Shown here: positions 1 to 57,335 of the stretch, piece after piece
Position numbering within the stretch: the stretch's first letter is position 1
How the letters are laid out: every line of letters begins with the position of its first letter
NCBI GenBank assembly: GCA_019695345.1
Contig: JAIBAE010000021.1
Location: 1 to 57,335 of the forward strand
Origin: Bacteroidota bacterium
Lineage (GTDB): Bacteria; Bacteroidota; Ignavibacteria; Kapaibacteriales; NICIL-2
Direction: 5' to 3'
DNA: 57,335 nucleotides
Translations under genes and position numbers: made by a program
The notes under the pieces: model-generated
What the model saw: only the letters and a program-made list of their open reading frames with translations
Database searches by the model: none
What the model was told of the DNA's origin: nothing

Positions 1-302
1 TTGTCCCATAGTGATTGTTACGTTGTAATTGACATTCCTCCTAATTCTTTCACAAACTTCATGCTAAATCTACTGGGGCATAACTCCTGCGTTCAACGGG
101 GGGCATAAGTCAAAGGTTCGTGACACGTGTGCTTCGGCAGAGGCGGGGCAAGTAGATACTACTTCTAATCTGTCCATTTTTAAAGAAATTTTGGAATTTT
201 ATTTGAGACTGTTTGTGTACCCCCGTGTTATTGTTGTTGCCTACGTAAGAAGGTGTTATTTTCGTACACTATACTTCAAACAACTATTAACGGAGTTCAT
301 TC

Positions 303-2549
303 ATGAAGTTTTTACTTCTGTTTACATGTGCTTTTTGTATTGCTATTACGGCAAGTGCACAGAATAAAGAAACAACTTCCACAGGAAAGAAAGGTACGGC
401 TGTTATTCATGCACCATCGGACAACCCGCCATATAACGTAACTGTGCAGTTCCATGCGCCATCGGATAACCCGCCAACGGCTGCTGCTAAAAAAGGAAAC
501 GCAGTGCAAAGCCCAACGGCGCAAACCTTATATAGTCACGGTGACCCAACAGCTGAAGAACAGTTAATTTTAGAGTATGTTAATCAAGCCCGAGCAAATC
601 CCCAAGCAGAAGGCCCACGCTTGGCTAATACAACCGATACACGAGTACAAAGCGCGTATTCGTATTGGAAAATAGATAAGACCAAACTTATTCAGCAGTT
701 TAACTCATATCCACAGCGTCCACCGGTAGCTTTTAATGCCAAACTGATTACCTCTGCCCGTGCACATTGTACTGATATGCAAAAGAATGATTTTCAGGGA
801 CACACCGGCACCGATGGCAGCAACCCCGGGCAACGTATGCAAAAGGCAGGATATACTGCATTATCGGGTTGGGGTGAAAACGTTGCAGCGTATTCCGAAA
901 GTCCTTGGCATGCACACTGTGGTTTAAATGTAGATTGGGGCACACAAAATCAGATTGACTTAGGCCACCGCCATAACATTATGAACTTTGCCACCAGCGA
1001 CCAAGTGTGGAACGAAGTTGGTATTGGTGCACTACCAAGGTTGGGAAACACTCAGGTAGGTCCGTTAATTGTAACGCAGAATTTCTCCCGCACAGGCAAA
1101 CCAATTTTACTTGGTGTTGTGTATAAAGATAAAAACAACAATGGCTTTTACGATATTGGCGAAGGCGTTAGCGGCGTAACAATTACACCATCGCGCGGAA
1201 ATTATTATGCAGTTTCATCAACATCGGGTGGGTATGCAATCCCAATGGATGGCGTTACCGGCAGTGTTACCATTACTGCTTCCGGTAACGGTATTAACGA
1301 AGTTAAGCAAGCATCAATTTCCAGCGAAAATGTTAAGGTAGATTTTGGACAGGCAACAACGCCATCGGTTATTTTGTTAGACCCAACCGACCAAGGTTTC
1401 TTAATTACAACTACCGCAAAACTTACATGGATGAAAGTAAAAAGCGCAACCAAATACCATGTGCAGGTTTCGGAAGATGAAACATTTACAAAACTGGTAT
1501 TTAACGATTCTACATTAACGGATTCAGCACGGTCTGTAAATAATCTTAAAAATCTTTCAACTTACTACTGGCGTGCCCGTGCATTTACAACATTAGGTTG
1601 GGGAGAGTTCTCTCCGGCATTTATGTTTATGGTTTCTATTAAGCCAAACAGTCCTAAGTTACTGGCACCTGCCGATAAAGGTACATTAGCAGGCGTGCCT
1701 ATTACATTTATATGGAATAAAAGTATTCCCGATGCAGAAACGTACTCTGTGGAAGTAGCTAACGAACCAAAATTCTTCGATGGGTTGCTGTACACATTTG
1801 ATAATCTCATGGACACTACCTATACATTCTTTGATGAGAAGAACTACATTAAAGCAGGTACAACCTACTACTGGCGTGCTACTGCAACCAATAGTGCAGG
1901 GCAAAGTGAATACTCCGATGTATTCACATTCTCGGTAAAAACAGGTTCAAGCCAGTTTGCCTTACTTTCTCCACCAAATAAAGCAACGGTTGGTAATAAA
2001 CCGTATGTATTCCGTTGGAGTAGAAGTGCCGCTAATACCGACCACTATATTATCGAGATTGGTACTGATACATCATTCTTTGAAGGTCTTATCTATATCA
2101 ACGACAAAGTAAAAGATACAACATTTACGTTTACCGACCCCGAAGATTCCATTAAAAAAGGTGTTACCTATTATTGGCACGTGGCGCCTGTGTTTAAGGA
2201 CGATAGCCAAGGCGATTACACTCCGGCAAACTCCTTTAAACTTGGTACAACCGATGTCCCCGAAGAAGAATTGCCGGTTGCTATTAACGCTATCATGCCA
2301 CAGCCGGCACAGGCGTTAACAACTATCTTTTATACTACAAAACAATTCGGACCTACAACTATAACACTGCACGATATTCGCGGAGCTCGCGTAGCAACAT
2401 TATTAGATGCTCAGCTTGAACAGGGTATGCATACAGTTGCTATTGATTTTAACCAAGGCGACTTTGCAAAACTTGCCGCAGGCGAATACTTTGTTCGTAT
2501 TACAGCTGCCGGGAAATCAGTAATTCATACATTGATTATCCAACGGTAA
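303..2549 (+). CDS. Secreted CAP (SCP/PR-1-like) domain protein with fibronectin-III-like repeats and a T9SS C-terminal sorting domain
   Basis: ATG at 303 followed by a signal peptide (MKFLLLFTCAFCIAITASA). CAP-like motifs are present (GWGENVAAY, LGHRHNIMN). TYYWRA/TYYWH-containing repeats of about 95 aa look FN3-like. The C-terminal ~80 aa (ITLHDIRGARVATLL...FVRITAAGKSVIHTLIIQR) resemble a Por/T9SS C-terminal sorting domain. A rho-independent terminator follows. Confidence 0.75.
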   Translation: MKFLLLFTCAFCIAITASAQNKETTSTGKKGTAVIHAPSDNPPYNVTVQFHAPSDNPPTAAAKKGNAVQSPTAQTLYSHGDPTAEEQLILEYVNQARANPQAEGPRLANTTDTRVQSAYSYWKIDKTKLIQQFNSYPQRPPVAFNAKLITSARAHCTDMQKNDFQGHTGTDGSNPGQRMQKAGYTALSGWGENVAAYSESPWHAHCGLNVDWGTQNQIDLGHRHNIMNFATSDQVWNEVGIGALPRLGNTQVGPLIVTQNFSRTGKPILLGVVYKDKNNNGFYDIGEGVSGVTITPSRGNYYAVSSTSGGYAIPMDGVTGSVTITASGNGINEVKQASISSENVKVDFGQATTPSVILLDPTDQGFLITTTAKLTWMKVKSATKYHVQVSEDETFTKLVFNDSTLTDSARSVNNLKNLSTYYWRARAFTTLGWGEFSPAFMFMVSIKPNSPKLLAPADKGTLAGVPITFIWNKSIPDAETYSVEVANEPKFFDGLLYTFDNLMDTTYTFFDEKNYIKAGTTYYWRATATNSAGQSEYSDVFTFSVKTGSSQFALLSPPNKATVGNKPYVFRWSRSAANTDHYIIEIGTDTSFFEGLIYINDKVKDTTFTFTDPEDSIKKGVTYYWHVAPVFKDDSQGDYTPANSFKLGTTDVPEEELPVAINAIMPQPAQALTTIFYTTKQFGPTTITLHDIRGARVATLLDAQLEQGMHTVAIDFNQGDFAKLAAGEYFVRITAAGKSVIHTLIIQR

Positions 2550-2570
2550 ACAATATCCAATGCAACATCA

Positions 2571-2604
2571 AGCCGTTGTGGTTTTACTGCAACGGCTTTT
2601 TTTA
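2571..2604 (+). terminator. Rho-independent terminator
   Basis: Stem AGCCGTTG / CAACGGCT (8 bp) with an 11-nt loop, followed by TTTTTTT. Confidence 0.8.
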
Positions 2605-2615
2605 TTGTAGGTATA

Positions 2616-2791
2616 TGCTATCGCAATGGGCACCAAGCATTGTGTTTTGTAATAACCACAACTTTGCCCGGATACAACAGCAACTGTTCCAGCAGGTTTA
2701 TCGTGATACGATGTGTTTAGGTAGCGCGGTTCTTTCCCGCAGTATGTGGATGTGATGTTACAGATAGGATTGATGCGGCCAAGCGATAGCA
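2616..2791. mobile_element. MITE copy M1 (TGCTATCGC-TIR family), 176 bp
   Basis: Left end TGCTATCGCAATGGGCACC and right end GCGGCCAAGCGATAGCA are inverted. The internal TTCTTTCCCGCAG motif is shared with other copies. It is inserted between a terminator T-run and the stop of the minus-strand gene at 2796. Confidence 0.7.
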
Positions 2792-2795
2792 ACAA

Positions 2796-4268
2796 CTACG
2801 GAATTACAATGCCTTCTTTTTTTAATTGGTCGTGAAGCCACAGTATAGGCATGTAATCTGCCTTGTGCAAACCGGATGTTAGCGATGTTTGAATATGTTT
2901 TATGGTACTGTTAAAAAACTTTGCGCGCTTTTTTGGTTCGTTGGCTAAGATGCCTTGGTAAAAGGCGCGGTAAGCGTTTACTATTTCGTGTTCGTGTGGT
3001 TGCAGTATTTCCAGATTGCGCCTGCTGAACCGTTTGGCAAAGTTTACGATTTCGCGCAGAGCGTCTTCGGTATCTCCGCGCATGTGCGCTATAATGCTTA
3101 GTATAAACCACGCATAATGATATTCGTTTTCGGGTGCGCGGTTGATTTGTTGTGGTAGTGTTTTGGATGCCGATTTCCAGTCGTCTAAAAATATATGAGC
3201 AAATGCTTTTAACACCATAAACCGGAAGCCAACGCGGGCATCGTTTACAACACGTTCGTAGTGTTCTTCTATTACATGCAGTGCTGTGGGGTAGTCCCGT
3301 AGTTTCATAAGCGAACTACAGTAGTTAAACAACACCAGCATATCAATTGCCGGAAGGTTGAACTTCTTCATGAATTCAATGGCGGCAAGGTTTGCTTCGG
3401 CAGCAGCTTTGTGGTCCGAAGCAACATTCATAAGCAACGTACCGTATGTACTAAAAGCAATAATTTTTTCGCGGCGTAGGGTTATGTTGTCGTCGGGTAT
3501 TTGTAATACATAATCAACAGCTTTTTGGGCCGCTTCAAGCCGTCCCTCGCCACGATATTGTACGGCAATAGCTTTATGGCGGAAGTATTCAATCAGGGCG
3601 TTTGTTTGGGCGTGTATATCGGCATCTAAAATTCGTGGGGTGCGTTTGTAATCATACCCACTTGCTTCTACGGTGTGTTCGGCTGCAACACAATAGCTTT
3701 GCATGCGTTCTGCCTCGGAAACATAGAACAACCGAAGTACATCTGCTCGTTTTTGTATAAGTGCAATGGTATCCAACATCCGTTCGTGCGATATCGAACC
3801 ACGGTAGTTAACCGAGAGAAATTGCATTTCGATAATATCAAGTGCCGTAGTGTAATCGTATATATCTATTGCGTGTGTACATGCTTTCTCGGCAACGGCA
3901 TCAAACTCTTGCCATAATTTTTTAGCAAGCAACGTGCGTAGTAGGGCTATTTCGCGTTTTCCTTGGTTGCGTTTTAGCTCTTCGGTATAGGACTGCACCG
4001 TTAGTAAATCATATATCCTGTTTAGCAGTAAGCGGTATTCGTTGCGTAATAGGTAGTCTTCTTTATCGGTATATGGGCGGCTGTAACATTTGCTAAACAC
4101 ATCTTCTTTTTGTTCTTCCAGATGAATGCCCGCATTAACAGCCGTACACACAATATCCCACAATGTAATAAGTTCTTTTCTGGATTGTGTGCGTACATCG
4201 TCATCCACAAGCTCACGTTCGGATGGAGTAAGTGCAAGTACAACCTTTTCAATACGCAACAAAGCCAT
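2796..4268 (-). CDS. Hypothetical alpha-helical (TPR-like) protein, 490 aa
   Basis: The ORF track labels this ORF '+', but the translation MALLRI...EGIVIP matches the reverse complement. The complement of 4266-4268 is ATG and the complement of 2796-2798 is TAG; I verified the last 14 codons by hand. No domain recognised. Leu/Tyr-rich helical repeats are present. Confidence 0.6.
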   Translation of the reverse strand: MALLRIEKVVLALTPSERELVDDDVRTQSRKELITLWDIVCTAVNAGIHLEEQKEDVFSKCYSRPYTDKEDYLLRNEYRLLLNRIYDLLTVQSYTEELKRNQGKREIALLRTLLAKKLWQEFDAVAEKACTHAIDIYDYTTALDIIEMQFLSVNYRGSISHERMLDTIALIQKRADVLRLFYVSEAERMQSYCVAAEHTVEASGYDYKRTPRILDADIHAQTNALIEYFRHKAIAVQYRGEGRLEAAQKAVDYVLQIPDDNITLRREKIIAFSTYGTLLMNVASDHKAAAEANLAAIEFMKKFNLPAIDMLVLFNYCSSLMKLRDYPTALHVIEEHYERVVNDARVGFRFMVLKAFAHIFLDDWKSASKTLPQQINRAPENEYHYAWFILSIIAHMRGDTEDALREIVNFAKRFSRRNLEILQPHEHEIVNAYRAFYQGILANEPKKRAKFFNSTIKHIQTSLTSGLHKADYMPILWLHDQLKKEGIVIP

Positions 4269-4660
4269 AATACCGGTTCTACAGTTAAAGTACGGGGCGC
4301 GCCAAGTATGTAAATAAGCGTATCACAATTGGCACAAATGGAATTGGGTACGAAACTACTACAAGATAAGTTTGAATAAAAGTTTTCCTTTACAGTAACA
4401 AAATTGCAATGCGGGCTAAAAAGCAATCACCAAGGCGTAAAAAGGCAAATACAACTGCCCATAAAAAGAGTGCTTTGCCCAAACGTAATGTAGTTACTAT
4501 TGCACCTGCTGATGCCTACGATATGTTTCTGTTACAGTTCATTGCTTCCGAAACACCACATCCTGCCATTGCCGATACCACGCTTCCATACAACGATCTG
4601 TATGATGCCACACCATAATATCACAATCTGATTTTTTGGGATAGCGATGTACACCACTAC

Positions 4661-4866
4661 TGCCGAAGCACGCGATGTGCGCGGCAACCCTGTCCGCTCC
4701 GAACCTTTAACGGCGCAGGACAAATCACAAATGAACAAACACCAACCTGTATGGGTAAATAGATATTCGCCCACGATATAGGTTACTGCTGTCATTACGC
4801 GAAGCAGAAGGAACGGTTCGCACCGGGTTGGCGCGCTTAAGGATTGCTTCGGCAAGTGTGGGAAAC
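4661..4866. repeat. Dispersed intergenic repeat cluster (family B, two members in opposite orientation, plus GGCGAAT hairpin fragment)
   Basis: CTGCCGAAGCACGCG…GTCCGCTCCGAACCTTTAACGGCGC at 4661-4722 and CGGTTCGCACCGGGTTGGCGCGCTTAAGGATTGCTTCGGC at 4813-4866. Between them lies AAATAGATATTCGCCC, a fragment of the hairpin repeat. Confidence 0.6.
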
Positions 4867-4985
4867 AAAAATTGGCATTTGATAATAATTGGAATAATAT
4901 ATGCCTGTAGATTATCTTGGAAGAAATAAGTGGATTCGAGGTTCGTTTTGTAAATTGTAGGTACTATTTATTATAGAGTAACTCT

Positions 4986-5954
4986 ATGGAATATGTTTCG
5001 TCGCGGCTACAATACATTGAATTACGTAAGCATAGCGTACTTCAGATAGTGCTGTTCCTGTTTATTGCAGTAATGGCTTCGTATCTATTCTTCCATTTTG
5101 TTACTATTCCTGCATCGCAGTGGTTGTTTAAGGATTCCTTTAATGCTAAAGTTGAAACCGAAGGTGAAGACTTAAACCCATTTTTTAAATGGAAAGTAAG
5201 TGTAGAGCCACAAAAAAATAAAAAAGGAGAGGTTATCAGCGATGAACAACAGGATAAGGTTTATTATTTCGATCCGTTCTTAGCAGTATTCCCTATGATG
5301 ACTGCATTCGGATTAGCATGTGCAGCATTGGGTACTGCAGTACTACCACAACGTATTGGTTTTGTGCGCCAAAAAATTGAACGTGAGGTAATTAATACAT
5401 TACATAAGTGCGCACGAATAGAATACGGCGAGCATGGTGAAAAAGAGTTGGTTGAAATTTCCGACATGATTGTAAAAGCCGACCTTCATAAAATGCACGA
5501 GCTTGAAGAAACATGGAATATTCCGTTTCAGGATATTAATATTCTGAAAGCAGCAATAGAATGGCGCGAAAGCAGTGTTATAGGCAGAGTATTTAATGTT
5601 GGAGATGGTATCCGGTTGTACTTGCGAAATCACTTTACACTTCAGTACGAAAACCCTGTTTTAGGGTTAATTTACATTGGTGCGGCTATTCTGATTATTA
5701 TTATTGGGTTGCGCGGGCTGCAGTTTATTCCTAAAGATAAACCGTCGCTTGTATTGTTTGCAATCTCGTTGGAGTTTATCCTGCTTATTGTATATGCGAT
5801 TACTCTTATTTATACTCGCCATGAAGATACCGAAACAGAACCAACAAGCGATGTATCGGCTATGTTTATGGGCGATACCAGCGGCGATGCTACTGTTCAG
5901 GCACAGAAGTTACTGCGCATGTTTGTTGCATCGCGTAAATCATCACAGGAATAA
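4986..5954 (+). CDS. Hypothetical integral membrane protein (about 4 TM segments, central cytoplasmic domain)
   Basis: ORF of 322 aa. Hydrophobic segments at aa 18-40, 98-120, 226-243 and 255-277. It lies immediately upstream of, and on the same strand as, the P-loop NTPase gene. Confidence 0.55.
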   Translation: MEYVSSRLQYIELRKHSVLQIVLFLFIAVMASYLFFHFVTIPASQWLFKDSFNAKVETEGEDLNPFFKWKVSVEPQKNKKGEVISDEQQDKVYYFDPFLAVFPMMTAFGLACAALGTAVLPQRIGFVRQKIEREVINTLHKCARIEYGEHGEKELVEISDMIVKADLHKMHELEETWNIPFQDINILKAAIEWRESSVIGRVFNVGDGIRLYLRNHFTLQYENPVLGLIYIGAAILIIIIGLRGLQFIPKDKPSLVLFAISLEFILLIVYAITLIYTRHEDTETEPTSDVSAMFMGDTSGDATVQAQKLLRMFVASRKSSQE

Positions 5955-5981
5955 CTATTGTATTATAACCAAAGGTAAACA

Positions 5982-8069
5982 GTGTATTCAGCTCGTCCAC
6001 CATATTTAATAGCACGTGCTAAGCAAATGGATTTGCTTACCAAAAAGCGTACTGCTGCTACACAAAGTAAAGGCAGTTTTGTGTGTGTTATGGGTGAAAC
6101 CGGTTACGGTAAAACGGCTGTATTGGAAACATTTGAACAAGATGCGCAAAAAACTACCGGTACTTACGAAATGGTACGTGTAGAATGTACCCAACCTATC
6201 GGCACGATTAACATTGGTGCAATACAGCCAATGCAGCCGTTTGTAAAAGTGTTGGAAACATTAATGGAACGCAGTTCCATGCATGCAAAAAAGAAACTTG
6301 CCATGAATATCGGTCTTTCTATACTTGGGATGATTCCGATTGTTGGTGATGTGTTTGCGGCAACTAAAGAAGTTATGCGCGATTTACGCGAGTATAAAAG
6401 CGATAAGGTAAAGCAGGAATCGGGCGAGAAAAAAGGTGAGCAGGTGGTTCACGAATTTTATACAGCCATTACTTCTTATGCAGCGCAACATCCCCTTATA
6501 ATGATGATAGATGATGCTCAATGGATGGATGCGCAATCGGTTGAATTGTTGAATCGGTTTTTGGTGAACATCAGCCAGTTACCTGTGCTGATTGTACTTT
6601 CGTTTCAGCGGGCAACAACCGAAGCTCAAAATTCTGCGTTAGCTGCATGGTTACACGAGCATATCAAGCACGACGACATTACCTTTACCGACCTCTCGGC
6701 ATTTACCAACGCAGAAGTTGGTGAGTGTTGTACAATGTATCTGCCCAATTATAAAAAGAACGTACTGTTAGAGCAATGGCTGATAAACCGTACTGCCGGA
6801 ATCCCCTCTACAGTGTGCGAATACCTGAACTACTTCCAAAAACATCCGCCCTTTAAAAGCGATGGAACATTGGATGACGATTTCCTGAACTCGAACATCG
6901 TTCCTGCATCGCTACAAGCAATGTTTTCTAAAAACATTGAACAACTGAACGAAGAAGACCGCAACCTTCTGGGCTTATGCGCAGCAGAAGGAAGAGAGTT
7001 TACCGTGTTTGTAATTTCCAAACTTATGAACACCGATGTGCTTACGGCAGTGAAGCGTCTTAAATCACTTCAGGTACGAACAGGGATTATCCGTAGCTTA
7101 GGCCCGCATGCACGTTATGGCGTGCGCACTACTATTTACGAGTTTACTCAAGCGTTACATTACACGTACTTCCATTCTACATTAGAGTTTGAAGAGAAAA
7201 TAGAATTGCACGAACGTATAGCACGCATCCTGCAATTACAACACGACGAAATACAAAACGAAGAACTCCGTAAACAGATAGCGCCGTTTATTGCAGCGCA
7301 CTCCTTAGAAGCAGGCGACCAAACAACAGCACGCTCTATGTTGTTGGAAAGCGCACACGCCGCCGAAGAAGCAGGTAGTAAAGATGTATTAAAAGAAGCG
7401 TACGATTTGTTTGAAGGAATTGACGGTGATGTAACAAACGAAACAACGCGTAAAGAAGAAAAAGAATTCCGCGAGTTGTTGAATGAGTTGGATATTACAA
7501 CATCCGATGATGCAACAGTATCGGAGTTACGTCCGCCCGGAGTGCAAACACCACAAACAGATATGCCAGATGTTGGTGTAGTTCGCGATGACATCTTTGA
7601 ATTCTTTTTCCGTGGCGAGTACGAACAAGCGGCATTGCGCGCACAAGATTTTCTCGAATCCAACGGACACCTTATTCTTCCGGGTGATAGAATACTCCTA
7701 ATGGCAATGGCAGCACGCGCACACACCGAAAACGGACGTTACACACACGCCCAAGAATTGTGCAACAACGCAAGCCAACTTCTAACCGAGCACAACGACA
7801 CTTATTCCAAGGCATACTTACTTAACGCGCTTGGCGTGTTAGCCCACAAGGAAGGTCACAGTAATCAGGCATGGGCGTATCTGCAACAAGCTGCCCAGTT
7901 AAGTATGGAACTCACCGACGAAGTTAAGTTGCTTACCGTAAGTAATGTAGCATTGCTACTGCGTGAAATTAATCCGCGCCAGGCACGTGCGTTTGAGCGG
8001 GTTGCAAAGCAGTTATCACAGTCCATGCACTTCACCGATTTCTACCACGATGTATTTGCAGTGCATTAA
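5982..8069 (+). CDS. P-loop NTPase (AAA_16/STAND-like) with C-terminal TPR-like helical repeats
   Basis: Walker A GETGYGKT and Walker B-like LIMMIDDAQWMD are present. About 350 aa of helical repeats follow. The track start is GTG at 5982; an in-frame ATG at 6027 (MDLLTKK) is a likely alternative start. Confidence 0.7.
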   Translation: MYSARPPYLIARAKQMDLLTKKRTAATQSKGSFVCVMGETGYGKTAVLETFEQDAQKTTGTYEMVRVECTQPIGTINIGAIQPMQPFVKVLETLMERSSMHAKKKLAMNIGLSILGMIPIVGDVFAATKEVMRDLREYKSDKVKQESGEKKGEQVVHEFYTAITSYAAQHPLIMMIDDAQWMDAQSVELLNRFLVNISQLPVLIVLSFQRATTEAQNSALAAWLHEHIKHDDITFTDLSAFTNAEVGECCTMYLPNYKKNVLLEQWLINRTAGIPSTVCEYLNYFQKHPPFKSDGTLDDDFLNSNIVPASLQAMFSKNIEQLNEEDRNLLGLCAAEGREFTVFVISKLMNTDVLTAVKRLKSLQVRTGIIRSLGPHARYGVRTTIYEFTQALHYTYFHSTLEFEEKIELHERIARILQLQHDEIQNEELRKQIAPFIAAHSLEAGDQTTARSMLLESAHAAEEAGSKDVLKEAYDLFEGIDGDVTNETTRKEEKEFRELLNELDITTSDDATVSELRPPGVQTPQTDMPDVGVVRDDIFEFFFRGEYEQAALRAQDFLESNGHLILPGDRILLMAMAARAHTENGRYTHAQELCNNASQLLTEHNDTYSKAYLLNALGVLAHKEGHSNQAWAYLQQAAQLSMELTDEVKLLTVSNVALLLREINPRQARAFERVAKQLSQSMHFTDFYHDVFAVH

Positions 8070-8079
8070 TATCTTCTTT

Positions 8080-8216
8080 TGCTATCGCGTGACGGCACCG
8101 CATGTTGGTTTATGAATCCCGTCATAATGCCGGAGAGTCTCGCCGTTGTAGGTTCTTTCCCGCAAGCTGACAAAGTGTATTTGCTACACGCGTCTCGGTG
8201 CGGTCCGGCGATAGCA
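8080..8216. mobile_element. MITE copy M2, 137 bp
   Basis: TIRs TGCTATCGCGTGACGGCACCG / CGGTGCGGTCCGGCGATAGCA. It starts 11 bp after the stop of the NTPase gene. Confidence 0.75.
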
Positions 8217-8221
8217 AAATA

Positions 8222-9271
8222 TTAATATGCAAACCCGGTTCGTAACCGCATTGATTGCTGATAGCGATTGGTTATAGTTGTTTTAACGGGGTCTATGGTA
8301 ACAATCTCCGATGTTGCATTGCTGTTGTTCAGGAATACTAACTCATTGCGGCGTGTGTTGTACATACCAACATCAAATGTACCGATTGCCGATGCACGGA
8401 AGTATTCGCGTTGGCGTATGTTAACAACAGCAATCTCGCTACCTAACGGAATATATGCAAAGCCATTTGGGGTAACTGTAAGGTTCCGCGGGAATACATC
8501 CTGATTTTCTATTCCGGTCTCCAATATCTCTGCTTCGCCTACAATGCTGCCGTTACCTGCTACCTCGTAAAATTGTGCATACGCCGATGTGCGTTGGTCT
8601 GCGCCACCTGTTTTCCCGTTGCCTAAGCATACAATTACAAAACCTTTTTCGTCGGTGTTTGTTTGTATAAAGGTTGGGTATGGTTTGGTTGGTAGTGTTT
8701 GTGTAACCGTGTTGGCAAATACATCGTTGGTGCGGATTATACTGATAGTGTTACTACCTTGGTTACATACACAAATGTAGTTCTCGTATGCGGCAATTGC
8801 AACGGGGTTCTTGCCTACTGTAATATCGCGCGAAGCATCTAACATTTTGTTGATAGTTAGGTCTATGATGCTAACAGTAGAATCGCCATTTGCCGTATAT
8901 GCCGACGTTCCATTTGGGAAGCATATATCAAGTACCGAGTGTGGTGCTGTGTTTATGGATGCTACACTTTTATATGTTTTGCTGTTTATTACTTCAATGC
9001 GTTGTGCCGATGGAAGCAACAGATATAAGTTCTCGCGGAATTCAACAATCTTACGGATGGTATCGGTAAGCGCAATACCATTGGCATTCTTAAAAGCATC
9101 TTGTGCATCAACAGAATTGTTGGGTAAACGCACAACGGTAAGCTGACTTGGTGTTGCAGAATTAGCTGCTATATACCGCCACGAAGCATCGGTAAGATTA
9201 ATGTTTTGTTCTTCGGGTTGGCAACTCCACCCAAATACTGCTAGTGCTATGCAAACTACAAGGCGTTTCAT
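8222..9271 (-). CDS. Secreted/lipoprotein beta-propeller protein (YVTN-like repeats)
   Basis: I moved the start to the internal Met (MKRLVVCIALAVFGWSC) at 9271, which gives a signal/lipoprotein-like N-terminus. A repeated 'ICVCNQGSNTISII' type motif resembles YVTN beta-propeller repeats. Confidence 0.6.
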   Translation of the reverse strand: MKRLVVCIALAVFGWSCQPEEQNINLTDASWRYIAANSATPSQLTVVRLPNNSVDAQDAFKNANGIALTDTIRKIVEFRENLYLLLPSAQRIEVINSKTYKSVASINTAPHSVLDICFPNGTSAYTANGDSTVSIIDLTINKMLDASRDITVGKNPVAIAAYENYICVCNQGSNTISIIRTNDVFANTVTQTLPTKPYPTFIQTNTDEKGFVIVCLGNGKTGGADQRTSAYAQFYEVAGNGSIVGEAEILETGIENQDVFPRNLTVTPNGFAYIPLGSEIAVVNIRQREYFRASAIGTFDVGMYNTRRNELVFLNNSNATSEIVTIDPVKTTITNRYQQSMRLRTGFAY

Positions 9272-9317
9272 ATTCCTTCTCCTACTCTGTATATCCATAG
9301 TTAATGTATTGTATCAA

Positions 9318-10142
9318 TTACATCCGTGAAAGTACTTCTTTTACCAATGCCGTCATGCGTGGTTGTGCAATGTGTGCCGCTTCCAGAATCTCCGGTAACG
9401 AAACGGGTTGCAACGAGTCCGGGAAACACTCATCGGTAATTACCGAGATTCCCAATGCTTTCATGCCGGCGTGAACAGCAACAATAACCTCGGGAATAGT
9501 ACTCATGCCTACTACATCTGCACCAATGTTCCGCAGGAAGCGATACTCGGCGCGTGTTTCTAAGTTTGGGCCGGCAACGGCAACATAAACACCCTTTTGT
9601 ACTTTCAGTTTCAAATCGAGCGCGCATTGCTCTGCAAGTGCAATCAACTGGTTAGAATACGGCTCGCTCATATCGGGAAACCGCGGACCAAGAGTATCAT
9701 CGTTAGGACCAATTAACGGATTATCGCCAATAAGATTGATATGGTCGGTAATTAACATAATATCGGCGCGTTTAAACAACGGGTTCATTGCCCCGCACGC
9801 GTTCGATACAATTACGGTTTCCACGCCAAGGGCTTTCATTATGCGCACGCCATGTGTAATCTGCTTCATGGTGTAGCCCTCGTAATAATGGAAACGTCCT
9901 TGCATAACAACAACGTTTTTGCCGCCTAATGTTCCAAACAACAATCGCCCTGCATGAGTCTCCACGGTAGAGTGCGGCATGTTGGGAATATCGGTGTACG
10001 AAATACTCGTCTGCACATCTACTTCGGTAGCCAAATGTCCCAGCCCCGTACCCAGAATAATCCCAACCGTAGGTTGTGCGTTAGTAAGTGCCCTGATAGC
10101 CGCTACCGACTCTTGTATCTTTTGTGCTAACTCCGAAACCAT
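9318..10142 (-). CDS. punA: Purine nucleoside phosphorylase (PNP/MTAP family I, trimeric type)
   Basis: Strong similarity by eye to human/bacterial PNP. Matching motifs: GRFHYYEGY, VSNACGAMNP, DHINLIG, GPRFPDMS, VAGPNLETRAE, GADVVGMSTIPEV. Confidence 0.85.
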   Translation of the reverse strand: MVSELAQKIQESVAAIRALTNAQPTVGIILGTGLGHLATEVDVQTSISYTDIPNMPHSTVETHAGRLLFGTLGGKNVVVMQGRFHYYEGYTMKQITHGVRIMKALGVETVIVSNACGAMNPLFKRADIMLITDHINLIGDNPLIGPNDDTLGPRFPDMSEPYSNQLIALAEQCALDLKLKVQKGVYVAVAGPNLETRAEYRFLRNIGADVVGMSTIPEVIVAVHAGMKALGISVITDECFPDSLQPVSLPEILEAAHIAQPRMTALVKEVLSRM

Positions 10143-10233
10143 GCGTTACTCTTAATTCAAAAAAATATTACCTATGCAAATTGGGAAATTGCCCGAACAC
10201 AATCAAATACAATAATCAAACATAATAATATGT

Positions 10234-10400
10234 TGCTATCGCAAACCGCACCGAACGTCCTTAACAAACAACCGTTGTTGTGCGGGAGAGAATGGTTTGT
10301 TCAATCTCATACGATTAGCGTTTAGGTGTGGATAGGCATTATATCCCGCCGGAAAAGGTTACTGCTATAAGTTGCCGCTTGGTGCGGTCGGGCGATAGCA
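10234..10400. mobile_element. MITE copy M3, 167 bp
   Basis: TIRs TGCTATCGCAAACCGCACCG / TGGTGCGGTCGGGCGATAGCA. Confidence 0.75.
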
Positions 10401-10553
10401 AACAAATTTTGATAACCGATTTTTGTAACTATTGATTTTATCGCTCCGTATAACCGCACGGTTACAGCGTTTGTGTATATTGCACATAGTAAACAAACAG
10501 AATATCCACACGCTATATACAATAGTTTGTATCACTTTTGAAAGGGTTCCTGT

Positions 10554-12461
10554 ATGGGACCATTTGCCTCTGTTTTATGGGTTGTTGTACCCATTTTGTT
10601 CTTCCTGATTTTTTACCGCCTTATCTTCAGGATTTTTGGTATCGTTATCATCCCCGAAAACAAGGTTGGGCTTGTTACTAAAAAGTTTGTACTATTTGGT
10701 GCACACAAAGAACTACCCGACGGGCGCATTATTGCTGTAAACGGCGAGGCCGGATATCAGGCAAAGCCACTTGCCCCGGGTGTGTATTTCTGGATGTGGT
10801 TTTGGCAGTACGAAATAAAGATGCAAGACTTTGTTGTAATCCCCGAAGGTAAGATTGGATTACTTGTTGCTAAAGACGGTGCAGAGTTAGAGACCGGCCG
10901 GGTTCTGGCGCGTAAAGTTGAATGTGATTCATTTCAGGATTCTGTTGCGTTTATTACTAGTGGCGGTCGTAAAGGTAGGCAGTCTGCGTTCATCACTACC
11001 GGAACATATCGTATCAATACATTCCTGTTTGATATTATCATTACCGATATGACGCACATTCAGGAAAACAAAGTTGGTATTATTACCACGTTAGATGGTA
11101 TGCCCATAGAAGAAGGACAAATAGCAGGTAAACAAATTGAAGGTCATAATAATTTTCAGGATACGGATGCATTCTTAGCAAATGGTGGTAATAAAGGTTT
11201 ACAGCCACAGGTGATTTTGGCGGGGTCGTATAACTTAAACCCGTGGTTTGTTCAGGTTGAACAAATTAACATGACGGAAATCCCGATTGGCCATGTTGGC
11301 GTTGTGATAAGTTATGTTGGTAAAGAGGGCGAGGACGTAAGTGGTGTTGAGTTCCGCCACGGTAATATTGTTGCTAAAGGGCATAAAGGTGTGTGGGCAG
11401 AACCGTTTGGCCCGGGTAAGTATCCCATCAACACGTATATACAACGCACCGAGTTGGTACCAACAACAAACCTTGTATTAAACTGGGCTTCAGCCCGAAG
11501 CGAGTCGCATCAATTAGATAAAAATCTTTCAACCATAACAGTACGTAGTAAAGATGGTTTCCCATTTAACTTAGATGTATCGCAGATTATCCATATACCA
11601 TCCAACGAAGCACCAAAAGTTATTGCACGGTTTGGTAACATGATGAATCTTGTTACACAAGTATTAGAACCAACTATTGGTAATTACTTCCGTAACTCGG
11701 CACAGGAAGCTGATGTTATTGCATTTTTAACATCGCGTAAAGAACGCCAGGAATCTGCAAAGCAACATATAAGCAGAGTGCTTGAACAATACAACGTGTA
11801 CGCAGTTGATACATTAATTGGCGATATCGTTCCGCCGGAATCGCTGATGAAAACACTTACCGACCGTAAGATTGCCGAAGAACAAAAAGTAACATTCGAA
11901 ACCCAACGTCAGGCACAGGAAACACGCCAGAAGTTGGAAAAAGAAACAGCCATTGCCGAAATACAAAAAGAAATTGTAAAAGCAGACCAAGGTGTGCAGA
12001 TTGCAAAACGTATTGCCGATGCCGCAGTAGAAAAAGCAAACGGCGAAGCAACCGGAGTAAAAATCTCGGCAAATGCCGAGGCGGAAAAAACAAAAGTTAT
12101 TGCAGGTGCAGATGCCGAACGCACTAAGCTAACAGCCGGTGCCGAAGCGGAAAAGATTCGCGCACTTGCAAACGCCGAAGCCGAGAAAATCTCGGTTACC
12201 GGTAATGCCGAAGCGGAAAAGATTCTGGCAATTGGTAAATCCAGCGCCGAAGCATACCGCTTACAAGTTGATGCAATGGGCGGCGATAACTTCACACGCC
12301 TAAAAGTAACCGAAGCAATTGGCACAAGTAAAATCAAGATTATACCGGATGTACTTATTGCCGGCGGGTCAGGCGACTCACCCAACGGTCCAATAAGCGG
12401 GTTGCTTGGTTTAAAACTCATGGAAGACCTTTCCAAACAAACCGAGAAAAAACAGGAATAA
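10554..12461 (+). CDS. Flotillin-like SPFH/band-7 family protein
   Basis: N-terminal TM segment. An SPFH-like region is followed by a long Ala/Glu/Lys-rich coiled coil carrying AEAEK repeats (KISANAEAEKTKVIAGADAERTKLTAGAEAEKIRALANAEAEKISVTGNAEAEKILA), as in FloT/YqiK flotillins. A terminator hairpin follows. Confidence 0.8.
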   Translation: MGPFASVLWVVVPILFFLIFYRLIFRIFGIVIIPENKVGLVTKKFVLFGAHKELPDGRIIAVNGEAGYQAKPLAPGVYFWMWFWQYEIKMQDFVVIPEGKIGLLVAKDGAELETGRVLARKVECDSFQDSVAFITSGGRKGRQSAFITTGTYRINTFLFDIIITDMTHIQENKVGIITTLDGMPIEEGQIAGKQIEGHNNFQDTDAFLANGGNKGLQPQVILAGSYNLNPWFVQVEQINMTEIPIGHVGVVISYVGKEGEDVSGVEFRHGNIVAKGHKGVWAEPFGPGKYPINTYIQRTELVPTTNLVLNWASARSESHQLDKNLSTITVRSKDGFPFNLDVSQIIHIPSNEAPKVIARFGNMMNLVTQVLEPTIGNYFRNSAQEADVIAFLTSRKERQESAKQHISRVLEQYNVYAVDTLIGDIVPPESLMKTLTDRKIAEEQKVTFETQRQAQETRQKLEKETAIAEIQKEIVKADQGVQIAKRIADAAVEKANGEATGVKISANAEAEKTKVIAGADAERTKLTAGAEAEKIRALANAEAEKISVTGNAEAEKILAIGKSSAEAYRLQVDAMGGDNFTRLKVTEAIGTSKIKIIPDVLIAGGSGDSPNGPISGLLGLKLMEDLSKQTEKKQE

Positions 12462-12485
12462 CTTTCCTACATACAACTCTTCAGC

Positions 12486-12519
12486 AAGGCAGATGTAATA
12501 TCTGCCTTTGTTGTTTCTG
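12486..12519 (+). terminator. Rho-independent terminator after the flotillin gene
   Basis: Stem AAGGCAGAT / ATCTGCCTT (9 bp), loop GTAAT, then TGTTGTTTCTG. A MITE copy starts immediately afterwards. Confidence 0.7.
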
Positions 12520-12784
12520 CTATCGCAATCCGCACCGTACCGTTAGCCGTTTGTAGGGGCGTGATTGCATACGCCCGCCTTCATCTGCGGGAAAGAATCT
12601 CGTACGCCACACAGCATTTACCGTGATGAGAAATACGAACACGGAGAATCGGAGACACAGAGGATTGCACGGAGTTCTTTTACTCTACCATCACGATAAC
12701 CGCTTGGGTTGTATTGAATATTCTTTCCAGCAGAGTGTGGATATGTTGATAAACCTGTGGATAGGTGCCGCAATGCGCAAGCAC
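12518..12784. mobile_element. MITE copy M4 (long form, 267 bp)
   Basis: Left TIR TGCTATCGCAATCCGCACCG. About 95% identical to copy M5 over its whole length. Right end is GCCGCAATGCGCAAGCA. The track's spurious ORF 12623..12811 lies inside it. Confidence 0.75.
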
Positions 12785-12883
12785 AGAATGAATACCGTAG
12801 TATTACCGTAGCAAATTGGTGCTTACGTAATGATAAGTTCGCAATGTAGTTATATGAATTATCACATTGTATAGGTTACTTCT

Positions 12884-13648
12884 ATGAAAACTCTTTGCCA
12901 TAACGTACTGTTTTACTGTGTTTGTATTGTTGTAGCTGTGTTAATGTTTGATTGTTCTGAGCAACCAAAAGAGCCAGCTAATCTTGCAGTTGAATACTCT
13001 GCACCTCAAACAATCCAGAGAATACGACAGACAACATTCAACAATTCAATGCTGAGTACCGACTCGTTATTGGTATCGGATATACGTATGATAAACGGAA
13101 AGAATGCAGTTGCGGTAATGTTGGCTTCGGATATTTCCAAGCCACTGTATTACGAAGCGCTAGATTGGCAAGGTTTACATATTTATCAACATCCGCTACC
13201 GGAGTTATCGGGTGTAGTACCTGTGGCTTGTACTGAACGTTGGGTGAGGTATTCAACATATTCTGATACAGAGAATTGTTGGGTAAATATAGATACCACC
13301 GTTGTTGGTGCACCATGCACAATTAACGATAACCGCTGTACTATTGATGCACGGATAACATCGTACACAGCACGGAATTCCAATTCCGGAAACATATTGC
13401 CTGCTTGCACGCAGTATGTACGTGTAACTACAGTTAATGGTACAGTACACTCTGCCCAAGGTAATATTCCGGTGCAATGGAAAATTACACGCAACGTATA
13501 TTGCAGTTACCAGCATGGTATAGAACAAGCTATACAGGAACCAACAGTATTGGATGCAGGTGCATTAGGTAAGCTAACTGTTAGCGGGATACAAACTTCG
13601 GTTCGGTTTTATGTTCAGCAGGGTAAATCCTTAGCTATAGAAAAATAG
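12884..13648 (+). CDS. Hypothetical Cys-rich secreted protein or lipoprotein
   Basis: ORF of 254 aa. Hydrophobic N-terminus with a possible lipobox (VLMFDC). About 14 Cys. No recognisable domain. Confidence 0.45.
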   Translation: MKTLCHNVLFYCVCIVVAVLMFDCSEQPKEPANLAVEYSAPQTIQRIRQTTFNNSMLSTDSLLVSDIRMINGKNAVAVMLASDISKPLYYEALDWQGLHIYQHPLPELSGVVPVACTERWVRYSTYSDTENCWVNIDTTVVGAPCTINDNRCTIDARITSYTARNSNSGNILPACTQYVRVTTVNGTVHSAQGNIPVQWKITRNVYCSYQHGIEQAIQEPTVLDAGALGKLTVSGIQTSVRFYVQQGKSLAIEK

Positions 13649-13691
13649 AATTGATAGGCACTCTTGCAATACATGTACCGGGTGTATCACC

Positions 13692-14141
13692 ATGAACAAA
13701 CCTGTTACACCTACAACGGAGAAACCGCTGGTTAACAATAAGAAAAAGAAATTGAAACGTGTTGCTTCTACAAAACAACGTGCACGAGCAAAAGCAATTA
13801 CCGGCTCTTTTGTAGAGTTGAATTCCTTATTGGCTAAACAAGCGATAGATGAATTAGAAGATATATTTAAAGAAAGCACGTTAACGTTACCAGAATCATT
13901 TCCCGTGTTACACAAAGAGTACTTGCAACAACTCTCGGGCGTATACCCGGAGTTTACAGAACTTCAGCTAAAAATATGCGCACTACTAAAGGTATATTGT
14001 ACACAAGCGGAAGTTAGCGCTATCCTTGATATACCGTTTCATGTATTACAACAGGAAATTATAGATATACAACACAAGTTGCTGTTACCTTTGCCTAATA
14101 TGGTAGAACAAACATTGCAACAAGAACACACTACAACATAG
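13692..14141 (+). CDS. Small protein with a degenerate LuxR/GerE-like HTH, basic N-terminus
   Basis: The C-terminal segment FTELQLKICALLKVYCTQAEVSAILDIPFHVLQQEIIDIQHKL is paralogous to the HTH of the downstream regulator (TPMELKICALLKIQLSTKEIAAALVLSTRTVEDHRNRMRKKFGL). Its stop TAG at 14139-14141 abuts the next ORF's TTG at 14142. Confidence 0.5.
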   Translation: MNKPVTPTTEKPLVNNKKKKLKRVASTKQRARAKAITGSFVELNSLLAKQAIDELEDIFKESTLTLPESFPVLHKEYLQQLSGVYPEFTELQLKICALLKVYCTQAEVSAILDIPFHVLQQEIIDIQHKLLLPLPNMVEQTLQQEHTTT

Positions 14142-16229
14142 TTGATACTTATACTTATGCACAACAATCGCCAACAAATAATAGCAGAGATAGAGCAACA
14201 GCTGCAAAAAACTCGCAGTAAAGAGAAACGCATTGTGTTGTTAAACCAACTTGCCGCAGAATGCAAGGAAGATATCCCCCATAAAGCAGTAACGTATGCA
14301 GAACAATCCAGACAACTGTCCGAAGAACTGCTCAAACATGCAGCGTCCAACCTACAAGTTCAGTTTTACAAAAAACATCTTGCCAAGGCATTGCATATAT
14401 TGGCCTTTTGTTTACGTACCACTACACGGATTCAAGAAGCTGAACAGTATGCCTTACGAGCTATTGTATTGTATAAAGAGCTTCATGAGCCAGAGCAAGT
14501 AGCATTTGTTCAGTATCACACAGGTTTTTTGTATTGGCTATATCACCGTTATCAGGATGCATTAGATATGTTTCGTAATGCAATTTCTACATTTTATAAG
14601 GTAGGAAATATACGATATTATCATAATGGCAGAACAAGCATGTCAAATACCTTGTTACGATTAGGTAAATACAGTGAAGCAGAAGAGTACCTGTTAGAGA
14701 GTATGCAATATGCACGCAGCAATAACCTTGAACCTGACCTATCGGTTGCACTTGTTGGATTGGGAAATTTATACGAAGACAGAAGTCAGTTTGATAAAGC
14801 GTTACCTTGTTATAAAGAAAGCATTGAATTGTTACGAAGGATTGGTTCGCCAATAAATCTGGCAGGTGCATTAACAGGAATGGGTGGTATATGTAAAATA
14901 CTTGGAAATATATCGGAATCAATAGAATATAATAACGAGGCACTTAGTATATATAACCAAACTGGAAATATAACAGGTGCTGTTACTGTGATGGAAATCT
15001 TAAGTGGAATATACCTTCATCAGGGCGATTTTGAGAAATCAATTGCCATAGCACTCAACATAATAGAAAAGTTAGAAGGGACCGAATACAAACGCATTCT
15101 TGCAGGTGCATACAATAACATTGCATCGGTTTATATAGCACAGCATAATTATCTGAAGTCAGCAGAGTATTTTACCAAAGCACATGATATTTATGCACAA
15201 ATACAAGATGTTAGGGGAGTGTGTTTTACTAATTCAAATATTGCTGAAGTATTTTCGGATAATAACCAATGGCACGAAGCATTACCATATATAACAACTG
15301 CCTGGAGCATGGCAACCGAAAATAAATTTCTCGATTTAGAAATTGAGATAGCTTCGGTGTATGGCAAAATACTTGCCGTTGTACAAAGCGATACCGAAGC
15401 ACTACAGATATACAACAGTACATTTAATACGTGTATTGAGTTTGGGCACAAACGCGGAGCAATCTTTCTTTCCATGTATGCCGGTAATTCATATTACCGG
15501 CTTGGCAACCTTGCAGAGGCAGAGGAACGCTACCAGTATTCATTGCGCACAGCATTGGATATCGGCGAAAAACAACAGGCAATGAATGCACACAAGTGTC
15601 TTGCCGAGTTGTACGAGCGTAACAACGCATCGGCACAGGCACTACAGCATTACAAGGAGTTCCACACAATAGAACGTTTGTTGTTTAACGAACAATCAAC
15701 AAAACGTATTTCATATCTGCAGGTATTACACGAAACCGAAACAGCAGAAAAAGAACGCGACATCTTCCGGCTTGAAAATGAGAAGCTGCAATCGGAGAAC
15801 GAGTTTAAATCTAAAGAGCTATCGGCAATGGCATTGCATCTTGTTCAGAAAAATGAGATGCTGGATACACTACGAACCAAAGCTCGTGCAATCGTAGAAT
15901 CCTATGCCGAAAAATCCCGACAACTCGCTATCGAAATGGTTCAGCAAATTGAAAGTAATATCCGCGACGACAACTCATGGGATTCATTCAATCAACAATT
16001 CACACAACTACATTCAGGTTTTGCACAAACACTCTCAGAACGATTTCCCAACCTAACACCAATGGAGCTAAAAATCTGTGCACTCCTAAAAATACAACTC
16101 AGCACCAAAGAGATAGCCGCGGCGTTAGTGCTCTCCACCCGCACCGTAGAAGACCACCGCAACCGTATGCGTAAAAAGTTTGGTCTGAGCAAAGAAGAAA
16201 ACCTTGCTACATTTCTTGCATCGTTATAG
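14142..16229 (+). CDS. TPR-repeat protein with a C-terminal LuxR-family HTH (transcriptional regulator)
   Basis: Multiple TPR-like repeats are followed by the C-terminal GerE/LuxR HTH LTPMELKICALLKIQLSTKEIAAALVLSTRTVEDHRNRMRKKFGLS. The track start is TTG at 14142; an in-frame ATG at 14157 (MHNNRQQ) is the likely start. Confidence 0.75.
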   Translation: MILILMHNNRQQIIAEIEQQLQKTRSKEKRIVLLNQLAAECKEDIPHKAVTYAEQSRQLSEELLKHAASNLQVQFYKKHLAKALHILAFCLRTTTRIQEAEQYALRAIVLYKELHEPEQVAFVQYHTGFLYWLYHRYQDALDMFRNAISTFYKVGNIRYYHNGRTSMSNTLLRLGKYSEAEEYLLESMQYARSNNLEPDLSVALVGLGNLYEDRSQFDKALPCYKESIELLRRIGSPINLAGALTGMGGICKILGNISESIEYNNEALSIYNQTGNITGAVTVMEILSGIYLHQGDFEKSIAIALNIIEKLEGTEYKRILAGAYNNIASVYIAQHNYLKSAEYFTKAHDIYAQIQDVRGVCFTNSNIAEVFSDNNQWHEALPYITTAWSMATENKFLDLEIEIASVYGKILAVVQSDTEALQIYNSTFNTCIEFGHKRGAIFLSMYAGNSYYRLGNLAEAEERYQYSLRTALDIGEKQQAMNAHKCLAELYERNNASAQALQHYKEFHTIERLLFNEQSTKRISYLQVLHETETAEKERDIFRLENEKLQSENEFKSKELSAMALHLVQKNEMLDTLRTKARAIVESYAEKSRQLAIEMVQQIESNIRDDNSWDSFNQQFTQLHSGFAQTLSERFPNLTPMELKICALLKIQLSTKEIAAALVLSTRTVEDHRNRMRKKFGLSKEENLATFLASL

Positions 16230-16254
16230 AAGTAATTTCTTTTGGTACCCCACA

Positions 16255-16395
16255 TCTGCCGAAGCAACCGCGCCAGCGCGGCAACTCTGTCCGAGCCGCA
16301 CGTTCAGCGGCGCGTACTCAGCTTTGCGATGCTGTATCGTTTTGTCCCGCCCGTGTGACGGCGCACAACGGCACGCTTCAGCAAAGGAGGGAAAC
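16255..16395. repeat. Family B dispersed repeat (reverse-type, composite)
   Basis: CTGCCGAAGCAACCGCGCCAGCGCGGCAACTCTGTCCGAGCCGCACGTTCAGCGGCGC … CCCGCCCGTGTGACGGCGC. Related to the copies at 4661, 28691 and 31471. Confidence 0.55.
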
Positions 16396-16400
16396 CACAA

Positions 16401-16430
16401 ATAAAAAAGGGAACATCGCTTTGTGTTCCC
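16401..16430 (-). terminator. Terminator hairpin (best on the minus strand; possibly bidirectional)
   Basis: Stem GGGAACA / TGTTCCC (7 bp). An A-run lies 5' on the plus strand, which is a T-run on the minus strand. It sits between convergent genes. Confidence 0.6.
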
Positions 16431-16461
16431 TTGTGCGTTTGTACTTTTAGTTACTATAGTA

Positions 16462-16881
16462 TTATACGGCATTACTTCCGGACAGTTTTTGTTGCAGCCA
16501 TGCAATTACAGCTCCTGCACATACGGTTGTTATTGAGTTTGATGTTACATCAACAAGCATAACAGTGGTGGTCATGATGGTAAAGCTTGCAAACATCCAG
16601 AGGTCGAACCATACATACAATGCAATCGAGCCAATGGCAGTATATTTTACCGCTGTACCAATGCTGTTCACATTCATTTTATCAAATAAAACACTTAGTA
16701 GCAGCGCAAGTATAAGGTGCGCCCCAATAATTAACCCGAAGTTAGGATTCGTGTTGGCAATGCTCCCTATACTCTTCATAAATTCTGCAAAGAAGTTCAT
16801 AAATACCAGCATATAAAATATAGAGCCAACTATTGTTAACACCACAGTTCCCGCAAGTGCAGGCAACAATATCTTTTTCAT
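16462..16881 (-). CDS. Small multi-pass membrane protein (hypothetical)
   Basis: ORF of 139 aa with 4 predicted TM segments. A hairpin with a T-run on the minus strand follows (16401-16430). Confidence 0.5.
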   Translation of the reverse strand: MKKILLPALAGTVVLTIVGSIFYMLVFMNFFAEFMKSIGSIANTNPNFGLIIGAHLILALLLSVLFDKMNVNSIGTAVKYTAIGSIALYVWFDLWMFASFTIMTTTVMLVDVTSNSITTVCAGAVIAWLQQKLSGSNAV

Positions 16882-16912
16882 AAAACTCCCCTATAAATAA
16901 ATAGAATAATGA

Positions 16913-17860
16913 TTATTTCTGTACCGGTACATCTATTACCGGAATTGTTTGTAGATAGTCCCATATTGCCGATAGTTCGGTATCATCAACTGCGTGTAGG
17001 CGTGGCATTGCAGGGCTTAATACCTTCCCATTTGGTTTCTCGCCTGTTTTTACGGCATGAATAAACTGCTCCTTCGTCCAGGAACCAATACCATGTAGTT
17101 TGCTCATGGTAATATTTGGCGTTATAAATATTTTAAACTCCTTATCACTTATTTCATTCCCGCCGCCAAAGTACCCGGGCGATTTCTCCGGCACATATAC
17201 ATCGTTGGTTTCAAAACTTTTAGAGTGGCATTCGTAACATTGATACCGTGCTGTAGCAAGGTACTTCCCATACGGAACAGTATTTTCCGGAGATGGCGTT
17301 ACAACGGGTGTTCCGGTATATTCTAACGGTTTAAACGCGCCAAGTTTAACCAATGCCCGCACTAAAAAGTTATACTCGGTTTTCTTGCGCTCTGTGGCCG
17401 ATGGTTGTACTATTGGTGAGTTAGAACGTAAGTATGCTATTATAGCACCAAGGTCTTTATCGGAAAGTAATGGCGACGACATCCAAGGGCCTATAAAGTT
17501 TCCGTGCCTTCCTATCCCCGTACGAAGCAGATATGCAAGCTGGCCATCGGAGTAATTTCCTATTCCGTGTTCTTTATCTTGTGTAATGTTTCTGCTCCAA
17601 AACTCACCAAATGGGTCGCCCGCTCTGGAAAACTGTCTGCCACTTAACTTACCGTCATCGCCCAGATGGCAATAGGCGCAGCGTTCTTCAACAATTACTT
17701 TCCCAACATGTAACTCTGCGGAATCGGTGGGAATAGTAACGGCAATAGACTTGGATTCGAATGTTGGCAAATCAGTAAATGCAATCCATAGTGCAACACA
17801 TGCAAGTATGGCAACAATACCGCCAACAATTATTCCAACAATTTTCAGAAGTTTTTTCAT
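16913..17860 (-). CDS. Membrane-anchored diheme c-type cytochrome
   Basis: N-terminal TM anchor. Two CXXCH heme-binding motifs are present (CAYCH and CYECH). Confidence 0.8.
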   Translation of the reverse strand: MKKLLKIVGIIVGGIVAILACVALWIAFTDLPTFESKSIAVTIPTDSAELHVGKVIVEERCAYCHLGDDGKLSGRQFSRAGDPFGEFWSRNITQDKEHGIGNYSDGQLAYLLRTGIGRHGNFIGPWMSSPLLSDKDLGAIIAYLRSNSPIVQPSATERKKTEYNFLVRALVKLGAFKPLEYTGTPVVTPSPENTVPYGKYLATARYQCYECHSKSFETNDVYVPEKSPGYFGGGNEISDKEFKIFITPNITMSKLHGIGSWTKEQFIHAVKTGEKPNGKVLSPAMPRLHAVDDTELSAIWDYLQTIPVIDVPVQK

Positions 17861-18040
17861 ATATCATAGCTAATAGTTCAACAAACAGATAACTGGTAGA
17901 AAATGGCATTATATCATTGAATGTTTGTAGCACATTTTGCTATCAGTTTTACCAATGCAAACTATTATCCGTAACAAGCAAATGCACTACGGTATTACTA
18001 CGGTATTGCCGTAATGGGCAGGGGAAGTTATTGTGTTATC

Positions 18041-18304
18041 TGCTATCGCAATCCGTACCGTACCGTTAGCCGTTTGTAGGGGCATATTGCATACGCCCGC
18101 CTTCATCTGCGGGAAAGAATCTCGTGCGCCACACAGCATTTACCGTGATGAGAAATACGAACACGGAGAATCGGAGACACAGAGGATTGCACGGAGTTCT
18201 TTTACTCTACCATCATGATAACCGTGCGTATGTACGTGGAATATTCTCTCCCGCAGAGTGAGGATATGTTGATAACCTATGGATAGGAGCGGCAATGCGA
18301 TAGC
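18041..18304. mobile_element. MITE copy M5 (long form, 264 bp)
   Basis: Bounded by TGCTATCGCAATCCGTACCG … GCGGCAATGCGATAGCA. Near-identical to M4. The track's spurious ORF 18033..18218 lies inside it. Confidence 0.75.
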
Positions 18305-18308
18305 AGAA

Positions 18309-18986
18309 TTACGATACTGCTACATCGTTACGTTGTTTTATAAATCTGAACGACCAATACATCATGTTTAGCAATAATCCCATTGCCAACGTCATACCCC
18401 ATGCGCGCGGGTGCTGCATTGGAAATAACAATCTGCTACCTACATCGGTTAGTACATCCATTGGTTCGCGGAGGATATCCCAACTGTTCCAGCGTAAGTA
18501 TCGCCCAACGTAAATGCCGTAGCTTCCAACAAACAACATGGCAGTTACAAGCAATCGTATGCTACGCGATGGTAAGTTCCGGCTGAGAATTTTTTCTAAA
18601 TCCCACAAACTCAAAAAGCCAAAAAGAAGTCCTGTCCAAGCAAACGAAAGTACTAATACTAAATCGAACCAGATAGGTGTGGTGGAATGATCTTTTAAGT
18701 GGAATAAATCAGTAAGGATATACGGCGCATTAGGGAAGAATAACATCCATGTGCAGGCAACTACAATAAACAAGAGCGATTGCACACGTACCGTGGGTTT
18801 AATAATCAGGAACGATGTTAACATCCACGGGATAAACGCCAGAAACAAGTTCCAATTTAAGAACAGATACATCCCCGATGATGCATACACTACTCGGAAC
18901 GCAGAGAGTGCAAAACAGATGGCACATAGCCCAAGCATAAACAGTGTTTCTGTGTAGCGTCCGTGTTTCTTTAAAGTAGAAATCAT
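18309..18986 (-). CDS. Polytopic membrane protein, DUF1361-like
   Basis: ORF of 225 aa with about 6 TM segments and a Trp/Phe-rich architecture reminiscent of the DUF1361 family. The family assignment is from memory, not a search. Confidence 0.5.
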   Translation of the reverse strand: MISTLKKHGRYTETLFMLGLCAICFALSAFRVVYASSGMYLFLNWNLFLAFIPWMLTSFLIIKPTVRVQSLLFIVVACTWMLFFPNAPYILTDLFHLKDHSTTPIWFDLVLVLSFAWTGLLFGFLSLWDLEKILSRNLPSRSIRLLVTAMLFVGSYGIYVGRYLRWNSWDILREPMDVLTDVGSRLLFPMQHPRAWGMTLAMGLLLNMMYWSFRFIKQRNDVAVS

Positions 18987-19259
18987 ACGAGGTTAGCATG
19001 GATATAATACATAATACCCATGCTAACGATTTACAACAAATACAAGTGTTGCCATTACTTTTGTTTAGCAACTTGTTAACAGAGCAACCAAGTATTATTA
19101 CAACTGCCGGTACGCGTCATTCCCGAAAACACGACATAAGCGTTTATCGGGAATCCATGAATTTATAACTATGTAGTATGGATACCCGTTTTCACGGGTA
19201 TGACAGCATACGTACATTATCTTAACACGGCGCACCAATGTTCATACTATACAAACAAC

Positions 19260-19826
19260 TTATTTCTTCTTGATACTAACGTTATCAAGCCAAAGGGTTC
19301 CGGGTATAAGTACATTCAGTTCAAAACGTAAACGTTGATATTCTTTTGCAACCGGAATAGTATAGACAAATTCTTTCCAATCGGTATTTGATTCTGTTGT
19401 TGTTAGCAGTTGTTTTGTATCGCCAGTTGTTGCGGCAATTCCACCTGCCTGAACACTAAACTTAGTTCCCTTATTCTTTACCCAAAAACGAAGTTCATAT
19501 TCCGAGCCTCCGTCAACATCAAATTCCTTAGCCACACCCGGCGAACGCCATCCGCCTTGTGCAGTACACTCCTGAACATCAAACCGCAGAGATTGCTTGC
19601 CATCCTGAGGTGCTTCAGTATCAACACCAACTGTAAACTTAGCCGCGGGAACTGTTTTGCTGGTGTAGATATCCCAGTTAACAGGCATGCCCTGTTGCGC
19701 AACTTCAAAGCTGTTGTTGCTTCCGGTGTTGGAATCGGTAATACGCTCGCTCATATCAGAGCAACTAATAAAAAACAATGATGCAACTGCACCCACTAAA
19801 ACCGATTTTCCTACAATAGTAGCCAT
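19260..19826 (-). CDS. Lipoprotein with a carbohydrate-binding-module-like beta-sandwich (hypothetical)
   Basis: I moved the start to MATIVGKSVLVGAVASLFFISC (lipobox FISC). The C-terminus has a galactose-binding-like pattern (WLDNVSI). Confidence 0.5.
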   Translation of the reverse strand: MATIVGKSVLVGAVASLFFISCSDMSERITDSNTGSNNSFEVAQQGMPVNWDIYTSKTVPAAKFTVGVDTEAPQDGKQSLRFDVQECTAQGGWRSPGVAKEFDVDGGSEYELRFWVKNKGTKFSVQAGGIAATTGDTKQLLTTTESNTDWKEFVYTIPVAKEYQRLRFELNVLIPGTLWLDNVSIKKK

Positions 19827-19994
19827 ACTTATATGGTAAATGTTATACAATTTCCGTGTGCTACGGGTAGTACCTGCATTTGTTTCAGTTTTAAGAATAA
19901 TTCGTCTTAATAAACGAAAAAACTCTGCGTATCTGCCCTGTTAACTTCTGTCGTTATTTTTGAGAACAACAATGTTATTATAACAGATAAGAAT

Positions 19995-20807
19995 ATGATG
20001 TCACTACGTCCATCGTTACCACAACGGATAATATGTTTAACCGAAGAAACCACCGAAACACTGTATGCACTTGGTGCCGATGAACTGATTGTAGGCATTT
20101 CCGGTTTTACGGTGCGTCCGGCAATTGCGCGCAAAACAAAACCCAAGGTTAGTACTTATCTTGATGCCAATATTAACAGCATTGTTTCTTTAGAGCCCGA
20201 CGTTGTTTTAGCATGGAGCGATTTACAAGCACCACTTTGCGCCGAACTGATGAAACAAGGAATACAAGTAATTGGGTTTAACCACCGCTCGGTTGAAGGA
20301 ATACTCTCCATGATTCTTACCCTTGGTGCGTTGGTTGGTAAACCCACCGAAGCAAACATGTATGTAGAAACACTATTACACAAACTTCATGTTGCACAAA
20401 CGCAAGCACAACAACGGACTATTCAGCCACGTGTGTATTTTGAAGAATGGTACGACCCGCTTATAACCGGCATCTGCTGGGTAAGCGAGCTTATAGAACT
20501 TTGTGGCGGCATAGATGTATTCAGCGAGAACCGGCAGTATCAGGATGCAAAGCGCAGAATACTTCCCAACACCGATGTAGTTATAGAGCGCAACCCCGAT
20601 ATACTGCTTGCCTCGTGGTGTGGTAAAGGATTCAAAAAGGAGAAAGTGCTGGCACGCCCGGGTTGGGATACTATTAACGCAATTGTACACAATCACATCT
20701 ACGAAATAAAATCAAGCATCATTCTTCAACCGGGTCCGGCGGCGTTAACCGATGGCGTTGATAAACTCATGCACATATTTACCACGTGGGAACAATCTCA
20801 ACAATAG
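19995..20807 (+). CDS. Class III periplasmic-binding-protein fold protein (BtuF/FecB/TroA-like, cobalamin or Fe-siderophore binding)
   Basis: Motifs typical of the BtuF/FhuD family are present (RIICLTEETTETLYALGADELIVGIS ... PDVVLAW ... VYFEEWYDP ... PDILLASWCG). No obvious signal peptide. Confidence 0.6.
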   Translation: MMSLRPSLPQRIICLTEETTETLYALGADELIVGISGFTVRPAIARKTKPKVSTYLDANINSIVSLEPDVVLAWSDLQAPLCAELMKQGIQVIGFNHRSVEGILSMILTLGALVGKPTEANMYVETLLHKLHVAQTQAQQRTIQPRVYFEEWYDPLITGICWVSELIELCGGIDVFSENRQYQDAKRRILPNTDVVIERNPDILLASWCGKGFKKEKVLARPGWDTINAIVHNHIYEIKSSIILQPGPAALTDGVDKLMHIFTTWEQSQQ

Positions 20808-20818
20808 TAGTAAATAGT

Positions 20819-21071
20819 TGCTAACGCCTGACCGCACCACACGTTGTACATCATAACACCAAACTGTTTGCGGGAAAAGAACCACGCACAAGCAACAACA
20901 GTTATCGTGATGGGAAATACTAACACGGAGAATCAGAGGCACGGAGTTTTTCACGGAGAAGAATTCTCATAAATCACACCCACACGATTTCAATTCTTAT
21001 TGAGATAAGAATCTCTCCCGCCGTGGGTGAGTGGGCTGTAACATAAGGTTTGGTGCGGTCATGCGATAGCA
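20819..21071. mobile_element. MITE copy M6 (divergent long form, 253 bp)
   Basis: Left end TGCTAACGCCTGACCGCACCA, right end GGTTTGGTGCGGTCATGCGATAGCA. Internal CGTGATGGGAAATACTAACACGGAGAATCAGAGGCACGGAG is homologous to M4/M5. It sits between the 3' ends of the binding-protein gene and the MBL gene. Confidence 0.65.
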
Positions 21072-21075
21072 AAAG

Positions 21076-22059
21076 TTATTGCAATACTACTTCCTCTCCG
21101 AGTGCGGGAAACAGAATGTTGGTGCGTGATGTTGCGCTGAGTTTTTGCAAAACGCGGTATGGGTCGCCCAGTGGCTCGTCGGATAAATCGAAGGTTCCAA
21201 AGTGCATTGGAATTGTGTACCGTGCGTTCATTTCTTCGGCGGCGCGCACAGCATTTGTTGGCGATATGTGTGCTGACCCCATAAACCATTCGGGTTTGTA
21301 TGCACCTGCACCAATAATGCAGTAGTCTATGGTGCCAAACAGTTGTGCTACTTCGGGTAAGTGTGCATCGTAACCGGTATCGCCGCTAAAGTAGATTGTG
21401 TGTGTTGGTGTTTTAAATATAAATGCGCCCCACAAGCGTTTGTTGGTGTCGCTAAATAAACGTCTGCCCCAATGGCGCGAGGGTAAAAAGTACGCTTCAA
21501 ATCCGTTGATGCCGGTGTATTGCTGGTACCATCCTGCAGCTTGTATTGCGTTAGTTTTTGTCCATGAGTAGAGCAACTCGTCGCACCCTAAACTTGTTCT
21601 AAACTTTACATGTGGGTTCTGCTTGAATAGTGCTTGTATGCTTGGTTTATCGGCGTGGTCGCGATGGTCGTGCGAAAGAAATATGTAATCAATATTTGTT
21701 AGTTGATTGATTGTAACAGGCAACGGCGATTTACGCTTTACTGTTGAACCAATACTACTAAGCACAGGGTCGAGCAGAAGAGTTGTACCACCAAGCCGCA
21801 TAAAAAACGTTGCATGACCCAGCCACACAATGCAATCGTTAGTGGAAGTTAAAAACTCTCCGCTAGTATTGATTAGCATGGTAAACGTATCACGTTTCTT
21901 TTCCTGGCGGTGTGGGTTGCGCTCTGTTTGCCAACGAATCAACTTCTTCAATTCCGGCATAAACGGGTTGTACTGATTTACATAGCGTCCGTTTGCATCA
22001 AGCGGATTTCCATTCCAACCTTCTTTTATAAAACGTAATTCCGGGTTGTGTGTTTTCAT
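21076..22059 (-). CDS. Metallo-beta-lactamase-fold hydrolase (NAPE-PLD-like)
   Basis: HxHxDH motif (LSHDHRDH). Later His/Asp ligands present. Paralogous to the adjacent gene. Confidence 0.75.
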   Translation of the reverse strand: MKTHNPELRFIKEGWNGNPLDANGRYVNQYNPFMPELKKLIRWQTERNPHRQEKKRDTFTMLINTSGEFLTSTNDCIVWLGHATFFMRLGGTTLLLDPVLSSIGSTVKRKSPLPVTINQLTNIDYIFLSHDHRDHADKPSIQALFKQNPHVKFRTSLGCDELLYSWTKTNAIQAAGWYQQYTGINGFEAYFLPSRHWGRRLFSDTNKRLWGAFIFKTPTHTIYFSGDTGYDAHLPEVAQLFGTIDYCIIGAGAYKPEWFMGSAHISPTNAVRAAEEMNARYTIPMHFGTFDLSDEPLGDPYRVLQKLSATSRTNILFPALGEEVVLQ

Positions 22060-22067
22060 ATGTAGTG

Positions 22068-23030
22068 TTAATCGTGTTTAGGAATTACAACCCACTGTCC
22101 GCCAATGGGAAGTATAGTAACTGTTGTATCTGTAATGCCACGCGCTTGCATTGCCGTGCGCAAAATGCCTGATGCTTCGCCCACAGTATCAGCTGTTGAG
22201 TTAGAATAGGTATCAAAATGAATTGGCATCATGTGTTTGGCTTTTAAATCGATAAACCCTTGCAGCGCTTCAATGGGGTCGGTATGGGCGCGCTTCATAA
22301 ACTCACGAGGATGAATAGGTGCAATAGGCATGAGAGCACAATCTATGTTGGGAAAGCGCGCACCTGCTTTTGTAAAAATAGAATCGTTATAACCGGTGTC
22401 GCCACCAAAGTACACGCGCATTCCGTGGTATTCCAACACATAGCCGGTGCATGAATTGCGCATCCATGTTTCATCCAAACCGTAACGCCCACCAAGATGT
22501 TGCACAGGAACCGCGGTAATGCTAATGCCATCGCGCGTCCACGTTTGCCACGGGCGTAACTCTATAGTTGGAAAGCTATAATTTGGCGTATAGGTTAATC
22601 CTTCTTGCGGAACAAACAAACGCGAGGTTTTATCTTCAATCTCATCAAGCGAACCATACGATAAATGGTCGAAGTGCATATGCGATACCAACACGGCACT
22701 TAAAGTTGGTAGTTTTTCTATATCAATACCCGGCTCGTAAAACCGCTTTGAAAGCATGCCAACTGTAGAAGTAAGATTGGGGTCGGTAAGGAAAAACTTA
22801 TCATCCATTTGTATAAGCACCGTAGCGTGCCCAACCCACGTAACAGCAAGGCGCGCATCGCTCCGTTGTAATGTAGTTGGTTTGTTTGCAACAGGTTTAA
22901 TGGGCTGTACGTACGATTCCATATTCCGCGAGAAGAAACTCCAGAACGGAACTTTACATCCACTGCTTCCCACAGCAAACAAGCACACTATAAGCAACGT
23001 ACACAGTTTGGTAAAAATTGATGAGTTCAC
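22068..23030 (-). CDS. Metallo-beta-lactamase-fold hydrolase (NAPE-PLD-like), secreted paralog
   Basis: Signal peptide. HxHxDH motif (VSHMHFDHLS). Tandem paralog of 21076..22059. Confidence 0.75.
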   Translation of the reverse strand: MNSSIFTKLCTLLIVCLFAVGSSGCKVPFWSFFSRNMESYVQPIKPVANKPTTLQRSDARLAVTWVGHATVLIQMDDKFFLTDPNLTSTVGMLSKRFYEPGIDIEKLPTLSAVLVSHMHFDHLSYGSLDEIEDKTSRLFVPQEGLTYTPNYSFPTIELRPWQTWTRDGISITAVPVQHLGGRYGLDETWMRNSCTGYVLEYHGMRVYFGGDTGYNDSIFTKAGARFPNIDCALMPIAPIHPREFMKRAHTDPIEALQGFIDLKAKHMMPIHFDTYSNSTADTVGEASGILRTAMQARGITDTTVTILPIGGQWVVIPKHD

Positions 23031-23031
23031 G

Positions 23032-23598
23032 TTAAAAGTACCGTATGTTTAACGAAATAGTAAACGGTGCCGCAGTACGTTCAGGCGTGTACAATGCGTT
23101 AACACCAAACAGACCAAACAACGTGTACAAGCCGGCTTCGTAGCCAAGAGTTTTTTCTGAACCAAACCACGAGTAATGTGCGCCAACCGAACACGATACA
23201 TGCTCGCCATGTCGGTACACAGGCAAGAACGCACGTAATCCACTACGCGAACCCCAACGGGCGTTACCAAACTCTGCATTGCTCCATTCGGGTGAGATGT
23301 GTGCTTCAATCGAACCGCTGTGACGTTGGTACGGTTCTGCCATCAGCACTCGCCACGGAGTTAGCTTTCTGTTTGCTCCCCACGAATACAACAAAGGCGT
23401 TAGGTTCCACCGCACTCCGGCAAATACATCACCATTAACTGGCGTCCATGTAAAGGAAGGAACTAACTGCACTAATGCCCATTCGGGCGTAATGCGGCGT
23501 GGGGATTCTGTTGCTTGTGCTTCTATGCTATCGGCAGAGGTTTGTGCAATACAGGAACCGGCCGCCAAAACAATCAGCGCACATATATAGGTAATCAT
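23032..23598 (-). CDS. Putative outer-membrane beta-barrel protein (hypothetical)
   Basis: Signal peptide. Alternating aromatic beta-strand pattern. C-terminal residue is Phe (…ISLNIRYF). Its stop lies 1 bp from the upstream gene's start, which suggests an operon with the two MBL genes. Confidence 0.5.
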   Translation of the reverse strand: MITYICALIVLAAGSCIAQTSADSIEAQATESPRRITPEWALVQLVPSFTWTPVNGDVFAGVRWNLTPLLYSWGANRKLTPWRVLMAEPYQRHSGSIEAHISPEWSNAEFGNARWGSRSGLRAFLPVYRHGEHVSCSVGAHYSWFGSEKTLGYEAGLYTLFGLFGVNALYTPERTAAPFTISLNIRYF

Positions 23599-23665
23599 AC
23601 ATTGTTTCTACTATAACTATGCGGACTGTGTACGTACAACTATTGTTTATGTTGTAGGAGTATTT

Positions 23666-23689
23666 TGCTATCGCCCGACCGCACCAAAC
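23666..23689. repeat. Solo MITE terminal repeat (TGCTATCGCCCGACCGCACCAAAC)
   Basis: Matches the family left TIR and is the exact inverse of the M6 right end. No partner TIR lies nearby. Confidence 0.5.
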
Positions 23690-23789
23690 ATGCATTGCAA
23701 ACAGAACATAATATAGGCGGGACAATAACATATGCTAAGTAACACGGACTATTGTGGATAAGATACTATACAAATGTTTGTTGAATGCG

Positions 23790-23850
23790 ATGCTGTACGG
23801 GGTGGTTCGCACCGGGTTGGCGCGCTTAAGGGTTGCTTCGGTAGATGAGA
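23790..23850. repeat. Family B dispersed repeat (forward-type)
   Basis: GGTGGTTCGCACCGGGTTGGCGCGCTTAAGGGTTGCTTCGGTAG. Confidence 0.6.
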
Positions 23851-24045
23851 GTAAAAATATATCTATTATGATTTGTAGTTAAAGGATTAAACTTTTATCA
23901 ACAGAATTGTGTGTGATAGCGAACTGCCTATATTTGTAAAGCATCGAATTTCAAAAATTAAGTGTATTCGGTATCTTTATATATAGAGCAGTGTGATACT
24001 GTAGATATTTGCGTTATTTTATTCACATTATAGGGGAGTTCTTTT

Positions 24046-24468
24046 ATGGGAATGATGCAAGAGTTTAAAGAATTTGCAATGAAGGGGAATGTTGTTGATT
24101 TGGCAGTTGGTGTTATTATTGGTGGTGCATTTGGCAAAATAGTGGGAGCGATGGTTGAAAAAATCCTTAATCCTGTAATTGGTCTTGCTATTGGTGGTAT
24201 TGATTTTGGGCAGTTGAAAATTGTTCTTAAAAATGCAGTAACTGATGCCACCGGAAAAGTAACTACGCCAGAGGTAGCAATTGGATATGGGGAGTTACTT
24301 AATACCATAGTTCAGTTTGTGATTGTTGCCTTTGTGTTGTTTTTAGTGATTAAATCCATGAACAGTATGAAGCGTAAGCAAGAAGAAGCACCAGCCGCAC
24401 CACCAGCACCAACTACAGAGGAAACACTTCTTACAGAGATACGAGACCTGCTAAAACAACGTGCATAA
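24046..24468 (+). CDS. mscL: Large-conductance mechanosensitive channel MscL
   Basis: Near-collinear with E. coli MscL: [52 protein letters not shown]-terminal [11 protein letters not shown] strong terminator follows. Either M1 or M4 (MMQEF) could be the start. Confidence 0.9.
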
Positions 24469-24518
24469 AACGCAAGTTAACTAGTGAAAATGCATATGAA
24501 AGATGTGTGTATGTATAC

Positions 24519-24566
24519 GCCGTAGAGAGAGTTGAAATGTAATTTTCTCTACGGCTTTTGTATTTA
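24519..24566 (+). terminator. Rho-independent terminator after mscL
   Basis: Stem GCCGTAGAGA / TCTCTACGGC (10 bp) followed by TTTTGTATTT. Confidence 0.8.
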
Positions 24567-24624
24567 TAGTTAGAAACGCAAGAATAATAATGTGATGTAT
24601 TACTTTTATTTATGGAGATAAAGA

Positions 24625-25503
24625 ATGAACACCAGACTGCTTTTCTTATGTATGTTACTTTTGACCGGTTCTTATATACTTCAAGCTACAGAGAATGTAC
24701 AGGATTCTTCTTGGAAATCAAGTGGAACCCTTGGTGCAAACCTAACACAAGTAAGTTTAACAAACTGGTCGGGCGGTGGGCAAAATACGATTGCAATTAC
24801 AGGTTTATTCAATTATGCGTTTAGTCATAAAACAGAGTCAGGGATATGGGAGAACTCTCTTGACCTTGGTTACGGAATGACAAAGCTTGCCGATAAAGAT
24901 TTTCGCAAAAGTGATGATAAGATCATCTTGATTTCTAAGTATGGGTACAAAGCAACCGAAAACCTGAGCTACGCCGCGCTATTAGATTTCCGTACACAGA
25001 TTGATAAGGGGTACTCGTATGATGCTAAAACCGACAGTGCTACCAAAATTTCAAACTTATTAGCACCCGCTAACTTATTAGTGGGATTAGGAGCAACCTA
25101 TAAACCTGTTGATTACCTTACAATAACACTTGCACCGTTGGCAAATCGTTTACTGATAGTAGCTGATAAGGATTTACAGAACGGCTCGTTAGGAACTGAT
25201 TCCGGAAAAGCAATTAAAAGCGACCTTGGTGTGCAAATGAACGCAACATTCAAAAAAGAACTTATGACCAACATTGGACTTGAGTCAAAATTGGTTGTCT
25301 TTGCACCATATGCATTGATTTCCCAGCAGTTAATAAACTGGAATACCATGCTAAACTTAAAAGTGAACGATTATATCAATGCAAGTTTTGCATTAGATGT
25401 AATTTACGACCCAAGAGTTGTGATAACTCGCGACGACGGAAGTAAAGGTCCGTCAACCCAAATACGTAATGTTATAGGTATAGGGTTTGGGTATAAGTTC
25501 TGA
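24625..25503 (+). CDS. Outer-membrane protein, DUF3078-like (hypothetical)
   Basis: Signal peptide. NWSGGG motif. Beta-rich sequence ending GIGFGYKF. The family assignment is from memory. Confidence 0.5.
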   Translation: MNTRLLFLCMLLLTGSYILQATENVQDSSWKSSGTLGANLTQVSLTNWSGGGQNTIAITGLFNYAFSHKTESGIWENSLDLGYGMTKLADKDFRKSDDKIILISKYGYKATENLSYAALLDFRTQIDKGYSYDAKTDSATKISNLLAPANLLVGLGATYKPVDYLTITLAPLANRLLIVADKDLQNGSLGTDSGKAIKSDLGVQMNATFKKELMTNIGLESKLVVFAPYALISQQLINWNTMLNLKVNDYINASFALDVIYDPRVVITRDDGSKGPSTQIRNVIGIGFGYKF

Positions 25504-25699
25504 TTGATGTAATCCGTTGTAAATACAGGAAAATATGATAAAATTCCGGTGATAGAATTCTGACATTATGTTCATTTGGCATAAAAATTTGTTGATGTGC
25601 ATAACCAGAAGTATATTGCCTTATCATTTTGGCGATAACAGGGTATTGCGGGGGCAATATCCTGTTACATATATCTATTATAATAACGACGGAGGTCTA

Positions 25700-28264
25700 A
25701 TGGAGAAGAAACCCTTCCGCCTGTCAGTGCGATGGATTGCTCTCGCCGTTACAGCATTATTGTTTAGTGGCATCTCAGCAAATGCTCAACAGGAAAAACC
25801 ACAAACACCGGTTAAGAAAAAGAACCCAGCTGCGGTTTTTCCCGATGAGTATTCGGACTTAGATGACAATAATAGCAAAGGTGCTGTTAGCGATGAGATC
25901 AACCAAAAACTTGAAGAATCACGCCAATACTATTTACGCGGGCTTAGCCAAATTGAGCGCGGAGACACCACAAAGGCTGCTAAGTTGTTTGAAAGTGCTA
26001 TTGATATTCTCAATGAATTGGCTAGTACTCCCGGCATTGAGCGTAATGAAGATTACTCGGATTTAGCACAATCTATTTTGGAAGATTACGAGAGCTACGT
26101 GCGTAGCATTGATAATCTTGACGAAAACTCATCAATGTTTATTCTGCGTGAGAAGATATTTCAGGAAATGGATCAGTATGCGCAGAGTAAATCCGGTGTA
26201 CAACCATTTAAAGTTGGGGTAGATAACCAAACCAAAAATGGTTCACTTATCACATCAATACCGCTTACACAAAACGAATACGTTGCAAGAAGTATTACCT
26301 TCCTTACCGACCCGGCAAGTGCAGGTAAAAAGTACTTTAAAAATTGGATTGCACGTACCGGTAAGTGGTTCCCATTACTAAAACGAATTGCCCGCGAAGA
26401 AAAAATGCCAGAAGAGATAATTCACCTTGCTATGATAGAAAGTGGATTAAATCCTAATGCAGTATCGCGTGCTAAAGCTGTGGGTATGTGGCAGTTTATG
26501 CAATCAACCGGTTCATTATACGGTTTGCGCGTTACCCAATGGGTTGACGAACGACGTGACCCCGAGAAAGCAACCCGTGCCGCAATGCGTCACTTGCGCG
26601 ATTTATATACCGAGTTTGGCGATTGGCATTTAGCATTAGCTGCTTATAACTGCGGTGCCGGTGGAGTAAAACGTGCCATCAAAGCATCGGGTATAGAAAA
26701 TCCTGACTACTGGCAAGTGCGTGATTTCCTTCCAAAAGAAACACGTGGTTATGTGCCAATTTTTTGTGCTGCTGCGTTGGTAACAATGCAACATGAAGCA
26801 TATGGTTTTAAAGCAGAAGAAATTAACTTCGAACCTGAATATCAGATTGATACATACGTTATTAAAGAACCTGTTGCATTAAAGGCTATTGCAAAATGCG
26901 CAAATATCAGTCTTGATAGCTTGATGCACCTAAACCCGGAGTTACTCAGGAATTCTACACCACCCGAAGGCGAGTACAGAGTAAAAATACCAGCGGGAAT
27001 AAAGGAAGACTTTGTAGCATCACTTACTGCATTAACACCCGAAGAAAAACAGCCATGGATTACCCACGAGGTTCGTAAAGGCGAAACATTGGCATCCATT
27101 GCTGCTGTATATGGTATTCCTGCCTCGGAAATTGCCTCGGCAAATATGCTTGGCGGTTATCGCGTAAAACTTCGCAGAGGCTCGGTACTTAAAATTCCAA
27201 CTGATGTTGCATCGGTTGTGCCAAACACGGGCAATCTTGCCTCTAATTCATCAACATCAAATCAGTCAACAACCAACGATTCATCAAACGATAACTCAAC
27301 CGATAACGATGCAACTGAAACCGGAAATGATGTTAAACCAACGCAGGTTACACCGGCAACAGGTAATACAAAACGCCTTATGCACATGGTATCCAATGGC
27401 GAAACATTATTCAGTATTGCAAATCGTTACGGTGTTCGTTTAACCGACTTACGTAACTGGAATAATCTTTCGTACGATGAAGACAATGTACAAGCCGGAT
27501 CTACACTTGTTATTAACTTAACAAACGTAAATAACTCAGCAAACGCTAACACTCCTATACCGCAGATAACCAAAGGCGAAACAAAAAGTATAGCGGTATC
27601 TACAGAGCCTGTTACACAGCCAACAATAACAAAGAAAGAACAACCAGAACAAAAAGAGAAGTCCGAAACAAAGGTTGTAAAAATACCGCGTCAGGTTGCA
27701 AAAGTTGTTGTACACAAAGTAAACCGTGGCGAAACATTAGCACAGATTGCCGACGATTACAACACAACCATTCAGGCAATCAGTAAAATGAACGGACTGA
27801 AACCCAAAAAAGGGTTACTTGCCGGCCAACTCTTAAAAATCGAAACCAAAGTAAACTCCGAAGAACCTTCGGTTGCTGCTAATAAAAAACACGAAGCAGC
27901 TGAAGAAGAACCACAAGGAAAAGCTACTGTAGTAAAGGTTCGTAAAGGGGATAATATCGGAACACTTGCTGCTAAGTACGGCGTACGCGAAAGCCAATTA
28001 ATAAAATGGAATCCATCGCTTGCCGAAGGTAAAGTACTTGCCGGACAAAACATCAAAGTGTACACTCCGCAAACATCAAAAGGCAGCGCATCATCTACAC
28101 CAAAAACAATCAACAAACTGCCAAAAAGTTACACGGTACGCAACGGCGATACTATGTACTCCATAGCAAACAGATATGGTGTAACAGTTGCACAATTACA
28201 AGCTAAGAATAAAGGTCTTGAACCATCTACAATCCGTATCGGACAAAAAATACGCTTGCAATAA
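25700..28264 (+). CDS. mltD: Membrane-bound lytic murein transglycosylase D-like protein (SLT domain + 5 LysM domains)
   Basis: I chose the start at ATG 25700 (MEKKPFRLSVRWIALAVTALLFSGISANA), which has GGAGGT 6 nt upstream; the track's 25568 start adds 44 aa with no signal peptide. SLT motif MIESGLNPNAVSRAKAVGMWQFMQSTG. Five LysM-like repeats (e.g. HEVRKGETLASIAAVYGI, YTVRNGDTMYSIANRYGV). A terminator follows. Confidence 0.85.
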   Translation: MEKKPFRLSVRWIALAVTALLFSGISANAQQEKPQTPVKKKNPAAVFPDEYSDLDDNNSKGAVSDEINQKLEESRQYYLRGLSQIERGDTTKAAKLFESAIDILNELASTPGIERNEDYSDLAQSILEDYESYVRSIDNLDENSSMFILREKIFQEMDQYAQSKSGVQPFKVGVDNQTKNGSLITSIPLTQNEYVARSITFLTDPASAGKKYFKNWIARTGKWFPLLKRIAREEKMPEEIIHLAMIESGLNPNAVSRAKAVGMWQFMQSTGSLYGLRVTQWVDERRDPEKATRAAMRHLRDLYTEFGDWHLALAAYNCGAGGVKRAIKASGIENPDYWQVRDFLPKETRGYVPIFCAAALVTMQHEAYGFKAEEINFEPEYQIDTYVIKEPVALKAIAKCANISLDSLMHLNPELLRNSTPPEGEYRVKIPAGIKEDFVASLTALTPEEKQPWITHEVRKGETLASIAAVYGIPASEIASANMLGGYRVKLRRGSVLKIPTDVASVVPNTGNLASNSSTSNQSTTNDSSNDNSTDNDATETGNDVKPTQVTPATGNTKRLMHMVSNGETLFSIANRYGVRLTDLRNWNNLSYDEDNVQAGSTLVINLTNVNNSANANTPIPQITKGETKSIAVSTEPVTQPTITKKEQPEQKEKSETKVVKIPRQVAKVVVHKVNRGETLAQIADDYNTTIQAISKMNGLKPKKGLLAGQLLKIETKVNSEEPSVAANKKHEAAEEEPQGKATVVKVRKGDNIGTLAAKYGVRESQLIKWNPSLAEGKVLAGQNIKVYTPQTSKGSASSTPKTINKLPKSYTVRNGDTMYSIANRYGVTVAQLQAKNKGLEPSTIRIGQKIRLQ

Positions 28265-28287
28265 ACAACAGTATTCCAAAAAGTAAA

Positions 28288-28325
28288 AGGTCGGGAGATA
28301 TAGTTTTCTCCTGACCTTTTTTATT
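28288..28325 (+). terminator. Rho-independent terminator after mltD
   Basis: Stem AGGTCGGGAGA / TCTCCTGACCT (11 bp with one G-U pair) followed by TTTTTTATT. Confidence 0.8.
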
Positions 28326-28344
28326 ATTGAGGATATTATATTGC

Positions 28345-28462
28345 TCCCACTTCTGCCGAAGCATCGCTTAAGCGCGCCAACCCGGTGCGAGCCAAACGTT
28401 CAGCGTCGCAGATAATTACTCTCTCGCAAAGTAGCAAAGACGCAGAGGGTACGAATGGTGTC
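28345..28462. repeat. Family B dispersed repeat with leader segment (reverse orientation, about 115 bp)
   Basis: TTCTGCCGAAGCATCGCTTAAGCGCGCCAACCCGGTGCGAGCCAAACGTTCAGCGTCGCAGATAATTACTCTCTCGCAAAG…. This is the reverse complement of the 44363-44480 and 49054-49170 type. Confidence 0.65.
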
Positions 28463-28690
28463 TTGTTATTCTGAGCAATGTGAAGAACCTTTCGCCACTG
28501 CTTTGTCATTCTGAGCAGCGCGAAGAATCTGTTCAGGTGTGGCTACTGTATTAACGTAATTTTCGTAGCGACGCGCGATGCCTCGCGTCGAGGAAATACA
28601 CAACAGTATGGCATTGTGCACTCTGTGAATAACTCTGTGCAACTCTGTGGGAACCTCGTACAAATGTAGAGTTTTTGCGCCGCTGTAACG
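28462..28690. repeat. Cluster of short repeat modules: 2x TGTCATTCTGAGCA…GAAGAA motif, C-hairpin (GCGACGCG…CGCGTCG), D-module (3x ACTCTGTG)
   Basis: CTTGTTATTCTGAGCAATGTGAAGAACC and TGTCATTCTGAGCAGCGCGAAGAATC (reverse of GATTCTTCGCGNTGCTCAGAATGACA). CGTAGCGACGCGCGATGCCTCGCGTCGAGG (same as 48956-48995 and 56680-56715). CACTCTGTGAATAACTCTGTGCAACTCTGTGGGAACCTCG (same as 46900-46950 and 54595-54655 in reverse). Confidence 0.6.
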
Positions 28691-28740
28691 ATTGGCTCCG
28701 CCCGTGTGACGGCGCTGAAGAATTGCTTCGGCGTTGAACC
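28691..28740. repeat. Family B dispersed repeat (variant GGCTCCGCCCGTGTGACGGCGCTGAAGAATTGCTTCGGCG)
   Basis: Shares CCGCCCGTGTGACGGCGC with the 16255 and 31471 copies and GCTTCGGC with the forward-type copies. Confidence 0.5.
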
Positions 28741-28769
28741 GAAACTAAAATATTACACAGGAATTTGAA

Positions 28770-29186
28770 TTATTCGTTGATAGCAGTGATATACCAGCTT
28801 CCTGCTATGTTGGTGGTAGTTAGCGAAAGTGTTTTGATATAGCCAACTTCGAGATTTACGCTACAAACGGTATCGCTGTTTTGTTTGCTTGTTACTGCTG
28901 TTACGGCTTTTTGGGCAACAAGGCGTTGCAAGCGTGCAACATCGTCGTACAACTCGTAGGTTTCAACGGCTAAATACAAACGTCCGCTTGGGTGCGCCAT
29001 AATTTTTGTAGCGGCTTTAATGTTGTTGCTATCTAATTCTTTCTTGAACAACCGTACTGCACCCTGGGGCGAGTTTTGCGTAAAACTTGGTGCCGGAGCA
29101 ATATTTGATGAGCCACAACCAACTACGCTAATGCATAATGCAATAGCAATAAGAAGTGTGATTGTATGTAGGTGGTGATTTGCCAT
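28770..29186 (-). CDS. Hypothetical lipoprotein
   Basis: I moved the start to MANHHLHTITLLIAIALCISVVGC (lipobox VVGC). 138 aa. No domain recognised. Confidence 0.5.
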   Translation of the reverse strand: MANHHLHTITLLIAIALCISVVGCGSSNIAPAPSFTQNSPQGAVRLFKKELDSNNIKAATKIMAHPSGRLYLAVETYELYDDVARLQRLVAQKAVTAVTSKQNSDTVCSVNLEVGYIKTLSLTTTNIAGSWYITAINE

Positions 29187-29225
29187 ACTTGGTGTATCGG
29201 ACGAATGACACACAAATTTAAGATT

Positions 29226-30098
29226 TTACAATTCAAAAAAAAGAGAAGTTTCTGTAATAACCGTTTCTAATGCCTCGGTAGTTCCCGCAAACGGATGAAC
29301 AGCCCCAAAAGTGTGTCCGGTTTTGGGTATAGTTATTCTGGATGTAATGGTGTTTGTATCGTGTTGAATTAGCTGGTCGGACTCGCGCAGTGGGGTTGTC
29401 ATGTCTTGTTCGCCAACAATTATTCTAACCGGAATGGTTAACGAAGCAATTGCGGCTGTTAAGGAGTACTCTTGCGCATGCTGTTCGATATCGTTAAGGT
29501 ACGATACATTTTGGCGCAATAACTCGTTGGTTCGGGTGTTCAGTACTTCAAAGTATCCGCGTTCGCGCCATTGTTGCTGTTGCCGCGCAGTATGGCGGTT
29601 ATACGTTGATACCGGCGCAAGTAGCACTGCTTTGCTTATGCGTTGATTCCGCACTGCTGTAAGTAACGCTAACCCAGCCCCGCGCGAGTGCCCCAAGGCG
29701 TAGATGTTGTTATTCCACGTTATGTGATTTGGTAGTATTGTTTTATTAGTAATGGCAGTAAGCACAATCTCGCTATCAAGAAGTTCCTGCGTTATGGTAT
29801 TGCGCGCAAACTTCTCGGTGTTGGTTACCGAGCCATCGCTATGTTCATCAAATCCGTTAAGCGAATAATTGAAGTTTACCACAATTGCACCGCGTAGCGC
29901 AAGTTCCGCACACAAGTAACCAAAAAAGCCCCAGTCCTTAAATGCCTTGAACCCATGCAGAACAACTACAACAGGCAATGCACTATTATTCTGCATTTGT
30001 TTTGGGAAACGTACATTACCGGTAATTGCATCGTTGTTACTGTTATACAACGTAAAGTCGGTACACTCAACATCAGGATGTTGGTAGGTAATGTTCAT
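29226..30098 (-). CDS. Alpha/beta-fold hydrolase (esterase/lipase-like)
   Basis: VVVLHGF oxyanion region. GHSRG nucleophile elbow (GxSxG). Later Asp/His candidates are present. Confidence 0.7.
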   Translation of the reverse strand: MNITYQHPDVECTDFTLYNSNNDAITGNVRFPKQMQNNSALPVVVVLHGFKAFKDWGFFGYLCAELALRGAIVVNFNYSLNGFDEHSDGSVTNTEKFARNTITQELLDSEIVLTAITNKTILPNHITWNNNIYALGHSRGAGLALLTAVRNQRISKAVLLAPVSTYNRHTARQQQQWRERGYFEVLNTRTNELLRQNVSYLNDIEQHAQEYSLTAAIASLTIPVRIIVGEQDMTTPLRESDQLIQHDTNTITSRITIPKTGHTFGAVHPFAGTTEALETVITETSLFFEL

Positions 30099-30099
30099 G

Positions 30100-31431
30100 T
30101 TATCCTTTACCTATTATCTTCACAACCGACCACGTTTCGGGCGTGCAAAACTGCTCGGCAAGGTACTTCATGTCTTGCAGGGTAACAGCATCAATAGCCG
30201 CAATGGTTGCCATAACATCTTCGTGCGCGCCTTCTTCCATTTCCATTTTGGCTAATGTTTGCATCCGTGCCGACATGCTTTCTAACGCCATAATTGTTGA
30301 TGATTTTAATTGCTCTTTTGCGCGTTGTAATTCGCGAGCGGGAATAGTATCGGTTATCAGCTTTTGTAACTCTGCCGCAATTAATGTTTCTGTTCTCTGT
30401 AGTGTTGCTGTTTCTGTTCCTGCATAAATAGAAAGTATGCCGCAGTCGGTAAGTAACTGCAACGATGAATACACCGTGTATGCCGATGCACTTTTCTCGC
30501 GGATGCGTTGGTGAAGGCGCGAGCTCATACCATCGCCAAGAATTGTGTTTAACAAGCTCAGTGCATAACGCTGTTTAGACTGCGCACCAAACGTGCGGCG
30601 TATAAGCAGTAAATGCGATTGCTGAAATGTACGTTCTGTTTCGATATGTTTAGGTGTAAACATACGTGGCAGTGTGCGTTTGTGTTGTACAACTTTGCGT
30701 CTGCGTTTGTACTTCCCAAAGTACCGTTCTACCATTGCAACTGCGTTACTGTGCGATATATTGCCTGCAATAGCAATCACAATGTTATCGGGTGTGTAAT
30801 ATGATGTATGGAAATCATGAAGTTGTGTTGCTGTAATATTCTTTACGGTGTCGGCATAGCCAATAATAGGATTACCCAGCGCGTGTTTACCAAACACCGA
30901 TTTTTCGCCAATATCCAGAATAAACTCTTCGGGTTCGTCGTCGTACGATTTGATTTCTTCTAAAATCACATTACGTTCTTTGCGAATATCCTCAGCCCGG
31001 AAAGCCGGGTTCATGGTAACATCGGCAACAAGCTCTACGGTTTTCTCAAAATGGTGAGAAAGTGCACGCACATAGTAGCACGTTTGTTCTTTAGAAGTAA
31101 ATGCGTTGATATACGCGCCTAACGATTCAAACTGCGATGCAATCTGTTTGGAACTGCGCGATGTGGTTCCCCTAAACACAGCATGTTCGGTAAAATGTGC
31201 AATGCCTGCTTGTAGCGGTTGTTCGTCGCGGGCTCCTACATCAATCCAAACACCAAGCGAGAAAGACTGCACCGTAGGTACTTCTTCGCTTATAATCCGT
31301 ATTCCGTTTGCAAGAGTACTTTTTTTGTACGTAGTAGTAAAAGGTTCGTGGGCGGGTAACTGAGTAACGTTGTTTCTATATCGTTTCATTTCAAAAGGTC
31401 TGTGATAAATCGTTTCAAAATTAGGAAACAT
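30100..31431 (-). CDS. M16-family (pitrilysin/insulinase-like) zinc peptidase
   Basis: Inverted zinc-binding motif HxxEH (GIAHFTEHAVFRG) with a downstream Glu. 443 aa. The start could be the internal MKRYRN. Confidence 0.8.
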   Translation of the reverse strand: MFPNFETIYHRPFEMKRYRNNVTQLPAHEPFTTTYKKSTLANGIRIISEEVPTVQSFSLGVWIDVGARDEQPLQAGIAHFTEHAVFRGTTSRSSKQIASQFESLGAYINAFTSKEQTCYYVRALSHHFEKTVELVADVTMNPAFRAEDIRKERNVILEEIKSYDDEPEEFILDIGEKSVFGKHALGNPIIGYADTVKNITATQLHDFHTSYYTPDNIVIAIAGNISHSNAVAMVERYFGKYKRRRKVVQHKRTLPRMFTPKHIETERTFQQSHLLLIRRTFGAQSKQRYALSLLNTILGDGMSSRLHQRIREKSASAYTVYSSLQLLTDCGILSIYAGTETATLQRTETLIAAELQKLITDTIPARELQRAKEQLKSSTIMALESMSARMQTLAKMEMEEGAHEDVMATIAAIDAVTLQDMKYLAEQFCTPETWSVVKIIGKG

Positions 31432-31470
31432 TCAACGGATAGCAGAGAAAAATACTGTAACGGAAGTCTG

Positions 31471-31556
31471 CATGGCTTCCCACTTGCGCCGTAGCAATCC
31501 GCCAGCGCCGTCACACGGGCGGAGCCAATCGGTACAGCATCGCAGTGAATGTTATG
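31471..31556. repeat. Family B dispersed repeat (reverse-type variant)
   Basis: …GCGCCGTCACACGGGCGGAGCCAATCGGTACAGCATCGCAG. Compare 46808 and 54502: GCCGTCACCCGGGCGGAGCCAACCGTTCAGCGTCGCAG. Confidence 0.55.
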
Positions 31557-31877
31557 TAGCCTTTATGATTTACCGGAATACTGTTATCTCAGCATAAAAC
31601 ATAAACTTACGTTTTACCACCGTAGAAAATGAGTACCGCCCCAACCAAAAACAATTATTACGTTTGCTAAGATTTTGCTAAGAAATGTTTCTGTTGAGAA
31701 AAAGTACATTTGTAATGATTACGTTATATAATAGTGTTTTGTTATTGCACCAATCAATTGTATGTTTGGAACAACGTAAAACAACAAGGCAACATATAGG
31801 TAAAAAGTAGATTAGTATTTGAAATATAATTAAGCGTTAGTTACTGGATTCTACGTGAAAATCTTGCAGGGTTAAAT

Positions 31878-31936
31878 GAATCAGAATACAGTAAGGGAAC
31901 GCCCGTTCGCGGGCGCGTTCTTTATTGTTCTGGTTC
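31878..31936 (+). promoter_or_regulatory. Conserved leader palindrome / terminator-like hairpin upstream of paralog A1
   Basis: GAATCAGAA…GGAACGCCCG-TTC-GCGGGCGCGTTC followed by TTTATTGTTCTGGTTC. About 130 bp upstream of the start codon. Conserved in the duplicate copy (34244-34303). Confidence 0.45.
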
Positions 31937-32063
31937 ACGGTTACCTGCAAGTACCGCACGTAGGACATAATGAATTGCCGCCCGTTTTTGCACATGGGAT
32001 AAAGGGAGCAAGGTGTGTTAAGGTGGGCTTATGGTTTTACTCACATTATAATAGGAGTTCTTT

Positions 32064-33374
32064 ATGAAACTCAGATTTGTTTTTTGTTGGGCAATCTTGT
32101 TATGCCTGACACACACACTTGCACGGGCCGGTAGTATCAATGATACTGTTTGGACAAAGCGGCTAAAGTCACCTATAAGTTTTATTACTTTTTCTCCTAA
32201 GGGTAATTTTATTGTCGTTGTATCCGACACAACTACCTATCTCTATGATAAAAACGGAACAGTTATCAATTCAAAAATTCCATCTCCGACAGGGCCAATG
32301 GGTAGTAGCAATCTTCAAGTGTTTATCACACAAGACGAACAACGAATAATCATGCAACATGATTCTGTTATACAGAGTTATGATGTTAAAACAGGAGAAC
32401 TCTTGAGGTCATTTGATGTTGATACAACACTATTCCGCATTGCAGCCATAAGCCCGAATGAACGATATTGCCTAACGCTTCAAAGTAGAAGTGGTGGTAT
32501 GTTTGATTCTGAAAATGGTTGGAAGGTATGGGATATGCAAACTGGAAAAGTATTGTATTCTAAGGATTATCAGAAAGAACCTGATTTTGATGTTGTAGCT
32601 CCATTACAAGGTAACGTTCTTTGTCAATCAAACAGAATAGTTGTACTGGAATATCGGAGATACAAAAATTCTTCTCGTACGCAGTTTACGACTCTGGTTT
32701 ATGACATCGAAACTCAACAAGTAACAGATACAATATTAAACACTCAAGAAGGATATAGTTTCAATGTCTCGCCTGATTGTAATTATTTCCAGTTTAGAAC
32801 CGATAGAACAGACTCCGGGATTGTTGTAAATAACCTAAAAACAGGAAAAGAACTATACAAGGTAAGATGCTTTGGAAGCACCTCAAGCACCATTGCCTTC
32901 ACACCCGACGAAAAGTATATAGCTATTGGAGACCCAAGTGCAGGAACAATCAAAATACTTAACTCAATTACTGGAGAGTTAACATGGAATGCCCCCGGTT
33001 CAGTTTATGGAATTAGTTTTAATAATGATTATTTGATGGCAATGTATCTACAAGAGTATTTAGTTTTAGCAAAACCAAAATTAAGTTCCACTAGTGTTAC
33101 TGGTAATGATATTATTGAAACAGATAATGTTCTCTATCCCAATCCAAACAGCGGTATGGTAAGCTATAGTATTACTTTAGATAAACCAAGTACCATCATC
33201 AACGAAGTTGTTTCTGTATCAGGTGAAATTTCTTTTCGGAACGAAACCCCATTGTTAGAATCCGGGAAACAAACAATTACCATTCCATTAGATAGTGTTG
33301 CTAACGGAGAATATCTGTTGAAGGTAAACGCCGGAACCAAAAGCATTACGTACAAACTTATCATTAACAAATAG
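32064..33374 (+). CDS. T9SS-secreted beta-propeller (WD40/PQQ-like) protein, paralog A1
   Basis: Signal peptide MKLRFVFCWAILLCLT. Beta-propeller-like blades. The C-terminal T9SS-like sorting domain (…YPNPNSGMVSYSITLDK…EYLLKVNAGTKSITYKLIINK) is identical to that of paralog A2. AGGAG SD upstream. Confidence 0.75.
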   Translation: MKLRFVFCWAILLCLTHTLARAGSINDTVWTKRLKSPISFITFSPKGNFIVVVSDTTTYLYDKNGTVINSKIPSPTGPMGSSNLQVFITQDEQRIIMQHDSVIQSYDVKTGELLRSFDVDTTLFRIAAISPNERYCLTLQSRSGGMFDSENGWKVWDMQTGKVLYSKDYQKEPDFDVVAPLQGNVLCQSNRIVVLEYRRYKNSSRTQFTTLVYDIETQQVTDTILNTQEGYSFNVSPDCNYFQFRTDRTDSGIVVNNLKTGKELYKVRCFGSTSSTIAFTPDEKYIAIGDPSAGTIKILNSITGELTWNAPGSVYGISFNNDYLMAMYLQEYLVLAKPKLSSTSVTGNDIIETDNVLYPNPNSGMVSYSITLDKPSTIINEVVSVSGEISFRNETPLLESGKQTITIPLDSVANGEYLLKVNAGTKSITYKLIINK

Positions 33375-33386
33375 GGATGTACAACC

Positions 33387-33860
33387 ATGAAAAACCTAAT
33401 CATTTTGGTAACAATATTCGTTACCACACTTTCGGCGTATGCACAAAACAATATTAACCCACAACCCCTCGGTACCTTCACTACCGATAACATTGATTGG
33501 AATAGTACTGTATTTAACACTAACATCAACTATTTTGTCCGCTCATGGAATTGGGCTCGCCCCTGTAAAAAGCTCGATGATGCCTTGTACATTAACAGCT
33601 ATCACAACATAAATTTCGACAACATCATCGAAACCAATCTCGACGTACCCGATAATCTACCCGTGTTTCAACAACTCTACGGCGACCCCAACAACTGGTG
33701 GCGAGGTGCAGGATTAACCCAATCTTGGAGCACACCAAGTTTATTTAATACACAAAGTATGTGTTACCACCCCGAACTAACAGTCGACACAACGGACAGT
33801 TTTCAACCCATGTTGAACGATGCTCAAGGCGCAGTATTTGGGTGGTTAAATAATATGTAA
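33387..33860 (+). pseudogene. Truncated 5' copy (157 codons) of the 1767-aa giant T9SS protein gene
   Basis: The first ~150 codons are near-identical at DNA level to 35758..36210. The reading frame ends where a dispersed-repeat copy (33862-33920) interrupts the homology. Confidence 0.75.
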
Positions 33861-33861
33861 T

Positions 33862-33920
33862 CCCGCTTACGCCGAAACGAAACTCAAGCGCGCCAACCCT
33901 GTGCGAACCAACCGTTTACC
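33862..33920. repeat. Family B dispersed repeat (reverse-type) at a segmental-duplication junction
   Basis: CCGCTTACGCCGAAACGAAACTCAAGCGCGCCAACCCTGTGCGAACCAACCGTTTACC. It sits exactly where homology between the truncated (33387-33860) and full-length (35758-) gene copies ends. Confidence 0.65.
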
Positions 33921-34243
33921 TATCGCAATCATATTGTGTAGGTTATCCACATGAGTAGAAAATGAGTACCACATGAGTAGAAAATGAGTACCACCCTATT
34001 AAAAAACATTATTTACGTTTGCTAAGATTTTGCTAAGATTTTGCTAAGAAATCTACATCAATACATTAAACATATTTGAATTGTAAGAACTGATAAGAAT
34101 TGTCTTTGCCGTTGAACCAATCAATTGTAAGTTTGGAGCAAGGTAAAACAATAGGCATCAGGATATACATATAGTCATTTAGTTTTTTGATACATAGTTA
34201 GCGTTTGTTACTGGATTCCATACTAAAACTTGCCAAGTTATTG

Positions 34244-34303
34244 AATCAGAATCACAGTAAAGGAACGCCCGCTTGCGGGCGCGTTCTTTATTGTTCTGAT
34301 TCA
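34244..34303 (+). promoter_or_regulatory. Conserved leader palindrome / terminator-like hairpin upstream of paralog A2
   Basis: GAATCAGAATCACAGTAAAGGAACGCCCGC-TTG-CGGGCGCGTTCTTTATTGTTCTGATTC. The outer GAATCAGAA/TTCTGATTC arms and the inner GC-rich arms are both inverted. Confidence 0.45.
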
Positions 34304-34428
34304 CGGTTCTGGCAAGTACCGAGTATGGAGCATAAATGAAATGCCGCCCGTTTTTGCACATGGGAAAAAGGGAGCAAGGTGTGTTGAGGTGGGCTACTTG
34401 TTTTACTCACATTTTTTAGGAGTTCTTT

Positions 34429-35745
34429 ATGAAACTCAGATTTGTTTTTTGTTGGGCAATCTTGTTATGCCTAACCAACATACTGTTATGTGCCGGAGGT
34501 ACCGAAGATACCGTTTGGACGCGGCGGCTAAAGTCACCAATAAGTTTTATTACCTTTTCACCTAAGGGTAATGTTATTGCTGTTGTGTCTGACACAACAA
34601 CCTATCTCTATGATAAGAACGGAATGGTCATCAGTTCAAACATTCCATCTCCAACAGGACCACTGACTAGTTTTAATAATAAAGTTTTTTTCGTGCAAAA
34701 TGAAGAAAACATATTGATGTTACATGACTCTGTAATACAGATATATAGCACACAAACAGGTGATTTGGTTCAATCATTTGATATAGATACAACATTGATT
34801 CGTATAGAGGGCATAAGCTCAGATGAGCAATATTGTTTAACAATACAAAGTAGAAGCGGAGGAATGTTTGATTCTCAAATTGGTTGGAAAATATGGGATA
34901 TGAAAACAGGAAAAGTACTAAAGTATAAAGAGTATAACGAGCCGCTTCCGAATGTCCGTAAAGTATCTCCATATATGGGTACATTTTTGTGTTCAGGTAA
35001 CAAAGTAGCTATAAAGGAATTTAAATATTACAATTCACCACCCGGAACATCAACTACGTACACAGTTATTTACGACGTAGAAACGCTTACTCCTTTAGAT
35101 ACAATTCAGGAAGAAGAAAAATCGTGGAAATTTACCATGTCACCGCAATGTACGTACATAGCATATAATTTACAACGCAATGATACCGGAATAAAAATCT
35201 ACAATGTAGCCACTAAAAAACTTGTGCGCTCACTTCGATGCAATGGCAATTCTGCCAGTACAATAGCATTTACTAATGATGATCAATATATTATAGTTGG
35301 GAATGTTGGTACTAACACTATAGATGTTACAAAGGTATCAACCGGAGAAAATGTATGGCATTTAGAAGGCACTACTCCACAGGGAATAAGTATCACAAGT
35401 GATAATTATTTGGCATTATTTGTTTCGTACCATTTGGATTTATACAAGCCAAATTTCCTAACAAGTGTTTCCGATATATCTCATCAAACAATTAACACAG
35501 TCATCTATCCAAATCCGGCAATTAAGGATTTACAATTAGGGGTAGAAATAGTATCACCATCAAGTGTAAAAATAGAAATAATATCTTTAATCGGAGTAGT
35601 AGTTTATCAAACAGAAACCCCACTACTCAACTCCGGTAATCAAACAATAACCATACCGTTAGAGAGTGTTGCTAACGGAGAATATCTGTTGAAGGTAAAC
35701 GCCGGAACCAAAAGCATTACGTACAAACTTATCATTAACAAATAG
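34429..35745 (+). CDS. T9SS-secreted beta-propeller (WD40/PQQ-like) protein, paralog A2
   Basis: Same N-terminal 16 aa and same C-terminal ~35 aa as A1 (identical DNA). The core is only about 45-55% identical by eye. SD AGGAG upstream. Confidence 0.75.
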   Translation: MKLRFVFCWAILLCLTNILLCAGGTEDTVWTRRLKSPISFITFSPKGNVIAVVSDTTTYLYDKNGMVISSNIPSPTGPLTSFNNKVFFVQNEENILMLHDSVIQIYSTQTGDLVQSFDIDTTLIRIEGISSDEQYCLTIQSRSGGMFDSQIGWKIWDMKTGKVLKYKEYNEPLPNVRKVSPYMGTFLCSGNKVAIKEFKYYNSPPGTSTTYTVIYDVETLTPLDTIQEEEKSWKFTMSPQCTYIAYNLQRNDTGIKIYNVATKKLVRSLRCNGNSASTIAFTNDDQYIIVGNVGTNTIDVTKVSTGENVWHLEGTTPQGISITSDNYLALFVSYHLDLYKPNFLTSVSDISHQTINTVIYPNPAIKDLQLGVEIVSPSSVKIEIISLIGVVVYQTETPLLNSGNQTITIPLESVANGEYLLKVNAGTKSITYKLIINK

Positions 35746-35757
35746 GGATGTACAACC

Positions 35758-38700
35758 ATGAAAAACCTAATCATTTTGGTAACAATATTCGTTACCACAC
35801 TTTCGGCGTATGCACAAAACAATATTAACCCACAACCTCTCGGTACCTTCACTACCGATAACATTGATTGGAACAGTACTGTATTTAACACTAACATCAA
35901 CTATTTTGTCCGCTCATGGAATTGGGCTCGCCCCTGTAAAAAGCTCGATGATGCCTTGTACATAAACAGCTATCACAATATAAGCTTTGATAACATCATT
36001 GAAACCAATCTCGACGTACCCGATAATCTACCCGTGTTTCAACAACTCTACGGCGACCCCAACAACTATTGGCGAGGTGCAGGATTAACCCAATCTTGGA
36101 GCACACCAAGTTTATTTAATACACAAAGTATGTGTTACCACCCCGAACTAACAGTTGACACAACGGACAGTTTTCAACCCATGTTGAACGATGCTCAAGG
36201 TGCAGTATTTGGTTGGCTAACCAAACAACTTGGCGCACGTGGCACCGGAACCGACCAATGGCGTTGGGTTTTGCAAGCAAATCAAGTAAGTGGTACACGT
36301 GTTAAAGTTCTTTCCAATGCTTGGAAACCTGATGCCTTTACGTTTCTTGATTGGTTAATTAATCAAGGTGATCTGGCTGACACGTGGGCTACAGGCATGA
36401 ATGATTTACAAACTGGTTCTATTCTTGATACAGGTTTCTACCATCCCCGTAACGGTAAAAGAATGTACTGCACCATCAACCTGCGTGCAACAAATACATC
36501 ACAAATAGCACAACATCTCGATGACCCTGTACTGGCAATCCGGCTTCCGTATGTATTGTATGATTCTGCTTCAGGAAACAGTACAAACGGGGTTATTGTA
36601 TTTGATTCATTACCGAATGCAAATGCCACACTAACGCAAATAGTTGGGCGCAATGCAAACGATACACGTGGGATGTATCGCCCGCAACAACTTTCCCGCG
36701 ATACCATAATTATCATAACAGGAAGGATGTTACAAAACGCCAATACCGATAACAGTGTAACACTTTCAGGATTTTTCTTTGCTGATGGTTTAACTCACCA
36801 AGGAGTTTATGACAACAACCCAAGGTTTAAGGATGAGCGTGGCGACATACAAGCATCTTTGCAAAGTATTATAAAATTAGATGTTGAGGCTTACTATTAC
36901 GGCAATGTAGATGTTGCAATAGATTATATAAGAATAGAAACACAACAAGCCCGCAAAATATACTTTGGTTCAATAGATAACCCTGCCCGTGATTCTTTAC
37001 AAGAAACAATAATACGTTTTATACTTAATAGTAAGCACCCACGCCTTGCACGTATTTATGGAGTAGAAGAGCGAAGACAATCATGGTGGGGTGTTAACCG
37101 CTATTTCAATAAACTGATGAATGATAATGCCACAACCGAACTGGGTATTCATGAAAATTCACCGTACAGCCATTATATGCATGCAACTGGGTATAAAGAG
37201 CTTTGGAATGCATATACGTTGTTATTTAATGCAGGTGTTGCAGCTCCTTATCTACGATATGCTCATCATGATTCTGTAGGTACTGGTAATAATATGCATA
37301 ACGTCTTTTCAGCAAGAACTTTTGGGTTTATGGCCGGATATAGTGGTAATGATTGGCTTACAAATCTACCACCATCCAACTGGGATACGCTTAAATCACA
37401 TTACGAAACCATTATCAACTCTTCAACACAACCCGGACTTACCGGATTTGCAAATAATTCCTATGCTCCGTACCAAAAATTTAATAGTGGTAGTGCAACG
37501 CATTATACCCTAGGGGTTCAATTTGAAATTGAACAACAGTTATACCAACGGTATTACAAACAAAATGCCTTCTTGTTTGGCTCAACAAAATGGTGGGCTA
37601 ACATTTGGGCTTCATCATGGGGGTGGCGTTTGGATAATAGTATTAATACAGCAAAGTTGAACGCTAATGAGGTACGCCCTAAAACAGGGGAAGAGCTACA
37701 ATATATACTTTGGAACACAATATTAATGGGTGCTAAAGGTATTCAATATTATGCTGATATAAGTTTACCTAATGAAGGTACTGGTTTTGGTGCATTAGTT
37801 GGTTATATAGTTCGTGACCCACTTGGATATGCGAACAATAATTATCCAACGGGTAACGCCTTGCTGTATTCTGATGTAGCAGGCACGGATTGGATGGATT
37901 TAAATGATATACAAAGTAATAATTGGAGCAACATTGTTCATATACAAAATAATTGGTTGAATTTAATGGGTACAGACCAAAATCATATTTATGTAGGTAT
38001 GAAAACACCCCGAGTGGTTACGTCAAAAATAAATAAATGGATTTCCGACAATGAACAAGAGTTATTGGCATTGAAATTACAGGCATGGTATGGTAAAGGG
38101 TTTGTAAAAATGTACACTCAACATAGTCAGTATCAGGTAAACGATACACTGTTAGGTCATTATGTTAATCTATCAGGGCTAAAATCGCGTCCAATCAACC
38201 GAGTTCATCAAGATGGAACACCTTACTATGAAAACGAATCGTTACAGAATGGAGATTCAACCTTTGCTGATGTAATGTTACATAAACATTCATCATTTTC
38301 ATTAGACAGTGTGTTTTATCTTGGTGTGCAATCACGTAGAACAGACCCACTCTTCAGAGAAAGTTCCTATAATAATGGCGAAATGACTTTTATACCTACA
38401 GCAGATTGGGATAACCTCATGCAAAACGGTGGAACATATTGGCGTGACAACAATAGTCAAACAACCGCTTGGTGGCAAGACAAATACTGGAAACGACAAG
38501 GATGTAGAGAAATCACAATTCCATTTAACTATTCCACATTGCCAAGTGAACCCCGATTACTCCATGTACAGGAAGTAGGAGGAGGAATAGATACGATAAT
38601 AAGAACAACAGGAAAATTGGCAATCAGGTTTACTCCCGGGGAGGGCAAGCTTTTGAGAGTTACAATCCAACGGGCAAGGTTAGATGTAGCAGAAGGAGAA

Positions 38701-41061
38701 CTTCATAATACAAATCAATCCAAAATTGTGGCATATCCACTCATGAGAGCAAACTATGCAGGTTGCACCCTTGATGCTACCGATAGCGTTGTATATTACA
38801 TGACGTATGCACGTACAGATTTTCTAACTGACAATCAGGAAGTATATTTCCGTCGTTCATTACCAAGTAAACAAAGTGATAATCACACGATGGGTTTACA
38901 ATGGGAAGATGAGATATGTTTGAGTTGTAATGGTATTCTGAAGTTAGATAACCGACTTCAAATGTTACATTGTGGAGTGCCAACTATTGTAGTAAGAGTA
39001 GATACCGCAGATAGAGATTATAGTCAAATGTTATGTGCCAATGGAATACCACAGCTAAAGACCTATGTTGTGTATGGTTGTGCAGACAACATAGATTCTA
39101 CCAAATTCAGAGTAGTTGAAAACGTATTTTTAGCACAAGGAACTATAAATGTTGGTAATGCCTTGGAAATTGATAGTTCAAATGGGATTCGTAAAGATGC
39201 CTATGGAATAAACACAACTGATCAAGAATTTATCTGGACATGGACCTCACCTGCCGTAAACGCCTCATCAAGTGGTAACTACTATGCGTATTCGGATTCC
39301 TTATTAGGAATTGTGACACGTTGGAAACCTGCGGATGCTTTGTTATTTGATGCTAACCAATCAGATAAAAATTCTGTACGTTTTTCAACTACAAGTATCA
39401 CACAATGTTTACATCCATCCTTGAACACCTATTCAAGAATTAGTCAATGGGAAAATGAATGTGCGCTTGTGTGGGAAGAACATGGAAGACCGGAAGCACC
39501 AAGTAATATTATTCCATACACAAGGATTAAGTTAAATCCAATTACTAACCCGCCACAAACAATGCATTTTCTTTCAAAGAATTTAACAAACTTCACGCCG
39601 TTCAGGTCACAGTGTAATATTGATAGCAGTGTTGTTCTGCTAAGTCTTGATACCATTGATGATAAAGAGTTCCCAATGGTGTATCGTGGAGTTGAGAACT
39701 ATCATACAGTAAATCCAACTCCGTTAGTAACAAGACATTGGGATAAAATTATATGGCAAAATTGGAGATATGATACTATATATCATTCGGAACTATATTT
39801 ACGGGGAGTAAATTCTCAGGATTCATGCGCTACTACCGACGCGGGGTGGAATGTATGGTGGTTAAATAAAATTTGGTCAGAGAATGTGTTTCTAGTTAAT
39901 CCCAACATTACACAAGGCGGAGGTGTAAGAATAGATCCAAATGATAACGCAACGAATATAAGTGATAGTTCAATAGTTGTGAATTTTTCGTATGATCCAC
40001 CTCATGATACCAGAATCATGCAAGCACAATTTGGATATTGGTCTGTCACACCAAACTTTAACTTGTTATCAATAGAGAATTTGAATAATAATTTGAACTA
40101 CGTGCCGTATGTTCAAGATATTACCGATGGGGCATATCCGCATGTATCGGCTCAACCGTGGGTAACAAATTCATCATCATGGAACATCAATCGTAGGATA
40201 TATTCACCAGATTGGGAGAGTGCTACAATAGTTAGTTCGGCACAATACTTTTATAAAAAATTCAACTCTGAAAACTCAAAACCTTTACATTACACCGGAT
40301 ATTACTTTGAAGGAGACAGCAATAGAATGGTAAAAACACTGTTCTCTAATATGAAAGTTGCCAATAAAGATGTATTGTTTGCTCCACAACGTACAATCAG
40401 TAATACAACAGTACTAGCAAAAACAGATACAATATATAGTACATGGTTTACTGTTGGAAACACAACAATCCTTGATTCATATTTGTTAGGTGTTAATAAT
40501 CCTTGTGTAAAAATAGAGGTAGAAAAAAGACGGGAAAGTAATAATGAACCCGTAGAACGATATACACTACCTTATACGAGTTCACGAAATGACCGTGAAA
40601 AACTCAAACATCGTTACACTTTACTTCGTGGAGGCAACAAGTATTATAGAATAGCATTAGTTAACCTGTGTCCACAACGAATGAAAGTAACGGAAGAAAT
40701 TCAGATTGATGGATTGCGTTCAATTGATGAATTGGGTAAGCAATCAGATGGAGAAGAATATGTTTACAGCGTTGATTTAGGAAAGAGTTTTGTAGCTGAT
40801 GATGTGTTATTTATCAAACCAAATCCGGCAGATCAACTGATAGATATTACGTTTAACGGATTATTAGAGGATATAGAGACATCAAACTTTGACTATAGTT
40901 ATGAGGTTGCAGATAATATTGGAAGGATAAAACAGAAAGGTCTCATACGGGCAGGTGAGTCGATACAAGTAAATACAAGTGGTTTATCTCAAGGTTCATA
41001 TGTAGTTCGTGTAAGAGGTTCGATAAATACATTGAGTAAATCTTTTGTGATAATGAGATAA
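35758..41061 (+). CDS. Giant (1767 aa) secreted protein with a T9SS-like C-terminal domain, function unknown
   Basis: Signal peptide MKNLIILVTIFVTTLSAYA. No recognisable catalytic motifs. The C-terminal ~90 aa (DVLFIKPNPADQLIDITFNG…YVVRVRGSINTLSKSFVIMR) are T9SS CTD-like. A strong intrinsic terminator follows at 41092-41134. Confidence 0.7.
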   Translation: MKNLIILVTIFVTTLSAYAQNNINPQPLGTFTTDNIDWNSTVFNTNINYFVRSWNWARPCKKLDDALYINSYHNISFDNIIETNLDVPDNLPVFQQLYGDPNNYWRGAGLTQSWSTPSLFNTQSMCYHPELTVDTTDSFQPMLNDAQGAVFGWLTKQLGARGTGTDQWRWVLQANQVSGTRVKVLSNAWKPDAFTFLDWLINQGDLADTWATGMNDLQTGSILDTGFYHPRNGKRMYCTINLRATNTSQIAQHLDDPVLAIRLPYVLYDSASGNSTNGVIVFDSLPNANATLTQIVGRNANDTRGMYRPQQLSRDTIIIITGRMLQNANTDNSVTLSGFFFADGLTHQGVYDNNPRFKDERGDIQASLQSIIKLDVEAYYYGNVDVAIDYIRIETQQARKIYFGSIDNPARDSLQETIIRFILNSKHPRLARIYGVEERRQSWWGVNRYFNKLMNDNATTELGIHENSPYSHYMHATGYKELWNAYTLLFNAGVAAPYLRYAHHDSVGTGNNMHNVFSARTFGFMAGYSGNDWLTNLPPSNWDTLKSHYETIINSSTQPGLTGFANNSYAPYQKFNSGSATHYTLGVQFEIEQQLYQRYYKQNAFLFGSTKWWANIWASSWGWRLDNSINTAKLNANEVRPKTGEELQYILWNTILMGAKGIQYYADISLPNEGTGFGALVGYIVRDPLGYANNNYPTGNALLYSDVAGTDWMDLNDIQSNNWSNIVHIQNNWLNLMGTDQNHIYVGMKTPRVVTSKINKWISDNEQELLALKLQAWYGKGFVKMYTQHSQYQVNDTLLGHYVNLSGLKSRPINRVHQDGTPYYENESLQNGDSTFADVMLHKHSSFSLDSVFYLGVQSRRTDPLFRESSYNNGEMTFIPTADWDNLMQNGGTYWRDNNSQTTAWWQDKYWKRQGCREITIPFNYSTLPSEPRLLHVQEVGGGIDTIIRTTGKLAIRFTPGEGKLLRVTIQRARLDVAEGELHNTNQSKIVAYPLMRANYAGCTLDATDSVVYYMTYARTDFLTDNQEVYFRRSLPSKQSDNHTMGLQWEDEICLSCNGILKLDNRLQMLHCGVPTIVVRVDTADRDYSQMLCANGIPQLKTYVVYGCADNIDSTKFRVVENVFLAQGTINVGNALEIDSSNGIRKDAYGINTTDQEFIWTWTSPAVNASSSGNYYAYSDSLLGIVTRWKPADALLFDANQSDKNSVRFSTTSITQCLHPSLNTYSRISQWENECALVWEEHGRPEAPSNIIPYTRIKLNPITNPPQTMHFLSKNLTNFTPFRSQCNIDSSVVLLSLDTIDDKEFPMVYRGVENYHTVNPTPLVTRHWDKIIWQNWRYDTIYHSELYLRGVNSQDSCATTDAGWNVWWLNKIWSENVFLVNPNITQGGGVRIDPNDNATNISDSSIVVNFSYDPPHDTRIMQAQFGYWSVTPNFNLLSIENLNNNLNYVPYVQDITDGAYPHVSAQPWVTNSSSWNINRRIYSPDWESATIVSSAQYFYKKFNSENSKPLHYTGYYFEGDSNRMVKTLFSNMKVANKDVLFAPQRTISNTTVLAKTDTIYSTWFTVGNTTILDSYLLGVNNPCVKIEVEKRRESNNEPVERYTLPYTSSRNDREKLKHRYTLLRGGNKYYRIALVNLCPQRMKVTEEIQIDGLRSIDELGKQSDGEEYVYSVDLGKSFVADDVLFIKPNPADQLIDITFNGLLEDIETSNFDYSYEVADNIGRIKQKGLIRAGESIQVNTSGLSQGSYVVRVRGSINTLSKSFVIMR

Positions 41062-41091
41062 AGTTTGAGATTACTATTAATCTTAAACAAA

Positions 41092-41134
41092 GGGTGACTG
41101 TGAGCAAGGGAGCGCAGTCGCCCTTTTTTATTTT
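41092..41134 (+). terminator. Rho-independent terminator after the giant T9SS gene
   Basis: Stem GGGTGACTG / CAGTCGCCC (9 bp with one G-U pair) followed by TTTTTTATTTT. Confidence 0.8.
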
Positions 41135-41267
41135 CACTTGATAGTTATTAAAGGAGCAAAGCACTTGGATGTTGACGCTGTTGGCGGTGATTCTCTGCAA
41201 ACCACTATTGCAGAATGGATGAATACTCATTTGAATCAGTCACGATAAAGGTTGGAACAGTAGATGA

Positions 41268-41331
41268 ACTTTTCTCTCCCGCATGGCAAGGCACACGGGA
41301 GAGAGCTAAGGTTTGGTGCGGTTTGCGGTAG
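41268..41331. repeat. Partial MITE (right end only)
   Basis: TTCTCTCCCGC…CGGGAGAGAGCTAAGGTTTGGTGCGGTTTGCGGTAGCA matches the M6 right end (TCTCTCCCGCCG…AAGGTTTGGTGCGGTCATGCGATAGCA). Confidence 0.5.
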
Positions 41332-41386
41332 CAAATTCCTATGATGAAATATATGATATAATCACAGGACCTCTTTAAAGTGAGAT

Positions 41387-41414
41387 ACCCCCAGACGTCA
41401 CCACTCGTCTGGGG
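41387..41414. other. Perfect 10-bp stem hairpin CCCCCAGACG-N8-CGTCTGGGGG, 46 nt upstream of a 12-codon ORF with a consensus SD (41460..41498)
   Basis: AAAGGAGGCATTATG then MFNPEHIALLRN*. Function unknown. It lies in the 500-bp gap between the giant gene terminator and the lspA 3' end. Confidence 0.3.
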
Positions 41415-41587
41415 GCACTCCCCTTCTCACCTTTCACCACCACAACGAAAGGAGGCATTATGTTTAACCCAGAGCATATAGCTCTTCTGCGAAATTAAAC
41501 TCTATTTTGTTGTACGCAAATACTTTTTTAAATCTTTGTAAATTTTTTTTTCATATCCGTTAAACCAGCCGTTTTTTGCACGTACTA

Positions 41588-42373
41588 TTACGTAGTTTTT
41601 TCGCTACTGTTTCTGGAAGTGCTATTATTATCAGATGGTTCTGTTTTGGTTACGTTGGTATCGGCAATTTCTGTAGCTGCATCGGTGGCATTTTCTGCTG
41701 CGTCCGGCTGAATGGAATCCTCGTGTGTTTCGGTTTCATCGGTTGATTCTTGCCCGGCAAGAGTATCTTCGGTTGCTATTTCCGGTTCGGGTGGTGTTTG
41801 CGGTAACAGCATTCCGGCTTTGAGTTCCGCGAATGTAGGTATCTTGGTGTTTACTATCATAAGAAGTACGATTCCGCACGATACGCAGGAGTCGGCTATG
41901 TTAAACACCCAAAAGCGAGTCAGGTGCTGACCAAACAAATCCATATCAAAGAACTCGACGTCTATAAAGTCCACAACCTGACCGTAGAACAACGGGGCAG
42001 AACCATACAATACCCCATAGAATACTCTATCTACCAAATTACCAATGGCTCCGGCTAACAGTAACGATACACCAAGTTGAACCCACACGGAAAATTTGCG
42101 GAGCTTGTATAAATACCACGCAAGCCCACCTGCCGCCACTACCGAAAACAAACTCAGAAATATCTTTCCGGCTCCGAACTGAATGCCAAATGCCATTCCG
42201 GGATTTTCTACATAACTGAACTTTAGGAAATCACCGATGACGTTAACACTTTCGCCAAGCATCATGCCTTGGTGGGTTACACCAAATAACGTAAAACCCT
42301 TTACCCACACTTTGGTAATCTGGTCTGCCAGAATAAGAATGATTGATAAGTAAAAAAACTTCTGTTTATTCAT
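41588..42373 (-). CDS. lspA: Lipoprotein signal peptidase (signal peptidase II) with an unusual ~80-aa acidic C-terminal extension
   Basis: Conserved LspA boxes are present: FSYVENPGMAFGIQF, AGAIGNLVDRVFYG, FWVFNIADSCVSCG. The C-terminal tail is rich in T/E/D/A/S (…TEDTLAGQESTDETETHEDSIQPDAAENATDAATEIADTNVTKTEPSDNNSTSRNSSEKTT). Confidence 0.85.
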   Translation of the reverse strand: MNKQKFFYLSIILILADQITKVWVKGFTLFGVTHQGMMLGESVNVIGDFLKFSYVENPGMAFGIQFGAGKIFLSLFSVVAAGGLAWYLYKLRKFSVWVQLGVSLLLAGAIGNLVDRVFYGVLYGSAPLFYGQVVDFIDVEFFDMDLFGQHLTRFWVFNIADSCVSCGIVLLMIVNTKIPTFAELKAGMLLPQTPPEPEIATEDTLAGQESTDETETHEDSIQPDAAENATDAATEIADTNVTKTEPSDNNSTSRNSSEKTT

Positions 42374-42433
42374 ACGTATTAACTGATAGTAGAATGTTCG
42401 ATTTATTGGGACGCGAAGATACGAACATGATTG

Positions 42434-44095
42434 TTATCGGCTTAGCTTGTTTTGGCGTAAGGTTGCTGCAAATTGCCTGAAGTCTTCTAAGCCAAGCGTG
42501 TTTATTACATTGGCTTCGGTTAGCATTCCCTTACGGGCTATGGTTACGCCATACCACACCTCGCTTAATGTTGCGGTTTCGTGGGAATCGGGGTTAATGC
42601 CAATACGCACTCCTTTTTGTACGGCATAGGCATGCCAACGCCAATCCAAATCTAACCGGTATGGGTTCGCGTTTAGTTCTATAACCGTTCCTGTTTCTGC
42701 TGCGGCATCTATAATGCGTTCCATGTCTATTTCGTAGCCATCGCGGGCAAGTAACAAACGTCCGGTTGGGTGACCAAGTATGGTTGTGTACGGGTTACGG
42801 ATAGCCGCAATAATCCGCTCGGTTTGTTGTTCTTTGGGCAGACGGAATGCCGAGTGTACCGATGCCACTATCATATCAAAGCGTTGCAGAATCTCATCGG
42901 GGTAATCTAACGAGCCATCGGGAAGAATATCGCTTTCAATTCCTTTTAGTATAGTAATGCCCAAACCTTCGGCGTTGACTGCATCAATCTCATCGTGTTG
43001 TTGTAATACACGCTCTATGCTTAAGCCGTTTGCATAGACGGCTGTTTTGCTGTGGTCGCAAATGGCAATGTAGGTAAAGCCCAAACGTTTAGCTTCTAAC
43101 GCCATTTCTCGGACGCTGTTCATGCCGTCGCTCCAACGGGTGTGGATATGCAGCATACCGCGCATGGCCGCGGGTTCTATTAAGGCGGGTATTCCTGCTT
43201 GTTGTGCTACGGCCAGTATGCTTACGTCTTCGCGCAGTTCCGGTGTTATGTATTGCACGCCACGTTCGGCAAAAATATCTTGCTCGGTATTCTTTTGTGG
43301 CATTGCCTTAACCGTAGGTAATGCCGTAAACGCAGAAACAAAGTCATCGCTTCCCGTTGTGCGAAACAGTACATCGGCAAAGTCCCATTTGTTGGTACAA
43401 TGCACAATAATGTTCATCCCGTTCAGAACTGTTTCAATAGTATCGCCGTCGCAATCGGCTTCTAATGTTTCGGCAAGGGTGTATGGGTCTTCGCAATCGG
43501 CAACGGCAGTAATGTGGGTAACAATTTCACAGCCGCGCCGCAACTCCCCACTTGCTTCCACGCGCTCAGCACCGGCATCTAACAGTTGTTGTTCTAAAAC
43601 AGCATACACCAACCACGCTTTGTTCATGTGCATTTTGCCTTGTGCATTGTGCCATTGCTCTATGGACTGTAGTATAGATGCCTGAGTTTTTGCGCCAAAC
43701 CCTTTCAGTTCAATCAAACGGTTTTCTTTGCAGGCGTATTCAAGTTCGCCAATGCTGGTAATGTTTAGTTGTTCGTATAGTGCTTTTGCTTTTTTACCGC
43801 CAACACCGCGAAGTTCCGTCAGTTGTAAAACACCCGCCGGGATTTTACTTTTCAGGTCGTTGTATTCGGCAATGGTGCCTGTGTGTACATACTCTTTAAT
43901 TAGCTCTTGCAATCCCTTGCCAATGCCACGAATAGCAGTAAGCGAGCCATCTTCTAATGCGGTGCGCACATCCACGCCCGATTGCTCTAACGCCCGCGTA
44001 CCGTTTTTCAGCGCACTGATACGGAAGTCATTCTCACCAAGAATTTCCATCAGTAGGGCAAGTTGTTCCAGAATTGATATAAGGTTTGTATCCAT
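42434..44095 (-). CDS. polX: DNA polymerase X family protein with C-terminal PHP phosphoesterase domain
   Basis: N-terminal pol-beta-like HhH motifs (IRGIGKGLQELIKEY; LRGVGGKKAKALYEQL). PHP His cluster (GMLHIHTRWSDG … AICDHS … HS). 553 aa. Confidence 0.8.
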   Translation of the reverse strand: MDTNLISILEQLALLMEILGENDFRISALKNGTRALEQSGVDVRTALEDGSLTAIRGIGKGLQELIKEYVHTGTIAEYNDLKSKIPAGVLQLTELRGVGGKKAKALYEQLNITSIGELEYACKENRLIELKGFGAKTQASILQSIEQWHNAQGKMHMNKAWLVYAVLEQQLLDAGAERVEASGELRRGCEIVTHITAVADCEDPYTLAETLEADCDGDTIETVLNGMNIIVHCTNKWDFADVLFRTTGSDDFVSAFTALPTVKAMPQKNTEQDIFAERGVQYITPELREDVSILAVAQQAGIPALIEPAAMRGMLHIHTRWSDGMNSVREMALEAKRLGFTYIAICDHSKTAVYANGLSIERVLQQHDEIDAVNAEGLGITILKGIESDILPDGSLDYPDEILQRFDMIVASVHSAFRLPKEQQTERIIAAIRNPYTTILGHPTGRLLLARDGYEIDMERIIDAAAETGTVIELNANPYRLDLDWRWHAYAVQKGVRIGINPDSHETATLSEVWYGVTIARKGMLTEANVINTLGLEDFRQFAATLRQNKLSR

Positions 44096-44244
44096 AGGTT
44101 CATGTAGTGAATAGTTACAAGCTACAATTTACTATTTCTTTTTCTGCTGACGCATGGCCGCACCAATCAACCAACAATCAACAGCCATCATTCTGCGGAT
44201 GAGAGCCGCAGTGTTCTACCTTGCAGTTATCGTGAATAGTTTAT

Positions 44245-44480
44245 CAATATAACCGTAGGAGCGAATAGATATTCGCCCATGTGTAGATAGATGATGAATG
44301 AACATTACACAAAAACCGGTAAGATTCTTCGCGTTGCTCAGAATGACGAAGCAGCGTTTATACCCTTTGCGCCTCTGCAAACTTTGCCTCTTTGCGAGAG
44401 AGTGATTAACAGCGACGCTGAACGTGCGGTTCGCACCGGGTTGGCGCGCTTAAGGTATGCTTCGGCATAGGCGGGAAGCA
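44245..44480. repeat. Composite repeat: hairpin unit (GGAGCGAATAGATATTCGCCC), GATTCTTCGCGTTGCTCAGAATGAC motif, leader and forward family B element
   Basis: CCCTTTGCGCCTCTGCAAACTTTGCCTCTTTGCGAGAGAGTGATTAACAGCGACGCTGAACGTGCGGTTCGCACCGGGTTGGCGCGCTTAAGGTATGCTTCGGCATAGGCGGGAAGC. About 90% identical to 49010-49170. Confidence 0.65.
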
Positions 44481-44501
44481 TGATTTGTATATGAATTACA
44501 A

Positions 44502-44553
44502 TTTCACTTATTCGGATTTGCCTATCACTTACTAACCGGCAGGTATCACTTAC
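44502..44553 (+). promoter_or_regulatory. Triple direct repeat (TTTCACTTAT / TATCACTTAC / TATCACTTAC) at 21-bp phasing upstream of 44669 gene
   Basis: Repeat starts are at 44502, 44523 and 44544, and each is followed by T-rich TAA/TTCGG. The array lies about 115 bp upstream of the ATG. Confidence 0.5.
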
Positions 44554-44668
44554 TAAACAAATACCGTGTTTGATATTTGCGATTAATAGCTTGCACTATC
44601 GTTCATTTACATTTATTCACCAAACAGGCAATGCGGGGTGCCTGTTGTTTTATAATCAAGGAAATATC

Positions 44669-46264
44669 ATGATGCGATATGTTGTATTCCTACTGTTGTG
44701 TATTACCCTTTCTATTCCCGTGCATGCCCAGTTTGGCGGTATTAAAGTACCAAAAACTTCGGATGTGAAACGAGCTGTTGAGAAGGAACTTAAGGAAGAG
44801 AAAAAAGAAGAACCTAAGGAAGAAAAGTCAACCGAGAAAAAAGAAACTCCGAAAGTCGAAAAAAGTGTTGAGAAGAAAGAATCAACCACGCCATCGGAAA
44901 TGAGCGACGAGCCACCAGCACGCGGCGGTAACTCGCGCGAAAGAACTCGCGGTGGCAGAGGTGCCGAGCCGGAAGTGTTATCGGCCGACCAGCTTACACC
45001 TACTAAAATGGATTTTATTTTGATGGAAGTGTACAAGCGCGAAGTACGTTATATGTACACCGAGGAAAAATTAGCACAGCTTCAGAATTTTGACCGCGCC
45101 GCATACGATGCAAAATATGGCCCATCGGTACCACCTGTTAAAGGCCCGGAAGGCAATCATATTAAAAGTGTTAACAAAGTACTTGAGGATTACGATAATT
45201 GGTTAGAAAGCGAAAAAGTATTAGATGAGTTTGCAAACTACCGTTATAGCGAAGCGCAAAACTCCAACGCACCTGCAGATAAATTAAAAGCGTATAATCA
45301 GGTTGTTACTGCGTGTAAGATTATCCAAAAGATTTCTCCAAACAACAAACAGGTTGGTCCTAAGTTAGAAGAAGTAAAAAAGCTGATTGCCGCAGTAGAA
45401 AAAACTATGGGCGCTGCATTTACCAGCGATTACCACCGCGAGCATTTAAACCAAATGGTGTTTAGCAGTAAACCATTTAAGCCCGGCGAAGAAGCAAAAG
45501 GCGACATCCGTAAAAGCTTTAAGGCAGGCGAAACGGTGTATGCTACCATGTACTTAGGCAGAAAGGTTCGCCAGGCATCGGATTCGTATGCACAGCAACC
45601 AATTGAAATACGAATGGACGGTGGGTTAAATGGTATTGGTAATGTGTGGGTAACAACACCAATGCAGGAAAATACATTCTTACAGATTGCAATTATTCCC
45701 GGCGAAGACTGGCTAAAAGAAAACTACAAACCATACTTGGAAAACAACGAGAAGTTCTACCAAGGGTTTATGGAAAACATGGCTAAAGCACTTCCAATTA
45801 AACACGAGCTAAAAGTGAAGTTCAGCTTCCGTGCATTTAAGGCAGAAAAGTTTGAAGAAGCTTTTACGTACGATATGAGCGACGGTGCAGAAGCAATGCA
45901 GGCATTAAGCAGTAAACTTACAAGCCAAGGGTTAGCAAGTGTAAAGATTCCCGCAGCAGGAATGACCAACGCCGCATTAGAAAAAGAAATGTTGGAAATC
46001 TGCAAAAAGAAATTCTCTAACGATACCTGGTACAAAGCTGTAATTGTAAGCAAAGATTGGACGACACAGAAGAACAATCTAACTGGTGCTATTCTTGGCA
46101 GAGAAGTACTTGCCGCAGTAACCTACAAAAACTTTGGTGGCGAATGTGGTTTTGAATACATAACATTTGAACAAGAATATACCGGAGCCGGAAAGTACAG
46201 CAATACATTGCGCTTCCGTTCATCGGGCGGTGGCTCGCGCATGTCGTGCGATAACGTTAAATAA
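44669..46264 (+). CDS. Hypothetical secreted protein with a Lys/Glu-rich N-terminal region
   Basis: I chose the start at ATG 44669 (MMRYVVFLLLCITLSIPVHA signal peptide); the track's 44570 start reads through upstream repeat DNA. A KEEKKEEPKEEK low-complexity segment is present. No domain recognised. A direct-repeat array lies upstream. Confidence 0.55.
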   Translation: MMRYVVFLLLCITLSIPVHAQFGGIKVPKTSDVKRAVEKELKEEKKEEPKEEKSTEKKETPKVEKSVEKKESTTPSEMSDEPPARGGNSRERTRGGRGAEPEVLSADQLTPTKMDFILMEVYKREVRYMYTEEKLAQLQNFDRAAYDAKYGPSVPPVKGPEGNHIKSVNKVLEDYDNWLESEKVLDEFANYRYSEAQNSNAPADKLKAYNQVVTACKIIQKISPNNKQVGPKLEEVKKLIAAVEKTMGAAFTSDYHREHLNQMVFSSKPFKPGEEAKGDIRKSFKAGETVYATMYLGRKVRQASDSYAQQPIEIRMDGGLNGIGNVWVTTPMQENTFLQIAIIPGEDWLKENYKPYLENNEKFYQGFMENMAKALPIKHELKVKFSFRAFKAEKFEEAFTYDMSDGAEAMQALSSKLTSQGLASVKIPAAGMTNAALEKEMLEICKKKFSNDTWYKAVIVSKDWTTQKNNLTGAILGREVLAAVTYKNFGGECGFEYITFEQEYTGAGKYSNTLRFRSSGGGSRMSCDNVK

Positions 46265-46310
46265 CATTATATAAAGCAAAAGAAGTCGGCTGTATATTAC
46301 ATTACATATC

Positions 46311-46787
46311 ATGTACACTATGAACATACGTATAGTTATAAACCTGTGGATAGGAATTGTTGCGTTTATGCTGTGCAATTCGTGTGATAATACGAACGGA
46401 CTTGTAAATACAGCCGACCCTTTGGCATCTATCTCGTGCGATAGTATGCCCGTTGGAAAAGATAATACAACTTTGCGCATTGTTGCAATTCAGCCCAACC
46501 CAACAGGCGATGTAGATGACTTCCGTGAATCCATTGTGTTGATGAATTTCAATAAAGATATGCGCATCAACATATCAAACTACTACATCAAAAACTCCCG
46601 TGGCGACCGCTACGATTTAACTGCCGGTTTTACTACAACGTGCGAGAAAAAAATACAGATAATTTCCACCTTAGAGTTCCTAAAAAACTCGGGCGACTCG
46701 TTGTTCTTGTGTTACGGCTCCAACGATATTTACCAACGCATTGGCTACACAACCGCCACCGAAGGCGCGTATATATTTATCAAGTAG
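46311..46787 (+). CDS. Lipoprotein with a lamin-tail-domain (LTD)-like fold
   Basis: Lipobox (FMLCNSC). LRIVAIQPNPTGDVDDFRESIVLMNF resembles the LTD signature (…NP.G.D…E.i.L.N…). The 5' end shares a 19-bp stretch (TTATAAACCTGTGGATAGG) with the MITE at 12733-12775. Confidence 0.5.
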   Translation: MYTMNIRIVINLWIGIVAFMLCNSCDNTNGLVNTADPLASISCDSMPVGKDNTTLRIVAIQPNPTGDVDDFRESIVLMNFNKDMRINISNYYIKNSRGDRYDLTAGFTTTCEKKIQIISTLEFLKNSGDSLFLCYGSNDIYQRIGYTTATEGAYIFIK

Positions 46788-46807
46788 AAAATAACATTTA
46801 TGTATTC

Positions 46808-46882
46808 CCACCTCTGCCGAAGCACGCCATACTACGCCGTCACCCGGGCGGAGCCAACCGTTCAGCGTCGCAGTTAATTCTA
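46808..46882. repeat. Family B dispersed repeat (reverse orientation); left inverted boundary of FG-GAP cassette 1
   Basis: Its reverse complement GAATTAACTGCGACGCTGAACGGTTGGCTCCGCCCGGGTGACGGCG…GCTTCGGCAGAGGTGGG matches 49085-49168 at both ends. Confidence 0.65.
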
Positions 46883-46957
46883 ATCAACGCAAGGACTCTA
46901 CACGTGTGCGAGATTCCCACAGAGTTACACATAGTTGTTCACAGAGTACACAAGAAA

Positions 46958-47115
46958 GATGCTTCGCATTACTCAGAATGACAAAAAGAGATAGAACGTG
47001 TATTGTTGTTCAATATAACCGTAGGGGCGAATAGACATTCGCCCATGTAATGATTGGTGAAGATGAACTCACAATAAGGCGATAGATTCTTCGCGTTGCT
47101 CAGAATGACAATAAA
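46958..47115. repeat. Composite ~125 bp repeat, 1.3 units (motif GAT[G/T]CTTCGC…CAGAATGACA + GGGCGAATAGACATTCGCCC hairpin)
   Basis: Same unit as the tandem array at 56741-57026; near-identical to 54656-54832. Confidence 0.65.
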
Positions 47116-47304
47116 GATAATGAAGTATTACGGATATGATGTAAGAATACAGAACATAACCCCATGCTTTAGCGTGGGGAAATCAAACATAACAACATGC
47201 TCTCGGACTTTAGTCCTGAGTGGTTGCAGGGCTAAAGCCCATGCCTGCGTTAGAGGTTTCTTCTCCGCGCTAAAGCGGCGGAGTTATTGAAATACGTTGG
47301 ATTC
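47116..47304. repeat. 190-bp multi-hairpin element, copy 1 (abuts the stop codon of FG-GAP gene F1)
   Basis: Four stem-loops: CCCCATGC-TTTA-GCGTGGGG (47160-47179), CTCGGACT-TTA-GTCCTGAG (47202-47220), GCAGGGC-TAAA-GCCCATGC (47226-47244), CTCCGCGC-TAAA-GCGGCGGAG (47263-47283). Near-identical copies at 54833-55003 and 57027-57214. Confidence 0.7.
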
Positions 47305-47319
47305 TTCGCGTGGGGAAAG

Positions 47320-48870
47320 TTACTGCACAATAACACCACACACATTAAACTGTGTGCCGTTATCAATCATAATGTTGTAACGCCCTGCGGCAAGTGTTGG
47401 TGGTAATGGTTGTAACGGTATATCTGTTTCTCCTTGGTGTAAGGCACCACTCCAAAGTGTTGTAATCTTTTTACCATCCATTGCATAGAGATCAATGGTG
47501 TAGGTGCCATGTTGTTGTACTGTTACTTGTACACGGATATTATCTTGTTTTGTTAGTATGGTGTTTTGTGCTGTAATTGATATACTTGGCTGTTGTATAA
47601 GTGTATCTTGCTCTGTTACACCAACCGTTCCAACAACACCAAGATAGATGCGAAATAAACTATGTTCAGTACCATCATAAAAAACTGCAATATCGCCAAG
47701 CCCATCATGATTGACATCACCTACACTAGAAATGTTTTGTGTGTATAGTTTATCATCTGGCGTAACTGGAATTGCTTCAGGTATTTTTGCAATTGGATTT
47801 GGGTTAGTGCGTGGATCACCACCAAAACATAAATCATATCCACTGAACAATGAAATTGTGATCCAACCTGGGAACTTTAAATCCGGAATTGAAACAGGAA
47901 TCTTGTACTTAGGTGTTGTTTGGCTTCTAAACCACAACTTCTCAAAATTATCATTGTCCAAATTGTATAATGTACCTATCCATAATAAACTATGTTGTGT
48001 ATTGTTGTATAAGTGGAATGATTTAATTCCTAAAGGAAAAGATTCACTATTCCCACTACTTAAAAACTGAGTACTCAACTTTTGATATTCAACTTTAACA
48101 TTAACTCCAGATGTAATAAAGCGAATTTCCCAAATGTGTAAAGAACTGTTAGAGCGGTTGTTATCCCACGTCATGGTTATCATACGTGCTTTGCCGTTGT
48201 TGGTGTAGGCATCTATAATGCACTCCTGATATAACCCTGCATCGTTGGTGTGGGGTAAGTTAACTACTTGCATTTTGCTTAAATCTGCATTACCGAAAAT
48301 GATGCTCCCTATATTGTATTCTTTGGTGGGTTTGCTATCACTTGAAACTAGGACATCTTCTTTTCCATCATTGTCGAAATCACCCTTAAAGTATCCTACA
48401 TTAAATCCGTTTTTTCTTATATCATTATAGTACGATTTAACTTCGGGTGTATCAGGAGGAACTCCATTTTTTTTACCAACATAAAAACTACACGTACTTT
48501 GGAAATAAAAGTCTTGTATACCGTCACCATTAAAGTCACCCATTAGGTGTGCAGCTCTTGCTCCCCAATTAAACATATTTTCGGTATCACCTTTATATCT
48601 GTTATATATTGTTGGTGTGTTTGCACTGAAATAAGGTATAAAAGCATTCATCCCACCACGTGCAGTATCAAAGTTTGGAAGGTACGTCATGTTCTTACCA
48701 AAGCTGGTATTCTCCAATTCATACCACACAGGAAGTTCGGGAAGTTTGGAGTAGTCTTGTGCGTGGGTTGTGTGTGGCAGGCACAGTAGCACAAGTACAA
48801 TTGTAATAGCTTTTATAACAAGCATTGCAGGGCGGTTTCTTTTGTTAGGTAATTCTGTTGCGCCAAACAT
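47320..48870 (-). CDS. T9SS-secreted FG-GAP/integrin-alpha-like repeat protein, paralog F1
   Basis: I chose the start at MFGATELPNKRNRPAMLVIKAITIVLVLLCLPHTTHA (signal peptide); the track ORF extends 258 nt further into repeat DNA. FG-GAP-like Ca-binding loops are present (GDFNGDGIQD, GDFDNDGKEDV, GDVNHDGLGD). The C-terminal T9SS CTD is GTYTIDLYAMDGKKITTLW…NVCGVIVQ. Confidence 0.75.
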   Translation of the reverse strand: MFGATELPNKRNRPAMLVIKAITIVLVLLCLPHTTHAQDYSKLPELPVWYELENTSFGKNMTYLPNFDTARGGMNAFIPYFSANTPTIYNRYKGDTENMFNWGARAAHLMGDFNGDGIQDFYFQSTCSFYVGKKNGVPPDTPEVKSYYNDIRKNGFNVGYFKGDFDNDGKEDVLVSSDSKPTKEYNIGSIIFGNADLSKMQVVNLPHTNDAGLYQECIIDAYTNNGKARMITMTWDNNRSNSSLHIWEIRFITSGVNVKVEYQKLSTQFLSSGNSESFPLGIKSFHLYNNTQHSLLWIGTLYNLDNDNFEKLWFRSQTTPKYKIPVSIPDLKFPGWITISLFSGYDLCFGGDPRTNPNPIAKIPEAIPVTPDDKLYTQNISSVGDVNHDGLGDIAVFYDGTEHSLFRIYLGVVGTVGVTEQDTLIQQPSISITAQNTILTKQDNIRVQVTVQQHGTYTIDLYAMDGKKITTLWSGALHQGETDIPLQPLPPTLAAGRYNIMIDNGTQFNVCGVIVQ

Positions 48871-49009
48871 AGCGTTGTTGTTTCCAACCTGCAAACTTGT
48901 TTTTTTTGGTGGTGATTGAAAAAGGAGTTTTTGCAGAGTACACAATGCCTGTTTATTTTCGACGCGAGGCATCGCGTCGCTACGAAAAACTACGATTATA
49001 CAACAAGGA

Positions 49010-49170
49010 GACAGATTCTTCGCGTTGCTCAGAATGACAAGGCACCATTCGTACCCTTTGCGCCTTTGCAAACTTTTGCCTCTTTGCGAGAGAGTGATTA
49101 ACTGCGACGCTGAACGTGCGGTTCGCACCGGGTTGGCGCGCTTGAGGTTTGCTTCGGCGAAGGCGGGGAA
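49010..49170. repeat. Composite repeat: GATTCTTCGCGTTGCTCAGAATGACA motif, leader and forward family B element; right inverted boundary of FG-GAP cassette 1
   Basis: …GTACCCTTTGCGCCTTTGCAAACTTTTGCCTCTTTGCGAGAGAGTGATTAACTGCGACGCTGAACGTGCGGTTCGCACCGGGTTGGCGCGCTTGAGGTTTGCTTCGGCGAAGGCGGGGAAC. Confidence 0.65.
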
Positions 49171-49238
49171 CCATGATGTATTCTAATAACCACGTAGTAT
49201 TACGTATAATTATAAATAGGCGATTATAGATGATTTTT

Positions 49239-49290
49239 TATCACTTACGGGGTAATTTTTATCACTTATAAAGTAAATCGTATCAGTTAC
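49239..49290 (+). promoter_or_regulatory. Triple direct repeat (TATCACTTAC / TATCACTTAT / TATCAGTTAC) at 21-bp phasing upstream of the HYR adhesin gene
   Basis: Repeat starts are at 49239, 49260 and 49281. Same motif and same 21-bp spacing as at 44502-44553. The array lies about 190 bp upstream of the 49478 start. Confidence 0.5.
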
Positions 49291-49477
49291 TAAAGAGAAT
49301 GTATTTGCTGACCTACGCATACATAGTTTCGTAGTGTGGATTTGATGCAACGCGCTATTACTCGGCATTGGGGAATGTTGTTAGGCAGTTGCCACTCACA
49401 TCAACTTGACATACTACGGAGAGGGAGATTCTAAAGGATTAGACCAATTGTTTTTTGTTCACCTTTTGGAGTTTCCC

Positions 49478-52400
49478 ATGAGTTTCTTCTTTAGCCGCTA
49501 TGGTAATATGTGCGGTTTACATTTTATGTGGCACAAAGTTGCCATTGTTGCTTTCCTTTTAGTTTTAGCAGGGGTTACACCAACCTTCTCTGCTGTAAAA
49601 ACGTGGACGAACGGTGCTTCCACAGGTTTGTGGAATTCTGCTAATAACTGGTCGCCAAGCGGTGCACCAACATCATCCGATACAGTTGTTTTTGATGGTA
49701 CTTCTTCCGCTAACTGTACGCTAAACACATCGGTAACTATACAAGCATTGTTTGTTGATAATACCTACAGCGGTGTGTTTGATATGAGTTCGCAAACATT
49801 AACACTTACACATGCACTTACCATAAATGGTAGTGGTAGTTTTAATGCAAATACCGGAACTATTATCATTGCATCGGCAGTTGGGTTGTTTGATTTGATG
49901 TCCACACAAGATTTATATAATCTGGAAATAGCTTCGGGCAATACGGTAAGATATAATTTATCTGTTAGCAACGATCTTACTGTTCTTCATGATTTTACTC
50001 TAACACAAATTAACAATTTGGGATGCGGCTTCTTTTGTAACAAGCGCATAGCAGTATATGGTAACGCTACTTTTAATGATACAGACGGATGGAGTGCAAC
50101 AGGACGTGTTGCAATGGTTGGTTCAGCAAATCAGCAGGTATTAGGTAATGGAATAGCAACACAGTTTATTGTTGATAAAACAGGCGGTACGGTATCGTTA
50201 AGCAGTTTTACGGGAAGTTTTGGGTTAGTTAGCGGCGGCTATTGCAGACTTGCTTCTTCTAATCAAGGTACATTAAACATTGGCGGTATTACCGTTGATG
50301 CCTTTGTATATGATATTCAGGGCGGAACACTAGCAGGTTCGGGTACTTTAAACGGAAATGTTACATGCAGTAGTACCGGAGTTCTGTCCCCGGGTGGAAA
50401 CACTGTTGGGTGTATTACCATTAATGGCGATTTAACAATGCAATCGGGTACTACACTTCGTGTAGATGTACAAGGTACTGTTGCTTGCACTCAGTTTGAC
50501 CAAGTAGTGGTTGTTGGTGCAGTAACATTAAATAACCCCACCATTACCGGCGGTACAACATTTCAAACAATAGCACCTGTTACTATTATTGATAACGATG
50601 ATACCGATGGTATTTCCGGAACATTTAACGGTATTACGAATGGTGGCTTGGTAACACTTTCGGGTAAAAGTTATGCAGTAAACTATGATGGTGATAGTGG
50701 TAATGATGTGATTCTTACAACAAATAATCTTGCACCTGTAGCGCAGTGTGCGTGGATTGACCACGGTATTGCCAGCGAGTGTTTACCATATAACATTACG
50801 GCTTCTATGGCAAACGATGGCTCGTACGACCCCGAAGGTGGACCAATTACACTTTCCGTTAATACAACCGGTCCGTTTGGTGCTAACTTTTGGTTAGTAG
50901 ATTTAACTGTTACCGATACACTTGGTGCATCATCTATGTGTCAGGCAGTAATCAATGTATATGATACACTTGCGGCAACAATTACAACACCATGCCCTAA
51001 TACTATTGTTGTTTGTGGCGAACAAGCAGTTACATGGACTGAACCGGAAGCACTTGATGCGGGTAACTGTTTTGTTACGCGTTACAGGTCATCGAGCGCA
51101 ACAAACGGAGCTGAAGCACCGGGCGATGTATTTCCTGTTGGAGTTAATGATATTTTATATCAATGGGAAGGTGGCGGTTATCCAACTGCCTATTGTATAA
51201 TGACAATTGTTGTTCTTCCGTTACCAGATGTATCAATTTCTCAAACACAGTTAACAGGTGCATGCCAAGGGGCTAAATTACTTACAGCAGATATTGCCAA
51301 TGCCGGTTCACTGCAGGCACCAATTCAATATAACTGGACGGGAACAGCAACAGGTACAACGCAAAGCATTGCTGCTACACAAAACGGTACATACACTGTA
51401 ACCGTTACCGATGGCGGTGGTTGTACAGCAACTGCAAATGTTACACTTACCGTAGATAACACCGACCCTGTTCCAAGTGTACCAACACTTTCGGATATTA
51501 CAGCAGAATGTGGTGTTACAATTACAACAGCACCAACAGCAACCGATAATTGCGCAGGCGTAATTACAGGTACAACTTCCAACCCATTAACATATTCTGC
51601 ACAAGGTTCTTATACTATAACATGGACGTACGATGATGGTAACGGTAATGTAGTAACGCAAGATCAAGATGTTGTTATACAAGATGTAACGGCACCAGTA
51701 CCAACTGTATCTAACTTAACAACGTTAACAGGTGAGTGCTCCGTTACTGTAGCAACAGCACCAACCGCAACCGATAACTGTGCAGGAACTATAACAGGTA
51801 CAACATCCGACCCACTTACCTATACAACACAAGGTACATACACCATAACATGGTTGTATGATGATGGACACGGAAATACAACAACACAAACACAAACAGT
51901 AGTTGTAGATGATATTACCGCACCTGTGCCAAACGTATCATCGTTACCGGCAATAAAAGCACAATGCGGTATAACGGTAAGTTCATTCCCAACAGCAACC
52001 GATAATTGTGTAGGAACAGTAACCGCTACAACAAATAGTCCGCTTACATACTCGGTGCAAGGCACATATTCTATCTTATGGAAATACAACGATGGAAATG
52101 GCAACAGTGTAACGCAAACACAAGCGGTAATTATTCAGGATACAATTGCACCTGTACCAAATGTGGCAGTGTTGTCAACCGTAACGGCACAATGTTCTGC
52201 TACAGTAACAACAATACCAACCGCAACCGATAATTGCAGAGGAGTTATCCAAGCTACAACTACAAGCCCGTTAACATTTACTGCACAAGGCACACATACA
52301 ATTACATGGGTGTATAACGATGGCAACGGTAATACAACAACACAAACACAAACTGTTGTAATTAACGATAACACTCCGCCTACAATTACTACACCATGTC

Positions 52401-53896
52401 CTTCTAACATAACTGTATGTAGTGGACAAAATATAACATGGACTGAACCACAAGCAACCGATAACTGCTCCGCAGTAACCAGAACACGCTCACACGTACC
52501 GGGTTCAACATTTGCTAGCGGAACAACAACTGTTACATACACCTTTACCGATGCAAAAGGTAATAGTACATCCTGTAACTTTACCGTAACAGTAGGTGGT
52601 GGCGTTAATGTATCAATTGCTGCAACGGCATTGCCGAATTTCTGCCAAGGTGCAGCACAACTAACAGCAACTGTAATGAATGCTTCGCAAAATGCAACGT
52701 ATAGTTACTCATGGTCGGGCGGTGCCGGCAATACAAGTAGTATTACAGCATTAACCAACGGAACATATACTGTAACTGTTACAAGTAACTCCGGATGTAG
52801 CGGTACTGCAACCTATACGGTGAATAATACAATCTCGGGCTTGGTATCCGGCTATGTGTTGTTGGCTAATCAGGGAATACACATGCACCGCTCCAGAGTT
52901 CAAGGGAACATAGGTGTACGGTATGCAAACAAAAAAGCAAAAGTACACGAACACTCTGTAGTAACAGGATTTGCCAAAGCTGCCACCATTCAGGTTAATG
53001 GCAACAGTTCTGTTGGTCAGCAGATTTCAGGTCAGGTTAGTGTTACCTTGCCAACGTTTATATCTAACACCAATAATAGTAACAACAATGTTACGGTAAA
53101 TCAAAATCAAACAGTAACATTAAGCAGTACAAACTATGGTAAGATTAAAATCAAACACCATGCAACCGTAACATTCACTGCCGCTCAAATCAATATCAAA
53201 GAAATCGAAGCCGATGAAAACGCAACCATTAACTTCTCGCAAGATGCAACCGTATTAGTTAAAAATGGTGTAAGCTTAGAAGAAGATAACAACGTTAACT
53301 CATCAGGCAAACGCGTTGTGTTTTATGTTGGCGATGAGTTTGAAATTGAAGGTGGCTCTTCCTTTAAAGGAAATGTGTATGCCCAAGATGACATCGAAGC
53401 AAAAGGACACAAATCGGGCGATTGGGATTGGGACGACGACGATAACCATGGCAGTTGCGGTGGTGGTTCAACCTCCGGCGATAGCACACACATGGTTGGA
53501 ATGTTTATCAGCGCAAAACAAATCAAGTCGGGTAAATACGTATCATGGAAAAACGGTGCGGCTTGTACACCAAGTAGCGGTTTCTCTGCAAAAGCAATTG
53601 CAGAAAGCACAATCGAAACCGATGAAGATGCTCCTGCCGGAAGTCCTGTTGTAGAAGTATATCCAAACCCTGCATCCAACAATATCAACGTTGTATTAAA
53701 CGGAATGGGTAAAGTAGAAAAAACAATACGTATTACAGATGTGTTAGGAAAAACAATCTTCACAACATCAGCCGATGCATCAACAACCGAAATCAATATC
53801 AACCTGCTCAATGCTTCAATACAAAATGGTATGTATATACTTCATGTTGAAACACAAACAGGCAGATATAATACTCAATTTGTTGTAGTACAATAG
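49478..53896 (+). CDS. Giant T9SS-secreted adhesin-like protein with beta-helix-like N-terminal repeats and multiple HYR domains
   Basis: Signal peptide (MSFFFSRYGNMCGLHFMWHKVAIVAFLLVLAGVTPTFSA; starts at 49478 or 49508 are possible). At least 6 repeats of about 80 aa match the HYR pattern (ATDNCAG.ITGTTS.PLTY..QG.YTITW.Y.DGNGN…Q; C-terminal TDNCSAVTRTRSHVPGSTFASGTTTVTYTFTDAKGNSTSCNFTVTV). C-terminal T9SS CTD (VVEVYPNPASNNINVVLNG…ILHVETQTGRYNTQFVVVQ). A terminator follows. Confidence 0.8.
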   Translation: MSFFFSRYGNMCGLHFMWHKVAIVAFLLVLAGVTPTFSAVKTWTNGASTGLWNSANNWSPSGAPTSSDTVVFDGTSSANCTLNTSVTIQALFVDNTYSGVFDMSSQTLTLTHALTINGSGSFNANTGTIIIASAVGLFDLMSTQDLYNLEIASGNTVRYNLSVSNDLTVLHDFTLTQINNLGCGFFCNKRIAVYGNATFNDTDGWSATGRVAMVGSANQQVLGNGIATQFIVDKTGGTVSLSSFTGSFGLVSGGYCRLASSNQGTLNIGGITVDAFVYDIQGGTLAGSGTLNGNVTCSSTGVLSPGGNTVGCITINGDLTMQSGTTLRVDVQGTVACTQFDQVVVVGAVTLNNPTITGGTTFQTIAPVTIIDNDDTDGISGTFNGITNGGLVTLSGKSYAVNYDGDSGNDVILTTNNLAPVAQCAWIDHGIASECLPYNITASMANDGSYDPEGGPITLSVNTTGPFGANFWLVDLTVTDTLGASSMCQAVINVYDTLAATITTPCPNTIVVCGEQAVTWTEPEALDAGNCFVTRYRSSSATNGAEAPGDVFPVGVNDILYQWEGGGYPTAYCIMTIVVLPLPDVSISQTQLTGACQGAKLLTADIANAGSLQAPIQYNWTGTATGTTQSIAATQNGTYTVTVTDGGGCTATANVTLTVDNTDPVPSVPTLSDITAECGVTITTAPTATDNCAGVITGTTSNPLTYSAQGSYTITWTYDDGNGNVVTQDQDVVIQDVTAPVPTVSNLTTLTGECSVTVATAPTATDNCAGTITGTTSDPLTYTTQGTYTITWLYDDGHGNTTTQTQTVVVDDITAPVPNVSSLPAIKAQCGITVSSFPTATDNCVGTVTATTNSPLTYSVQGTYSILWKYNDGNGNSVTQTQAVIIQDTIAPVPNVAVLSTVTAQCSATVTTIPTATDNCRGVIQATTTSPLTFTAQGTHTITWVYNDGNGNTTTQTQTVVINDNTPPTITTPCPSNITVCSGQNITWTEPQATDNCSAVTRTRSHVPGSTFASGTTTVTYTFTDAKGNSTSCNFTVTVGGGVNVSIAATALPNFCQGAAQLTATVMNASQNATYSYSWSGGAGNTSSITALTNGTYTVTVTSNSGCSGTATYTVNNTISGLVSGYVLLANQGIHMHRSRVQGNIGVRYANKKAKVHEHSVVTGFAKAATIQVNGNSSVGQQISGQVSVTLPTFISNTNNSNNNVTVNQNQTVTLSSTNYGKIKIKHHATVTFTAAQINIKEIEADENATINFSQDATVLVKNGVSLEEDNNVNSSGKRVVFYVGDEFEIEGGSSFKGNVYAQDDIEAKGHKSGDWDWDDDDNHGSCGGGSTSGDSTHMVGMFISAKQIKSGKYVSWKNGAACTPSSGFSAKAIAESTIETDEDAPAGSPVVEVYPNPASNNINVVLNGMGKVEKTIRITDVLGKTIFTTSADASTTEININLLNASIQNGMYILHVETQTGRYNTQFVVVQ

Positions 53897-53934
53897 TACA
53901 ATAACAAAAGCAAATTCCCCAATCCCCCAATGGG

Positions 53935-53978
53935 GCAAGGGTTGCGATAGAAATATCGTAGCCCTTGCTTCTTTTTTA
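53935..53978 (+). terminator. Rho-independent terminator after the HYR adhesin gene
   Basis: Stem of about 15 bp (GCAAGGGTTGCGATA / TATCGTAGCCCTTGC, two G-U pairs), loop GAAA, then TTCTTTTTTAT. Confidence 0.8.
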
Positions 53979-53993
53979 TAAACAGGAGGTATA

Positions 53994-54473
53994 ATGGAAC
54001 ATAATGCTTCAATGCAACCCGATTGGGAATCGCAAGAGCTTGGATTAAACACTCGGCGTCCTCATATCCAACCCATTCCGGGCATACGCTACCAACCCGA
54101 ACCACACATCAATTCCTACGATTACCTTCAGCTTCTTTACCTAACCGGAGTAATCGAAAAATATCGTAATTCCGAAGTAGAAGTAATAACCGCCATGATA
54201 AAAAACTCATTGATAATTACTGCGCGGCAAGACGCACTATTAGTAGCTGCGGCGCGGTATGTAACCGACTACATTAACACAACATTTGTAGCCGAACTAC
54301 TTGTACGGGAAGACTTTCGCCGTGCCGGAATCGGTATGGAACTCATCAAAGAAATACATAAACTGCATCCAAACACCAACGTATGTTTTTCGCCTACGGA
54401 TATGTTCAACGAATACATCCCGCTTGGGTTAGAAGTTGTAAAGTTCAACGCAGTTCTGCCAAGCACAGTATAA
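53994..54473 (+). CDS. GNAT-family N-acetyltransferase (putative)
   Basis: GNAT motif-A-like stretch LLVREDFRRAGIGMELIKEI. 159 aa. GGAGGT SD 6 nt upstream. Confidence 0.55.
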   Translation: MEHNASMQPDWESQELGLNTRRPHIQPIPGIRYQPEPHINSYDYLQLLYLTGVIEKYRNSEVEVITAMIKNSLIITARQDALLVAAARYVTDYINTTFVAELLVREDFRRAGIGMELIKEIHKLHPNTNVCFSPTDMFNEYIPLGLEVVKFNAVLPSTV

Positions 54474-54501
54474 AGTGTACTTAGAAGAAAGTACATTGTG
54501 A

Positions 54502-54575
54502 TTCCCTCCTTTGCCGAAACGCGCCATACTGCGCCGTCACCCGGGCGGAGCCAACCGTTACAGCATCGCAGTTAA
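54502..54575. repeat. Family B dispersed repeat (reverse orientation); left boundary of FG-GAP cassette 2
   Basis: TTTGCCGAAACGCGCCATACTGCGCCGTCACCCGGGCGGAGCCAACCGTTACAGCATCGCAGTTAATTC. About 90% identical to 46808-46882. Confidence 0.65.
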
Positions 54576-54655
54576 TTCTAGTTAACGCAAAGACTCTACA
54601 CGTGTACGAGGTTCCCACAGAGTTACACAGAGTTGTTCACAGAGTACACAAAACA

Positions 54656-54832
54656 GATTCTTCGCATTACTCAGAATGACAAAAAGAGATACAACGTGTA
54701 TTGTTGTTCAATATAACTGTAGGGGCGAATAGACATTCGCCCATGTAATGATTGGTGAAGATGAACTCACAATAAGGCGATAGATTCTACGCGTTGCTCA
54801 GAATGACAAAAAGAGATAATATAGTATGACAG
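54656..54832. repeat. Composite ~125 bp repeat, about 1.4 units
   Basis: Near-identical to 46958-47115, including the GGGCGAATAGACATTCGCCC hairpin at about 54722. Confidence 0.65.
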
Positions 54833-55003
54833 ATATGATGTAAAAATGCAGAACATAACCCCATGCTTTAGCGTGGGGAAATCAAACATAACAACATGCT
54901 CTCGGACTTTAGTCCTGAGTGGTTGCAGGGCTAAAGCCCATGCCTACGTTAGAGGTTTCTACTCCGCGCTAAAGCGGCGGAGTTATTGAAATACGTTGGA
55001 TTC
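54833..55003. repeat. 190-bp multi-hairpin element, copy 2 (abuts the stop codon of FG-GAP gene F2)
   Basis: Same four TTTA/TAAA-loop hairpins as 47116-47304, with a few substitutions (GCCTACGTTAGAGGTTTCTACTCC). Confidence 0.7.
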
Positions 55004-55018
55004 TTCGTGTGGGGAAAG

Positions 55019-56587
55019 TTACTGCACAATAACACCACACACATTAAACTGAGTACCGTTATCAATCATAAGGTTGTAACGCCCTGCGGCAAGTGTTGTT
55101 GGTAATGGTGGTAACGGTATATCTGTTTCTCCTTGTTGCAAGGCACCACTCCAAAGCGTTGTTATCTTTTTACCATCCATTGCATAGAGATCAATGGTGT
55201 AGGTGCCACTATGCTCTGCCGTTGCATGAACATCTAAAGAACTGCCTTTGCTAACCACTGCATTACGTACAGAAATTGCAATGTGCTTTGTAGTTGTGTT
55301 TTGAGGTTGTTCGTTAACACCTACGTTTTTATCTATACCTAGGTAGATTGCAAACTTTGTTATACCATAGCTTACTTTCCATCCATCGTAATAGACAGCT
55401 ATATCTCCAAATCCATCGTTATTTACATCACCTACAGAAATAGCATTAGACAAAATAAGATAATCGTCACTATTGTTGTAGTATCCTAGATAGATTTTTG
55501 CGTAGGGGATTGAATCAGTGAATGGATTGCCTTTAGTAATTAGGCCAAGCCGATTGTTAAATATAGGATTTGTAATATCACTTATTGCTGTATATTCATA
55601 ATGAACTTCATTGTTAATATAGTGATGTAATATTTTATACGGTCTGCTTGAGAACGCTTTTTTATGCTCAATTAAATTTTCTTCAATTTGGTACACATCA
55701 TCTAATATGACTATTACTCTCTTATCGTTGTTTATTCCCAATAACCTTAATGGAGCATTGACTCCAACTGAGTAAGGAATAGGTTGTGAATAAACATTAT
55801 TATACTTTACTTTAAGGTCTGTTCCTGCTGTAATAAACTGTATTTCCCATAAAACAAGTTTTGCGGTTTTGAACTGGTTGTCGGCTGCAATTGTAATCAT
55901 ACGTGCTTTGCCGTTGTTGGTGTAAGCATCAATGATACACTCCTGATAAAATCCTGCGTCGTTGGTGTGGGGTAAGTTAACAACTTGCATCTTGCTTAAA
56001 TCTGCATTGCCGAAAATGATGCTACCGAGATTGTATTCTTTGGTGGGTTTGCTATCACTTGAAACTAGGACATCTTCTTTACCATCATTGTCGAAATCAC
56101 CCTTAAAGTATCCTACATTAAATCCATTTTTTCTTATATCATTATAGTACGATTTAACTTCGGGTGTATCAGGAGGAACTCCATTTTTTTTACCAACATA
56201 AAAACTACATGTACTCTGGAAATAAAAGTCTTGTATACCGTCACCATTAAAGTCACCCATTAGGTGTGCAGCTCTTGCTCCCCAATTAAACATATTTTCG
56301 GTATCACCTTTATATCTGTTATATATTGTTGGTGTGTTTGCACCGAAATAGGGTATAAAAGCATTAATCCCACCACGAGCAGTATCAAAATTAGGAAAGT
56401 AGTACATATTTTTTCCAAAGCTTGTATTCTCCAATTCATACCACACAGGAAGTTCGGGTAGTTTGGAGTAGTCTTGTGCGTGGGTTGCGTGTGGCAGGCA
56501 CAGTAGCACAAGTACAATAGTAATAGCTTTTATAACAAGCATTGCAGGGTAATTTCTTTTGGTTAGTAATTCTGTTGCGCCAAACAT
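55019..56587 (-). CDS. T9SS-secreted FG-GAP/integrin-alpha-like repeat protein, paralog F2
   Basis: I chose the start at MFGATELLTKRNYPAMLVIKAIT… (56587). The N-terminal ~225 aa and C-terminal ~60 aa are near-identical to F1, and the central ~240 aa are diverged. Confidence 0.75.
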   Translation of the reverse strand: MFGATELLTKRNYPAMLVIKAITIVLVLLCLPHATHAQDYSKLPELPVWYELENTSFGKNMYYFPNFDTARGGINAFIPYFGANTPTIYNRYKGDTENMFNWGARAAHLMGDFNGDGIQDFYFQSTCSFYVGKKNGVPPDTPEVKSYYNDIRKNGFNVGYFKGDFDNDGKEDVLVSSDSKPTKEYNLGSIIFGNADLSKMQVVNLPHTNDAGFYQECIIDAYTNNGKARMITIAADNQFKTAKLVLWEIQFITAGTDLKVKYNNVYSQPIPYSVGVNAPLRLLGINNDKRVIVILDDVYQIEENLIEHKKAFSSRPYKILHHYINNEVHYEYTAISDITNPIFNNRLGLITKGNPFTDSIPYAKIYLGYYNNSDDYLILSNAISVGDVNNDGFGDIAVYYDGWKVSYGITKFAIYLGIDKNVGVNEQPQNTTTKHIAISVRNAVVSKGSSLDVHATAEHSGTYTIDLYAMDGKKITTLWSGALQQGETDIPLPPLPTTLAAGRYNLMIDNGTQFNVCGVIVQ

Positions 56588-56740
56588 AGCGTAGTTGATT
56601 TCAACCTGCAAACTTGTTTTTTTGGTGGTGATTGAAAAGTGGTTCTCACAGAGTTATTCGCAGAGTTTACAATGCCTGTTTTTTTTCGACGCGAAGCATC
56701 GCGTCGCTACGAAAGGATGAGATTATACGATAAAGAGAGA

Positions 56741-57026
56741 GATTCTTCGCGTTGCCGAGAATGACAAGAGAGATACAACGTGAATTATTGTTGAATATAA
56801 CCGTAGGGGCGAATAGACATTCGCCCATGTATTGATTGGTGAAGATGCACTCCCAACAAAGAGATAGATTCTTCGTGCTGCCAAGAATGACAAATAGAGA
56901 TACAACGTGAATTATTGTTGAATATAACTGTAGGGGCGAATAGACATTCGCCCATGTAATGATTGGTAAAGATGAACTCACAATAAGGCGAAAGATTCTT
57001 CGCATTGCCGAGAATGACAAAAAGAG
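56741..57026. repeat. Tandem array of the composite ~126 bp repeat (2.3 units)
   Basis: Units start at 56741, 56867 and 56994. Each is GATTCTTCG[C/T]…[C/T]GAGAATGACAA + ATACAACGTGAATTATTGTTGAATATAAC + CGTAGGGGCGAATAGACATTCGCCCATG + TAATGATTGGTGAAGATG…. The units are about 90% identical. Confidence 0.75.
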
Positions 57027-57214
57027 ATAATGAAGTATTACGGATATGATGTGAGAATGTAGAACATAACCCCATGCTTTAGCGTGGGGAAATCAAACAT
57101 AACAACATGCTCTCGGACTTTAGTCCTGAGTGGTTGCAGGGCTAAAGCCCATGCCTACGTTAGAGGTTTCTTCTCCGCGCTAAAGCGGCGGAGTTATTGA
57201 AATACGTTGGATTC
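57027..57214. repeat. 190-bp multi-hairpin element, copy 3 (not adjacent to a gene)
   Basis: Identical hairpin set: CCCCATGCTTTAGCGTGGGG, CTCGGACTTTAGTCCTGAG, GCAGGGCTAAAGCCCATGC, CTCCGCGCTAAAGCGGCGGAG. Confidence 0.7.
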
Positions 57215-57240
57215 GTAATTCGTAAACAAAATGCGAAGCA

Positions 57241-57300
57241 GGTGGTGCGGTTCGCACCGGGTTGGCGCGCAGAAGGATTGCTTCGTGAGAGGTGGGAAAC
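57241..57300. repeat. Family B dispersed repeat (forward-type)
   Basis: GGTGGTGCGGTTCGCACCGGGTTGGCGCGCAGAAGGATTGCTTCGTGAGAGGTGGGAAAC. Confidence 0.6.
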
Positions 57301-57335
57301 AACTACTCTCCGGAACTGAGTATAGATAAGATGTA

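Follow-up and report, generated by a model that had tools for sequence, protein, structure and literature searches.

What is the short non-coding sequence that recurs beside gene ends throughout this DNA, and did it come to these places as a mobile element or does it stay there as a signal of its host? The window, by which we mean the whole stretch of 57,335 nucleotides analyzed here (contig JAIBAE010000021.1), derives from an uncultured activated-sludge bacterium, Candidatus Kapaibacterium. An initial annotation had described a MITE family with terminal inverted repeats (TIRs), and the presence of a repeat family was confirmed: the window contains 12 occurrences of the 9-mer TGCTATCGC where 0.42 would be expected, a count reached in none of 100 shuffles, and nine of GGTGCGGT where 1.48 would be expected. 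A match to the 9-mer at 53478-53486 was rejected as a chance match, because it lies within an ORF without any other module. The repeats were resolved into 15 units, all of them intergenic, which form six inverted pairs and three solo units.

When 14 ends from the window and 49 units were aligned, a polar unit of 70-95 nt with a modular structure emerged. Its outer edge consists of a T-rich leader of 5 nt and the almost invariant 9-mer. Inward of the 9-mer come a spacer of 3-4 nt, the heptamer CCGCA(CC), a loop of about 29-34 nt that varies in sequence and is nearly constant in length (about 50 nt if a small hairpin is nested in it), TGCGG, GA(A/G)AGAA and, about 25 nt farther inward, TTATCGTG. 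The six full copies that had been annotated were all recovered, with the 18041 copy ending at 18305 and the right end of the 12518 copy being degenerate. What had been listed as a solo TIR (23666-23689) and as a right-end fragment (41268-41331) proved to be complete solo units, and one further solo unit (44145-44234) was added. The features are as follows.

2616-2791: inverted pair, 176 bp, flanked on one side by the terminator of ORF 303-2549(+) and on the other by the stop of ORF 2796-4268(-).
2616-2791, left unit (+): 9-mer 2616-2624; stem GGGCA 2628-2632 / TGCCC 2665-2669, a doubly compensated variant; TTATCGTG 2698-2705.
2616-2791, right unit (-): 9-mer 2783-2791; stem CCGCA 2774-2778 / TGCGG 2737-2741.
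8080-8216: inverted pair, 137 bp, filling the gap of the convergent stops 8069 and 8222; heterotypic, with a type-B left unit and a type-A right unit.
8080-8216, left unit: 9-mer 8080-8088; stem CGGCA 8093-8097 / TGCCG 8128-8132.
8080-8216, right unit: 9-mer 8208-8216; stem CCGCA 8199-8203 / TGCGG 8160-8164.
10234-10400: inverted pair, 167 bp, in the divergent region from ORF 9318-10142(-) to the flotillin gene 10554-12461(+); top nhmmer scores of the window (E 1.5e-15 and 2.5e-11).
10234-10400, left unit: 9-mer 10234-10242; stem 10246-10250 / 10281-10285.
10234-10400, right unit: 9-mer 10392-10400; arm 10383-10387; inner motif TAATCGTA 10310-10317.
12518-12784: long inverted pair, 267 bp, 3' of the flotillin terminator; nested GGGGCGT..ACGCCC hairpin inside the left loop, CACGGAG-rich core.
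12518-12784, left unit: 9-mer 12518-12526; stem 12530-12534 / 12586-12590; loop of 51 nt.
12518-12784, right unit, degenerate: TGCTTGCGC 12775-12783; arms CGGCA 12766-12770 / TGCTG 12728-12732.
18041-18305: long inverted pair, 265 bp, bordered by the start of ORF 16913-17860(-) on one side and by the stop of ORF 18309-18986(-) on the other.
18041-18305, left unit: 9-mer 18041-18049; stem 18053-18057 / 18108-18112.
18041-18305, right unit: 9-mer 18297-18305; stem 18288-18292 / 18251-18255.
20819-21071: inverted pair, 253 bp, filling the gap of the convergent stops 20807 and 21076.
20819-21071, left unit: 9-mer TGCTAACGC 20819-20827; stem 20832-20836 / 20869-20873; TTATCGTG 20902-20909.
20819-21071, right unit: 9-mer 21063-21071; arms 21054-21058 / 21018-21022.
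23666-23756 (+): solo unit, 67 nt 5' of ORF 23032-23598(-), with no second end in the neighboring 450 nt; 9-mer 23666-23674; arms 23679-23683 / 23716-23720; inner motif CTATTGTG 23749-23756.
41241-41333 (-): solo unit, downstream of lspA (41588-42373, -); 9-mer TGCTACCGC 41325-41333; stem 41317-41321 / 41279-41283; TTATCGTG 41241-41248.
44145-44234 (+): solo unit, partly degenerate, 49 nt upstream of the start of a PolX-like gene, 42434-44095(-); 9-mer TGCTGACGC 44145-44153; stem 44158-44162 / 44194-44198; TTATCGTG 44227-44234.

About 40 further loci were drawn from metagenome assemblies. Since these units were retrieved with an exact three-motif pattern, their conservation and their solo-to-pair ratio are biased; a scan of genome collections used a 16-base pattern, and its matches were almost all due to chance. 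The density in the sampled DNA was about one unit per 4 kb, and 16-17 units were counted in about 69 kb of the species, which by extrapolation gives a genome copy number in the hundreds. A search of the whole window against Rfam 15 returned nothing at the gathering threshold; for the units themselves, no match was obtained over 2000-24500 with E up to 5 or over 41200-44520 with E up to 1. The annotated phage and plasmid collections contained no match either, and nothing relevant appeared in the literature searched.

CCGCA pairs with TGCGG of its own unit and not with the other end. Among 75 units, a2-b4 was the sole strongly covarying pair of columns (MIp 0.54 versus at most 0.25), being C-G in 64, G-C in 10 and C-T in one. 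Three compensated variants were found (CGGCA/TGCCG, GGGCA/TGCCC and CGCCA/TGGCG), and the stem stays complementary with G.T(U) pairs tolerated. Because type-B and type-A units coexist in one element, the pairing is intra-unit rather than end-to-end. The right-unit arms of 12518-12784 read CCGCA / TGCGG in the sister strain, and hence both sides of one pair changed within the species, from C-G to G.T. No structure beyond the 5-bp stem was supported. The loops of partner units were no more alike than those of non-partners (-4.4 versus -3.6, sd 4.0), so that a pair does not form the long hairpin of a REPIN. Solo units, more than 20 of which were inspected by eye in the metagenome loci, are conserved as well as paired ones and carry an inner motif of their own. 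The single unit is therefore the basic entity, which occurs alone or as an inverted pair, and the annotated TIRs are the outer part of this larger, asymmetric unit.

The inverted pairs, which are what had been annotated as MITEs, span 126-267 bp, and their length is set by how the units abut and by nested small hairpins, so that the three size classes initially proposed have no meaning. The 9-mer and the heptamer stand inverted at both ends in the six pairs of the window and in at least nine pairs at metagenome loci. The copies at 12518 and 18041 are identical at 248 of 267 positions (93%); their homology begins about 10 nt outside the 9-mer and ends at the right 9-mer, and their flanks are unrelated. 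The claim that the long forms are about 95% identical thus holds approximately for these two but not for the 20819 copy, which is only 64% identical to them. Pairs that combine a type-B left end with a type-A right end form a subfamily, which recurs at six loci or more. Together with the 93% identity between unrelated flanks, this recurrence supports the conclusion that whole pairs have been copied.

Copying raises the question of how the target was treated, and it is here that a classical MITE has to be weighed. In that case the elements would be deletion derivatives of an IS with a DDE transposase, with TG...CA termini and subterminal binding sites, in which the target-site duplications have decayed and solo units are broken copies. 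The conserved inverted termini do read 5'-TG...CA-3', all copies are non-coding, shorter than 300 bp, flanked by AT-rich sequence, dense and lineage-specific, and the several conserved subterminal motifs recall the multi-site ends of transposons such as IS21, Tn7 and Mu. However, target-site duplications, for which a check had been suggested, did not appear consistently in 15 full elements. Direct repeats above chance were absent from 13 of the 15, and the 8-bp repeats near the ends of the other two, which would suit a MITE (ATTAATAT at 8080-8216, p ~0.008; AAACAATT at L138, p ~0.04), lie at inconsistent offsets of 7/4 and 3/3 nt. The youngest pair, with its 93% identity, shows no direct repeat. 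The left flanks are rich in T and the right flanks in A, so that they are inverted (mirror-symmetric) and not direct, and the sequence abutting the outer ends is merely T-rich (about TTTKT, with 58-73% T at positions -5 to -1 on both sides). The equal conservation of solo units with their own inner motif also speaks against broken copies, and compensatory changes within a unit are unexpected for double-stranded binding sites of a transposase. The word MITE therefore fits as far as dispersed non-coding repeats with inverted termini are concerned but not as regards TIRs and target-site duplication by a DDE transposase, and we consider a classical MITE quite unlikely.

A partner enzyme was sought on several scales. 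The initial annotation was right that the window contains no transposase, as judged from Pfam searches of the large ORFs and from precomputed gene tables. The window, about 12 kb of additional flank, 63 metagenome loci and about 48 kb of a phage contig yielded no Y1/HUH, DDE or recombinase gene and no autonomous IS with the termini of the unit. None of the ORFs examined matched Y1_Tnp or RAYT, and no TIR-bounded ORF occurred at any locus. In the two cases in which units flank a gene, the enclosed genes, MraY and an SDR, are housekeeping genes, a further point against a classical MITE. Of the two observations by which the MITE proposal could be overturned, a lack of any TIR-matched IS and conserved synteny of the copies, the former holds within about 70 kb of the species, and the latter was shown for one copy.

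The distribution of the units indicates age rather than the active or recent transposition initially suggested. The sites of all copies at 1-31 kb and 44-57 kb of the window are likewise occupied in GCA_044230155.1, in GCA_046329015.1 and in several metagenome contigs (97-99% identity); the pair at 8080-8216 has the same sequence in GCA_044230155.1 and five metagenome contigs, and the solo unit at 23666-23756 was found in three other genomes or contigs of the species. Insertion polymorphism, for which comparative genomics had been suggested as a check, was not seen among four genomes of the species (about 97-98% identity), and neither was excision. All copies are thus fixed and old, and mobility is inferred from the copies alone. 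At the one locus compared across species, an orthologue of 41241-41333 was present in the metagenome contig L147 (74-82% identical), with the same right flank and intact motifs, the other side holding a different gene; the syntenic locus in GCA_044228285.1 lacks the unit. No unit was found in nine sampled regions of eight related genomes (about 170 kb), which supports restriction of the family to one lineage. A predicted phage contig of 51.6 kb contains 11-12 units, all solo, in both orientations relative to the operons. They punctuate its small-gene half, where small ORFs of unknown function are set apart by units, and are placed either in the gap from a stop to the following start or 20-25 nt ahead of starts that have a Shine-Dalgarno sequence.

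The proximity to gene ends that had been noted was borne out in the window (2791/2796, 8069/8080, 8216/8222, 18305/18309, 20807/20819 and 21071/21076). The MBL-fold protein adjoining 20819-21071 ends at the last residue of its homologues, and its stop codon is therefore native. Of 42 units, 20 have their outer end 1-19 nt behind a stop codon in sense orientation, usually at 1-11 nt, in 3'-untranslated and intercistronic positions, and such sites imply that the units are probably transcribed with the upstream gene. Solo units are closer to the stop than under uniform placement (Fisher p 0.001-0.005), and at convergent gene pairs one unit faces each gene. At L185 and L162 a canonical terminator hairpin lies 3' of the unit, which would then belong to the transcript. 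Other units lie upstream of divergent genes; the chromosomal units adjoin ordinary housekeeping genes in both orientations and form no arrays. Overall, a dispersed, multi-copy, non-coding and intergenic family with inverted conserved termini adjoining gene ends is supported.

These positions bring in the main rival, a host-encoded intergenic signal that is shared with phage and not primarily mobile. One possibility is a cis-acting RNA element, located in 3' UTRs and between cistrons, that a dedicated protein binds or processes; another is a polar DNA site to which a protein binds, for instance as a transcription roadblock. In either case the copies would persist because they are functional. 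Two half-sites for a protein, spaced by about three turns of the helix, would also account for the constant length of the loop. The sense orientation behind stops, the facing of each convergent gene by one unit, the terminators beyond units and the retained complementarity with G.T(U) pairs all agree with a signal. So does fixation within the species, and so does the orthologous unit with intact motifs beside a flanking gene only 74% identical; this cross-species copy and the 11-12 copies in a compact phage genome speak for function and not for selfish spread. On the other hand, Rfam gave no family even at E up to 5, only the 5-bp stem has structural support, and the unit contains no promoter-like or terminator-like features. 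The occurrence of both orientations in phage operons and of units upstream of divergent genes is at odds with a signal, as is the absence of units from the sampled regions of the eight related genomes, which have the same kinds of genes. Moreover, copying is required to explain why pairs of 265 bp at unrelated loci are near-identical and why heterotypic pairs are inherited. A host signal is possible but, in our view, rather doubtful as the primary explanation; it does not exclude a REP-like origin, as REPs are both copied elements and signals.

Units that begin directly behind stops and set apart the small ORFs of a phage also recall cassette systems, in which an integron attC-like site, folded as a single strand, is the substrate of a site-specific recombinase, and in which a unit or pair would define where a mobile gene cassette ends on its 3' side, chiefly in the small-gene region of the phage. 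With a 9-mer and a heptamer set 3-4 nt apart, and with its copies inverted, the unit has a two-box layout that is reminiscent of R and L boxes. However, the AAC/GTT core is not conserved in the units, a solo unit does not have the second half required for an attC-like hairpin, neither the window nor about 48 kb of the phage contig yielded an integrase or recombinase, and the housekeeping neighbors on the chromosome, in both orientations and without arrays, do not resemble the co-oriented cassette arrays that integrons have near an intI gene. We regard this explanation as highly improbable.

We therefore favor, with a probability of roughly 45%, the view that the units are lineage-specific, non-autonomous, non-coding REP/BIME-like repeats with a putative hairpin-dependent partner enzyme. 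Units and whole pairs would have multiplied by copying into new intergenic sites without duplication of the target. The putative enzyme would probably be supplied in trans and probably read the hairpin and the adjacent 9-mer on a single strand, in the manner of HUH/Y1 enzymes of the IS200/IS605-RAYT kind and not of DDE enzymes. The copies are probably transcribed with the upstream gene, and they may later have acquired a role in the host. The 5-bp stem and the loop of about 30 nt, which are unlike the hairpins of REPs or IS200/IS605, count against a REP/BIME-like nature. An unlikely extension is that the unit is the recognition site of an undescribed hairpin-dependent system common to Kapaibacterium and its phage, a mobile regulatory cassette proximal to stop codons. 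An enzyme would read the 9-mer 3-4 nt from the short stem on a single strand and thereby copy the unit, and the unit, once inserted, would act on the RNA of whichever gene is transcribed into it. If true, this would be a Bacteroidota counterpart of REP/RAYT with another architecture and with phage as a vehicle.

Small interspersed repeats have received much study in Proteobacteria, in Neisseria and in streptococci, and to our knowledge they have barely been described in the Bacteroidota-Chlorobi-Ignavibacteria radiation. The signature of the present family is clean and easily searched, and its association with stop codons is polar. If a partner enzyme exists, the family would offer a second, architecturally different system for studying the long vertical persistence of non-autonomous repeats; if the units are signals, they would mark transcript ends and intercistronic sites in a lineage without genetics and link phage to host. 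In practice, the units break short-read assemblies and can mark the host range of Kapaibacterium phages.

Among known systems, the PeSL (promoter-early stem-loop) cassettes of the hyperplastic regions of T4-type phages, reportedly described by Arbiol et al. in 2010, likewise contain a repeated motif with a stem-loop, which in one section of the phage genome separates numerous small ORFs whose function is unknown. PeSLs are phage-specific and carry a recognizable early promoter and a terminator-like stem-loop, whereas the Kapaibacterium units show neither a recognizable promoter nor a terminator and are no less abundant in the host chromosome than in the phage. The ends of IS200/IS605 elements and of their palindrome-associated derivatives (PATEs) share with the units a subterminal hairpin whose short spacing from a conserved terminal sequence is fixed, the lack of TIR-dependent duplication, and a short conserved sequence abutting the outer end, here about TTTKT; IS608 and ISDra2 insert beside a tetra- or pentanucleotide (PMC6006769). 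In IS200/IS605, however, the left and right ends differ and the hairpins are longer-stemmed and small-looped, whereas the Kapaibacterium ends are inverted copies of one unit, the putative target is degenerate and present on both sides, and no tnpA or tnpB was found in the DNA examined.

Bacterial MITEs of the TIR type, such as the Correia/NEMIS elements of Neisseria and the ERIC/IRU elements of enterobacteria, are likewise 100-270 bp long, have inverted conserved termini and no coding capacity, are intergenic, adjoin gene ends and come in size variants through internal differences; they are co-transcribed with their neighbors, as the units probably are. Correia elements duplicate TA and ERIC inserts at TA. 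The Kapaibacterium repeats differ in that they lack a duplication, in that half elements are common and intact, and in that the heptamer pairs within its own half.

The REP/BIME/REPIN elements of Proteobacteria are mobilized by RAYT (Y1 HUH) transposases, whose single-copy gene has the repeats on either side, and RAYT-linked REPINs have been described mainly in that phylum, whereas the host here is Kapaibacterium, of the Bacteroidota. The REP unit is an imperfect palindrome of about 20-40 nt, in contrast to a 70-95-nt unit without a tight palindrome, and its conserved flank is a 5' GTAG instead of the 9-mer TGCTATCGC. Unlike in REPINs, paired units form no long hairpin across the spacer, and stem types B and A are mixed; no RAYT gene was seen among the ORFs examined, and the units are also abundant in phage. 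REPs occur as inverted doublets and singlets with compensatory changes (PMC3116915), and many lie 1-20 nt from ORF ends (PMC12306157). The Kapaibacterium family is likewise extragenic, lineage-specific and, by extrapolation, present in hundreds of copies, consists of singlets and inverted doublets without target-site duplication, retains complementarity through compensatory changes, persists for long and is fixed in the species, with many copies less than about 20 nt from a stop. In behavior, it is thus closest to REP/BIME/REPIN-type elements and MITEs.

GCA_044230155.1, a 3.28-Mb contig of GCA_046329015.1 and several short metagenome contigs match the window at 97-99% identity. It carries ordinary chromosomal genes, encoding flotillin, nucleoside phosphorylase, cytochrome c, MBL-fold hydrolases, LspA, a PolX-like polymerase and many type-9-secretion cargo proteins, and no transposase, integrase or reverse transcriptase was found among them. 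Between these genes we counted 15 copies of a polar repeat of 70-95 nt, hereafter the unit, whose outer end carries a 9-mer motif. The initial annotation had described six full copies of a MITE, a solo terminal inverted repeat (TIR) and an end fragment. The six copies lie where it placed them, and each consists of two facing units, overlapping or with a core between them (hereafter a pair, named by its start); the TIRs correspond to the outermost 20 nt of a unit. The supposed fragment and solo TIR proved to be complete single units, and one more single unit was added:

2616-2791, pair
8080-8216, pair
10234-10400, pair
12518-12784, pair, with a degenerate right end
18041-18305, pair
20819-21071, pair
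23666, single unit, formerly the solo TIR
near 41.3 kb, single unit, formerly the fragment
44145-44234, single unit, newly added

A further 9-mer at 53478 lies within an ORF and was dismissed as a chance match. The 9-mer TGCTATCGC occurs 12 times in the window against 0.42 expected, and GGTGCGGT nine times against 1.48. Units are dense in the species; including the window's 15, there are 16-17 of them in the ~69 kb of the species that was read (~2% of the genome).

The anatomy of the unit was derived from alignments, in which the ends in the window were read from the outside inward, followed by 49 and lastly 75 units from the window, metagenome contigs and a viral contig. From the outer end, a T-rich leader (T 58-73% at positions -5 to -1) is followed by the 9-mer, which is invariant at most positions, a spacer of 3-4 nt, CCGCACC, a loop, TGCGG with GA(A/G)AGAA and, ~25 nt inward of the latter, TTATCGTG. 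The loop is variable in sequence and nearly constant in length, with 26-28 nt between the aligned 7-mers, equivalent to 29-34 nt between the 5-nt stem arms, or ~46-51 nt where a 20-nt GC hairpin is nested within it. Such a constant length would also suit a protein touching two sites three helical turns apart. A pattern of three motifs retrieved more than 20 metagenome loci with a single intact unit and no partner-like sequence by eye, although degenerate partners were present beside a few apparent solos (loci L161 and L169). Because the metagenome units were chosen by exact motifs, their solo-to-pair ratio and conservation are biased; the unbiased sample in the window is six pairs to three solos.

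The unit has an intramolecular stem that is under selection. CCGCA and TGCGG are complementary, and each of the five pairs is of Watson-Crick type in 62-73 of 73 units. The second pair is C-G in 64 of the 75 units (type A) and G-C in 10 (type B, CGGCA/TGCCG), and in a mutual-information scan it alone is prominent among the column pairs (0.54 vs at most 0.25; 75 units), with which a smaller alignment agrees. Compensated variants beyond type B are GGGCA/TGCCC in the left unit of the 2616 pair and CGCCA/TGGCG at metagenome locus L134. In the right unit of the 12518 copy, CCGCA/TGCGG of one strain corresponds to CGGCA/TGCTG in the window, so that both sides of one pair were altered to give G.T. 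Since a type-B left unit is combined with a type-A right unit in at least six elements, the preserved pairing is within the unit and not from end to end. Neither RNAalifold nor the mutual-information scan detected covariation or structure besides the 5-bp stem, and folding of whole elements gave z values of -1.6 to -6, chiefly through the inverted motifs. The units matched no Rfam family. A guide-like role of the bridge RNA or omega RNA type was rejected, as loops shared 5.8 nt with their own flanks and 5.7 nt with the flanks of other units. That the unit is an attC-like site is a far-fetched reading.

Units are placed close to the ends of genes. Of the 42 units with a neighbouring ORF, 20 have their outer end 1-19 nt (mostly 1-11 nt) behind the stop codon of a gene reading into the unit. 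Solo units with genes on both sides are nearer the stop than expected if they were placed uniformly in the free intergenic space (Fisher p 0.001-0.005, 10 units); comparable tightness is absent at the inner end. Pairs occupy the entire gap between convergent stops, with ~15 nt to spare at 8069/8222 and 20807/21076. We rejected the idea that the element truncates genes and supplies their stop codons: the MBL-fold protein beside 21071 ends exactly as seven homologues do, and its stop codon is thus native. A terminator role was likewise rejected, as a U-tract after the stem is absent in both orientations, and in a crude hairpin-plus-T scan only 4 of 43 units were followed by a terminator-like site. 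By inspection, there are no boxes of the Bacteroidota type (TTTG or TAnnTTTG) or the sigma-70 type at a fixed position, which speaks against a promoter role.

The near-identity claimed for the three long forms holds for two of them (93%), the third being only 64% identical to these. The 12518 and 18041 pairs share 93% identity over 265 bp in unrelated flanks, and their homology begins ~10 nt outside the left 9-mer and ends at the right 9-mer. Heterotypic B+A pairs were found again at different loci. As judged from such sequence copies, units and pairs have been copied and would be mobile. The family also occurs in a species with 74-82% identity across the lspA region. Nine sampled regions of eight related genomes (~170 kb in total) lack it; these regions were reached through homologues of flotillin (84-92% amino-acid identity) and LspA (56-68%). 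No alignable empty site was found in the flotillin and lspA neighbourhoods of these eight genomes, which have lost synteny or alignable flanks. Divergence between strains is at least as high within elements as in neighbouring genes, and its patchiness is consistent with recombination tracts.

The elements have the look of a classical MITE, as first proposed, but target duplication and insertion polymorphism, both expected on that reading, were not found. Among 15 full elements, comparison with shuffles revealed no consistent target-site duplication; two 8-bp direct repeats were found at differing offsets, one of which (ATTAATAT, around 8080-8216) includes the stop codons of both convergent genes. 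No copy was polymorphic among four genomes. Furthermore, the two flanks mirror each other, one T-rich and the other A-rich, and at no locus do units bound coding sequence, except for housekeeping genes between separate units. Two loci with units 1-2 kb apart were considered as autonomous copies and rejected, because they enclose MraY and an SDR, and no transposase. It is therefore improbable that these are MITEs moved by a DDE transposase. A search of a genome collection with the 16-base TIR pattern, which is too short, returned at least 104 stretches, nearly all of them chance matches in unrelated phyla, and the third module was absent from all Bacteroidales matches listed. A full element had no BLAST match among annotated phages and plasmids, the 9-mer was met in the literature only as primer coincidences, and no description of repeats in Kapabacteria was found.

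The three-motif pattern matched a single IMG/VR contig, IMGVR_UViG_3300033075_001822 (51,572 bp, GC 39-41%; loci L184-L186 and L194-L197), a predicted phage with genes for an endolysin, a minor head protein, HNH endonucleases, a 2181-aa methyltransferase-helicase protein and many small ORFs of unknown function. In the ~48 kb read, no transposase or integrase family was reported for its ORFs, and there are 11-12 units, all solo, of which 9-10 lie in the small-gene half. They fill intergenic gaps in both orientations, some directly after a stop and 20-45 nt ahead of the next start, others with the outer end 20-25 nt ahead of an opposite-strand start led by a Shine-Dalgarno sequence. The common repeat suggests that Kapaibacterium is the host of this phage. 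Phage copies and retention across species suggest that carriers gain something from the units. An intergenic signal shared by host and phage is our second-ranked explanation, rather doubtful and compatible with the REP/BIME-like reading preferred below.

The window also holds other repeats. A second, unrelated family (~60-95 nt, core GGTTCGCACCGGGTTGGCGCGCTTAAGG.TTGCTTCGGC) is represented on both strands, by at least 12 copies; it recurs in metagenome contigs bearing units, is absent from the related genomes sampled, matches no Rfam family and shows no clear fold (z -0.1 and -2.0). In addition, GC-rich hairpins of ~20 nt (GGGGCGT..ACGCCC, GGGGCGAATAGACATTCGCCC, GGGCAGAAAATTTTCTGCCC) are dispersed in intergenic DNA, and in some units are nested at the same loop position; they look like a third mini-repeat class in the genome and also occur at metagenome loci L114, L142, L157, L168 and L126.

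4652-4707, second family
4770-4862, second family
12555-12577, GC-rich hairpin
16246-16304, second family
18078-18099, GC-rich hairpin
23759-23851, second family
28345-28439, second family
31478-31544, second family
33861-33931, second family
44255-44278, GC-rich hairpin
44383-44476, second family
46804-46878, second family
47021-47044, GC-rich hairpin
49075-49167, second family
54501-54570, second family
54719-54742, GC-rich hairpin
56803-56826, GC-rich hairpin
56930-56953, GC-rich hairpin
57204-57297, second family

A ~90-nt block (41375-41465, + strand) next to the solo unit that ends at 41333 is 92% identical in the related genome GCA_044228285.1, where the flanking lspA and polX are only ~67% identical. 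It contains a 10-bp hairpin with compensatory changes (CCCCCAGACG/CGTCTGGGGG vs CCCCTTGACG/CGTCAAGGGG), and its terminal hairpin sequesters GAAAGGAGG immediately before a 12-codon ORF that is not conserved. The block, which has a fold z of -4.2 and no Rfam match, is a candidate for an undescribed structured RNA or leader. The sole presence/absence difference seen between strains is a hairpin-rich segment of 179 nt (19082-19260), present in the window and GCA_046329015.1; in GCA_044230155.1 its place is taken by 23 unrelated nt, and the repeat involved is a different small hairpin repeat (GTCATTCCCGA...TCGGGAAT; ATACCCG...CGGGTAT). An inverted repeat of ~17 nt (TACCGTAGTATTACCG / CGGTATTACTACGGTA) lies at 12800-12830 and 17990-18010, just outside the 12518 and 18041 pairs on the sides facing the intervening 5.2-kb segment (12785-18040). 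Recent gene duplications include a 2.3-kb segment that bears a gene for an FG-GAP protein (46.8-49.2 kb vs 54.5-56.8 kb, 92-95% identical) and tandem beta-propeller type-9-secretion cargo genes (32052-33503 vs 34417-35874, 75-89% identical), and four 228-bp tandem repeats (51500-52411) encode HYR domains within the ORF at 49406-53896. Because the final 560 bp of the window match these repeats and not the downstream sequence in the 3.28-Mb contig, the contig of the window probably ends in an assembly collapse.

The family leaves no target duplication and is lineage-restricted, fixed, stop-codon-proximal and present in a phage. We tentatively rank first, at a probability of about 0.45, a REP/BIME-like non-autonomous repeat. 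Its units would be spread by a trans-acting enzyme recognizing the 9-mer and hairpin on a single strand; we infer such a reader because the layout of the unit is that used by HUH/Y1 transposases (IS200/IS605, RAYT), which recognize a conserved end sequence a few nt from a short hairpin and move without duplication (PMC3116915, PMC6006769). Compared with their substrates, the stem of the unit is unusually short and its loop long, and no HUH/Y1-type gene was seen in the ~2% of the species genome read. REP/REPIN sequences occur as singlets and inverted doublets with compensatory changes, cause no duplication, persist for long and are often near stop codons (PMC3116915, PMC12306157). Although the unit is not a short palindrome and has no GTAG, and the pair forms no long doublet hairpin, the family shares with them the singlets and inverted doublets, the compensatory changes, the absence of duplication, the persistence and the proximity to stop codons.

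Follow-up and report, generated by a model that had tools for sequence, protein, structure and literature searches.

Here we describe a tandem segmental duplication with a period of approximately 2.36 kb, in which the front end of a conserved two-gene operon is present twice. Judging from sequence comparison, both units are recombinational mosaics, and gene A, the first gene of the operon, is probably a hypervariable, recombining cassette of which this genome has two variants in tandem. The duplication lies within a stretch of 57,335 nucleotides, referred to below as the window.

Layout of the duplicated locus

The two units are collinear and arranged head to tail at approximately 31615-33846 and 33970-36217, with an offset of 2355-2371 nt, and direct repeats span the entire region. 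The duplicated content comprises a REP-like element, a leader of approximately 450 nt, gene A (436 or 438 aa) and the first 460 nt of a giant gene encoding 1767 aa; all parts of the two units are on the plus strand. In unit 1, gene A1 (32064-33374) encodes a 436-aa protein with a putative signal peptide, a seven-bladed beta-propeller and a T9SS type A C-terminal domain (CTD). It is followed by an intact ORF of 157 codons (33387-33860), a truncated copy of the giant N-terminus that consists of the putative signal peptide and approximately 135 aa; having no CTD, this fragment is therefore not a T9SS cargo. In unit 2, the A1 paralog A2 (34429-35745, 438 aa) is followed by the full giant gene (35758-41061), the conserved partner of gene A. 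The operon encodes a presumably secreted propeller protein and, 12 nt further on, a protein of approximately 1770 aa, each with a T9SS type A sorting domain or a domain resembling one. Each unit closes with a near-identical block. In unit 1 (33283-33846) it starts with the final 30 codons of A1 and runs across the 12-nt spacer through 460 nt of the giant-gene start; in unit 2 (35654-36217) it takes in the 3′ end of A2, the spacer and the beginning of the giant gene. ORF calls, a direct-repeat scan and sliding identity confirmed both the tandem duplication and the ORF coordinates of the original prediction, and allowed the novel junction between the units to be placed at 33846-33861. The host is an environmental Kapabacteria-like organism; Kapabacteria are an uncultured and poorly known phylum-level lineage of the FCB group.

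Leader 1 spans 31615-32063 and leader 2 spans 33947-34428. Leader 1 has the motif GTAGAAAATGAGTACC at 31622-31637 and two copies of the 11-nt direct repeat TTTGCTAAGAT at 31663-31683, while leader 2 has 2.2 copies of a 22-nt motif at 33947-33994 and three copies of TTTGCTAAGAT at 34018-34049. These are followed by a conserved block (31738-31784 and 34105-34151), an extended hairpin and a strongly conserved proximal leader (31976-32063 in unit 1, 34342-34428 in unit 2). The hairpin of unit 1 (31850-31965, 116 nt) has a predicted dG of -59 kcal/mol and a z of -8.3, and its minus strand folds less well (-45.9); that of unit 2 (34216-34330) has a dG of -56.6 and a z of -9.6. Five pairs are doubly compensated between the two hairpins, so that this long structure preserves its pairing through at least five double substitutions, and its inner GC stem with a U-run looks like a terminator. 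The proximal leader and the first 34 codons are also kept in other genomes, and conservation of the leader far exceeds that of the proteins downstream. Rfam 15 gave no match at gathering score in the whole window; at E < 1, the sole match within 31400-34500 was a chance snoRNA, with none for the leader, the hairpin or the REP-like element. A sigma-70 promoter scan returned the same counts as shuffled sequences, and no Bacteroidota-type promoter was located by eye. A metagenome DNA scan with the proximal-leader pattern gave no matches, and a protein-pattern scan of metagenomes found one locus, L091.

The A1 and A2 proteins are 54% identical, and a beta-propeller and a Por_Secre_tail were detected in both. 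The T9SS type A sorting domain model TIGR04183 scored 29.9 bits in A1 and 40 bits in A2 (cut-off 23), and PF18962 scored 29.8 and 38.3 bits (cut-off 27). The giant protein, named a T9SS sorting-domain protein by NCBI, has a CTD-like C-terminus that falls just under these curated cut-offs (26.9 bits for PF18962, 18 bits for TIGR04183). Hydrophobic N-termini with an A-x-A-like site were recognized by eye (MKLRFVFCWAILLCLTHTLARA; MKNLIILVTIFVTTLSAYA), and a structure model places a helix at residues 2-22, at the putative signal peptide. The A1 model is of moderate confidence (pLDDT 70), and its best PDB match is 1L0Q, a propeller with an Ig-like domain (E 3.4e-16, 427 aligned columns, 14% sequence identity, TM of approximately 0.5); the model of the giant N-terminus (440 aa, seven-sequence alignment) was unusable, at pLDDT 44. 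Other T9SS-tailed genes of the window lie at 49406-53896. A second paralog pair in the window, encoding FG-GAP proteins, likewise has conserved ends and a diverged core.

Close relatives of A1 and A2 proved scarce. A word-indexed search of 5.8 billion proteins returned the two paralogs alone, and a first genome scan with A2 as the query gave no match. An exhaustive HMM search found distant full-length relatives only (best E 2e-41, approximately 29% identity); apart from each other, A1 and A2 have no homolog above approximately 30% identity. A1, A2, M16 and the giant protein in its MAG version were also looked up by exact match in a contig index, which had no record of any of them. With respect to synteny of the neighboring M16 peptidase, the best genomes are just 58% identical, and none carries the A-giant module beside M16. 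A foreign origin of either A core was rejected, as the two are alike in composition (GC 0.35/0.34, GC3 0.27/0.25), which gives no hint that either was imported from a different type of genome.

Identity along the units and cassette swapping among relatives

We computed pairwise sliding-window identity along the two units, together with dS and dN per codon segment. Identity is 60-75% in the distal leader (31620-31870), 85-94% over 31875-32300, 60-85% over 32300-32550, 40-55% over 32550-33230 and 97-100% over 33294-33846, where there are 15 mismatches in 553 nt. Over the proximal leader plus codons 1-80 as a whole, identity is 85-95%. The right boundary is sharp, as identity is approximately 75-80% over 33233-33293 and 100% starting at 33294. 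The expectation of identical ends around a diverged core was therefore borne out, with the 3′ end at 97-100%, the 5′ end at 85-95% and a core at approximately 45%. The figure of about 50% identity originally given for the core holds for the 3′ two thirds of the gene; it does not hold for the first 165 codons, where protein identity is approximately 75-80%.

Between A1 and A2, dS is 0.41 for codons 1-80, 1.8 for codons 81-165 and 0.055 for codons 408-436, and is saturated over codons 166-395, where dN is 0.69; between the 157-codon fragment and the giant gene it is 0.139. Synonymous divergence thus runs from 0.055 to saturation across sharp boundaries. With L088 and L091 as outgroups, adjacent segments were phylogenetically incongruent, although the segments compared are short (48-108 nt): codons 1-16 of unit 1 are 96% identical to unit 2 and 71% to L088, codons 17-34 are nearer to L088 (81%) than to unit 2 (70%), and codons 35-70 are 87% identical to unit 2 and 39% to L088. 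Gene conversion or cassette replacement was the class of explanation put forward in the original prediction, and the spread of dS within one gene and the incongruent segments support that choice.

Cassette replacement in particular finds direct comparative support in other genomes. The A-giant pair is conserved in L081/L082, L083-L086, L088 and L092, with one A per giant, and an A homolog adjoins every full-length giant homolog, which indicates that the second copy in this genome is derived. Between L088 and L092, the initial 690 nt of A are approximately 95% identical and its 3′ half approximately 45%; identity then returns to 85-95% in the giant gene for at least 2.4 kb, so that a diverged segment of approximately 620 nt lies between flanks of 85-95% identity. 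L088 and L091 are 93-98% identical in codons 1-34 and 46% identical in codons 35-70. That the same part of A has been swapped between similar flanks in other Kapabacteria is the basis on which we regard gene A as a likely recombining cassette.

The junction, the giant-gene fragment and competing explanations

The dispersed repeat family anticipated at the junction does exist, with at least 14 copies in the window, some of them as inverted pairs. A REP-like element of the GCGCCGTCAC..GGGCGGAGCC subtype (31478-31544) lies upstream of unit 1, and its counterpart at the junction (33847-33931) is of the different GCGCGCCAACCC.GTGCGAACC subtype, with an AT-rich left flank at 33848-33860 and a core at 33861-33931. 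Homology to the giant gene had been described as stopping exactly at the repeat. It ends at 33846-33850, 11-15 nt short of the core, and what does begin there is the AT-rich left flank. Repeat-mediated recombination in the classical sense was not upheld, since any REP-like similarity in the giant gene around the right breakpoint (36190-36330) scored no better than in shuffled sequence; a crossover between two element copies is thereby excluded for this junction. The unit ordinarily opens with this repeat, which also lies ahead of unit 1 and of the orthologous leader in L091, so that finding it at the start of unit 2 simply reflects unit membership. The FG-GAP duplication elsewhere in the window starts at the outer border of an element copy (46798/54495), which makes it plausible that duplication breakpoints are associated with repeat borders. 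The element itself shows no significant folding. DGR, shufflon and slipped-strand variation found no support in a scan of the window: no RT, recombinase or transposase domain was detected in any ORF of at least 150 aa, and the coding 5′ ends contain no simple-sequence repeats, the leaders carrying just the 11-nt and 22-nt motif repeats.

The fragment, annotated as MBX7154726.1, shares 152 of 154 residues with the giant N-terminus, and the exact ORF is present in a separate contig, L090. Its differences from the giant gene are clustered, with seven of them within 37 nt (33593-33629, p ~0.001), and biased toward synonymous changes (12 to 3; P = 3e-4 if the fragment were decaying neutrally), as would be expected for allelic differences between functional giant genes. 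Their number also varies with the assembly. For an ORF that is intact and differs so little, the earlier term “relic” is not appropriate, as no decay is evident. GC3 in the two 460-nt copies is 0.47 and 0.40, compared with 0.29 for the gene; we rejected this as a mark of biased conversion because the excess is weak and GC3 of homologs also rises at the 5′ end.

All sequences come from short-read assemblies, possibly of one sample. L090 (ENA ERZ27282907, MEGAHIT k141), from a separate assembly that may derive from the same sample, equals window 33195-34095 with one mismatch and covers A1-specific sequence, the fragment, the junction and the REP-like element, continuing into leader 2; the path from the end of A1 to leader 2 is therefore not peculiar to one assembly. 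The Logan contig L087 begins exactly at the first shared base, 35665, carries fragment-type bases over 35874-36201 joined to the remaining giant gene, passes unbroken through the right end of the repeat and is identical to the window over 36222-41334. Because assemblies disagree on which copy carries which SNP, the details of the 3′ block are uncertain, and for genome scanning in general, copy-specific SNPs in repeats of more than 500 nt are unreliable in short-read MAGs. A literature search on SRA run SRR1027651 found nothing.

We consider a recent duplication or allele capture, combined with a hypervariable cassette exchanged through conserved flanks, to be the probable origin of the two tandem variants. 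A possible but less favored alternative is an old tandem duplication, fragment included, whose cores diverged in place while repeated conversion kept the ends alike, with the most recent tract at 33283-33846 and an earlier one extending over the proximal leader and codons 1-80. Such a history would account for the three or more identity strata with sharp boundaries, for the 37-nt patch with seven differences, which resembles a patch that escaped conversion, and for the different placement of fragment-type and giant-type bases between assemblies, as if conversion were ongoing in the population; the slight rise of GC3 in the 460 nt fits GC-biased conversion too, albeit with a similar rise in homologs. 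However, it demands that a non-functional fragment of 157 codons stay intact while dS in the core becomes saturated, and it sits poorly with the different subtypes of the REP-like elements at the unit heads. In addition, relatives swap divergent cassettes between near-identical flanks without any duplication, so that divergence in place is not needed. Hardly credible is a single old duplication with uniform divergence, in which the ends are similar because of purifying selection on the signal peptide and the sorting domain. Conservation of the proximal leader and first 34 codons in other genomes does indicate that part of the 5′ similarity reflects functional constraint rather than conversion. 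Nevertheless, dS differs at least 30-fold along the gene, and the segment values, together with the incongruent segments, refute uniform divergence; moreover, 100 nt of non-coding spacer and 3′ end and the 460-nt truncated gene copy are 97-100% identical, for which protein-level selection is insufficient.

The REP-like element may alternatively have caused the duplication, by unequal crossover or by border activity such as nicking, replication stalling or transposition. Giant-gene homology ends where the AT-rich left flank of the element starts, the independent FG-GAP duplication begins at an element border, and element copies are numerous, some forming inverted pairs. We nonetheless regard this as unlikely given that nothing REP-like was seen in the giant gene at 36190-36330, that the element is the usual upstream neighbor of the leader in unit 1 and in L091, that it lacks a significant fold, and that no transposase or recombinase domain occurs in the window's ORFs of at least 150 aa. 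Even less probable is an assembly artefact, in which A1 and A2 would be alleles of two co-existing strains, each followed by a giant gene, strung together via the shared 3′ block. The source is a short-read MAG, the exact shared stretch, at 173-209 nt, exceeds usual k-mers, and L087, entering at 35665 with fragment-type SNPs and running unbroken into the giant gene, would fit a pattern of two entries and one exit. The fragment-REP junction (33846-33861), however, is unique and contains no repeat to cause a false join, and this junction, with both its A1-specific and leader 2 sides, was recovered in the separate k141 assembly. The giant gene is identical in L087 and the window over 36222-41334, giving no sign of two diverged giant alleles, and some molecule must in any case carry the 2.4-kb segment that starts with a truncated gene and continues with a full unit.

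Proposed history and comparison with known systems

Under recent duplication with cassette exchange, we infer the following order of events and mechanism. The duplication, or the capture of a second allele beside the first, was most likely recent, its age being given by the 563-nt 3′ block of 97-100% identity. The two copies would hold different alleles of a hypervariable cassette, made up of blades 4-7 of the propeller and the first half of the sorting domain, that is exchanged in this lineage by homologous recombination via conserved flanks. The left flank would be formed by the proximal leader, the signal peptide and the first blades, and the right flank by the final stretch of the sorting domain plus the giant gene. 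The outcome would be two propeller variants with a complete leader before each, both of them possibly expressed, A2 being followed by the full giant gene and A1 by the intact 157-codon ORF as a by-product. The pairs of direct repeats (563 nt at 97-100%; approximately 430 nt at approximately 88%) could serve as substrates for conversion, chimera formation and pop-out deletion.

The mechanism is an ordinary one in a new, uncharacterized gene family, and the mosaic pattern is well known from variable surface-protein genes. Tandem duplications with concerted evolution, such as the enterobacterial tuf genes, undergo RecA-dependent conversion and show near-identical repeats with sharp block boundaries. 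The present locus is similar in its near-identical direct repeats and sharp boundaries of identity blocks; in tuf-type evolution, however, the whole gene is homogenized, whereas in A1 and A2 similarity is confined to the ends, the middles differing as much as unrelated alleles do. Hypervariable loci of the replacement type, such as O-antigen, capsule and the central regions of pilin and flagellin, exchange divergent alleles via conserved flanks, and the diverged segment of L088 and L092 bears the same signature of allelic replacement. Unlike in O-antigen and capsule clusters, the variable unit here lies within one gene (blades 4-7 and the sorting domain), and two alleles stand in tandem. A further likeness, to the archaeal S-layer YVTN beta-propeller and PKD protein (1L0Q), a cell-surface protein with seven blades followed by a beta-sandwich as in the A1 model, is one of predicted fold only and says nothing of function. 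In Helicobacter pylori, babA, babB and babC have an N-terminal homology region, a variable middle and a C-terminal region of more than 90% identity, and intragenomic gene conversion within the homologous 5′ and 3′ parts gives rise to chimeric bab genes (PMC4552749). This is the layout of A1/A2 and of the FG-GAP pair. The bab genes differ in occupying dispersed loci, in encoding autotransporter-like OMPs of a pathogen and in the CT repeats of babB for phase variation, whereas A1 and A2 are in tandem, include a truncated copy of the downstream gene, have no simple-sequence tract in the coding 5′ end and encode T9SS cargo.

It is also conceivable, though we think it improbable, that the locus works as a system dedicated to varying a T9SS surface propeller. 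The leader, with its REP-like element, 11-nt direct repeats, 115-nt hairpin, 87-nt proximal element and signal peptide, would then act as a fixed expression site and left anchor and the start of the giant gene as the right anchor, with cassettes being swapped, stacked and popped out via the 563-nt repeat. If this were true, populations would switch the propeller variant that is made with the giant protein, and the hybrid haplotype of L087 would be a trace of such events. The locus provides a clean example of secreted surface-protein diversification in Kapabacteria, involving a conserved two-gene T9SS cargo module in which the propeller is the hypervariable partner, recombining by way of the conserved sequence on either side. 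Diversifying pressure appears to act on the two genes; they might, for example, encode an adhesin or something that phages or predators target.

Layout and identity profile of the duplicated segment

The two propeller genes lie in direct repeats that cover the whole region, with a start-to-start spacing of 2355-2371 nt. We recovered the open reading frames of the original prediction, namely A1 (32064-33374, 436 aa), a 157-codon fragment copying the 5′ end of the giant gene (33387-33860), A2 (34429-35745, 438 aa) and the giant gene itself (35758-41061, 1767 aa). Self-BLAST of the window paired 31622-32570 with 33977-34935 at 77% identity and 33243-33849 with 35614-36220 at 95.6%. When the two units were compared by sliding-window alignment, identity was 60-75% in the distal leader, 85-94% over the proximal leader and the first ~80 codons (31875-32300), 60-85% over 32300-32550, 40-55% over 32550-33230 and 97-100% over 33294-33846. 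The A1 and A2 proteins are 54% identical. The 12-nt spacer between the A gene and the giant gene or fragment does not differ between units, 152 of 154 fragment residues match the giant N-terminus, and the homology of these two ends at 33846-33850 / 36217-36221. The mosaic of like ends around a diverged core that had been read from the sequence is thus borne out by the identity plot; the observation was correct and its interpretation largely so.

Synonymous divergence between A1 and A2, estimated by the Nei-Gojobori method, changed along the gene: dS was 0.41 (dN 0.12) in codons 1-80, 1.8 in codons 81-165, saturated (dN 0.69) in codons 166-395 and 0.055 in codons 408-436. Protein-level selection, considered as the cause of the like ends, cannot lower dS 30-fold or hold a truncated gene copy identical, and the common ancestor of the 3′ block is therefore much younger than that of the cores. 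The mosaic is recombinational, not selective. Relationships also shifted between segments when the outgroup locus L088, from an NCBI Kapabacteria MAG, was included, although each segment is short: the units are 96% alike in codons 1-16 (L088 only 71%) and 87% alike in codons 35-70 (L088 only 39%), whereas in codons 17-34 unit 1 is nearer to L088 (81%) than to unit 2 (70%). This incongruence and the dS heterogeneity back the earlier preference for gene conversion or cassette replacement over one old duplication. Between fragment and giant gene dS was 0.139 and dN 0.008, a ratio to be read with caution because the assemblies disagree on which copy carries which base at the 15 variable sites. Among these differences synonymous changes outnumber the others 12 to 3, a bias with P = 3e-4 against neutral decay, and 7 of them fall within 37 nt, a clustering with p about 0.001.

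An outright assembly artefact is very improbable as the source of this arrangement. A 901-nt contig of an independent MEGAHIT k141 assembly (L090, ENA ERZ27282907) equals window positions 33195-34095 with one mismatch. It reaches from A1-specific sequence across the entire fragment, the junction and the dispersed repeat to 125 nt into leader 2. The window has no second copy of the junction sequence, and no repeat able to cause a false join is present at the junction. A Logan k31 contig from SRR1027651 (L087), corresponding to 35665-41334, begins precisely where the exactly shared stretch begins, which would be expected of a repeat entered by two different sequences, the A1 and A2 ends. Within its first 556 nt, 11 of the 12 sites from 35838 to 36201 (those at 35874-36201) have the fragment-type base, whereas the base is giant-type at 35838 and again from 36213 onward; its C at 36201 and T at 36213 form a combination found in neither window copy. 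Both L090 and L087 have T at 33467/35838, where the window fragment has C. It is these bases that make the assignment of variable sites assembly-dependent. Both copies may be the same over about 548 nt in the L090 and L087 assemblies, and the discordant sites may stem from simplification of the k-mer graph, from mixed strains, or from genuine products of conversion or crossover. Therefore, either copy-specific SNPs in the 3′ repeat are unreliable or the population is heterogeneous.

Proteins of the module and its relatives

A1 and A2 each hit beta-propeller (WD40-like) profiles, and for the T9SS type A sorting domain both score above the curated cut-offs. In the AlphaFold model of A1 (pLDDT 70) a signal helix is followed by 28 strands between residues 40 and 337, which would form seven blades, and by a beta-sandwich of seven strands (residues 352-434). 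Among PDB entries the model is most similar to 1L0Q, the propeller-plus-PKD module of an archaeal S-layer protein. Mapped onto this model, blades 1-3 make up the conserved first third of the protein; the diverged residues, about 166-395, extend over blades 4-7 into the sorting domain, of which they include the first half. In the giant protein the only recognisable domain is an end resembling the C-terminal sorting domain (CTD), which scores slightly under both curated cut-offs, and the model of its N-terminus has a pLDDT of 44.

No close relatives of A1 or A2 were found among 5.8 billion proteins. An exhaustive profile search recovered a family of 410-450 aa proteins with the same full-length architecture, and wherever genomic context was readable a giant homolog followed the A homolog after 9-16 nt. 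Such pairs occur at L081/L082 (A of 429 aa; giant of 1789 aa, 30% identical to ours over its full length), at L083-L086, at L088 (A of 435 aa; giant of >1666 aa, 40% identity) and at L092, a Logan contig from another run. All these loci have a single A for each giant gene, and the A-fragment-A-giant order of the window is therefore a lineage-specific duplication of the front end of the operon. At L083-L086 a histidine kinase gene lies immediately upstream of the module. The module itself is doubled on the activated-sludge contig L081 (3155-16675), where genes for a 544-aa and a 1703-aa protein, the latter 24% identical to the giant protein, directly precede the A and giant homologs.

The window proteins MBX7154725-28 belong to a MAG deposited as 'Bacteriodetes bacterium', and the closest relatives of a housekeeping M16 peptidase on the same contig are from Candidatus Kapaibacterium and Chlorobiota MAGs (58% identity). 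The window carries ordinary chromosomal genes. Two adjacent minus-strand genes for proteins of the metallo-beta-lactamase fold (Lactamase_B_2; 21076-22059 and 22068-23030) form another tandem paralog pair. Within the gene at 49406-53896, which encodes a 1496-aa T9SS-tailed protein with HYR domains, a 228-nt coding unit is repeated four to five times in tandem at 51455-52478, with 65-81% identity among copies.

Leader elements and the dispersed repeat

The two leaders, each of ~450 nt, share the order GTAGAAAATGAGTACC motif, TTTGCTAAGAT repeat, conserved block (31738-31784 / 34105-34151), hairpin and proximal element. The first motif occurs once in leader 1 and twice in leader 2, and the 11-nt direct repeat is present in two and three copies, respectively (31622-31683 and 33947-34049; 3058-3126 in L091, a JGI contig with an orthologous leader). 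Both motifs were found only before A genes. The 11-nt spacing of TTTGCTAAGAT resembles that of binding sites for winged-helix response regulators. L091 has both motifs, the first as an inverted pair GGTACTCAT..ATGAGTACC, as well as the conserved block and the final portion of the proximal element; the hairpin-bearing segment of about 215 nt is absent from it.

The 115-nt extended hairpin (31850-31965 / 34216-34330) has a dG of -59 kcal/mol in leader 1 and -56.6 kcal/mol in leader 2 (z -8.3 and -9.6), with weaker minus-strand folds (-45.9 and -53.5). Between the copies, 5 of 9 pairs in the outer helix have changed on both sides yet remain paired, and two further double changes with pairing kept were seen by eye in the next helix (CUUGCAGG/CCUGCAAG versus CUUGCCA/UGGCAAG). 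The inner stem and U-run look like a terminator. The hairpin could act in the mRNA, as an attenuator, stabiliser or processing site; alternatively, it could be a quasipalindrome in the DNA whose symmetry is maintained through templated repair. No further copies occur elsewhere in the window or in the related loci compared.

The proximal element, the 87 nt directly upstream of the A start codon, is 92% identical between units and 93-94% identical to L088. Since it is kept to this degree despite diverged proteins (only 25% identity for A, 40% for the giant), some of the similarity at the 5′ end is due to functional constraint. Together with the first 34 codons, which encode the signal peptide plus AGSINDTVWTKR, the element shows 80-95% nucleotide identity (31976-32165 and 34342-34530; 1-190 in L088; 3283-3450 in L091), while the rest of the A proteins is about 25% identical. 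Its non-coding part is better kept than the adjoining synonymous sites, a conservation pattern that points to a cis-regulatory element.

A REP-like element of about 70 nt (consensus TTCCCaCC..GCCGAAGCA..AGCGCGCCAACCCGGTGCGAACC..CAGCrTCGCA), typically with an AT-rich left flank, is present in the window as at least 14 intergenic copies, which point either way and are frequently arranged in inverted pairs (4652-4707, 4770-4862, 16246-16313, 16325-16393, 23759-23851, 28345-28439, 28676-28733, 31478-31544, 33861-33931, 44383-44476, 46804-46878, 49075-49167, 54501-54570 and 57204-57297). It falls into two subtypes, GCGCGCCAACCCGGTGCGAACC and GCGCCGTCACCCGGGCGGAGCC; neither a significant fold nor an Rfam match was obtained for it. 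The copy at 33861-33931, with its flank from about 33848, heads unit 2; a copy of the other subtype (31478-31544) lies upstream of unit 1, and one of the unit 2 subtype occupies the same place upstream of the L091 leader. Each unit therefore starts with the element, and homology to the giant gene stops at it because unit 2 begins there. Repeat-mediated recombination had been proposed for this junction. Homology does end at the repeat, but the giant gene has no REP-like similarity at the breakpoint, so the junction was not made by crossover between two copies of the element. The borders of the element and the breakpoints may still be linked in a looser way; the left homology boundary of a second duplication in the window also coincides with the outer border of a REP-like copy.

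This second duplication (46798-49167 and 54495-56768) is a mosaic pair 7.7 kb apart, encoding FG-GAP proteins with a CTD-like end on the minus strand (47320-49128 and 55019-56611). Their N-terminal 240 aa are about 97%, their middles about 25-30% and their last 60 aa about 93% identical; at the DNA level, blocks of 94.5% and 91.5% identity surround a middle without BLAST match, and the downstream block has a partial third copy at 56736-57214. Another intergenic repeat family occurs at 12512-12783, 18034-18305 and 20869-20958, two copies being 92-99% identical over about 270 nt and the partial third 78%.

Cassette exchange and origin of the tandem array

The original prediction had suggested looking for cassette variation in related genomes, and swapped propeller bodies were indeed seen there. 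In gene A, L088 and L092 share about 95% identity for the first 690 nt and about 45% across the 3′ half to the stop codon; in the giant gene identity is again 85-95%, across at least 2.4 kb. Between L088 and L091, codons 1-34 are 93-98% and codons 35-70 are 46% identical. In this lineage, therefore, the body of the propeller gene has been replaced by very divergent versions between alike flanks, and the pattern between genomes is the same as that between A1 and A2. The A1 and A2 cores have equal base composition and so come from the same kind of genome. Because divergent bodies are swapped between alike flanks and the cores share their composition, we favour the interpretation that the genome carries two alleles of a hypervariable cassette in tandem, with the near-identical 3′ block reflecting the recent age of the duplication or capture.

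One possible route would be integration at this locus of another strain's DNA, a segment made up of the REP-like element, the leader, A2 and the 5′ end of the giant gene. Homology within the giant gene would anchor this segment on the right, and on the left an illegitimate join would have formed at giant position +460, leaving the fragment as the recipient's original giant 5′ end. Such a route would account for the synonymous bias and clustering of the fragment-giant differences, which would then be allelic, between two functional genes. An old duplication with ends repeatedly homogenised by gene conversion explains the identity strata equally well, but it requires a useless fragment to survive intact for a very long time, and we consider it somewhat unlikely.

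No integrase, transposase, recombinase or reverse transcriptase is encoded in the window, and no feature of programmed variation (DGR, invertase or slipped-strand tract) is present. The A1/A2 layout resembles replacement-type surface loci in general. It is also like that of the H. pylori bab paralogs in having alike ends and a variable middle; in the latter a homologous N-terminal region, a variable middle and a near-identical C-terminal region are found, along with gene-conversion chimeras (PMC4552749). The evolutionary pattern is thus of a known kind, and what is new is the uncharacterised gene pair of an uncultured lineage in which it occurs.

Follow-up and report, generated by a model that had tools for sequence, protein, structure and literature searches.

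Terminator/anti-terminator attenuators include the expression platforms of riboswitches and the protein-dependent RAT-terminator leaders of the BglG/LicT type, and in the surface-structure loci of Bacteroidota there are 5' UTRs that depend on UpxY/NusG paralogues, with premature termination in the leader as the controlled step. Of gene regulation in the Kapabacteria and Ignavibacteria almost nothing, to our knowledge, is known, and we can say much the same of how T9SS cargo genes are controlled once transcription has started. The DNA considered here, which we call the window, is a stretch of 57,335 nucleotides from a Bacteroidota bacterium (GCA_019695345.1, JAIBAE010000021.1:1-57335), and it holds two units (unit 1 and unit 2) in which a terminator-like hairpin precedes a gene for a T9SS cargo protein; a third copy lies on the metagenome contig L001. 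The reading that we tentatively prefer is a new attenuator-like cis-regulatory leader. The hairpin could quite plausibly be the core of a structured, non-coding 5' leader RNA of ~290 nt before secreted T9SS cargo genes, and this leader may belong to a self-contained promoter-plus-leader module of a Kapabacteria/Ignavibacteria-like lineage.

The class with which we compare the locus is that of the terminator/anti-terminator transcription attenuators (compare PMC5314783). Like these, it would place a leader with an intrinsic-terminator hairpin and U-tract between promoter and start codon, and an upstream segment is able to pair, in a mutually exclusive manner, with the 5' half of the terminator stem, the alternatives being nearly isoenergetic at the decision point. 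Unlike known members, the leader carries no recognisable aptamer, RAT-like site, conserved leader peptide or Rfam match, its terminator forms the inner part of a 43-bp hairpin, the outer and covarying helices of which arise only after read-through, and its anti-terminator overlaps the lower terminator stem only. The succession of complementary segments (1:2, 2:3, 3:4 and 4:5), which gives two global folds, and a short ORF overlapping one segment recall the trp and his attenuators; here, however, the candidate ORF lacks a run of regulatory codons, has its place 3' of the first terminator and is cut short in unit 1, and pairing 2:3, the anti-terminator of trp and his, is the terminator-like helix. 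With the leaders that depend on UpxY the locus shares a long 5' UTR before surface or secreted-product genes in a bacterium of the FCB group, although neither the island that carries it nor the flanks of that island contain a NusG-paralogue gene and no common motif is known. Two bidirectional terminators of the same genome (28285-28320 and 53932-53971) have the same design of A-rich 5' flank, GC-rich stem and U-rich 3' flank, but they stand at gene 3' ends, whereas the leader element stands 3' of a promoter-like site and has three extra covarying helices and a competing upstream segment.

Table 1. Features of the two units and of the surrounding island, in window coordinates.
Feature	Position	Strand	Basis or remark
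Unit 1, conserved box GTAGAAAATGAGTA	31622..31635	+	Identical in all three copies; 5' end of module; possible DNA-level site
Unit 1, TACG-TTTGCTAAGA-T-TTTGCTAAGA	31659..31683	+	11-bp direct repeat, twice; candidate regulator-binding site
Unit 1, promoter-like site TTTG-N19-TATGTTTG	31738..31768	+	Bacteroidota -33/-7 consensus
Unit 1, segment 1, AGCGTTAGTTACTGGATTC	31833..31851	+	Candidate anti-terminator strand; nearly invariant in three copies, flanks diverged
Unit 1, long hairpin P1-P5	31849..31965	+	RNAfold -60.1 kcal/mol, z = -7.6
Unit 1, P1	31849-57/31957-65	+	
Unit 1, P2	31863-70/31944-51	+	
Unit 1, P3	31877-85/31929-37	+	
Unit 1, P4	31888-98/31918-28	+	
Unit 1, P5	31900-05/31910-15	+	
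Unit 1, terminator-like core, GAACGCCCG-TTCG-CGGGCGCGTTC then TTTATTGTTCTG	31897..31932	+	Terminator scan; three-copy identity
Unit 1, segment 4, CATAATGAATTGCCGCCCG	31966..31984	+	Complements segment 3 (terminator 3' arm); holds AUG of candidate upstream ORF
Unit 1, hairpin 2, GCCCGUUUUUGCACAU / GUGUGUUAAGGUGGGC	31980..32028	+	RNAalifold consensus; 17-nt loop; weakly supported
Unit 1, U-rich tail, conserved GTTTTACTCACATT (32034-32047), Shine-Dalgarno TAGGAG (32052-32057)	32029..32063	+	ATG at 32064
Unit 1, cargo gene	32064..33374	+	436-aa, beta-propeller-like, T9SS C-terminal sorting domain (Pfam)
Unit 2, TACG then TTTGCTAAGA three times	34014..34049	+	
Unit 2, promoter-like site TTTG-N19-TAAGTTTG	34105..34135	+	
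Unit 2, segment 1, AGCGTTTGTTACTGGATTC	34200..34218	+	
Unit 2, long hairpin P1-P5	34216..34330	+	-56.8 kcal/mol, z = -8.1
Unit 2, terminator-like core	34263..34298	+	CUUG tetraloop and U-tract; terminator scan, motif search
Unit 2, segment 4 (34331-34350), hairpin 2 (34346-34394), GTTTTACTCACATT (34400-34413), Shine-Dalgarno (34417-34422)	34331..34428	+	
Unit 2, candidate upstream ORF	34336-34419	+	27 codons
Unit 2, cargo gene	34429..35745	+	438-aa, beta-propeller-like T9SS protein
1767-aa T9SS protein	35758-41061		Next after unit 2 cargo gene
Island	31544..41143	.	9.6 kb, strain-specific; both modules and all cargo genes

That a shared motif precedes both start codons, as the preliminary description claimed, is real: GAACGCCCG-NNNN-CGGGCGCGTTC matches exactly twice in the window, at 31897-31920 and 34263-34286, both on the plus strand, where shuffles lead us to expect no match even with three mismatches allowed, and its combination with a U-rich tail is found in the window only in the two cores of Table 1, before the two beta-propeller genes. 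A downstream block, GCCGCCCGTTTTTGCACATGGGA, is likewise confined to two places in the window (31977 and 34343). The resemblance to an intrinsic terminator, also claimed, is borne out by a terminator scan, which picks both sites (31900-31915 and 34266-34281) with a 6-bp all-GC stem, a 4-nt loop and the tail CGTTCTTTAT, the U-rich tract beginning within 0-2 nt of the GC-rich stem-loop. The stem can be extended to GAACG/CGUUC and then directly abuts UUUAUUGUU; the U-tract has an interruption (UUCUUUAUUGUU). All three copies agree fully (100%) in stems and U-tract and differ in the tetraloop alone, UUCG versus CUUG. The element does not close a transcription unit; it was rightly placed in a leader, with ~132 nt between the end of the U-tract and the ATG (32064 and 34429). 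The upstream neighbour of unit 1, an M16 peptidase gene (30100-31431), lies divergently on the opposite strand, and in unit 2 and the third copy the upstream co-oriented ORF lies ~400 nt off, beyond one REP-like element. The ~90 nt 3' of the U-tract are conserved as well, at 88-96% identity between the units, although both lie in one tandem duplication of ~2.37 kb (31560-33860 versus 33920-36230), so that the conservation of these two copies is not independent evidence. What had to be revised is the size of the nested repeat, for the inverted repeat exists, and instead of arms of about 9 and 10 bp it comprises 43 bp over 117 nt; similarity between the units, moreover, begins in blocks ~440 nt upstream of the ATG rather than at the hairpin.

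Among these upstream blocks, the box GTAGAAAATGAGTA is found twice in unit 2 (33955-33968 and 33977-33990), and the 25-mer TACG-TTTGCTAAGA-T-TTTGCTAAGA is invariant in all three copies and counted twice in the window against none expected by chance. A match to TTTG-19-TAnnTTTG, its boxes and 19-nt spacing common to the three copies, stands ~300 nt 5' of each ATG and ~130 nt 5' of the hairpin, into which it points. Exact matches to this consensus number 4 in the window against 1.5 expected, and TAnnTTTG is enriched between genes (18 of its 46 occurrences, in the 19.5% of the window that is intergenic). The plus strand of the interval from hairpin to ATG holds no sigma-70-type or TAnnTTTG match, and we set aside a sigma-54 promoter there, since the -24/-12 consensus, judged by eye, misfits TGCCGC-N-TTGCA.

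Taken as RNA, the 117-nt hairpin folds into five helices, P1 to P5, and it folds better on the plus than on the minus strand in every copy (-60.1 versus -45.9 kcal/mol in unit 1, -56.8 versus -53.5 in unit 2 and -44.5 versus -32.8 in the third copy). The preliminary description had proposed looking for covariation in homologous leaders, and the third copy does keep the structure through compensatory changes: in the alignment of three sequences, two of them paralogues, with 44 pairs, 92.4% of cells are paired against 41-48% when the partners are slid, and 10 of the 44 pairs have changed on both sides against 0-3 in the slid controls, a count matched in 1 of 500 shuffles. The changes reach 35 nt past the U-tract. 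All of this supports a strand-specific, structured, non-coding RNA between the conserved promoter-like site and the start codon. P1 to P3, however, use sequence 3' of the U-tract and therefore form only in read-through RNA; since their 3' arms are transcribed later, they cannot affect termination at the U-tract, and simple attenuation thus fails to account for the covarying outer helices.

The evidence that draws us towards attenuation is a competitor for the terminator. Segment 1 is the best complement of the terminator 5' arm within the upstream 330 nt, equalled in none of 1000 shuffles, and its duplex with that arm is worth -16.6 kcal/mol in unit 1 (against a mean of -6.2, sd 3.1), -19.6 in unit 2 and -16.7 in the third copy. 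Pairing between segments 1 and 2 appears in the minimum-energy fold of the nascent RNA, with the same helices in all three copies, and at the decision point the folds with and without it differ by 0.7-2.6 kcal/mol. The helix and the terminator stem are mutually exclusive, though they overlap in the lower stem only; most of the 1:2 pairing is compatible with the 6-bp GC hairpin at the apex, and segment 1 may accordingly reduce termination without abolishing it. Covariation lends no support to the anti-terminator helices (a and b), since they are invariant.

We can imagine how such a device would work. Transcription would begin at the conserved TTTG-19-TAnnTTTG site, ~300 nt 5' of the ATG, and segment 1 (AGCGUUWGUUACUGRAUUC) would emerge first and pair with segment 2, the A-rich 5' arm ending in GGAACGC, until the emerging segment 3 (CGGGCGCGUUC) came to rival it for this partner. 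Were segment 3 to win, the GC-rich hairpin would grow as far as the UUUAUUGUU tract and cause RNA polymerase to terminate; were a protein, a ligand or a ribosome engaged on a short ORF upstream to hold the 1:2 pairing, the hairpin would stay a 6-bp stub and the polymerase would read through. The read-through RNA would then fold the full 43-bp hairpin, which is the only way to account for the covariation of P1 to P3, and this hairpin probably also influences stability or translation. The earlier proposal of attenuation thus gains from the terminator anatomy, the competing segment and the compensatory changes, while P1 to P3 go beyond its simple form and no sensor came to light: scans of the window with Rfam gave no known aptamer, and the candidate upstream ORF bears no signal of selection on its peptide.

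Downstream of the hairpin the leader offers further complementarity. The duplex of segments 3 and 4 in unit 1 (-20.4 kcal/mol) ranks first among 300 downstream windows, and 2 of 1000 shuffles equal it; the complementarity is significant in unit 1 and the third copy, and helix 3:4 forms in all three copies once 1:2 is enforced. In the RNAalifold consensus the stems of hairpin 2 are invariant, with several G-U pairs, and its loop varies in the third copy; it shows no covariation in the three copies and is no more stable than shuffles. The pairing 4:5 (the weaker hairpin with its U-rich tail) and the alternative 3:4 may together give a second checkpoint. The candidate upstream ORF runs for 27 codons in unit 2 and the third copy, is truncated to 10 in unit 1, and has undergone 2 synonymous and 5 non-synonymous codon changes. 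A leader peptide across the first hairpin can be dismissed, since the 63-codon frame at 31876-32067 exists in unit 1 only and a 1-nt indel breaks it in unit 2. A much bolder proposal, possible though we doubt it, is an undescribed family of multi-segment switches, with five successive complementary segments and two terminator-like hairpins, the first of them nested in the 43-bp covarying hairpin; in Kapabacteria it would be passed on, as a self-contained cassette of promoter and leader, along with T9SS cargo genes exchanged horizontally, and a protein or ligand would read it at the conserved internal loops of the 1:2 pairing.

Other explanations of the same facts deserve to be taken seriously, above all that the hairpin acts after transcription, as an RNase III-type processing site, a 5' stabiliser or a protein platform, on the half-life or translation of the full-length mRNA, and that its likeness to a terminator is incidental. 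We think this unlikely, even though it deals naturally with covarying helices that exist only in read-through RNA, with 43 bp of nearly continuous duplex that would suffice for a double-strand-specific RNase, with the internal loops AAAA/UACCG and GUUAAA/CGGUUA, which are kept while the adjoining stems vary, and with an SD-like GGA(G) in the P1 3' arm, ~5 nt before an AUG. It leaves unexplained the invariance of P4, P5 and the U-rich strand beside helices that are free to covary, has no account of segment 1 duplicating the complement of the 5' arm, and comes with no nuclease or binding protein that we can name. Rather improbable, in our opinion, is a constitutive, nearly bidirectional intrinsic terminator that insulates the edge of a horizontally acquired cassette, with an unrecognised cargo promoter downstream of it and conservation that reflects recent common descent of the module. 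Genuine terminators elsewhere in the window share the element's anatomy, the island around the module is strain-specific, a REP-like repeat precedes the module in every known copy, the minus strand folds well too (z-scores -2.0 to -6.8), and the invariant 90 nt downstream could conceal an alternative-sigma promoter; yet unit 1 has no co-oriented upstream gene to terminate, the conserved consensus promoter points into the hairpin with no promoter match after it, and the compensatory changes continue 35 nt past the U-tract. In addition, the three copies share 12-15 invariant columns per 15 in the conserved blocks and 0-7 in the intervening spacers, and invariant blocks among diverged spacers argue for selection, not recency.

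A promoter followed ~150 nt on by a terminator is also the standard layout of an sRNA gene, and fragments of attenuated leaders can double as sRNAs, so one might see here an independent sRNA gene, made up of the promoter, ~155 nt and the terminator, that lies by chance 5' of cargo genes with an mRNA start of their own. This seems very improbable to us, since the body of the supposed sRNA (31776-31832) is the least conserved stretch of the module, covariation ties its interior to sequence past its terminator, and a search for the second promoter found none. Hardly credible at all is a palindrome that functions only as DNA, be it a mobile repeat of the MITE/REP type, a recombination site or a cruciform. 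It is true that a long imperfect inverted repeat in a strain-variable, repeat-rich island invites the thought, but there are three known copies only, with none besides them found by a covariance model in 154 kb; the hairpin's 14 G-U pairs, which favour the plus strand, would turn into A-C mismatches on the minus strand; the two copies in one genome have different outer arms that are nevertheless complementary, which is unexpected for transposase-bound ends; and neither the island genes nor the called genes beside the syntenic locus of a relative have a transposase or integrase domain. A MITE/REP repeat in particular was rejected on its distribution (two window copies, both in duplicated units, one match in JGI and no true one in GTDB) and on the favoured plus strand, and an invertible promoter on arms just 4 nt apart. 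An integron attC site was considered and put aside, as inspection by eye shows no R'/R'' boxes and there is no integrase nearby.

Returning to the attenuator-like leader, the search for relatives that the preliminary description had suggested was partly rewarded. The hairpin pattern has one match in the JGI metagenomes, the third copy, which lies in a different genomic context, downstream of dprA and before a different coding sequence (readable for 24 codons up to the contig end, with a signal-peptide-like N-terminus), and which keeps the whole module. No others turned up among GTDB representatives with a 23-mer, in IMG/VR with three patterns, among plasmids and phages with blastn, or in 154 kb of window and related loci with the covariance model, and the module is absent from the neighbourhoods of M16 peptidase (L002-L011) and DprA (L021-L027). 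A GTDB 19-mer gave 9 matches, spread over unrelated taxa such as Kingella and Clostridia; none of them has the other blocks, and we put them down to chance. With the 157-aa ORF as query, nothing came up but a contig of 901 bp, which stops short of the hairpin. The riboswitch-like identity once suggested gained no support from the Rfam search proposed along with it, which matched no known riboswitch or leader family: Rfam 15 has no match in the whole window at gathering thresholds, and at E <= 10 there are only irrelevant sub-threshold ones (snoRNA, lncRNA and CrcZ models) in 31400-34500. The duplication itself is mosaic, with identity ranging from 45% to 100%, and its junction is real, an independent ENA contig matching 33195-34095 at 99.9%.

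If the attenuator-like leader is what it appears to be, it is a new cis-regulatory RNA, small enough for in vitro testing, and may well be an attenuator, a novel though rare device that switches transcription on or off. It also suggests that in these bacteria secreted-protein cassettes travel with their own promoter and leader, which would, if true, explain immediate control of newly acquired cargo genes. For the present its practical value is limited by its great rarity, with three known copies, and by an uncultured host.

The cargo genes are themselves rather solitary. Both have a Por_Secre_tail domain above the Pfam cut-off (29.8 bits against 27 in unit 1) and weak matches to beta-propeller families, and the sole homologue of the unit 1 propeller among 5.8 billion proteins is its unit 2 paralogue, at 54% identity; the 1767-aa protein is absent, as an exact sequence, from the records searched. 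The island is rich in other repeats. The whole of its 9.6 kb is strain-specific, being absent from the syntenic locus of GCA_044230155.1, where the M16 peptidase is 99% identical and an intact 314-aa hydrolase occupies the island site; of this hydrolase the window keeps only the last ~100 bp, at 41145-41248.

The terminator-like hairpin that the preliminary description placed ahead of both beta-propeller T9SS cargo genes is indeed there, and it proves far longer than described. On the + strand, GAACGCCCG-N4-CGGGCGCGTTC followed by TTTATTGTTCTG has its sole two sites in the window in the leaders of units 1 and 2 (up to three mismatches were tolerated, and shuffled sequences gave 0 matches), and the GCCGCCCGTTTTTGCACATGGGA block occurs twice in the window and no more. 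A consensus terminator scan flags both sites, each with a stem of 6 G-C pairs closed by a 4-nt loop and followed by a U-rich tail, and the upstream neighbour of unit 1, an M16 peptidase gene, is divergent. RNAfold extends the hairpin to 117 nt, 43 bp and five helices in unit 1 (P1 to P5, the last apical), with folding energies of -60.1, -56.8 and -44.5 kcal/mol (z = -7.6, -8.1 and -3.9) in unit 1, unit 2 and a third copy on the metagenome contig L001. The outer helices vary in sequence among copies while their pairing is kept: P1 arms read UUCUACGUG/CACGUAGGA in unit 1, UUCCAUACU/AGUAUGGAG in unit 2 and UCCGAGC/GUGUUGGA in L001, P2 arms CUUGCAGG/CCUGCAAG in unit 1 and ACUUGCCA/UGGCAAGU in unit 2, and P3 arms AUCAGA/UCUGGU in unit 1 and AAGGA/UCCUU in L001. 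In the alignment of the three sequences, paired cells make up 92.4%, a share that drops to 41-48% if partners are shifted by 1-3 columns, and both-sided changes are found in 10 of 44 pairs, compared with 0-3 after shifting and with 1 of 500 shuffles. P4, P5 and the U-rich strand are invariant and the tetraloop alone varies, UUCG versus CUUG, both of which fall in known classes of unusually stable tetraloops. Since the hairpin folds include 14 G-U pairs and the + strand folds more stably than the - strand in every copy, this is a feature of the + strand RNA, not a DNA palindrome.

The two copies in the window are not independent of each other, being parts of a tandem duplication of ~2.37 kb, which is no assembly artefact, because an independent ENA contig reproduces the junction between the units at 99.9%. 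Identity between the units is a mosaic: leader blocks are 88-96% identical and the propeller genes 62-86% in their N-terminal and about 45% in their C-terminal halves. Adjoining the latter, the final 590 bp are 98-100% identical because a 157-aa ORF there repeats the N-terminus of the 1767-aa gene in truncated form, and this stretch, which the ENA contig confirms, suggests a recent event of gene conversion or of partial re-duplication. Upstream, similarity starts ~440 nt before the ATG, in blocks, and not at the hairpin. The whole module is also present on one JGI metagenome contig (L001, 3132 bp), 3' of dprA and a REP-like repeat, where it precedes a different coding sequence (MKHTMFLL..., cut by the contig end). 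The blocks of the three-copy alignment have 12-15 of 15 columns invariant and the spacers between them 0-7 of 15, one spacer holding a 55-nt insertion in L001. The blocks comprise GTAGAAAATGAGTA; TACG with two or three copies of the 11-bp direct repeat TTTGCTAAGA; an exact Bacteroidota-type promoter consensus, TTTG-N19-TAnnTTTG; seg1, AGCGTTWGTTACTGRATTC; the hairpin core with its U-tract; and thereafter GCAAGTACCG, CATAAATGAAWTGCCGCCCGTTTTTGCACAT, GGTGTGTTRAGGTGGGCT, GTTTTACTCACATT and TTCTTTATGAAAC. Invariant blocks among diverged spacers argue for selection, not mere recency. The TTTGCTAAGA(T) repeats and the GTAGAAAATGAGTA boxes, which in unit 2 form a tandem pair with a period of 22 bp, look like putative regulator-binding sites with slippage-type copy-number variation, and the L001 insertion places them at variable distance from the promoter.

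How might such a leader act? The sole promoter-like site common to the three copies lies ~130 nt upstream of the hairpin, and neither a sigma-70 scan nor a TAnnTTTG search gave a candidate promoter between hairpin and ATG, so we infer that transcription starts at this conserved upstream site; TAnnTTTG is enriched in the intergenic DNA of the window (18/46 occurrences in 19.5% of the sequence). Other strong terminators in the window share the A-tract/GC-stem/U-tract design and stand at gene 3' ends, so the organism uses such signals. When nascent RNA is folded up to the loop, the three copies give one common structure, in which seg1, the candidate anti-terminator strand, binds the hairpin's 5' arm (seg2) through GCGUU with AACGC, UUACUG with CAGUAA, and a third helix that differs among copies (UUCU with AGAA in unit 1, UUCC with GGAA in L001, GAUUC with GAAUC in unit 2). 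The conservation of seg1 is explained by its complementarity to that arm, which no other stretch of the upstream 330 nt equals: the duplexes reach -16.6, -19.6 and -16.7 kcal/mol, where the means lie at -5 to -6 (sd 3.0-3.7), and 0/1000 shuffles match them. At the point where CGGGCG(CGUUC) has emerged, keeping or losing the seg1 helix changes the folding energy by just 0.7-2.6 kcal/mol; the U-rich strand, as soon as it can pair, tips the balance towards the full hairpin by 3-7 kcal/mol. The 6-bp apex is compatible with most of the seg1 helix, which blocks the lower stem alone (GAACG/CGUUC), the part bringing the hairpin against the U-tract. The 3' terminator arm, seg3 (GCGGGCGCGUUCUUUAUUG), complements seg4 (CAUAAAUGAAAUGCCGCCCG) at -20.4 kcal/mol in unit 1 and -18.0 in L001 (at most 2/1000 shuffles as good); in unit 2 another site slightly outscores seg4. 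If RNAfold is made to keep seg1:seg2, it joins seg3 to seg4 in each of the three copies.

The mechanism we propose is conditional premature termination in the leader: by default the terminator would form by displacing seg1, relief would come from some factor that stabilises the seg1:seg2 fold, and the full P1-P5 hairpin would then form in the read-through mRNA. P1-P3 cannot themselves influence termination, since the polymerase passes the U-tract before it makes their 3' arms; from their covariation we infer that read-through RNA exists and that its structure is important, probably by affecting stability, processing or translation. We think it likely that the element is some form of structured leader with a cis-regulatory function, and hold attenuation as its way of working more tentatively, at slightly under an even chance. 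A new attenuator is plausible, and the structured leader is well supported, though from three sequences. The attenuator or cis-regulatory RNA originally suggested is partly supported, by the structured leader and the competing fold; the leader has no Rfam match. As for further copies, a covariance model from the three copies found nothing more in 154 kb (the window and related loci), and GTDB representatives, IMG/VR, plasmids and phages held no true matches to the leader. Functionally, the closest known systems are terminator/anti-terminator attenuators, from which this rare element of an uncultured lineage differs in nesting its terminator inside a long covarying hairpin and in being a portable module; it fits no named RNA family.

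A candidate upstream ORF has its AUG in seg4 and an SD-like GGA(G) inside the P1 3' arm, and runs for 27 codons in unit 2 and L001, its stop overlapping or abutting the main Shine-Dalgarno. In unit 1 it is cut to 10 codons by the GGGA[T/A]AAAGG difference recorded in the preliminary description, and with 2 synonymous against 5 non-synonymous codon changes besides, we treat it just as a possibility. Its translation would unwind a second hairpin, whose 5' strand is seg4 and after which UUAUGGUUUUAC follows; this hairpin is invariant and G-U-rich, and we grade it weak because it shows no covariation across the three copies and its stability does not exceed that of shuffled versions. All three copies also have a mini-ORF of five codons (UUG, three sense, one stop) whose end coincides exactly with the seg1 start; it has no Shine-Dalgarno, sits in an AT-rich spacer and may be chance. 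Finally, seg5 (GGUGUGUURAGGUGGGC) finds its best downstream partner in signal-peptide codons 37-50 nt past the ATG in every copy, even in the non-homologous L001 coding sequence (-14.8 to -18.4 kcal/mol, ~3 sd under the mean), which could be a long-range contact between UTR and coding sequence, or chance.

Coordinates of features in the window and on related contigs
Feature	Unit 1	Unit 2	L001	Remarks
Tandem duplication	31560-33860	33920-36230
Near-identical end	33269-33860	35640-36230
157-aa ORF	33387-33860
Cargo gene	32064-33374	34429-35745		weak beta-propeller matches; Por_Secre_tail (T9SS) exceeds cut-off
GTAGAAAATGAGTA box, duplicated		33955-33990
TTTGCTAAGA(T) repeat	31659-31683 (x2)	34014-34049 (x3)	2593-2617 (x2)
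Promoter consensus	31738-31768	34105-34135
Mini-ORF	31819-31833	34187-34201	2817-2831
Long hairpin		34216-34330
P1 arms, 5'; 3'	31849-57; 31957-65
P2 arms, 5'; 3'	31863-70; 31944-51
P3 arms, 5'; 3'	31877-85; 31929-37
P4 arms, 5'; 3'	31888-98; 31918-28
P5 arms, 5'; 3'	31900-05; 31910-15
Hairpin motif	31897-31932	34263-34298
Candidate upstream ORF	31970-32002	34336-34419	2966-3049
Second hairpin	31980-32028
seg5; partner	32012-32028; 32100-32118	34378-34394; 34469-34484	3008-3024; 3112-3127
REP-like repeat			2470-2535	window: 4652-4707, 4770-4862, 16246-16364, 23759-23851, 28345-28400, 28674-28715, 31478-31543, 33861-33916, 44383-44475, 46804-46862, 49075-49167, 54501-54559, 57204-57296; L002 (syntenic locus of GCA_044230155.1): ~9890-9960
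Island				31544-41143
Hydrolase remnant				41145-41248
143-nt inverted repeat				8077-8219, between convergent ORFs 5982-8069 and 8222-9298
67-nt repeat				44231-44297, 46997-47063, 54695-54761, 56779-56845, 56906-56972
111-nt inverted repeat				47166-47276, 57076-57186
Second large duplication				46863-49100, 54561-56770
228-nt repeats				51500-52411
139-nt repeat				12564-12702, 18086-18224; third copy 20873-20958

The adjacent M16 peptidase and the L001 DprA have their best matches in Ignavibacteria and Kapabacteria MAGs, and the proteins of the window themselves carry the label of a 'Bacteriodetes bacterium' MAG. GCA_044230155.1, a close relative with an M16 peptidase 99% identical, is without a whole stretch of 9.6 kb, an island with the two propeller units and the gene for the 1767-aa T9SS protein, and has at that site an intact 314-aa alpha/beta-hydrolase, of which the last ~100 bp survive in the window. 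In the Kapabacteria genome nearest L001 (DprA 84% identical), a convergent AdoHcy hydrolase gene comes immediately after dprA and the module is lacking. Absent from both related loci, the unit of promoter, leader and cargo gene therefore looks like a strain-specific cassette inserted beside REP-like repeats, one of which directly precedes every leader module; the left junction of the island coincides exactly with the end of such a repeat. This intergenic repeat of ~70 nt (…GCCGAAGCA…GCGCGCCAACCCGGTGCGA/GCGCCGTCACACGGGCGGA…CGTTACAGCATCGC) is found no fewer than 12 times in 57 kb, in both orientations, and has no Rfam match. Same-species Logan contigs all break upstream of the M16 gene at a distance of ~175 bp, about where the REP-like repeat lies. 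Repeats of other kinds also occur in the window. An inverted repeat of 143 nt, whose 24-nt arms are 88% complementary, shows that the leaders are not the only place in this genome with long intergenic hairpins; a 67-nt repeat with the hairpin GGGCGAATAGACATTCGCCC is found five times, and a 111-nt inverted repeat (GCTTTAGCGTGGGGAA…TTCTCCGCGCTAAAGC) twice. A second large duplication, 94% identical, includes ORFs of 602 and 530 aa, a 1496-aa HYR/T9SS gene carries four tandem 228-nt repeats, and a 139-nt intergenic repeat has two copies that are 99% identical and a third at 77%.

Follow-up and report, generated by a model that had tools for sequence, protein, structure and literature searches.

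Repeat-module arrays around duplicated FG-GAP protein genes in Candidatus Kapaibacterium: recombination in shared modules as the probable explanation

How did a gene for an FG-GAP protein come to stand between two inverted repeats, and are these repeats the ends of a mobile element? The question is raised by F1, a gene in the 57,335-nt window analysed here, which is the entire contig of a metagenome-assembled genome of Candidatus Kapaibacterium (Kapabacteria) and in which the intergenic regions are full of modular repeats. The nearest protein matches carry the name Candidatus Kapaibacterium. A preliminary description of the locus had proposed a cassette with copies of a repeat family, B, as imperfect terminal inverted repeats (TIRs), duplicated around a second gene, F2, and possibly mobilised in trans. 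We compared the window with three other assemblies of the same species: GCA_046329015.1, GCA_044230155.1 and GCA_016788765.1, the last of which covers the F2 side only. The first of these provides the closed genome of the source species as a single 3.28-Mb contig (JAXLVM010000001.1). We favour, with a probability of roughly 0.6, the explanation that the gene unit owes its copying, conversion and deletion to host recombination within repeat modules common to several arrays, and that the B copies are not cassette ends.

The features of both cassettes and of the associated arrays are listed in Table 1. The repeats, the G motifs and the open reading frame on the minus strand were all found where they had been described, the repeats far beyond chance expectation. 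The H4 element folds as a single long hairpin (z = -4.1), and the CH module occurs upstream of F1, F2 and F3 (the third paralogue, see below) as well as in a gene-less array. The left B copy is part of the 3' end of the upstream gene: its own 3' end lies 15-20 nt past the stop codon of the ORF at 46311..46787. The right B copy is part of a 183-nt composite (G motif, TTTGC and B) located before an adhesin gene; this composite is 88% identical to 44304-44484 and unmatched in cassette 2. A scan for promoters and terminators yielded numbers in the cassette equal to chance expectation, and no tRNA genes were found. The cassette DNA was without a match in a plasmid collection and in a phage collection.

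Table 1. Repeat modules, genes and arrays of the window (positions are those of the whole 57,335-nt stretch; "." marks features given without a strand)
Feature	Position	Strand	Remarks
Family-B repeat, subfamily B2	46802..46881	-	GGCTCCGCCCGGGTGACGGCG hairpin; nhmmer; left limit of the F1/F2 duplication
CACAGAG module	46884..46951	+	Repeated CACAGAGT words; from ~46910, left limit of the three-paralogue unit
12-mer CAGAGTACACAA, copy 1	46942..46953	+	Direct repeat bracketing the gene unit
G motif, degenerate copy	46954..46983	+	Inter-module linker
COMP module	46993..47070	+	Hairpin GGGCGAAT-AGAC-ATTCGCCC
G motif	47081..47111	+	AGATTCTTCGCGTTGCTCAGAATGACA, ATTCT-N11-AGAAT
H4 "four-hairpin" element	47120..47304	.	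185 nt, internally palindromic; starts 13 nt past the F1 stop
F1 gene	47320..48870	-	516 aa from ATG at 48870; NCBI calls a 550-aa version
CH module (C-hairpin)	48925..48999	+	Hairpin CGACGCGA-GGCA-TCGCGTCG
12-mer CAGAGTACACAA, copy 2	48934..48945	+	Direct repeat bracketing the gene unit
G motif	49009..49041	+	Right limit of the unit common to F1, F2 and F3
TTTGC module	49042..49092	+	
Family-B repeat, subfamily B1	49093..49172	+	GGTTCGCACCGGGTTGGCGCGC; nhmmer; outside the F1/F2 duplication; nearest copy 44401-44480 (92%)
Cassette 2	54499..56768	-	B2 (54499-54579), CACAGAG, G, COMP, G, H4 (54822-55003), F2, CH (56656-56726), G (56737-56768)
F2 gene	55019-56587	-	
Strain-specific array, F2 upstream side	56777..57335	.	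COMP, G, COMP, G, H4, B1 (57229-57301), last 30 nt of a LytTR response-regulator gene
Gene-less array	28345..28735	.	B1(-), TTTGC, G, G, CH, CACAGAG, B2(+)

The F1 product has a signal peptide, a core resembling an FG-GAP/VCBS beta-propeller and, at its C-terminus, a beta-sandwich. Its Pfam matches are PF01839 (FG-GAP; 39.7 bits, cut-off 22.1) and PF13517 (FG-GAP_3; 28.4 bits, cut-off 26.9); the fold matches are beta-propellers, with low TM-scores, and the model includes a confident C-terminal beta-sandwich (residues 430-516). Exact look-ups of the 516-aa protein and of the F3 protein from the window's own metagenome-assembled genome returned no record. The type IX secretion (T9SS) C-terminal sorting domain (PF18962/TIGR04183), which had been reported as identical in F1 and F2, went undetected in either protein at E<=0.01; PF18962 was detected in nine of 20 aligned homologues, with a best E-value of 2.7e-07. 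As paralogues, F1, F2 and F3 represent one secreted FG-GAP beta-propeller protein, probably with a T9SS sorting domain. The pair of beta-propeller proteins encoded at 32064 and 34429 was considered as possible relatives and rejected, being unrelated to F1.

In all, we identified three intact paralogues: F1, F2 and F3, the last from the closed genome of the same species. On the 3.28-Mb contig, F3 is located at ~416 kb on the plus strand and F1 and F2 at ~600-609 kb on the minus strand, ~190 kb apart. Between the F1 and F2 proteins, the N-terminal section is not identical, as had been claimed for some 225 amino acids, but shares 95.7% identity over residues 1-232, and the C-terminal section shares 93.5% over residues 455-516; the centre, described as ~240 unrelated amino acids, is 31.7% identical and still alignable. 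The three genes form a mosaic: over 673 informative sites we counted 197 runs, versus 407±12 in permutations (none of 2000 as low), and the blocks are long stretches with F1 = F2, F2 = F3 or F1 = F3. That the module has been duplicated and diversified is thereby borne out, with three copies in a mosaic pattern.

The limits of the duplication do not coincide with the B pair. F1 and F2 share homology over 46804-49041 and 54501-56768, respectively, and the duplication stops at the G motif GATTCTTCGCG, short of the right B, which the preliminary description had taken as the cassette end. The "same architecture" proposed for 54502-57300 is present from 54501 to 56768, but beyond that point COMP-G-COMP-G-H4-B replaces TTTGC-B. 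The unit common to F1, F2 and F3 is smaller still (CACAGAG-G-COMP-G-H4-gene-CH-G on the window plus strand, 46910-49040): its limits are a G motif on one side and a point inside the CACAGAG module on the other. Within the left B, identity falls toward the outer end (41/50 versus 45-49/50). F3 has no B downstream, nor does a homologue in another species (locus L085). Target-site duplications, for which the two ends were inspected, are absent: the sequence outside the left end (...AACATTTA) and that outside the right end (TGATGTATT...) contain no direct repeat.

The arrays themselves vary between strains of 98-99% overall identity. On the upstream side of F2, the window reads G-COMP-G-COMP-G-H4-B, whereas the three other assemblies read G-X53-G-unique-B; the difference starts exactly at the G motif, at 56768/56777. 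The LytTR response-regulator gene at the end of the window adjoins F3, not F2, in other assemblies; the junction of F2 with this neighbour of F3 sits at the contig end and is a possible assembly artefact. Two of the assemblies span the region of cassette 1 (43.5-50.5 kb); it differs in them by two mismatches, and the sites of both cassettes are the same. We saw no presence/absence polymorphism of the cassettes in the four assemblies, which represent one species and one of which covers the F2 side only.

The G motifs are located between the CACAGAG, COMP, H4, CH, X53 and TTTGC modules, in the window as well as at loci L001 and L005/L125. Three structural boundaries of the window (46804, 31552 and ~33850) lie within a few nt of a B end, which a site-specific process would likewise explain; at B ends, boundaries are sharp to the nucleotide. 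In the gene-less array, both ends of cassette 1 are present in the same order, and therefore the module is a recurring unit; a second assembly is also gene-less there. Such an array may be the product of a deletion or, equally possibly, an unoccupied ancestral site.

The repeats of family B are structured and 65 nt long; nhmmer located 14 copies within the 57 kb, and a degenerate B pattern matched the window at 9 or 11 places and shuffled sequences at none. Inverted B copies do flank F1, as described, but they match exactly only over a 20-nt inner (5') stretch. They belong to different subfamilies (B2 on the left, B1 on the right), and each has closer relatives elsewhere (90% and 92% identity). 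Over the core, the pair is 67% identical, a value equal to the average taken over all 91 B pairs (rank 47%): the outcome named beforehand as speaking against the pair as ends of one element. The pair flanking F2 is 59% identical. Over 52 copies, the B hairpin covaries at three stem pairs (GC35/CG15, GC27/CG23 and AU39/CG9/GC2), with 94.6% of cells paired. The covariation supports the inner hairpin only, the outer helix being indistinguishable from an alternative UUCG hairpin. The idea of B as a stable RNA was rejected, as single copies are no stabler than shuffled sequence. By G·T wobbles (36 versus 2), folding is favoured in the strand that lies antisense to the upstream mRNA, a bias that fits poorly with a simple 3'-UTR RNA role.

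In the source species, B copies near stop codons have their 3' end toward the stop in 10 of 10 cases, at 2-82 nt (a hand tally from gene tables). An automatic ORF-based count that includes metagenome copies found on the 3' side of B a stop in 25 cases and a start in 16, and on the 5' side a stop in 18 and a start in 17. In divergent intergenic regions, the B 3' end points to the start of one of the two genes. A strict rule, by which B would always turn its 3' end to an ordinary operon, was discarded, being broken by locus L022 and by the 31.5-44.4 kb stretch. B also occurs in another species, where the match is confined to B and the flanks are unmatched. With Rfam 15, no family reached the gathering score in the whole window, and in 46700-49300 the sole match at E<=1 can be put down to chance (E = 0.34). 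A scan with the B pattern of species-representative genomes, a collection that does not hold the source species, gave only two chance matches, in an alphaproteobacterium and in a member of the Gemmatimonadota. With its compensatory covariation, its cross-species conservation and the lack of an Rfam match, B is a candidate new structured repeat with a putative role at gene boundaries.

Any function of B that we infer would be like that of REP elements. REP/BIME elements of Proteobacteria are short, abundant extragenic hairpin repeats, and doublets of them (REPINs) are mobilised by RAYT (Y1) transposases. Like these, B is short, very abundant and extragenic, often forms inverted doublets, usually lies just past stop codons in a fixed orientation, and its subfamilies keep the stem by compensatory changes. 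Unlike in REPINs, the arms of B doublets are only 57-64% identical, and thus long hairpins of the REPIN type are not expected. The low stability of single copies, noted above, and the lack of a GTAG-type 5' motif also set B apart from REP, and the window contains no RAYT gene.

Several other explanations have to be weighed against recombination in shared modules. A non-autonomous cassette with family-B TIRs, mobilised in trans by a B-recognising transposase, would account for the inverted copies that flank F1 and, in the window, F2, for the identity of the inner 20 nt of the F1 pair, and for a conserved hairpin that a protein could potentially recognise; the 390-nt gene-less element, with a B1/B2 inverted pair and the same end modules, would then relate to the cassette as a MITE to its parent. 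However, pair identity is at the family mean and it is the inner ends that are conserved, not the outer ones; target-site duplications are absent, the duplication ends before the right B, and downstream of F3 and of the L085 homologue there is no B at all. B pairs in the same geometry elsewhere enclose housekeeping genes or merely 10-264 nt; one pair in another species, head-to-head and with its copies 2.3 kb apart, has Lrp, mtgA and xth inside. Neither a transposase nor an integrase gene was found among the ~37 window ORFs scanned, which include every cassette neighbour and exclude four ORFs at 25568-31431 (three of which have precomputed Pfam annotation), and the four assemblies are without insertion polymorphism. 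Already largely refuted, this explanation is now highly improbable. We rate only marginally better the idea that the small repeats gathered around an ordinary duplicated gene as MITE- or REP-like elements independent of one another, their order being coincidental. Modules do occur alone or in other combinations (COMP-G-TTTGC-B at 44.2 kb, H4 upstream of F3, single B copies throughout), but at up to six sites five to nine of them recur with order and orientation preserved, at 73-98% identity, which argues for common descent of whole arrays.

Less easily dismissed, though still unlikely, is that a site-specific recombinase, with either the CAGAGTACACAA core or the G motif as its target, placed the gene unit (G-COMP-G-H4-gene-leader, 46954-48945) in arrays that already existed, the gene-less array being an unoccupied site. 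A recombinase that acts on the linker has been proposed for dRS3 in Neisseria. The gene-less array has one copy of the 12-mer, and cassette 1 has two, as direct repeats on either side of the unit; G motifs mark the right limit of the shared unit as well as all module junctions; the start of the strain differences exactly at a G motif and the sharp boundaries at B ends are also consistent with such a process. The 12-mer, however, lies within the reiterated CACAGAGT word, so the direct repeat could have pre-existed and mediated deletion instead, and its upstream copy is imperfect or differs in length at F2 and F3. Moreover, the window is without a recombinase gene, and the patchwork mosaicism of the coding region needs homologous recombination anyway. 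A more far-reaching version, which we consider speculative and quite improbable, would assume in Kapabacteria a gene-cassette system, so far undescribed and driven by a recombinase, which uses the B1/B2-bounded arrays as dedicated landing pads, with B ends and G motifs as recombination sites, surface (T9SS cargo) genes shuttled in and out of "shells", and the array at 28.4 kb as an empty shell. Least plausible of all is that duplicated cassettes or junctions reflect repeat-induced misassembly in a metagenome bin. The metagenomic contig does end 30 nt past repeats, and in its last 560 nt F2 is connected with F3's neighbour, which is the case in none of the three other assemblies. Against this, three assemblies, namely the window, GCA_046329015.1 (the single 3.28-Mb contig) and GCA_044230155.1, have F1, the adhesin gene, a GNAT gene and F2 in colinear order, and F1, F2 and F3 differ from one another at hundreds of sites; the doubt is limited to the terminal junction.

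Recombination in shared modules, the explanation that we favour, would operate as follows. The anatomy, the mosaicism, the variation of arrays between strains and the covariation of the B hairpin are shown, and the mechanism is inferred from such patterns. The shared modules may act as portable homology arms, such that host homologous recombination between arrays would copy the gene unit into new arrays. Recombination between paralogues would convert patches, by which the ends stay 94-98% identical while the centre is at ~32%, and a deletion of the unit, from one direct repeat to the other, would give rise to arrays without a gene, as at 28345-28735. Recombination between arrays may also rearrange the chromosome.

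A comparable organisation is known in Neisseria, where minimal mobile elements are a further parallel. In the intergenic mosaic elements of that genus (NIMEs), dRS3 repeats (ATTCCC-N8-GGGAAT) flank RS elements; the number of modules in an array varies between close strains, the arrays flank surface-protein genes with elevated variation, and the genes flanked by arrays have been proposed to move through recombination in the arrays (PMC1797815). Likewise, in the genomes analysed here a short inverted-repeat linker (ATTCT-N11-AGAAT) separates many module families of 50-200 nt (50-190 nt around F1), arrays at syntenic positions vary between close strains in how many modules they contain, and the genes that are flanked encode surface proteins with elevated variation. 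The linker in these genomes is, however, GATTCTTCGCGTTGCTCAGAATGACA and not dRS3, without sequence homology and in an unrelated phylum; these arrays are an analogue of NIMEs and not a member. Unlike for NIMEs, no DNA-uptake or transformation context and no linker-targeting recombinase is known for them, and they include with B a second repeat type, structured, with compensatory hairpin changes and located at gene boundaries. The repeats are undiscussed in papers on Kapabacteria, and a full-text literature search with the G-motif sequence returned nothing relevant.

With MITEs and TIR-bounded transposons, the F1 cassette shares an inverted-repeat pair around a variable interior and the existence of a short gene-less version; it differs in the absence of a target-site duplication and of a detected transposase, in arms no closer than the family average and in a duplicated unit that does not end at these arms. 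As in the pilE/pilS or maf/fha cassettes of Neisseria (PMC1797815), the ends of the F copies are conserved and the centre varies, and the copies, situated inside repeat arrays, exchange patches. In contrast to those, all F copies are intact and have their own near-identical upstream regions, with neither silent partial cassettes nor evidence of programmed switching.

If recombination in shared modules is indeed at work, an uncultured lineage related to Bacteroidota would have evolved independently a Neisseria-type arrangement of repeat arrays around surface-protein genes. The arrays would be substrates for duplication, conversion and deletion, and possibly for a chromosomal inversion of ~190 kb. 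The same reading would also account for assemblies of these genomes that break or are misjoined at such loci, and it would provide a concrete mechanism by which T9SS-secreted surface proteins are diversified.

All the features that the preliminary description had named around F1, one of the paralogous secreted FG-GAP beta-propeller genes F1, F2 and F3, were found in the window; the order of the F1 surroundings (cassette 1) is given in the table. The short linker motif G, ATTCT-N11-AGAAT, is present between all array modules, and H4 is a palindrome (z = -4.1). Degenerate patterns for B, a 65-nt structured repeat, gave 9 and 11 matches in the window and none in shuffled sequence, so that these repeats are not due to chance; nhmmer finds 14 copies. 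The window is a complete contig of a metagenome-assembled genome. The nearest database proteins are annotated as Candidatus Kapaibacterium or Kapabacteria, and three further assemblies of the same species each cover parts of the window: GCA_046329015.1 (99.05% identical to the window, assembled as one contig of 3.28 Mb), GCA_044230155.1 (98.1%) and GCA_016788765.1 (~97%).

Features of cassette 1 in window positions
Feature	Positions	Orientation	Remark
B copy	46802-46881	reverse	subfamily B2, left of F1
CACAGAG module	46884-46951	+ strand reading	
G motif	46954-46983	+ strand reading	
COMP hairpin module	46993-47070	+ strand reading	
G motif	47081-47111	+ strand reading	
H4 element	47120-47304		185 nt
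F1 gene	47320-48870	minus strand	
CH hairpin module	48925-48999	+ strand reading	
G motif	49009-49041	+ strand reading	
TTTGC module	49042-49092	+ strand reading	
B copy	49093-49172	forward	subfamily B1, right of F1

The two B copies that flank F1 had been taken for terminal inverted repeats. The aligned copies split into two subfamilies, B1 with the hairpin GGTTCGCACCGGGTTGGCGCGC and B2 with the hairpin GGCTCCGCCCGKGTGACGGCG, and the F1 pair combines one of each. At 67% (rank 47%), its core identity is just the average over all 91 pairs, so that the inverted copies are no closer to each other than random B copies are; the F2-flanking pair reaches 59%. The best relative of the left copy is its counterpart in cassette 2, the F2 surroundings (90%), and that of the right copy lies at 44401 (92%). 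In transposons, conservation is usually highest at the outer tips of the ends; exact identity between the F1-flanking copies is confined to the inner 20 nt, and no direct repeat indicative of a target-site duplication lies outside either B end of cassette 1. Transposases and integrases are absent from the scanned window ORFs, about 37 with all neighbours of both cassettes among them; of the four further ORFs, at 25568-31431, three have precomputed Pfam families, and a 138-aa product has none. Plasmid and phage collections gave no match to the cassette DNA. The transposon-like reading of the F1 cassette is largely refuted. Head-to-head B pairs are common, because B orientation nearly alternates along the window; their arms lie 10, 79 or 264 nt apart, or 2.2-2.7 kb in the pairs around F1 and F2. 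Since such a pair, 2.3 kb apart, also surrounds the housekeeping genes Lrp, mtgA and xth in another species (L022), an inverted B pair enclosing a gene is unremarkable.

A scan of metagenome contigs yielded ~28 contigs of a different species with full-length B, in which similarity to the window is limited to this element. In a 52-copy alignment, three pairs of the inner hairpin show compensatory changes (GC35/CG15, GC27/CG23 and AU39/CG9/GC2), 94.6% of the cells are paired overall, and no shuffle reached the observed score; an outer helix could not be distinguished from a competing UUCG hairpin. The excess of G·T over A·C wobbles (36 vs 2) identifies the forward-named strand as the folding strand. 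Single copies fold no more stably than shuffled sequence, which suggests a protein-recognised hairpin, not a stable RNA; Rfam gave no match for B. By manual count from gene tables, the 3' end faces the stop codon in 10 out of 10 source-species copies near one, at 2-82 nt; nine further copies from this species lie between divergent genes, at a distance of 89-386 nt from a start. An automatic ORF-based count, metagenome copies included, recorded stops 25 times on the 3' side and 18 times on the 5' side, and starts 16 and 17 times, respectively. In behaviour, REP elements are closest. Canonical intrinsic terminators (a GC-rich hairpin and a T run) occur at 28285-28325 and 41090-41133, after genes 25568..28264 and 35758..41061, respectively; the terminator at 28.3 kb comes before the B copy, which is thus not needed for termination there.

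The duplication of the cassette stands, with a different right-hand limit. Cassettes 1 and 2 are ~94% identical from 46804/54501 to 47500, drop to 40-60% across 47500-48170 and return to ~94% as far as 49041/56768, where homology is lost; the right limit is therefore a G motif, and the right B copy, earlier counted in, lies outside the duplication (46804-49041 vs 54501-56768). The stretch 48995-49177 (G, TTTGC, B1) matches 44304-44484, upstream of another gene, at 88%. The unit CACAGAG-G-COMP-G-H4-gene-CH-G (window 46910-49040) recurs in F3 (proteins P0004/P0021), with flanks 93-98% identical, a B copy on the upstream side only and a different downstream module. F3 is located between a LytTR response-regulator gene and TrmO, in the closed genome at ~416 kb on the + strand, with F1 and F2 at ~600-609 kb on the - strand. 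In another species, a single B lies upstream of the F homolog P0007, whose stop codon is directly adjoined by the following gene.

The F1 and F2 proteins are 95.7% identical over residues 1-232, 31.7% over 233-454 and 93.5% over 455-516: the ends are conserved, short of the identity once ascribed to them, and the centre described as unrelated is strongly diverged. The beta-propeller genes at 32064 and 34429 (54% identical, ends near-identical) share this mosaic pattern, as had been noticed. The 673 informative sites among F1, F2 and F3 are grouped in long blocks in which F1=F2, F2=F3 or F1=F3. They form 197 runs; permuted sites gave 407±12, and none of the 2000 permutations came down to the observed number. 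This block pattern is the signature of putative repeated gene conversion between the paralogs. The F1 protein scores above the Pfam cut-offs for FG-GAP and FG-GAP_3; the T9SS sorting domain PF18962 is matched by 9 of 20 aligned homologs and not by F1 itself. In its AlphaFold model (mean pLDDT 73.8), the core is rich in beta structure and a C-terminal beta-sandwich is predicted with confidence; a fold search returned generic beta-propellers at low TM-scores. In a related organism (L006, Logan SRR14932482, 611-12107), a 1765-aa T9SS protein resembling that of window 35758..41061 is directly preceded by an F homolog (60% identical); SLATT, SMODS, TerB and BrxC-like genes follow, so that the context is that of a defence island.

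Between two convergent genes, an array at 28345-28735 carries no gene and is colinear with both ends of cassette 1 (B1-TTTGC-G-G-CH, then CACAGAG-B2; 73-81% identical); the corresponding array in GCA_016788765.1 is likewise gene-less. Two copies of CAGAGTACACAA bracket the cassette 1 segment 46954-48945 and one occurs in the gene-less array, which fits a deletion between direct repeats or an insertion at that site. The arrays at 44.2 kb and at 6.3 kb in L005 can be derived from a cassette by losing the stretch between two G motifs.

A strain-specific 9.6-kb segment (31553-41143), which codes for a 1767-aa T9SS protein and two T9SS beta-propeller paralogs and also contains a truncated ORF, takes the place of ~1.1 kb with most of a 310-aa alpha/beta-hydrolase gene. 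L001 and L002 have this hydrolase gene, and so probably does L126, judged from 21 nt at the contig start; the window retains only the last ~100 nt of it (41144-41247). The left junction of the segment coincides exactly with position 31552, where a B copy has its 5' end. In the left B of cassette 1, identity drops towards the outer end, as expected if crossovers fall inside resident B copies. In hydrolase-bearing strains (L001 18830-18900, reverse strand), a hairpin GTCATTCCCGAAAACGC...GCGTTTATCGGGAATCA adjoins a B copy; its arms, ATTCCC...GGGAAT, are like the Neisseria dRS3 consensus. Within the segment, 33243-33849 and 35614-36220 are 95.6% identical across 607 nt, and the 157-aa ORF 33387..33860, which duplicates the N-terminus of the 1767-aa protein and is truncated, stops a few nucleotides from the B copy 33857-33919.

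Array composition upstream of F2 or F3 varies between near-identical genomes. The window has RR-B-H4-G-COMP-G-COMP-G-CH-F2 (RR, the response-regulator gene), L001, L002 and L007 have GT-B-unique-G-X53-G-CH-F2 (GT, a neighbour gene of F2), and L005 and L125 have RR-B-H4-G-X53-G-CH-F3; by this comparison, the window connects F2 with the neighbour of F3. At the contig end (56777-57335), the array is joined to the 3' end of RR, which adjoins F3 in L125 and L005 (9435-9800), and F3 with this neighbour is ~190 kb away in inverted orientation. Recombination between the F2 and F3 cassettes, which are inverted relative to each other, would be expected to produce this join through a ~190 kb inversion; a misjoin would produce the same, and the junction sits at the contig end. 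Strain differences are clustered, with almost none over 43.5-50.5 kb and 10-30 per 500 nt in the adhesin and GNAT genes (50500-54800) against GCA_044230155.1, which suggests recombination tracts in the HYR/T9SS adhesin gene (49478..53896), located between both cassettes. At 51500-52411, HYR-like domains of this gene are encoded by tandem 228-nt repeats, four or five in number and 65-81% identical.

The window holds further repeats. A family rich in the word CACGGAG occurs at 12564-12702, 18086-18224 and 20873-20958, two copies being 99% identical over 139 nt despite a separation of 5.5 kb. The short intergenic motif GGTGCGGNNNNGCGNTAGCA (8197, 10381, 20819, 21052 and 23666; related copies at 2759, 12751, 18273 and 41311) often directly follows stop codons (21052 by stop 21076; 18273 by stop 18309), in some cases has a hairpin in front of it (41270-41300) and is a candidate second gene-end element.

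Host homologous recombination on shared repeat modules is the best-supported model of the F cassettes; a site-specific recombinase acting at G or B ends is a less probable alternative. Among described systems, these arrays come nearest to those of the neisserial intergenic mosaic elements and their dRS3 linkers, a likeness in organisation, not in sequence; the same recombination role has been proposed for the neisserial arrays (PMC1797815). B, G and CACAGAG would serve as portable homology arms, and recombination within the shared modules could duplicate the gene unit into arrays, convert patches among paralogs, delete units and rearrange the chromosome.
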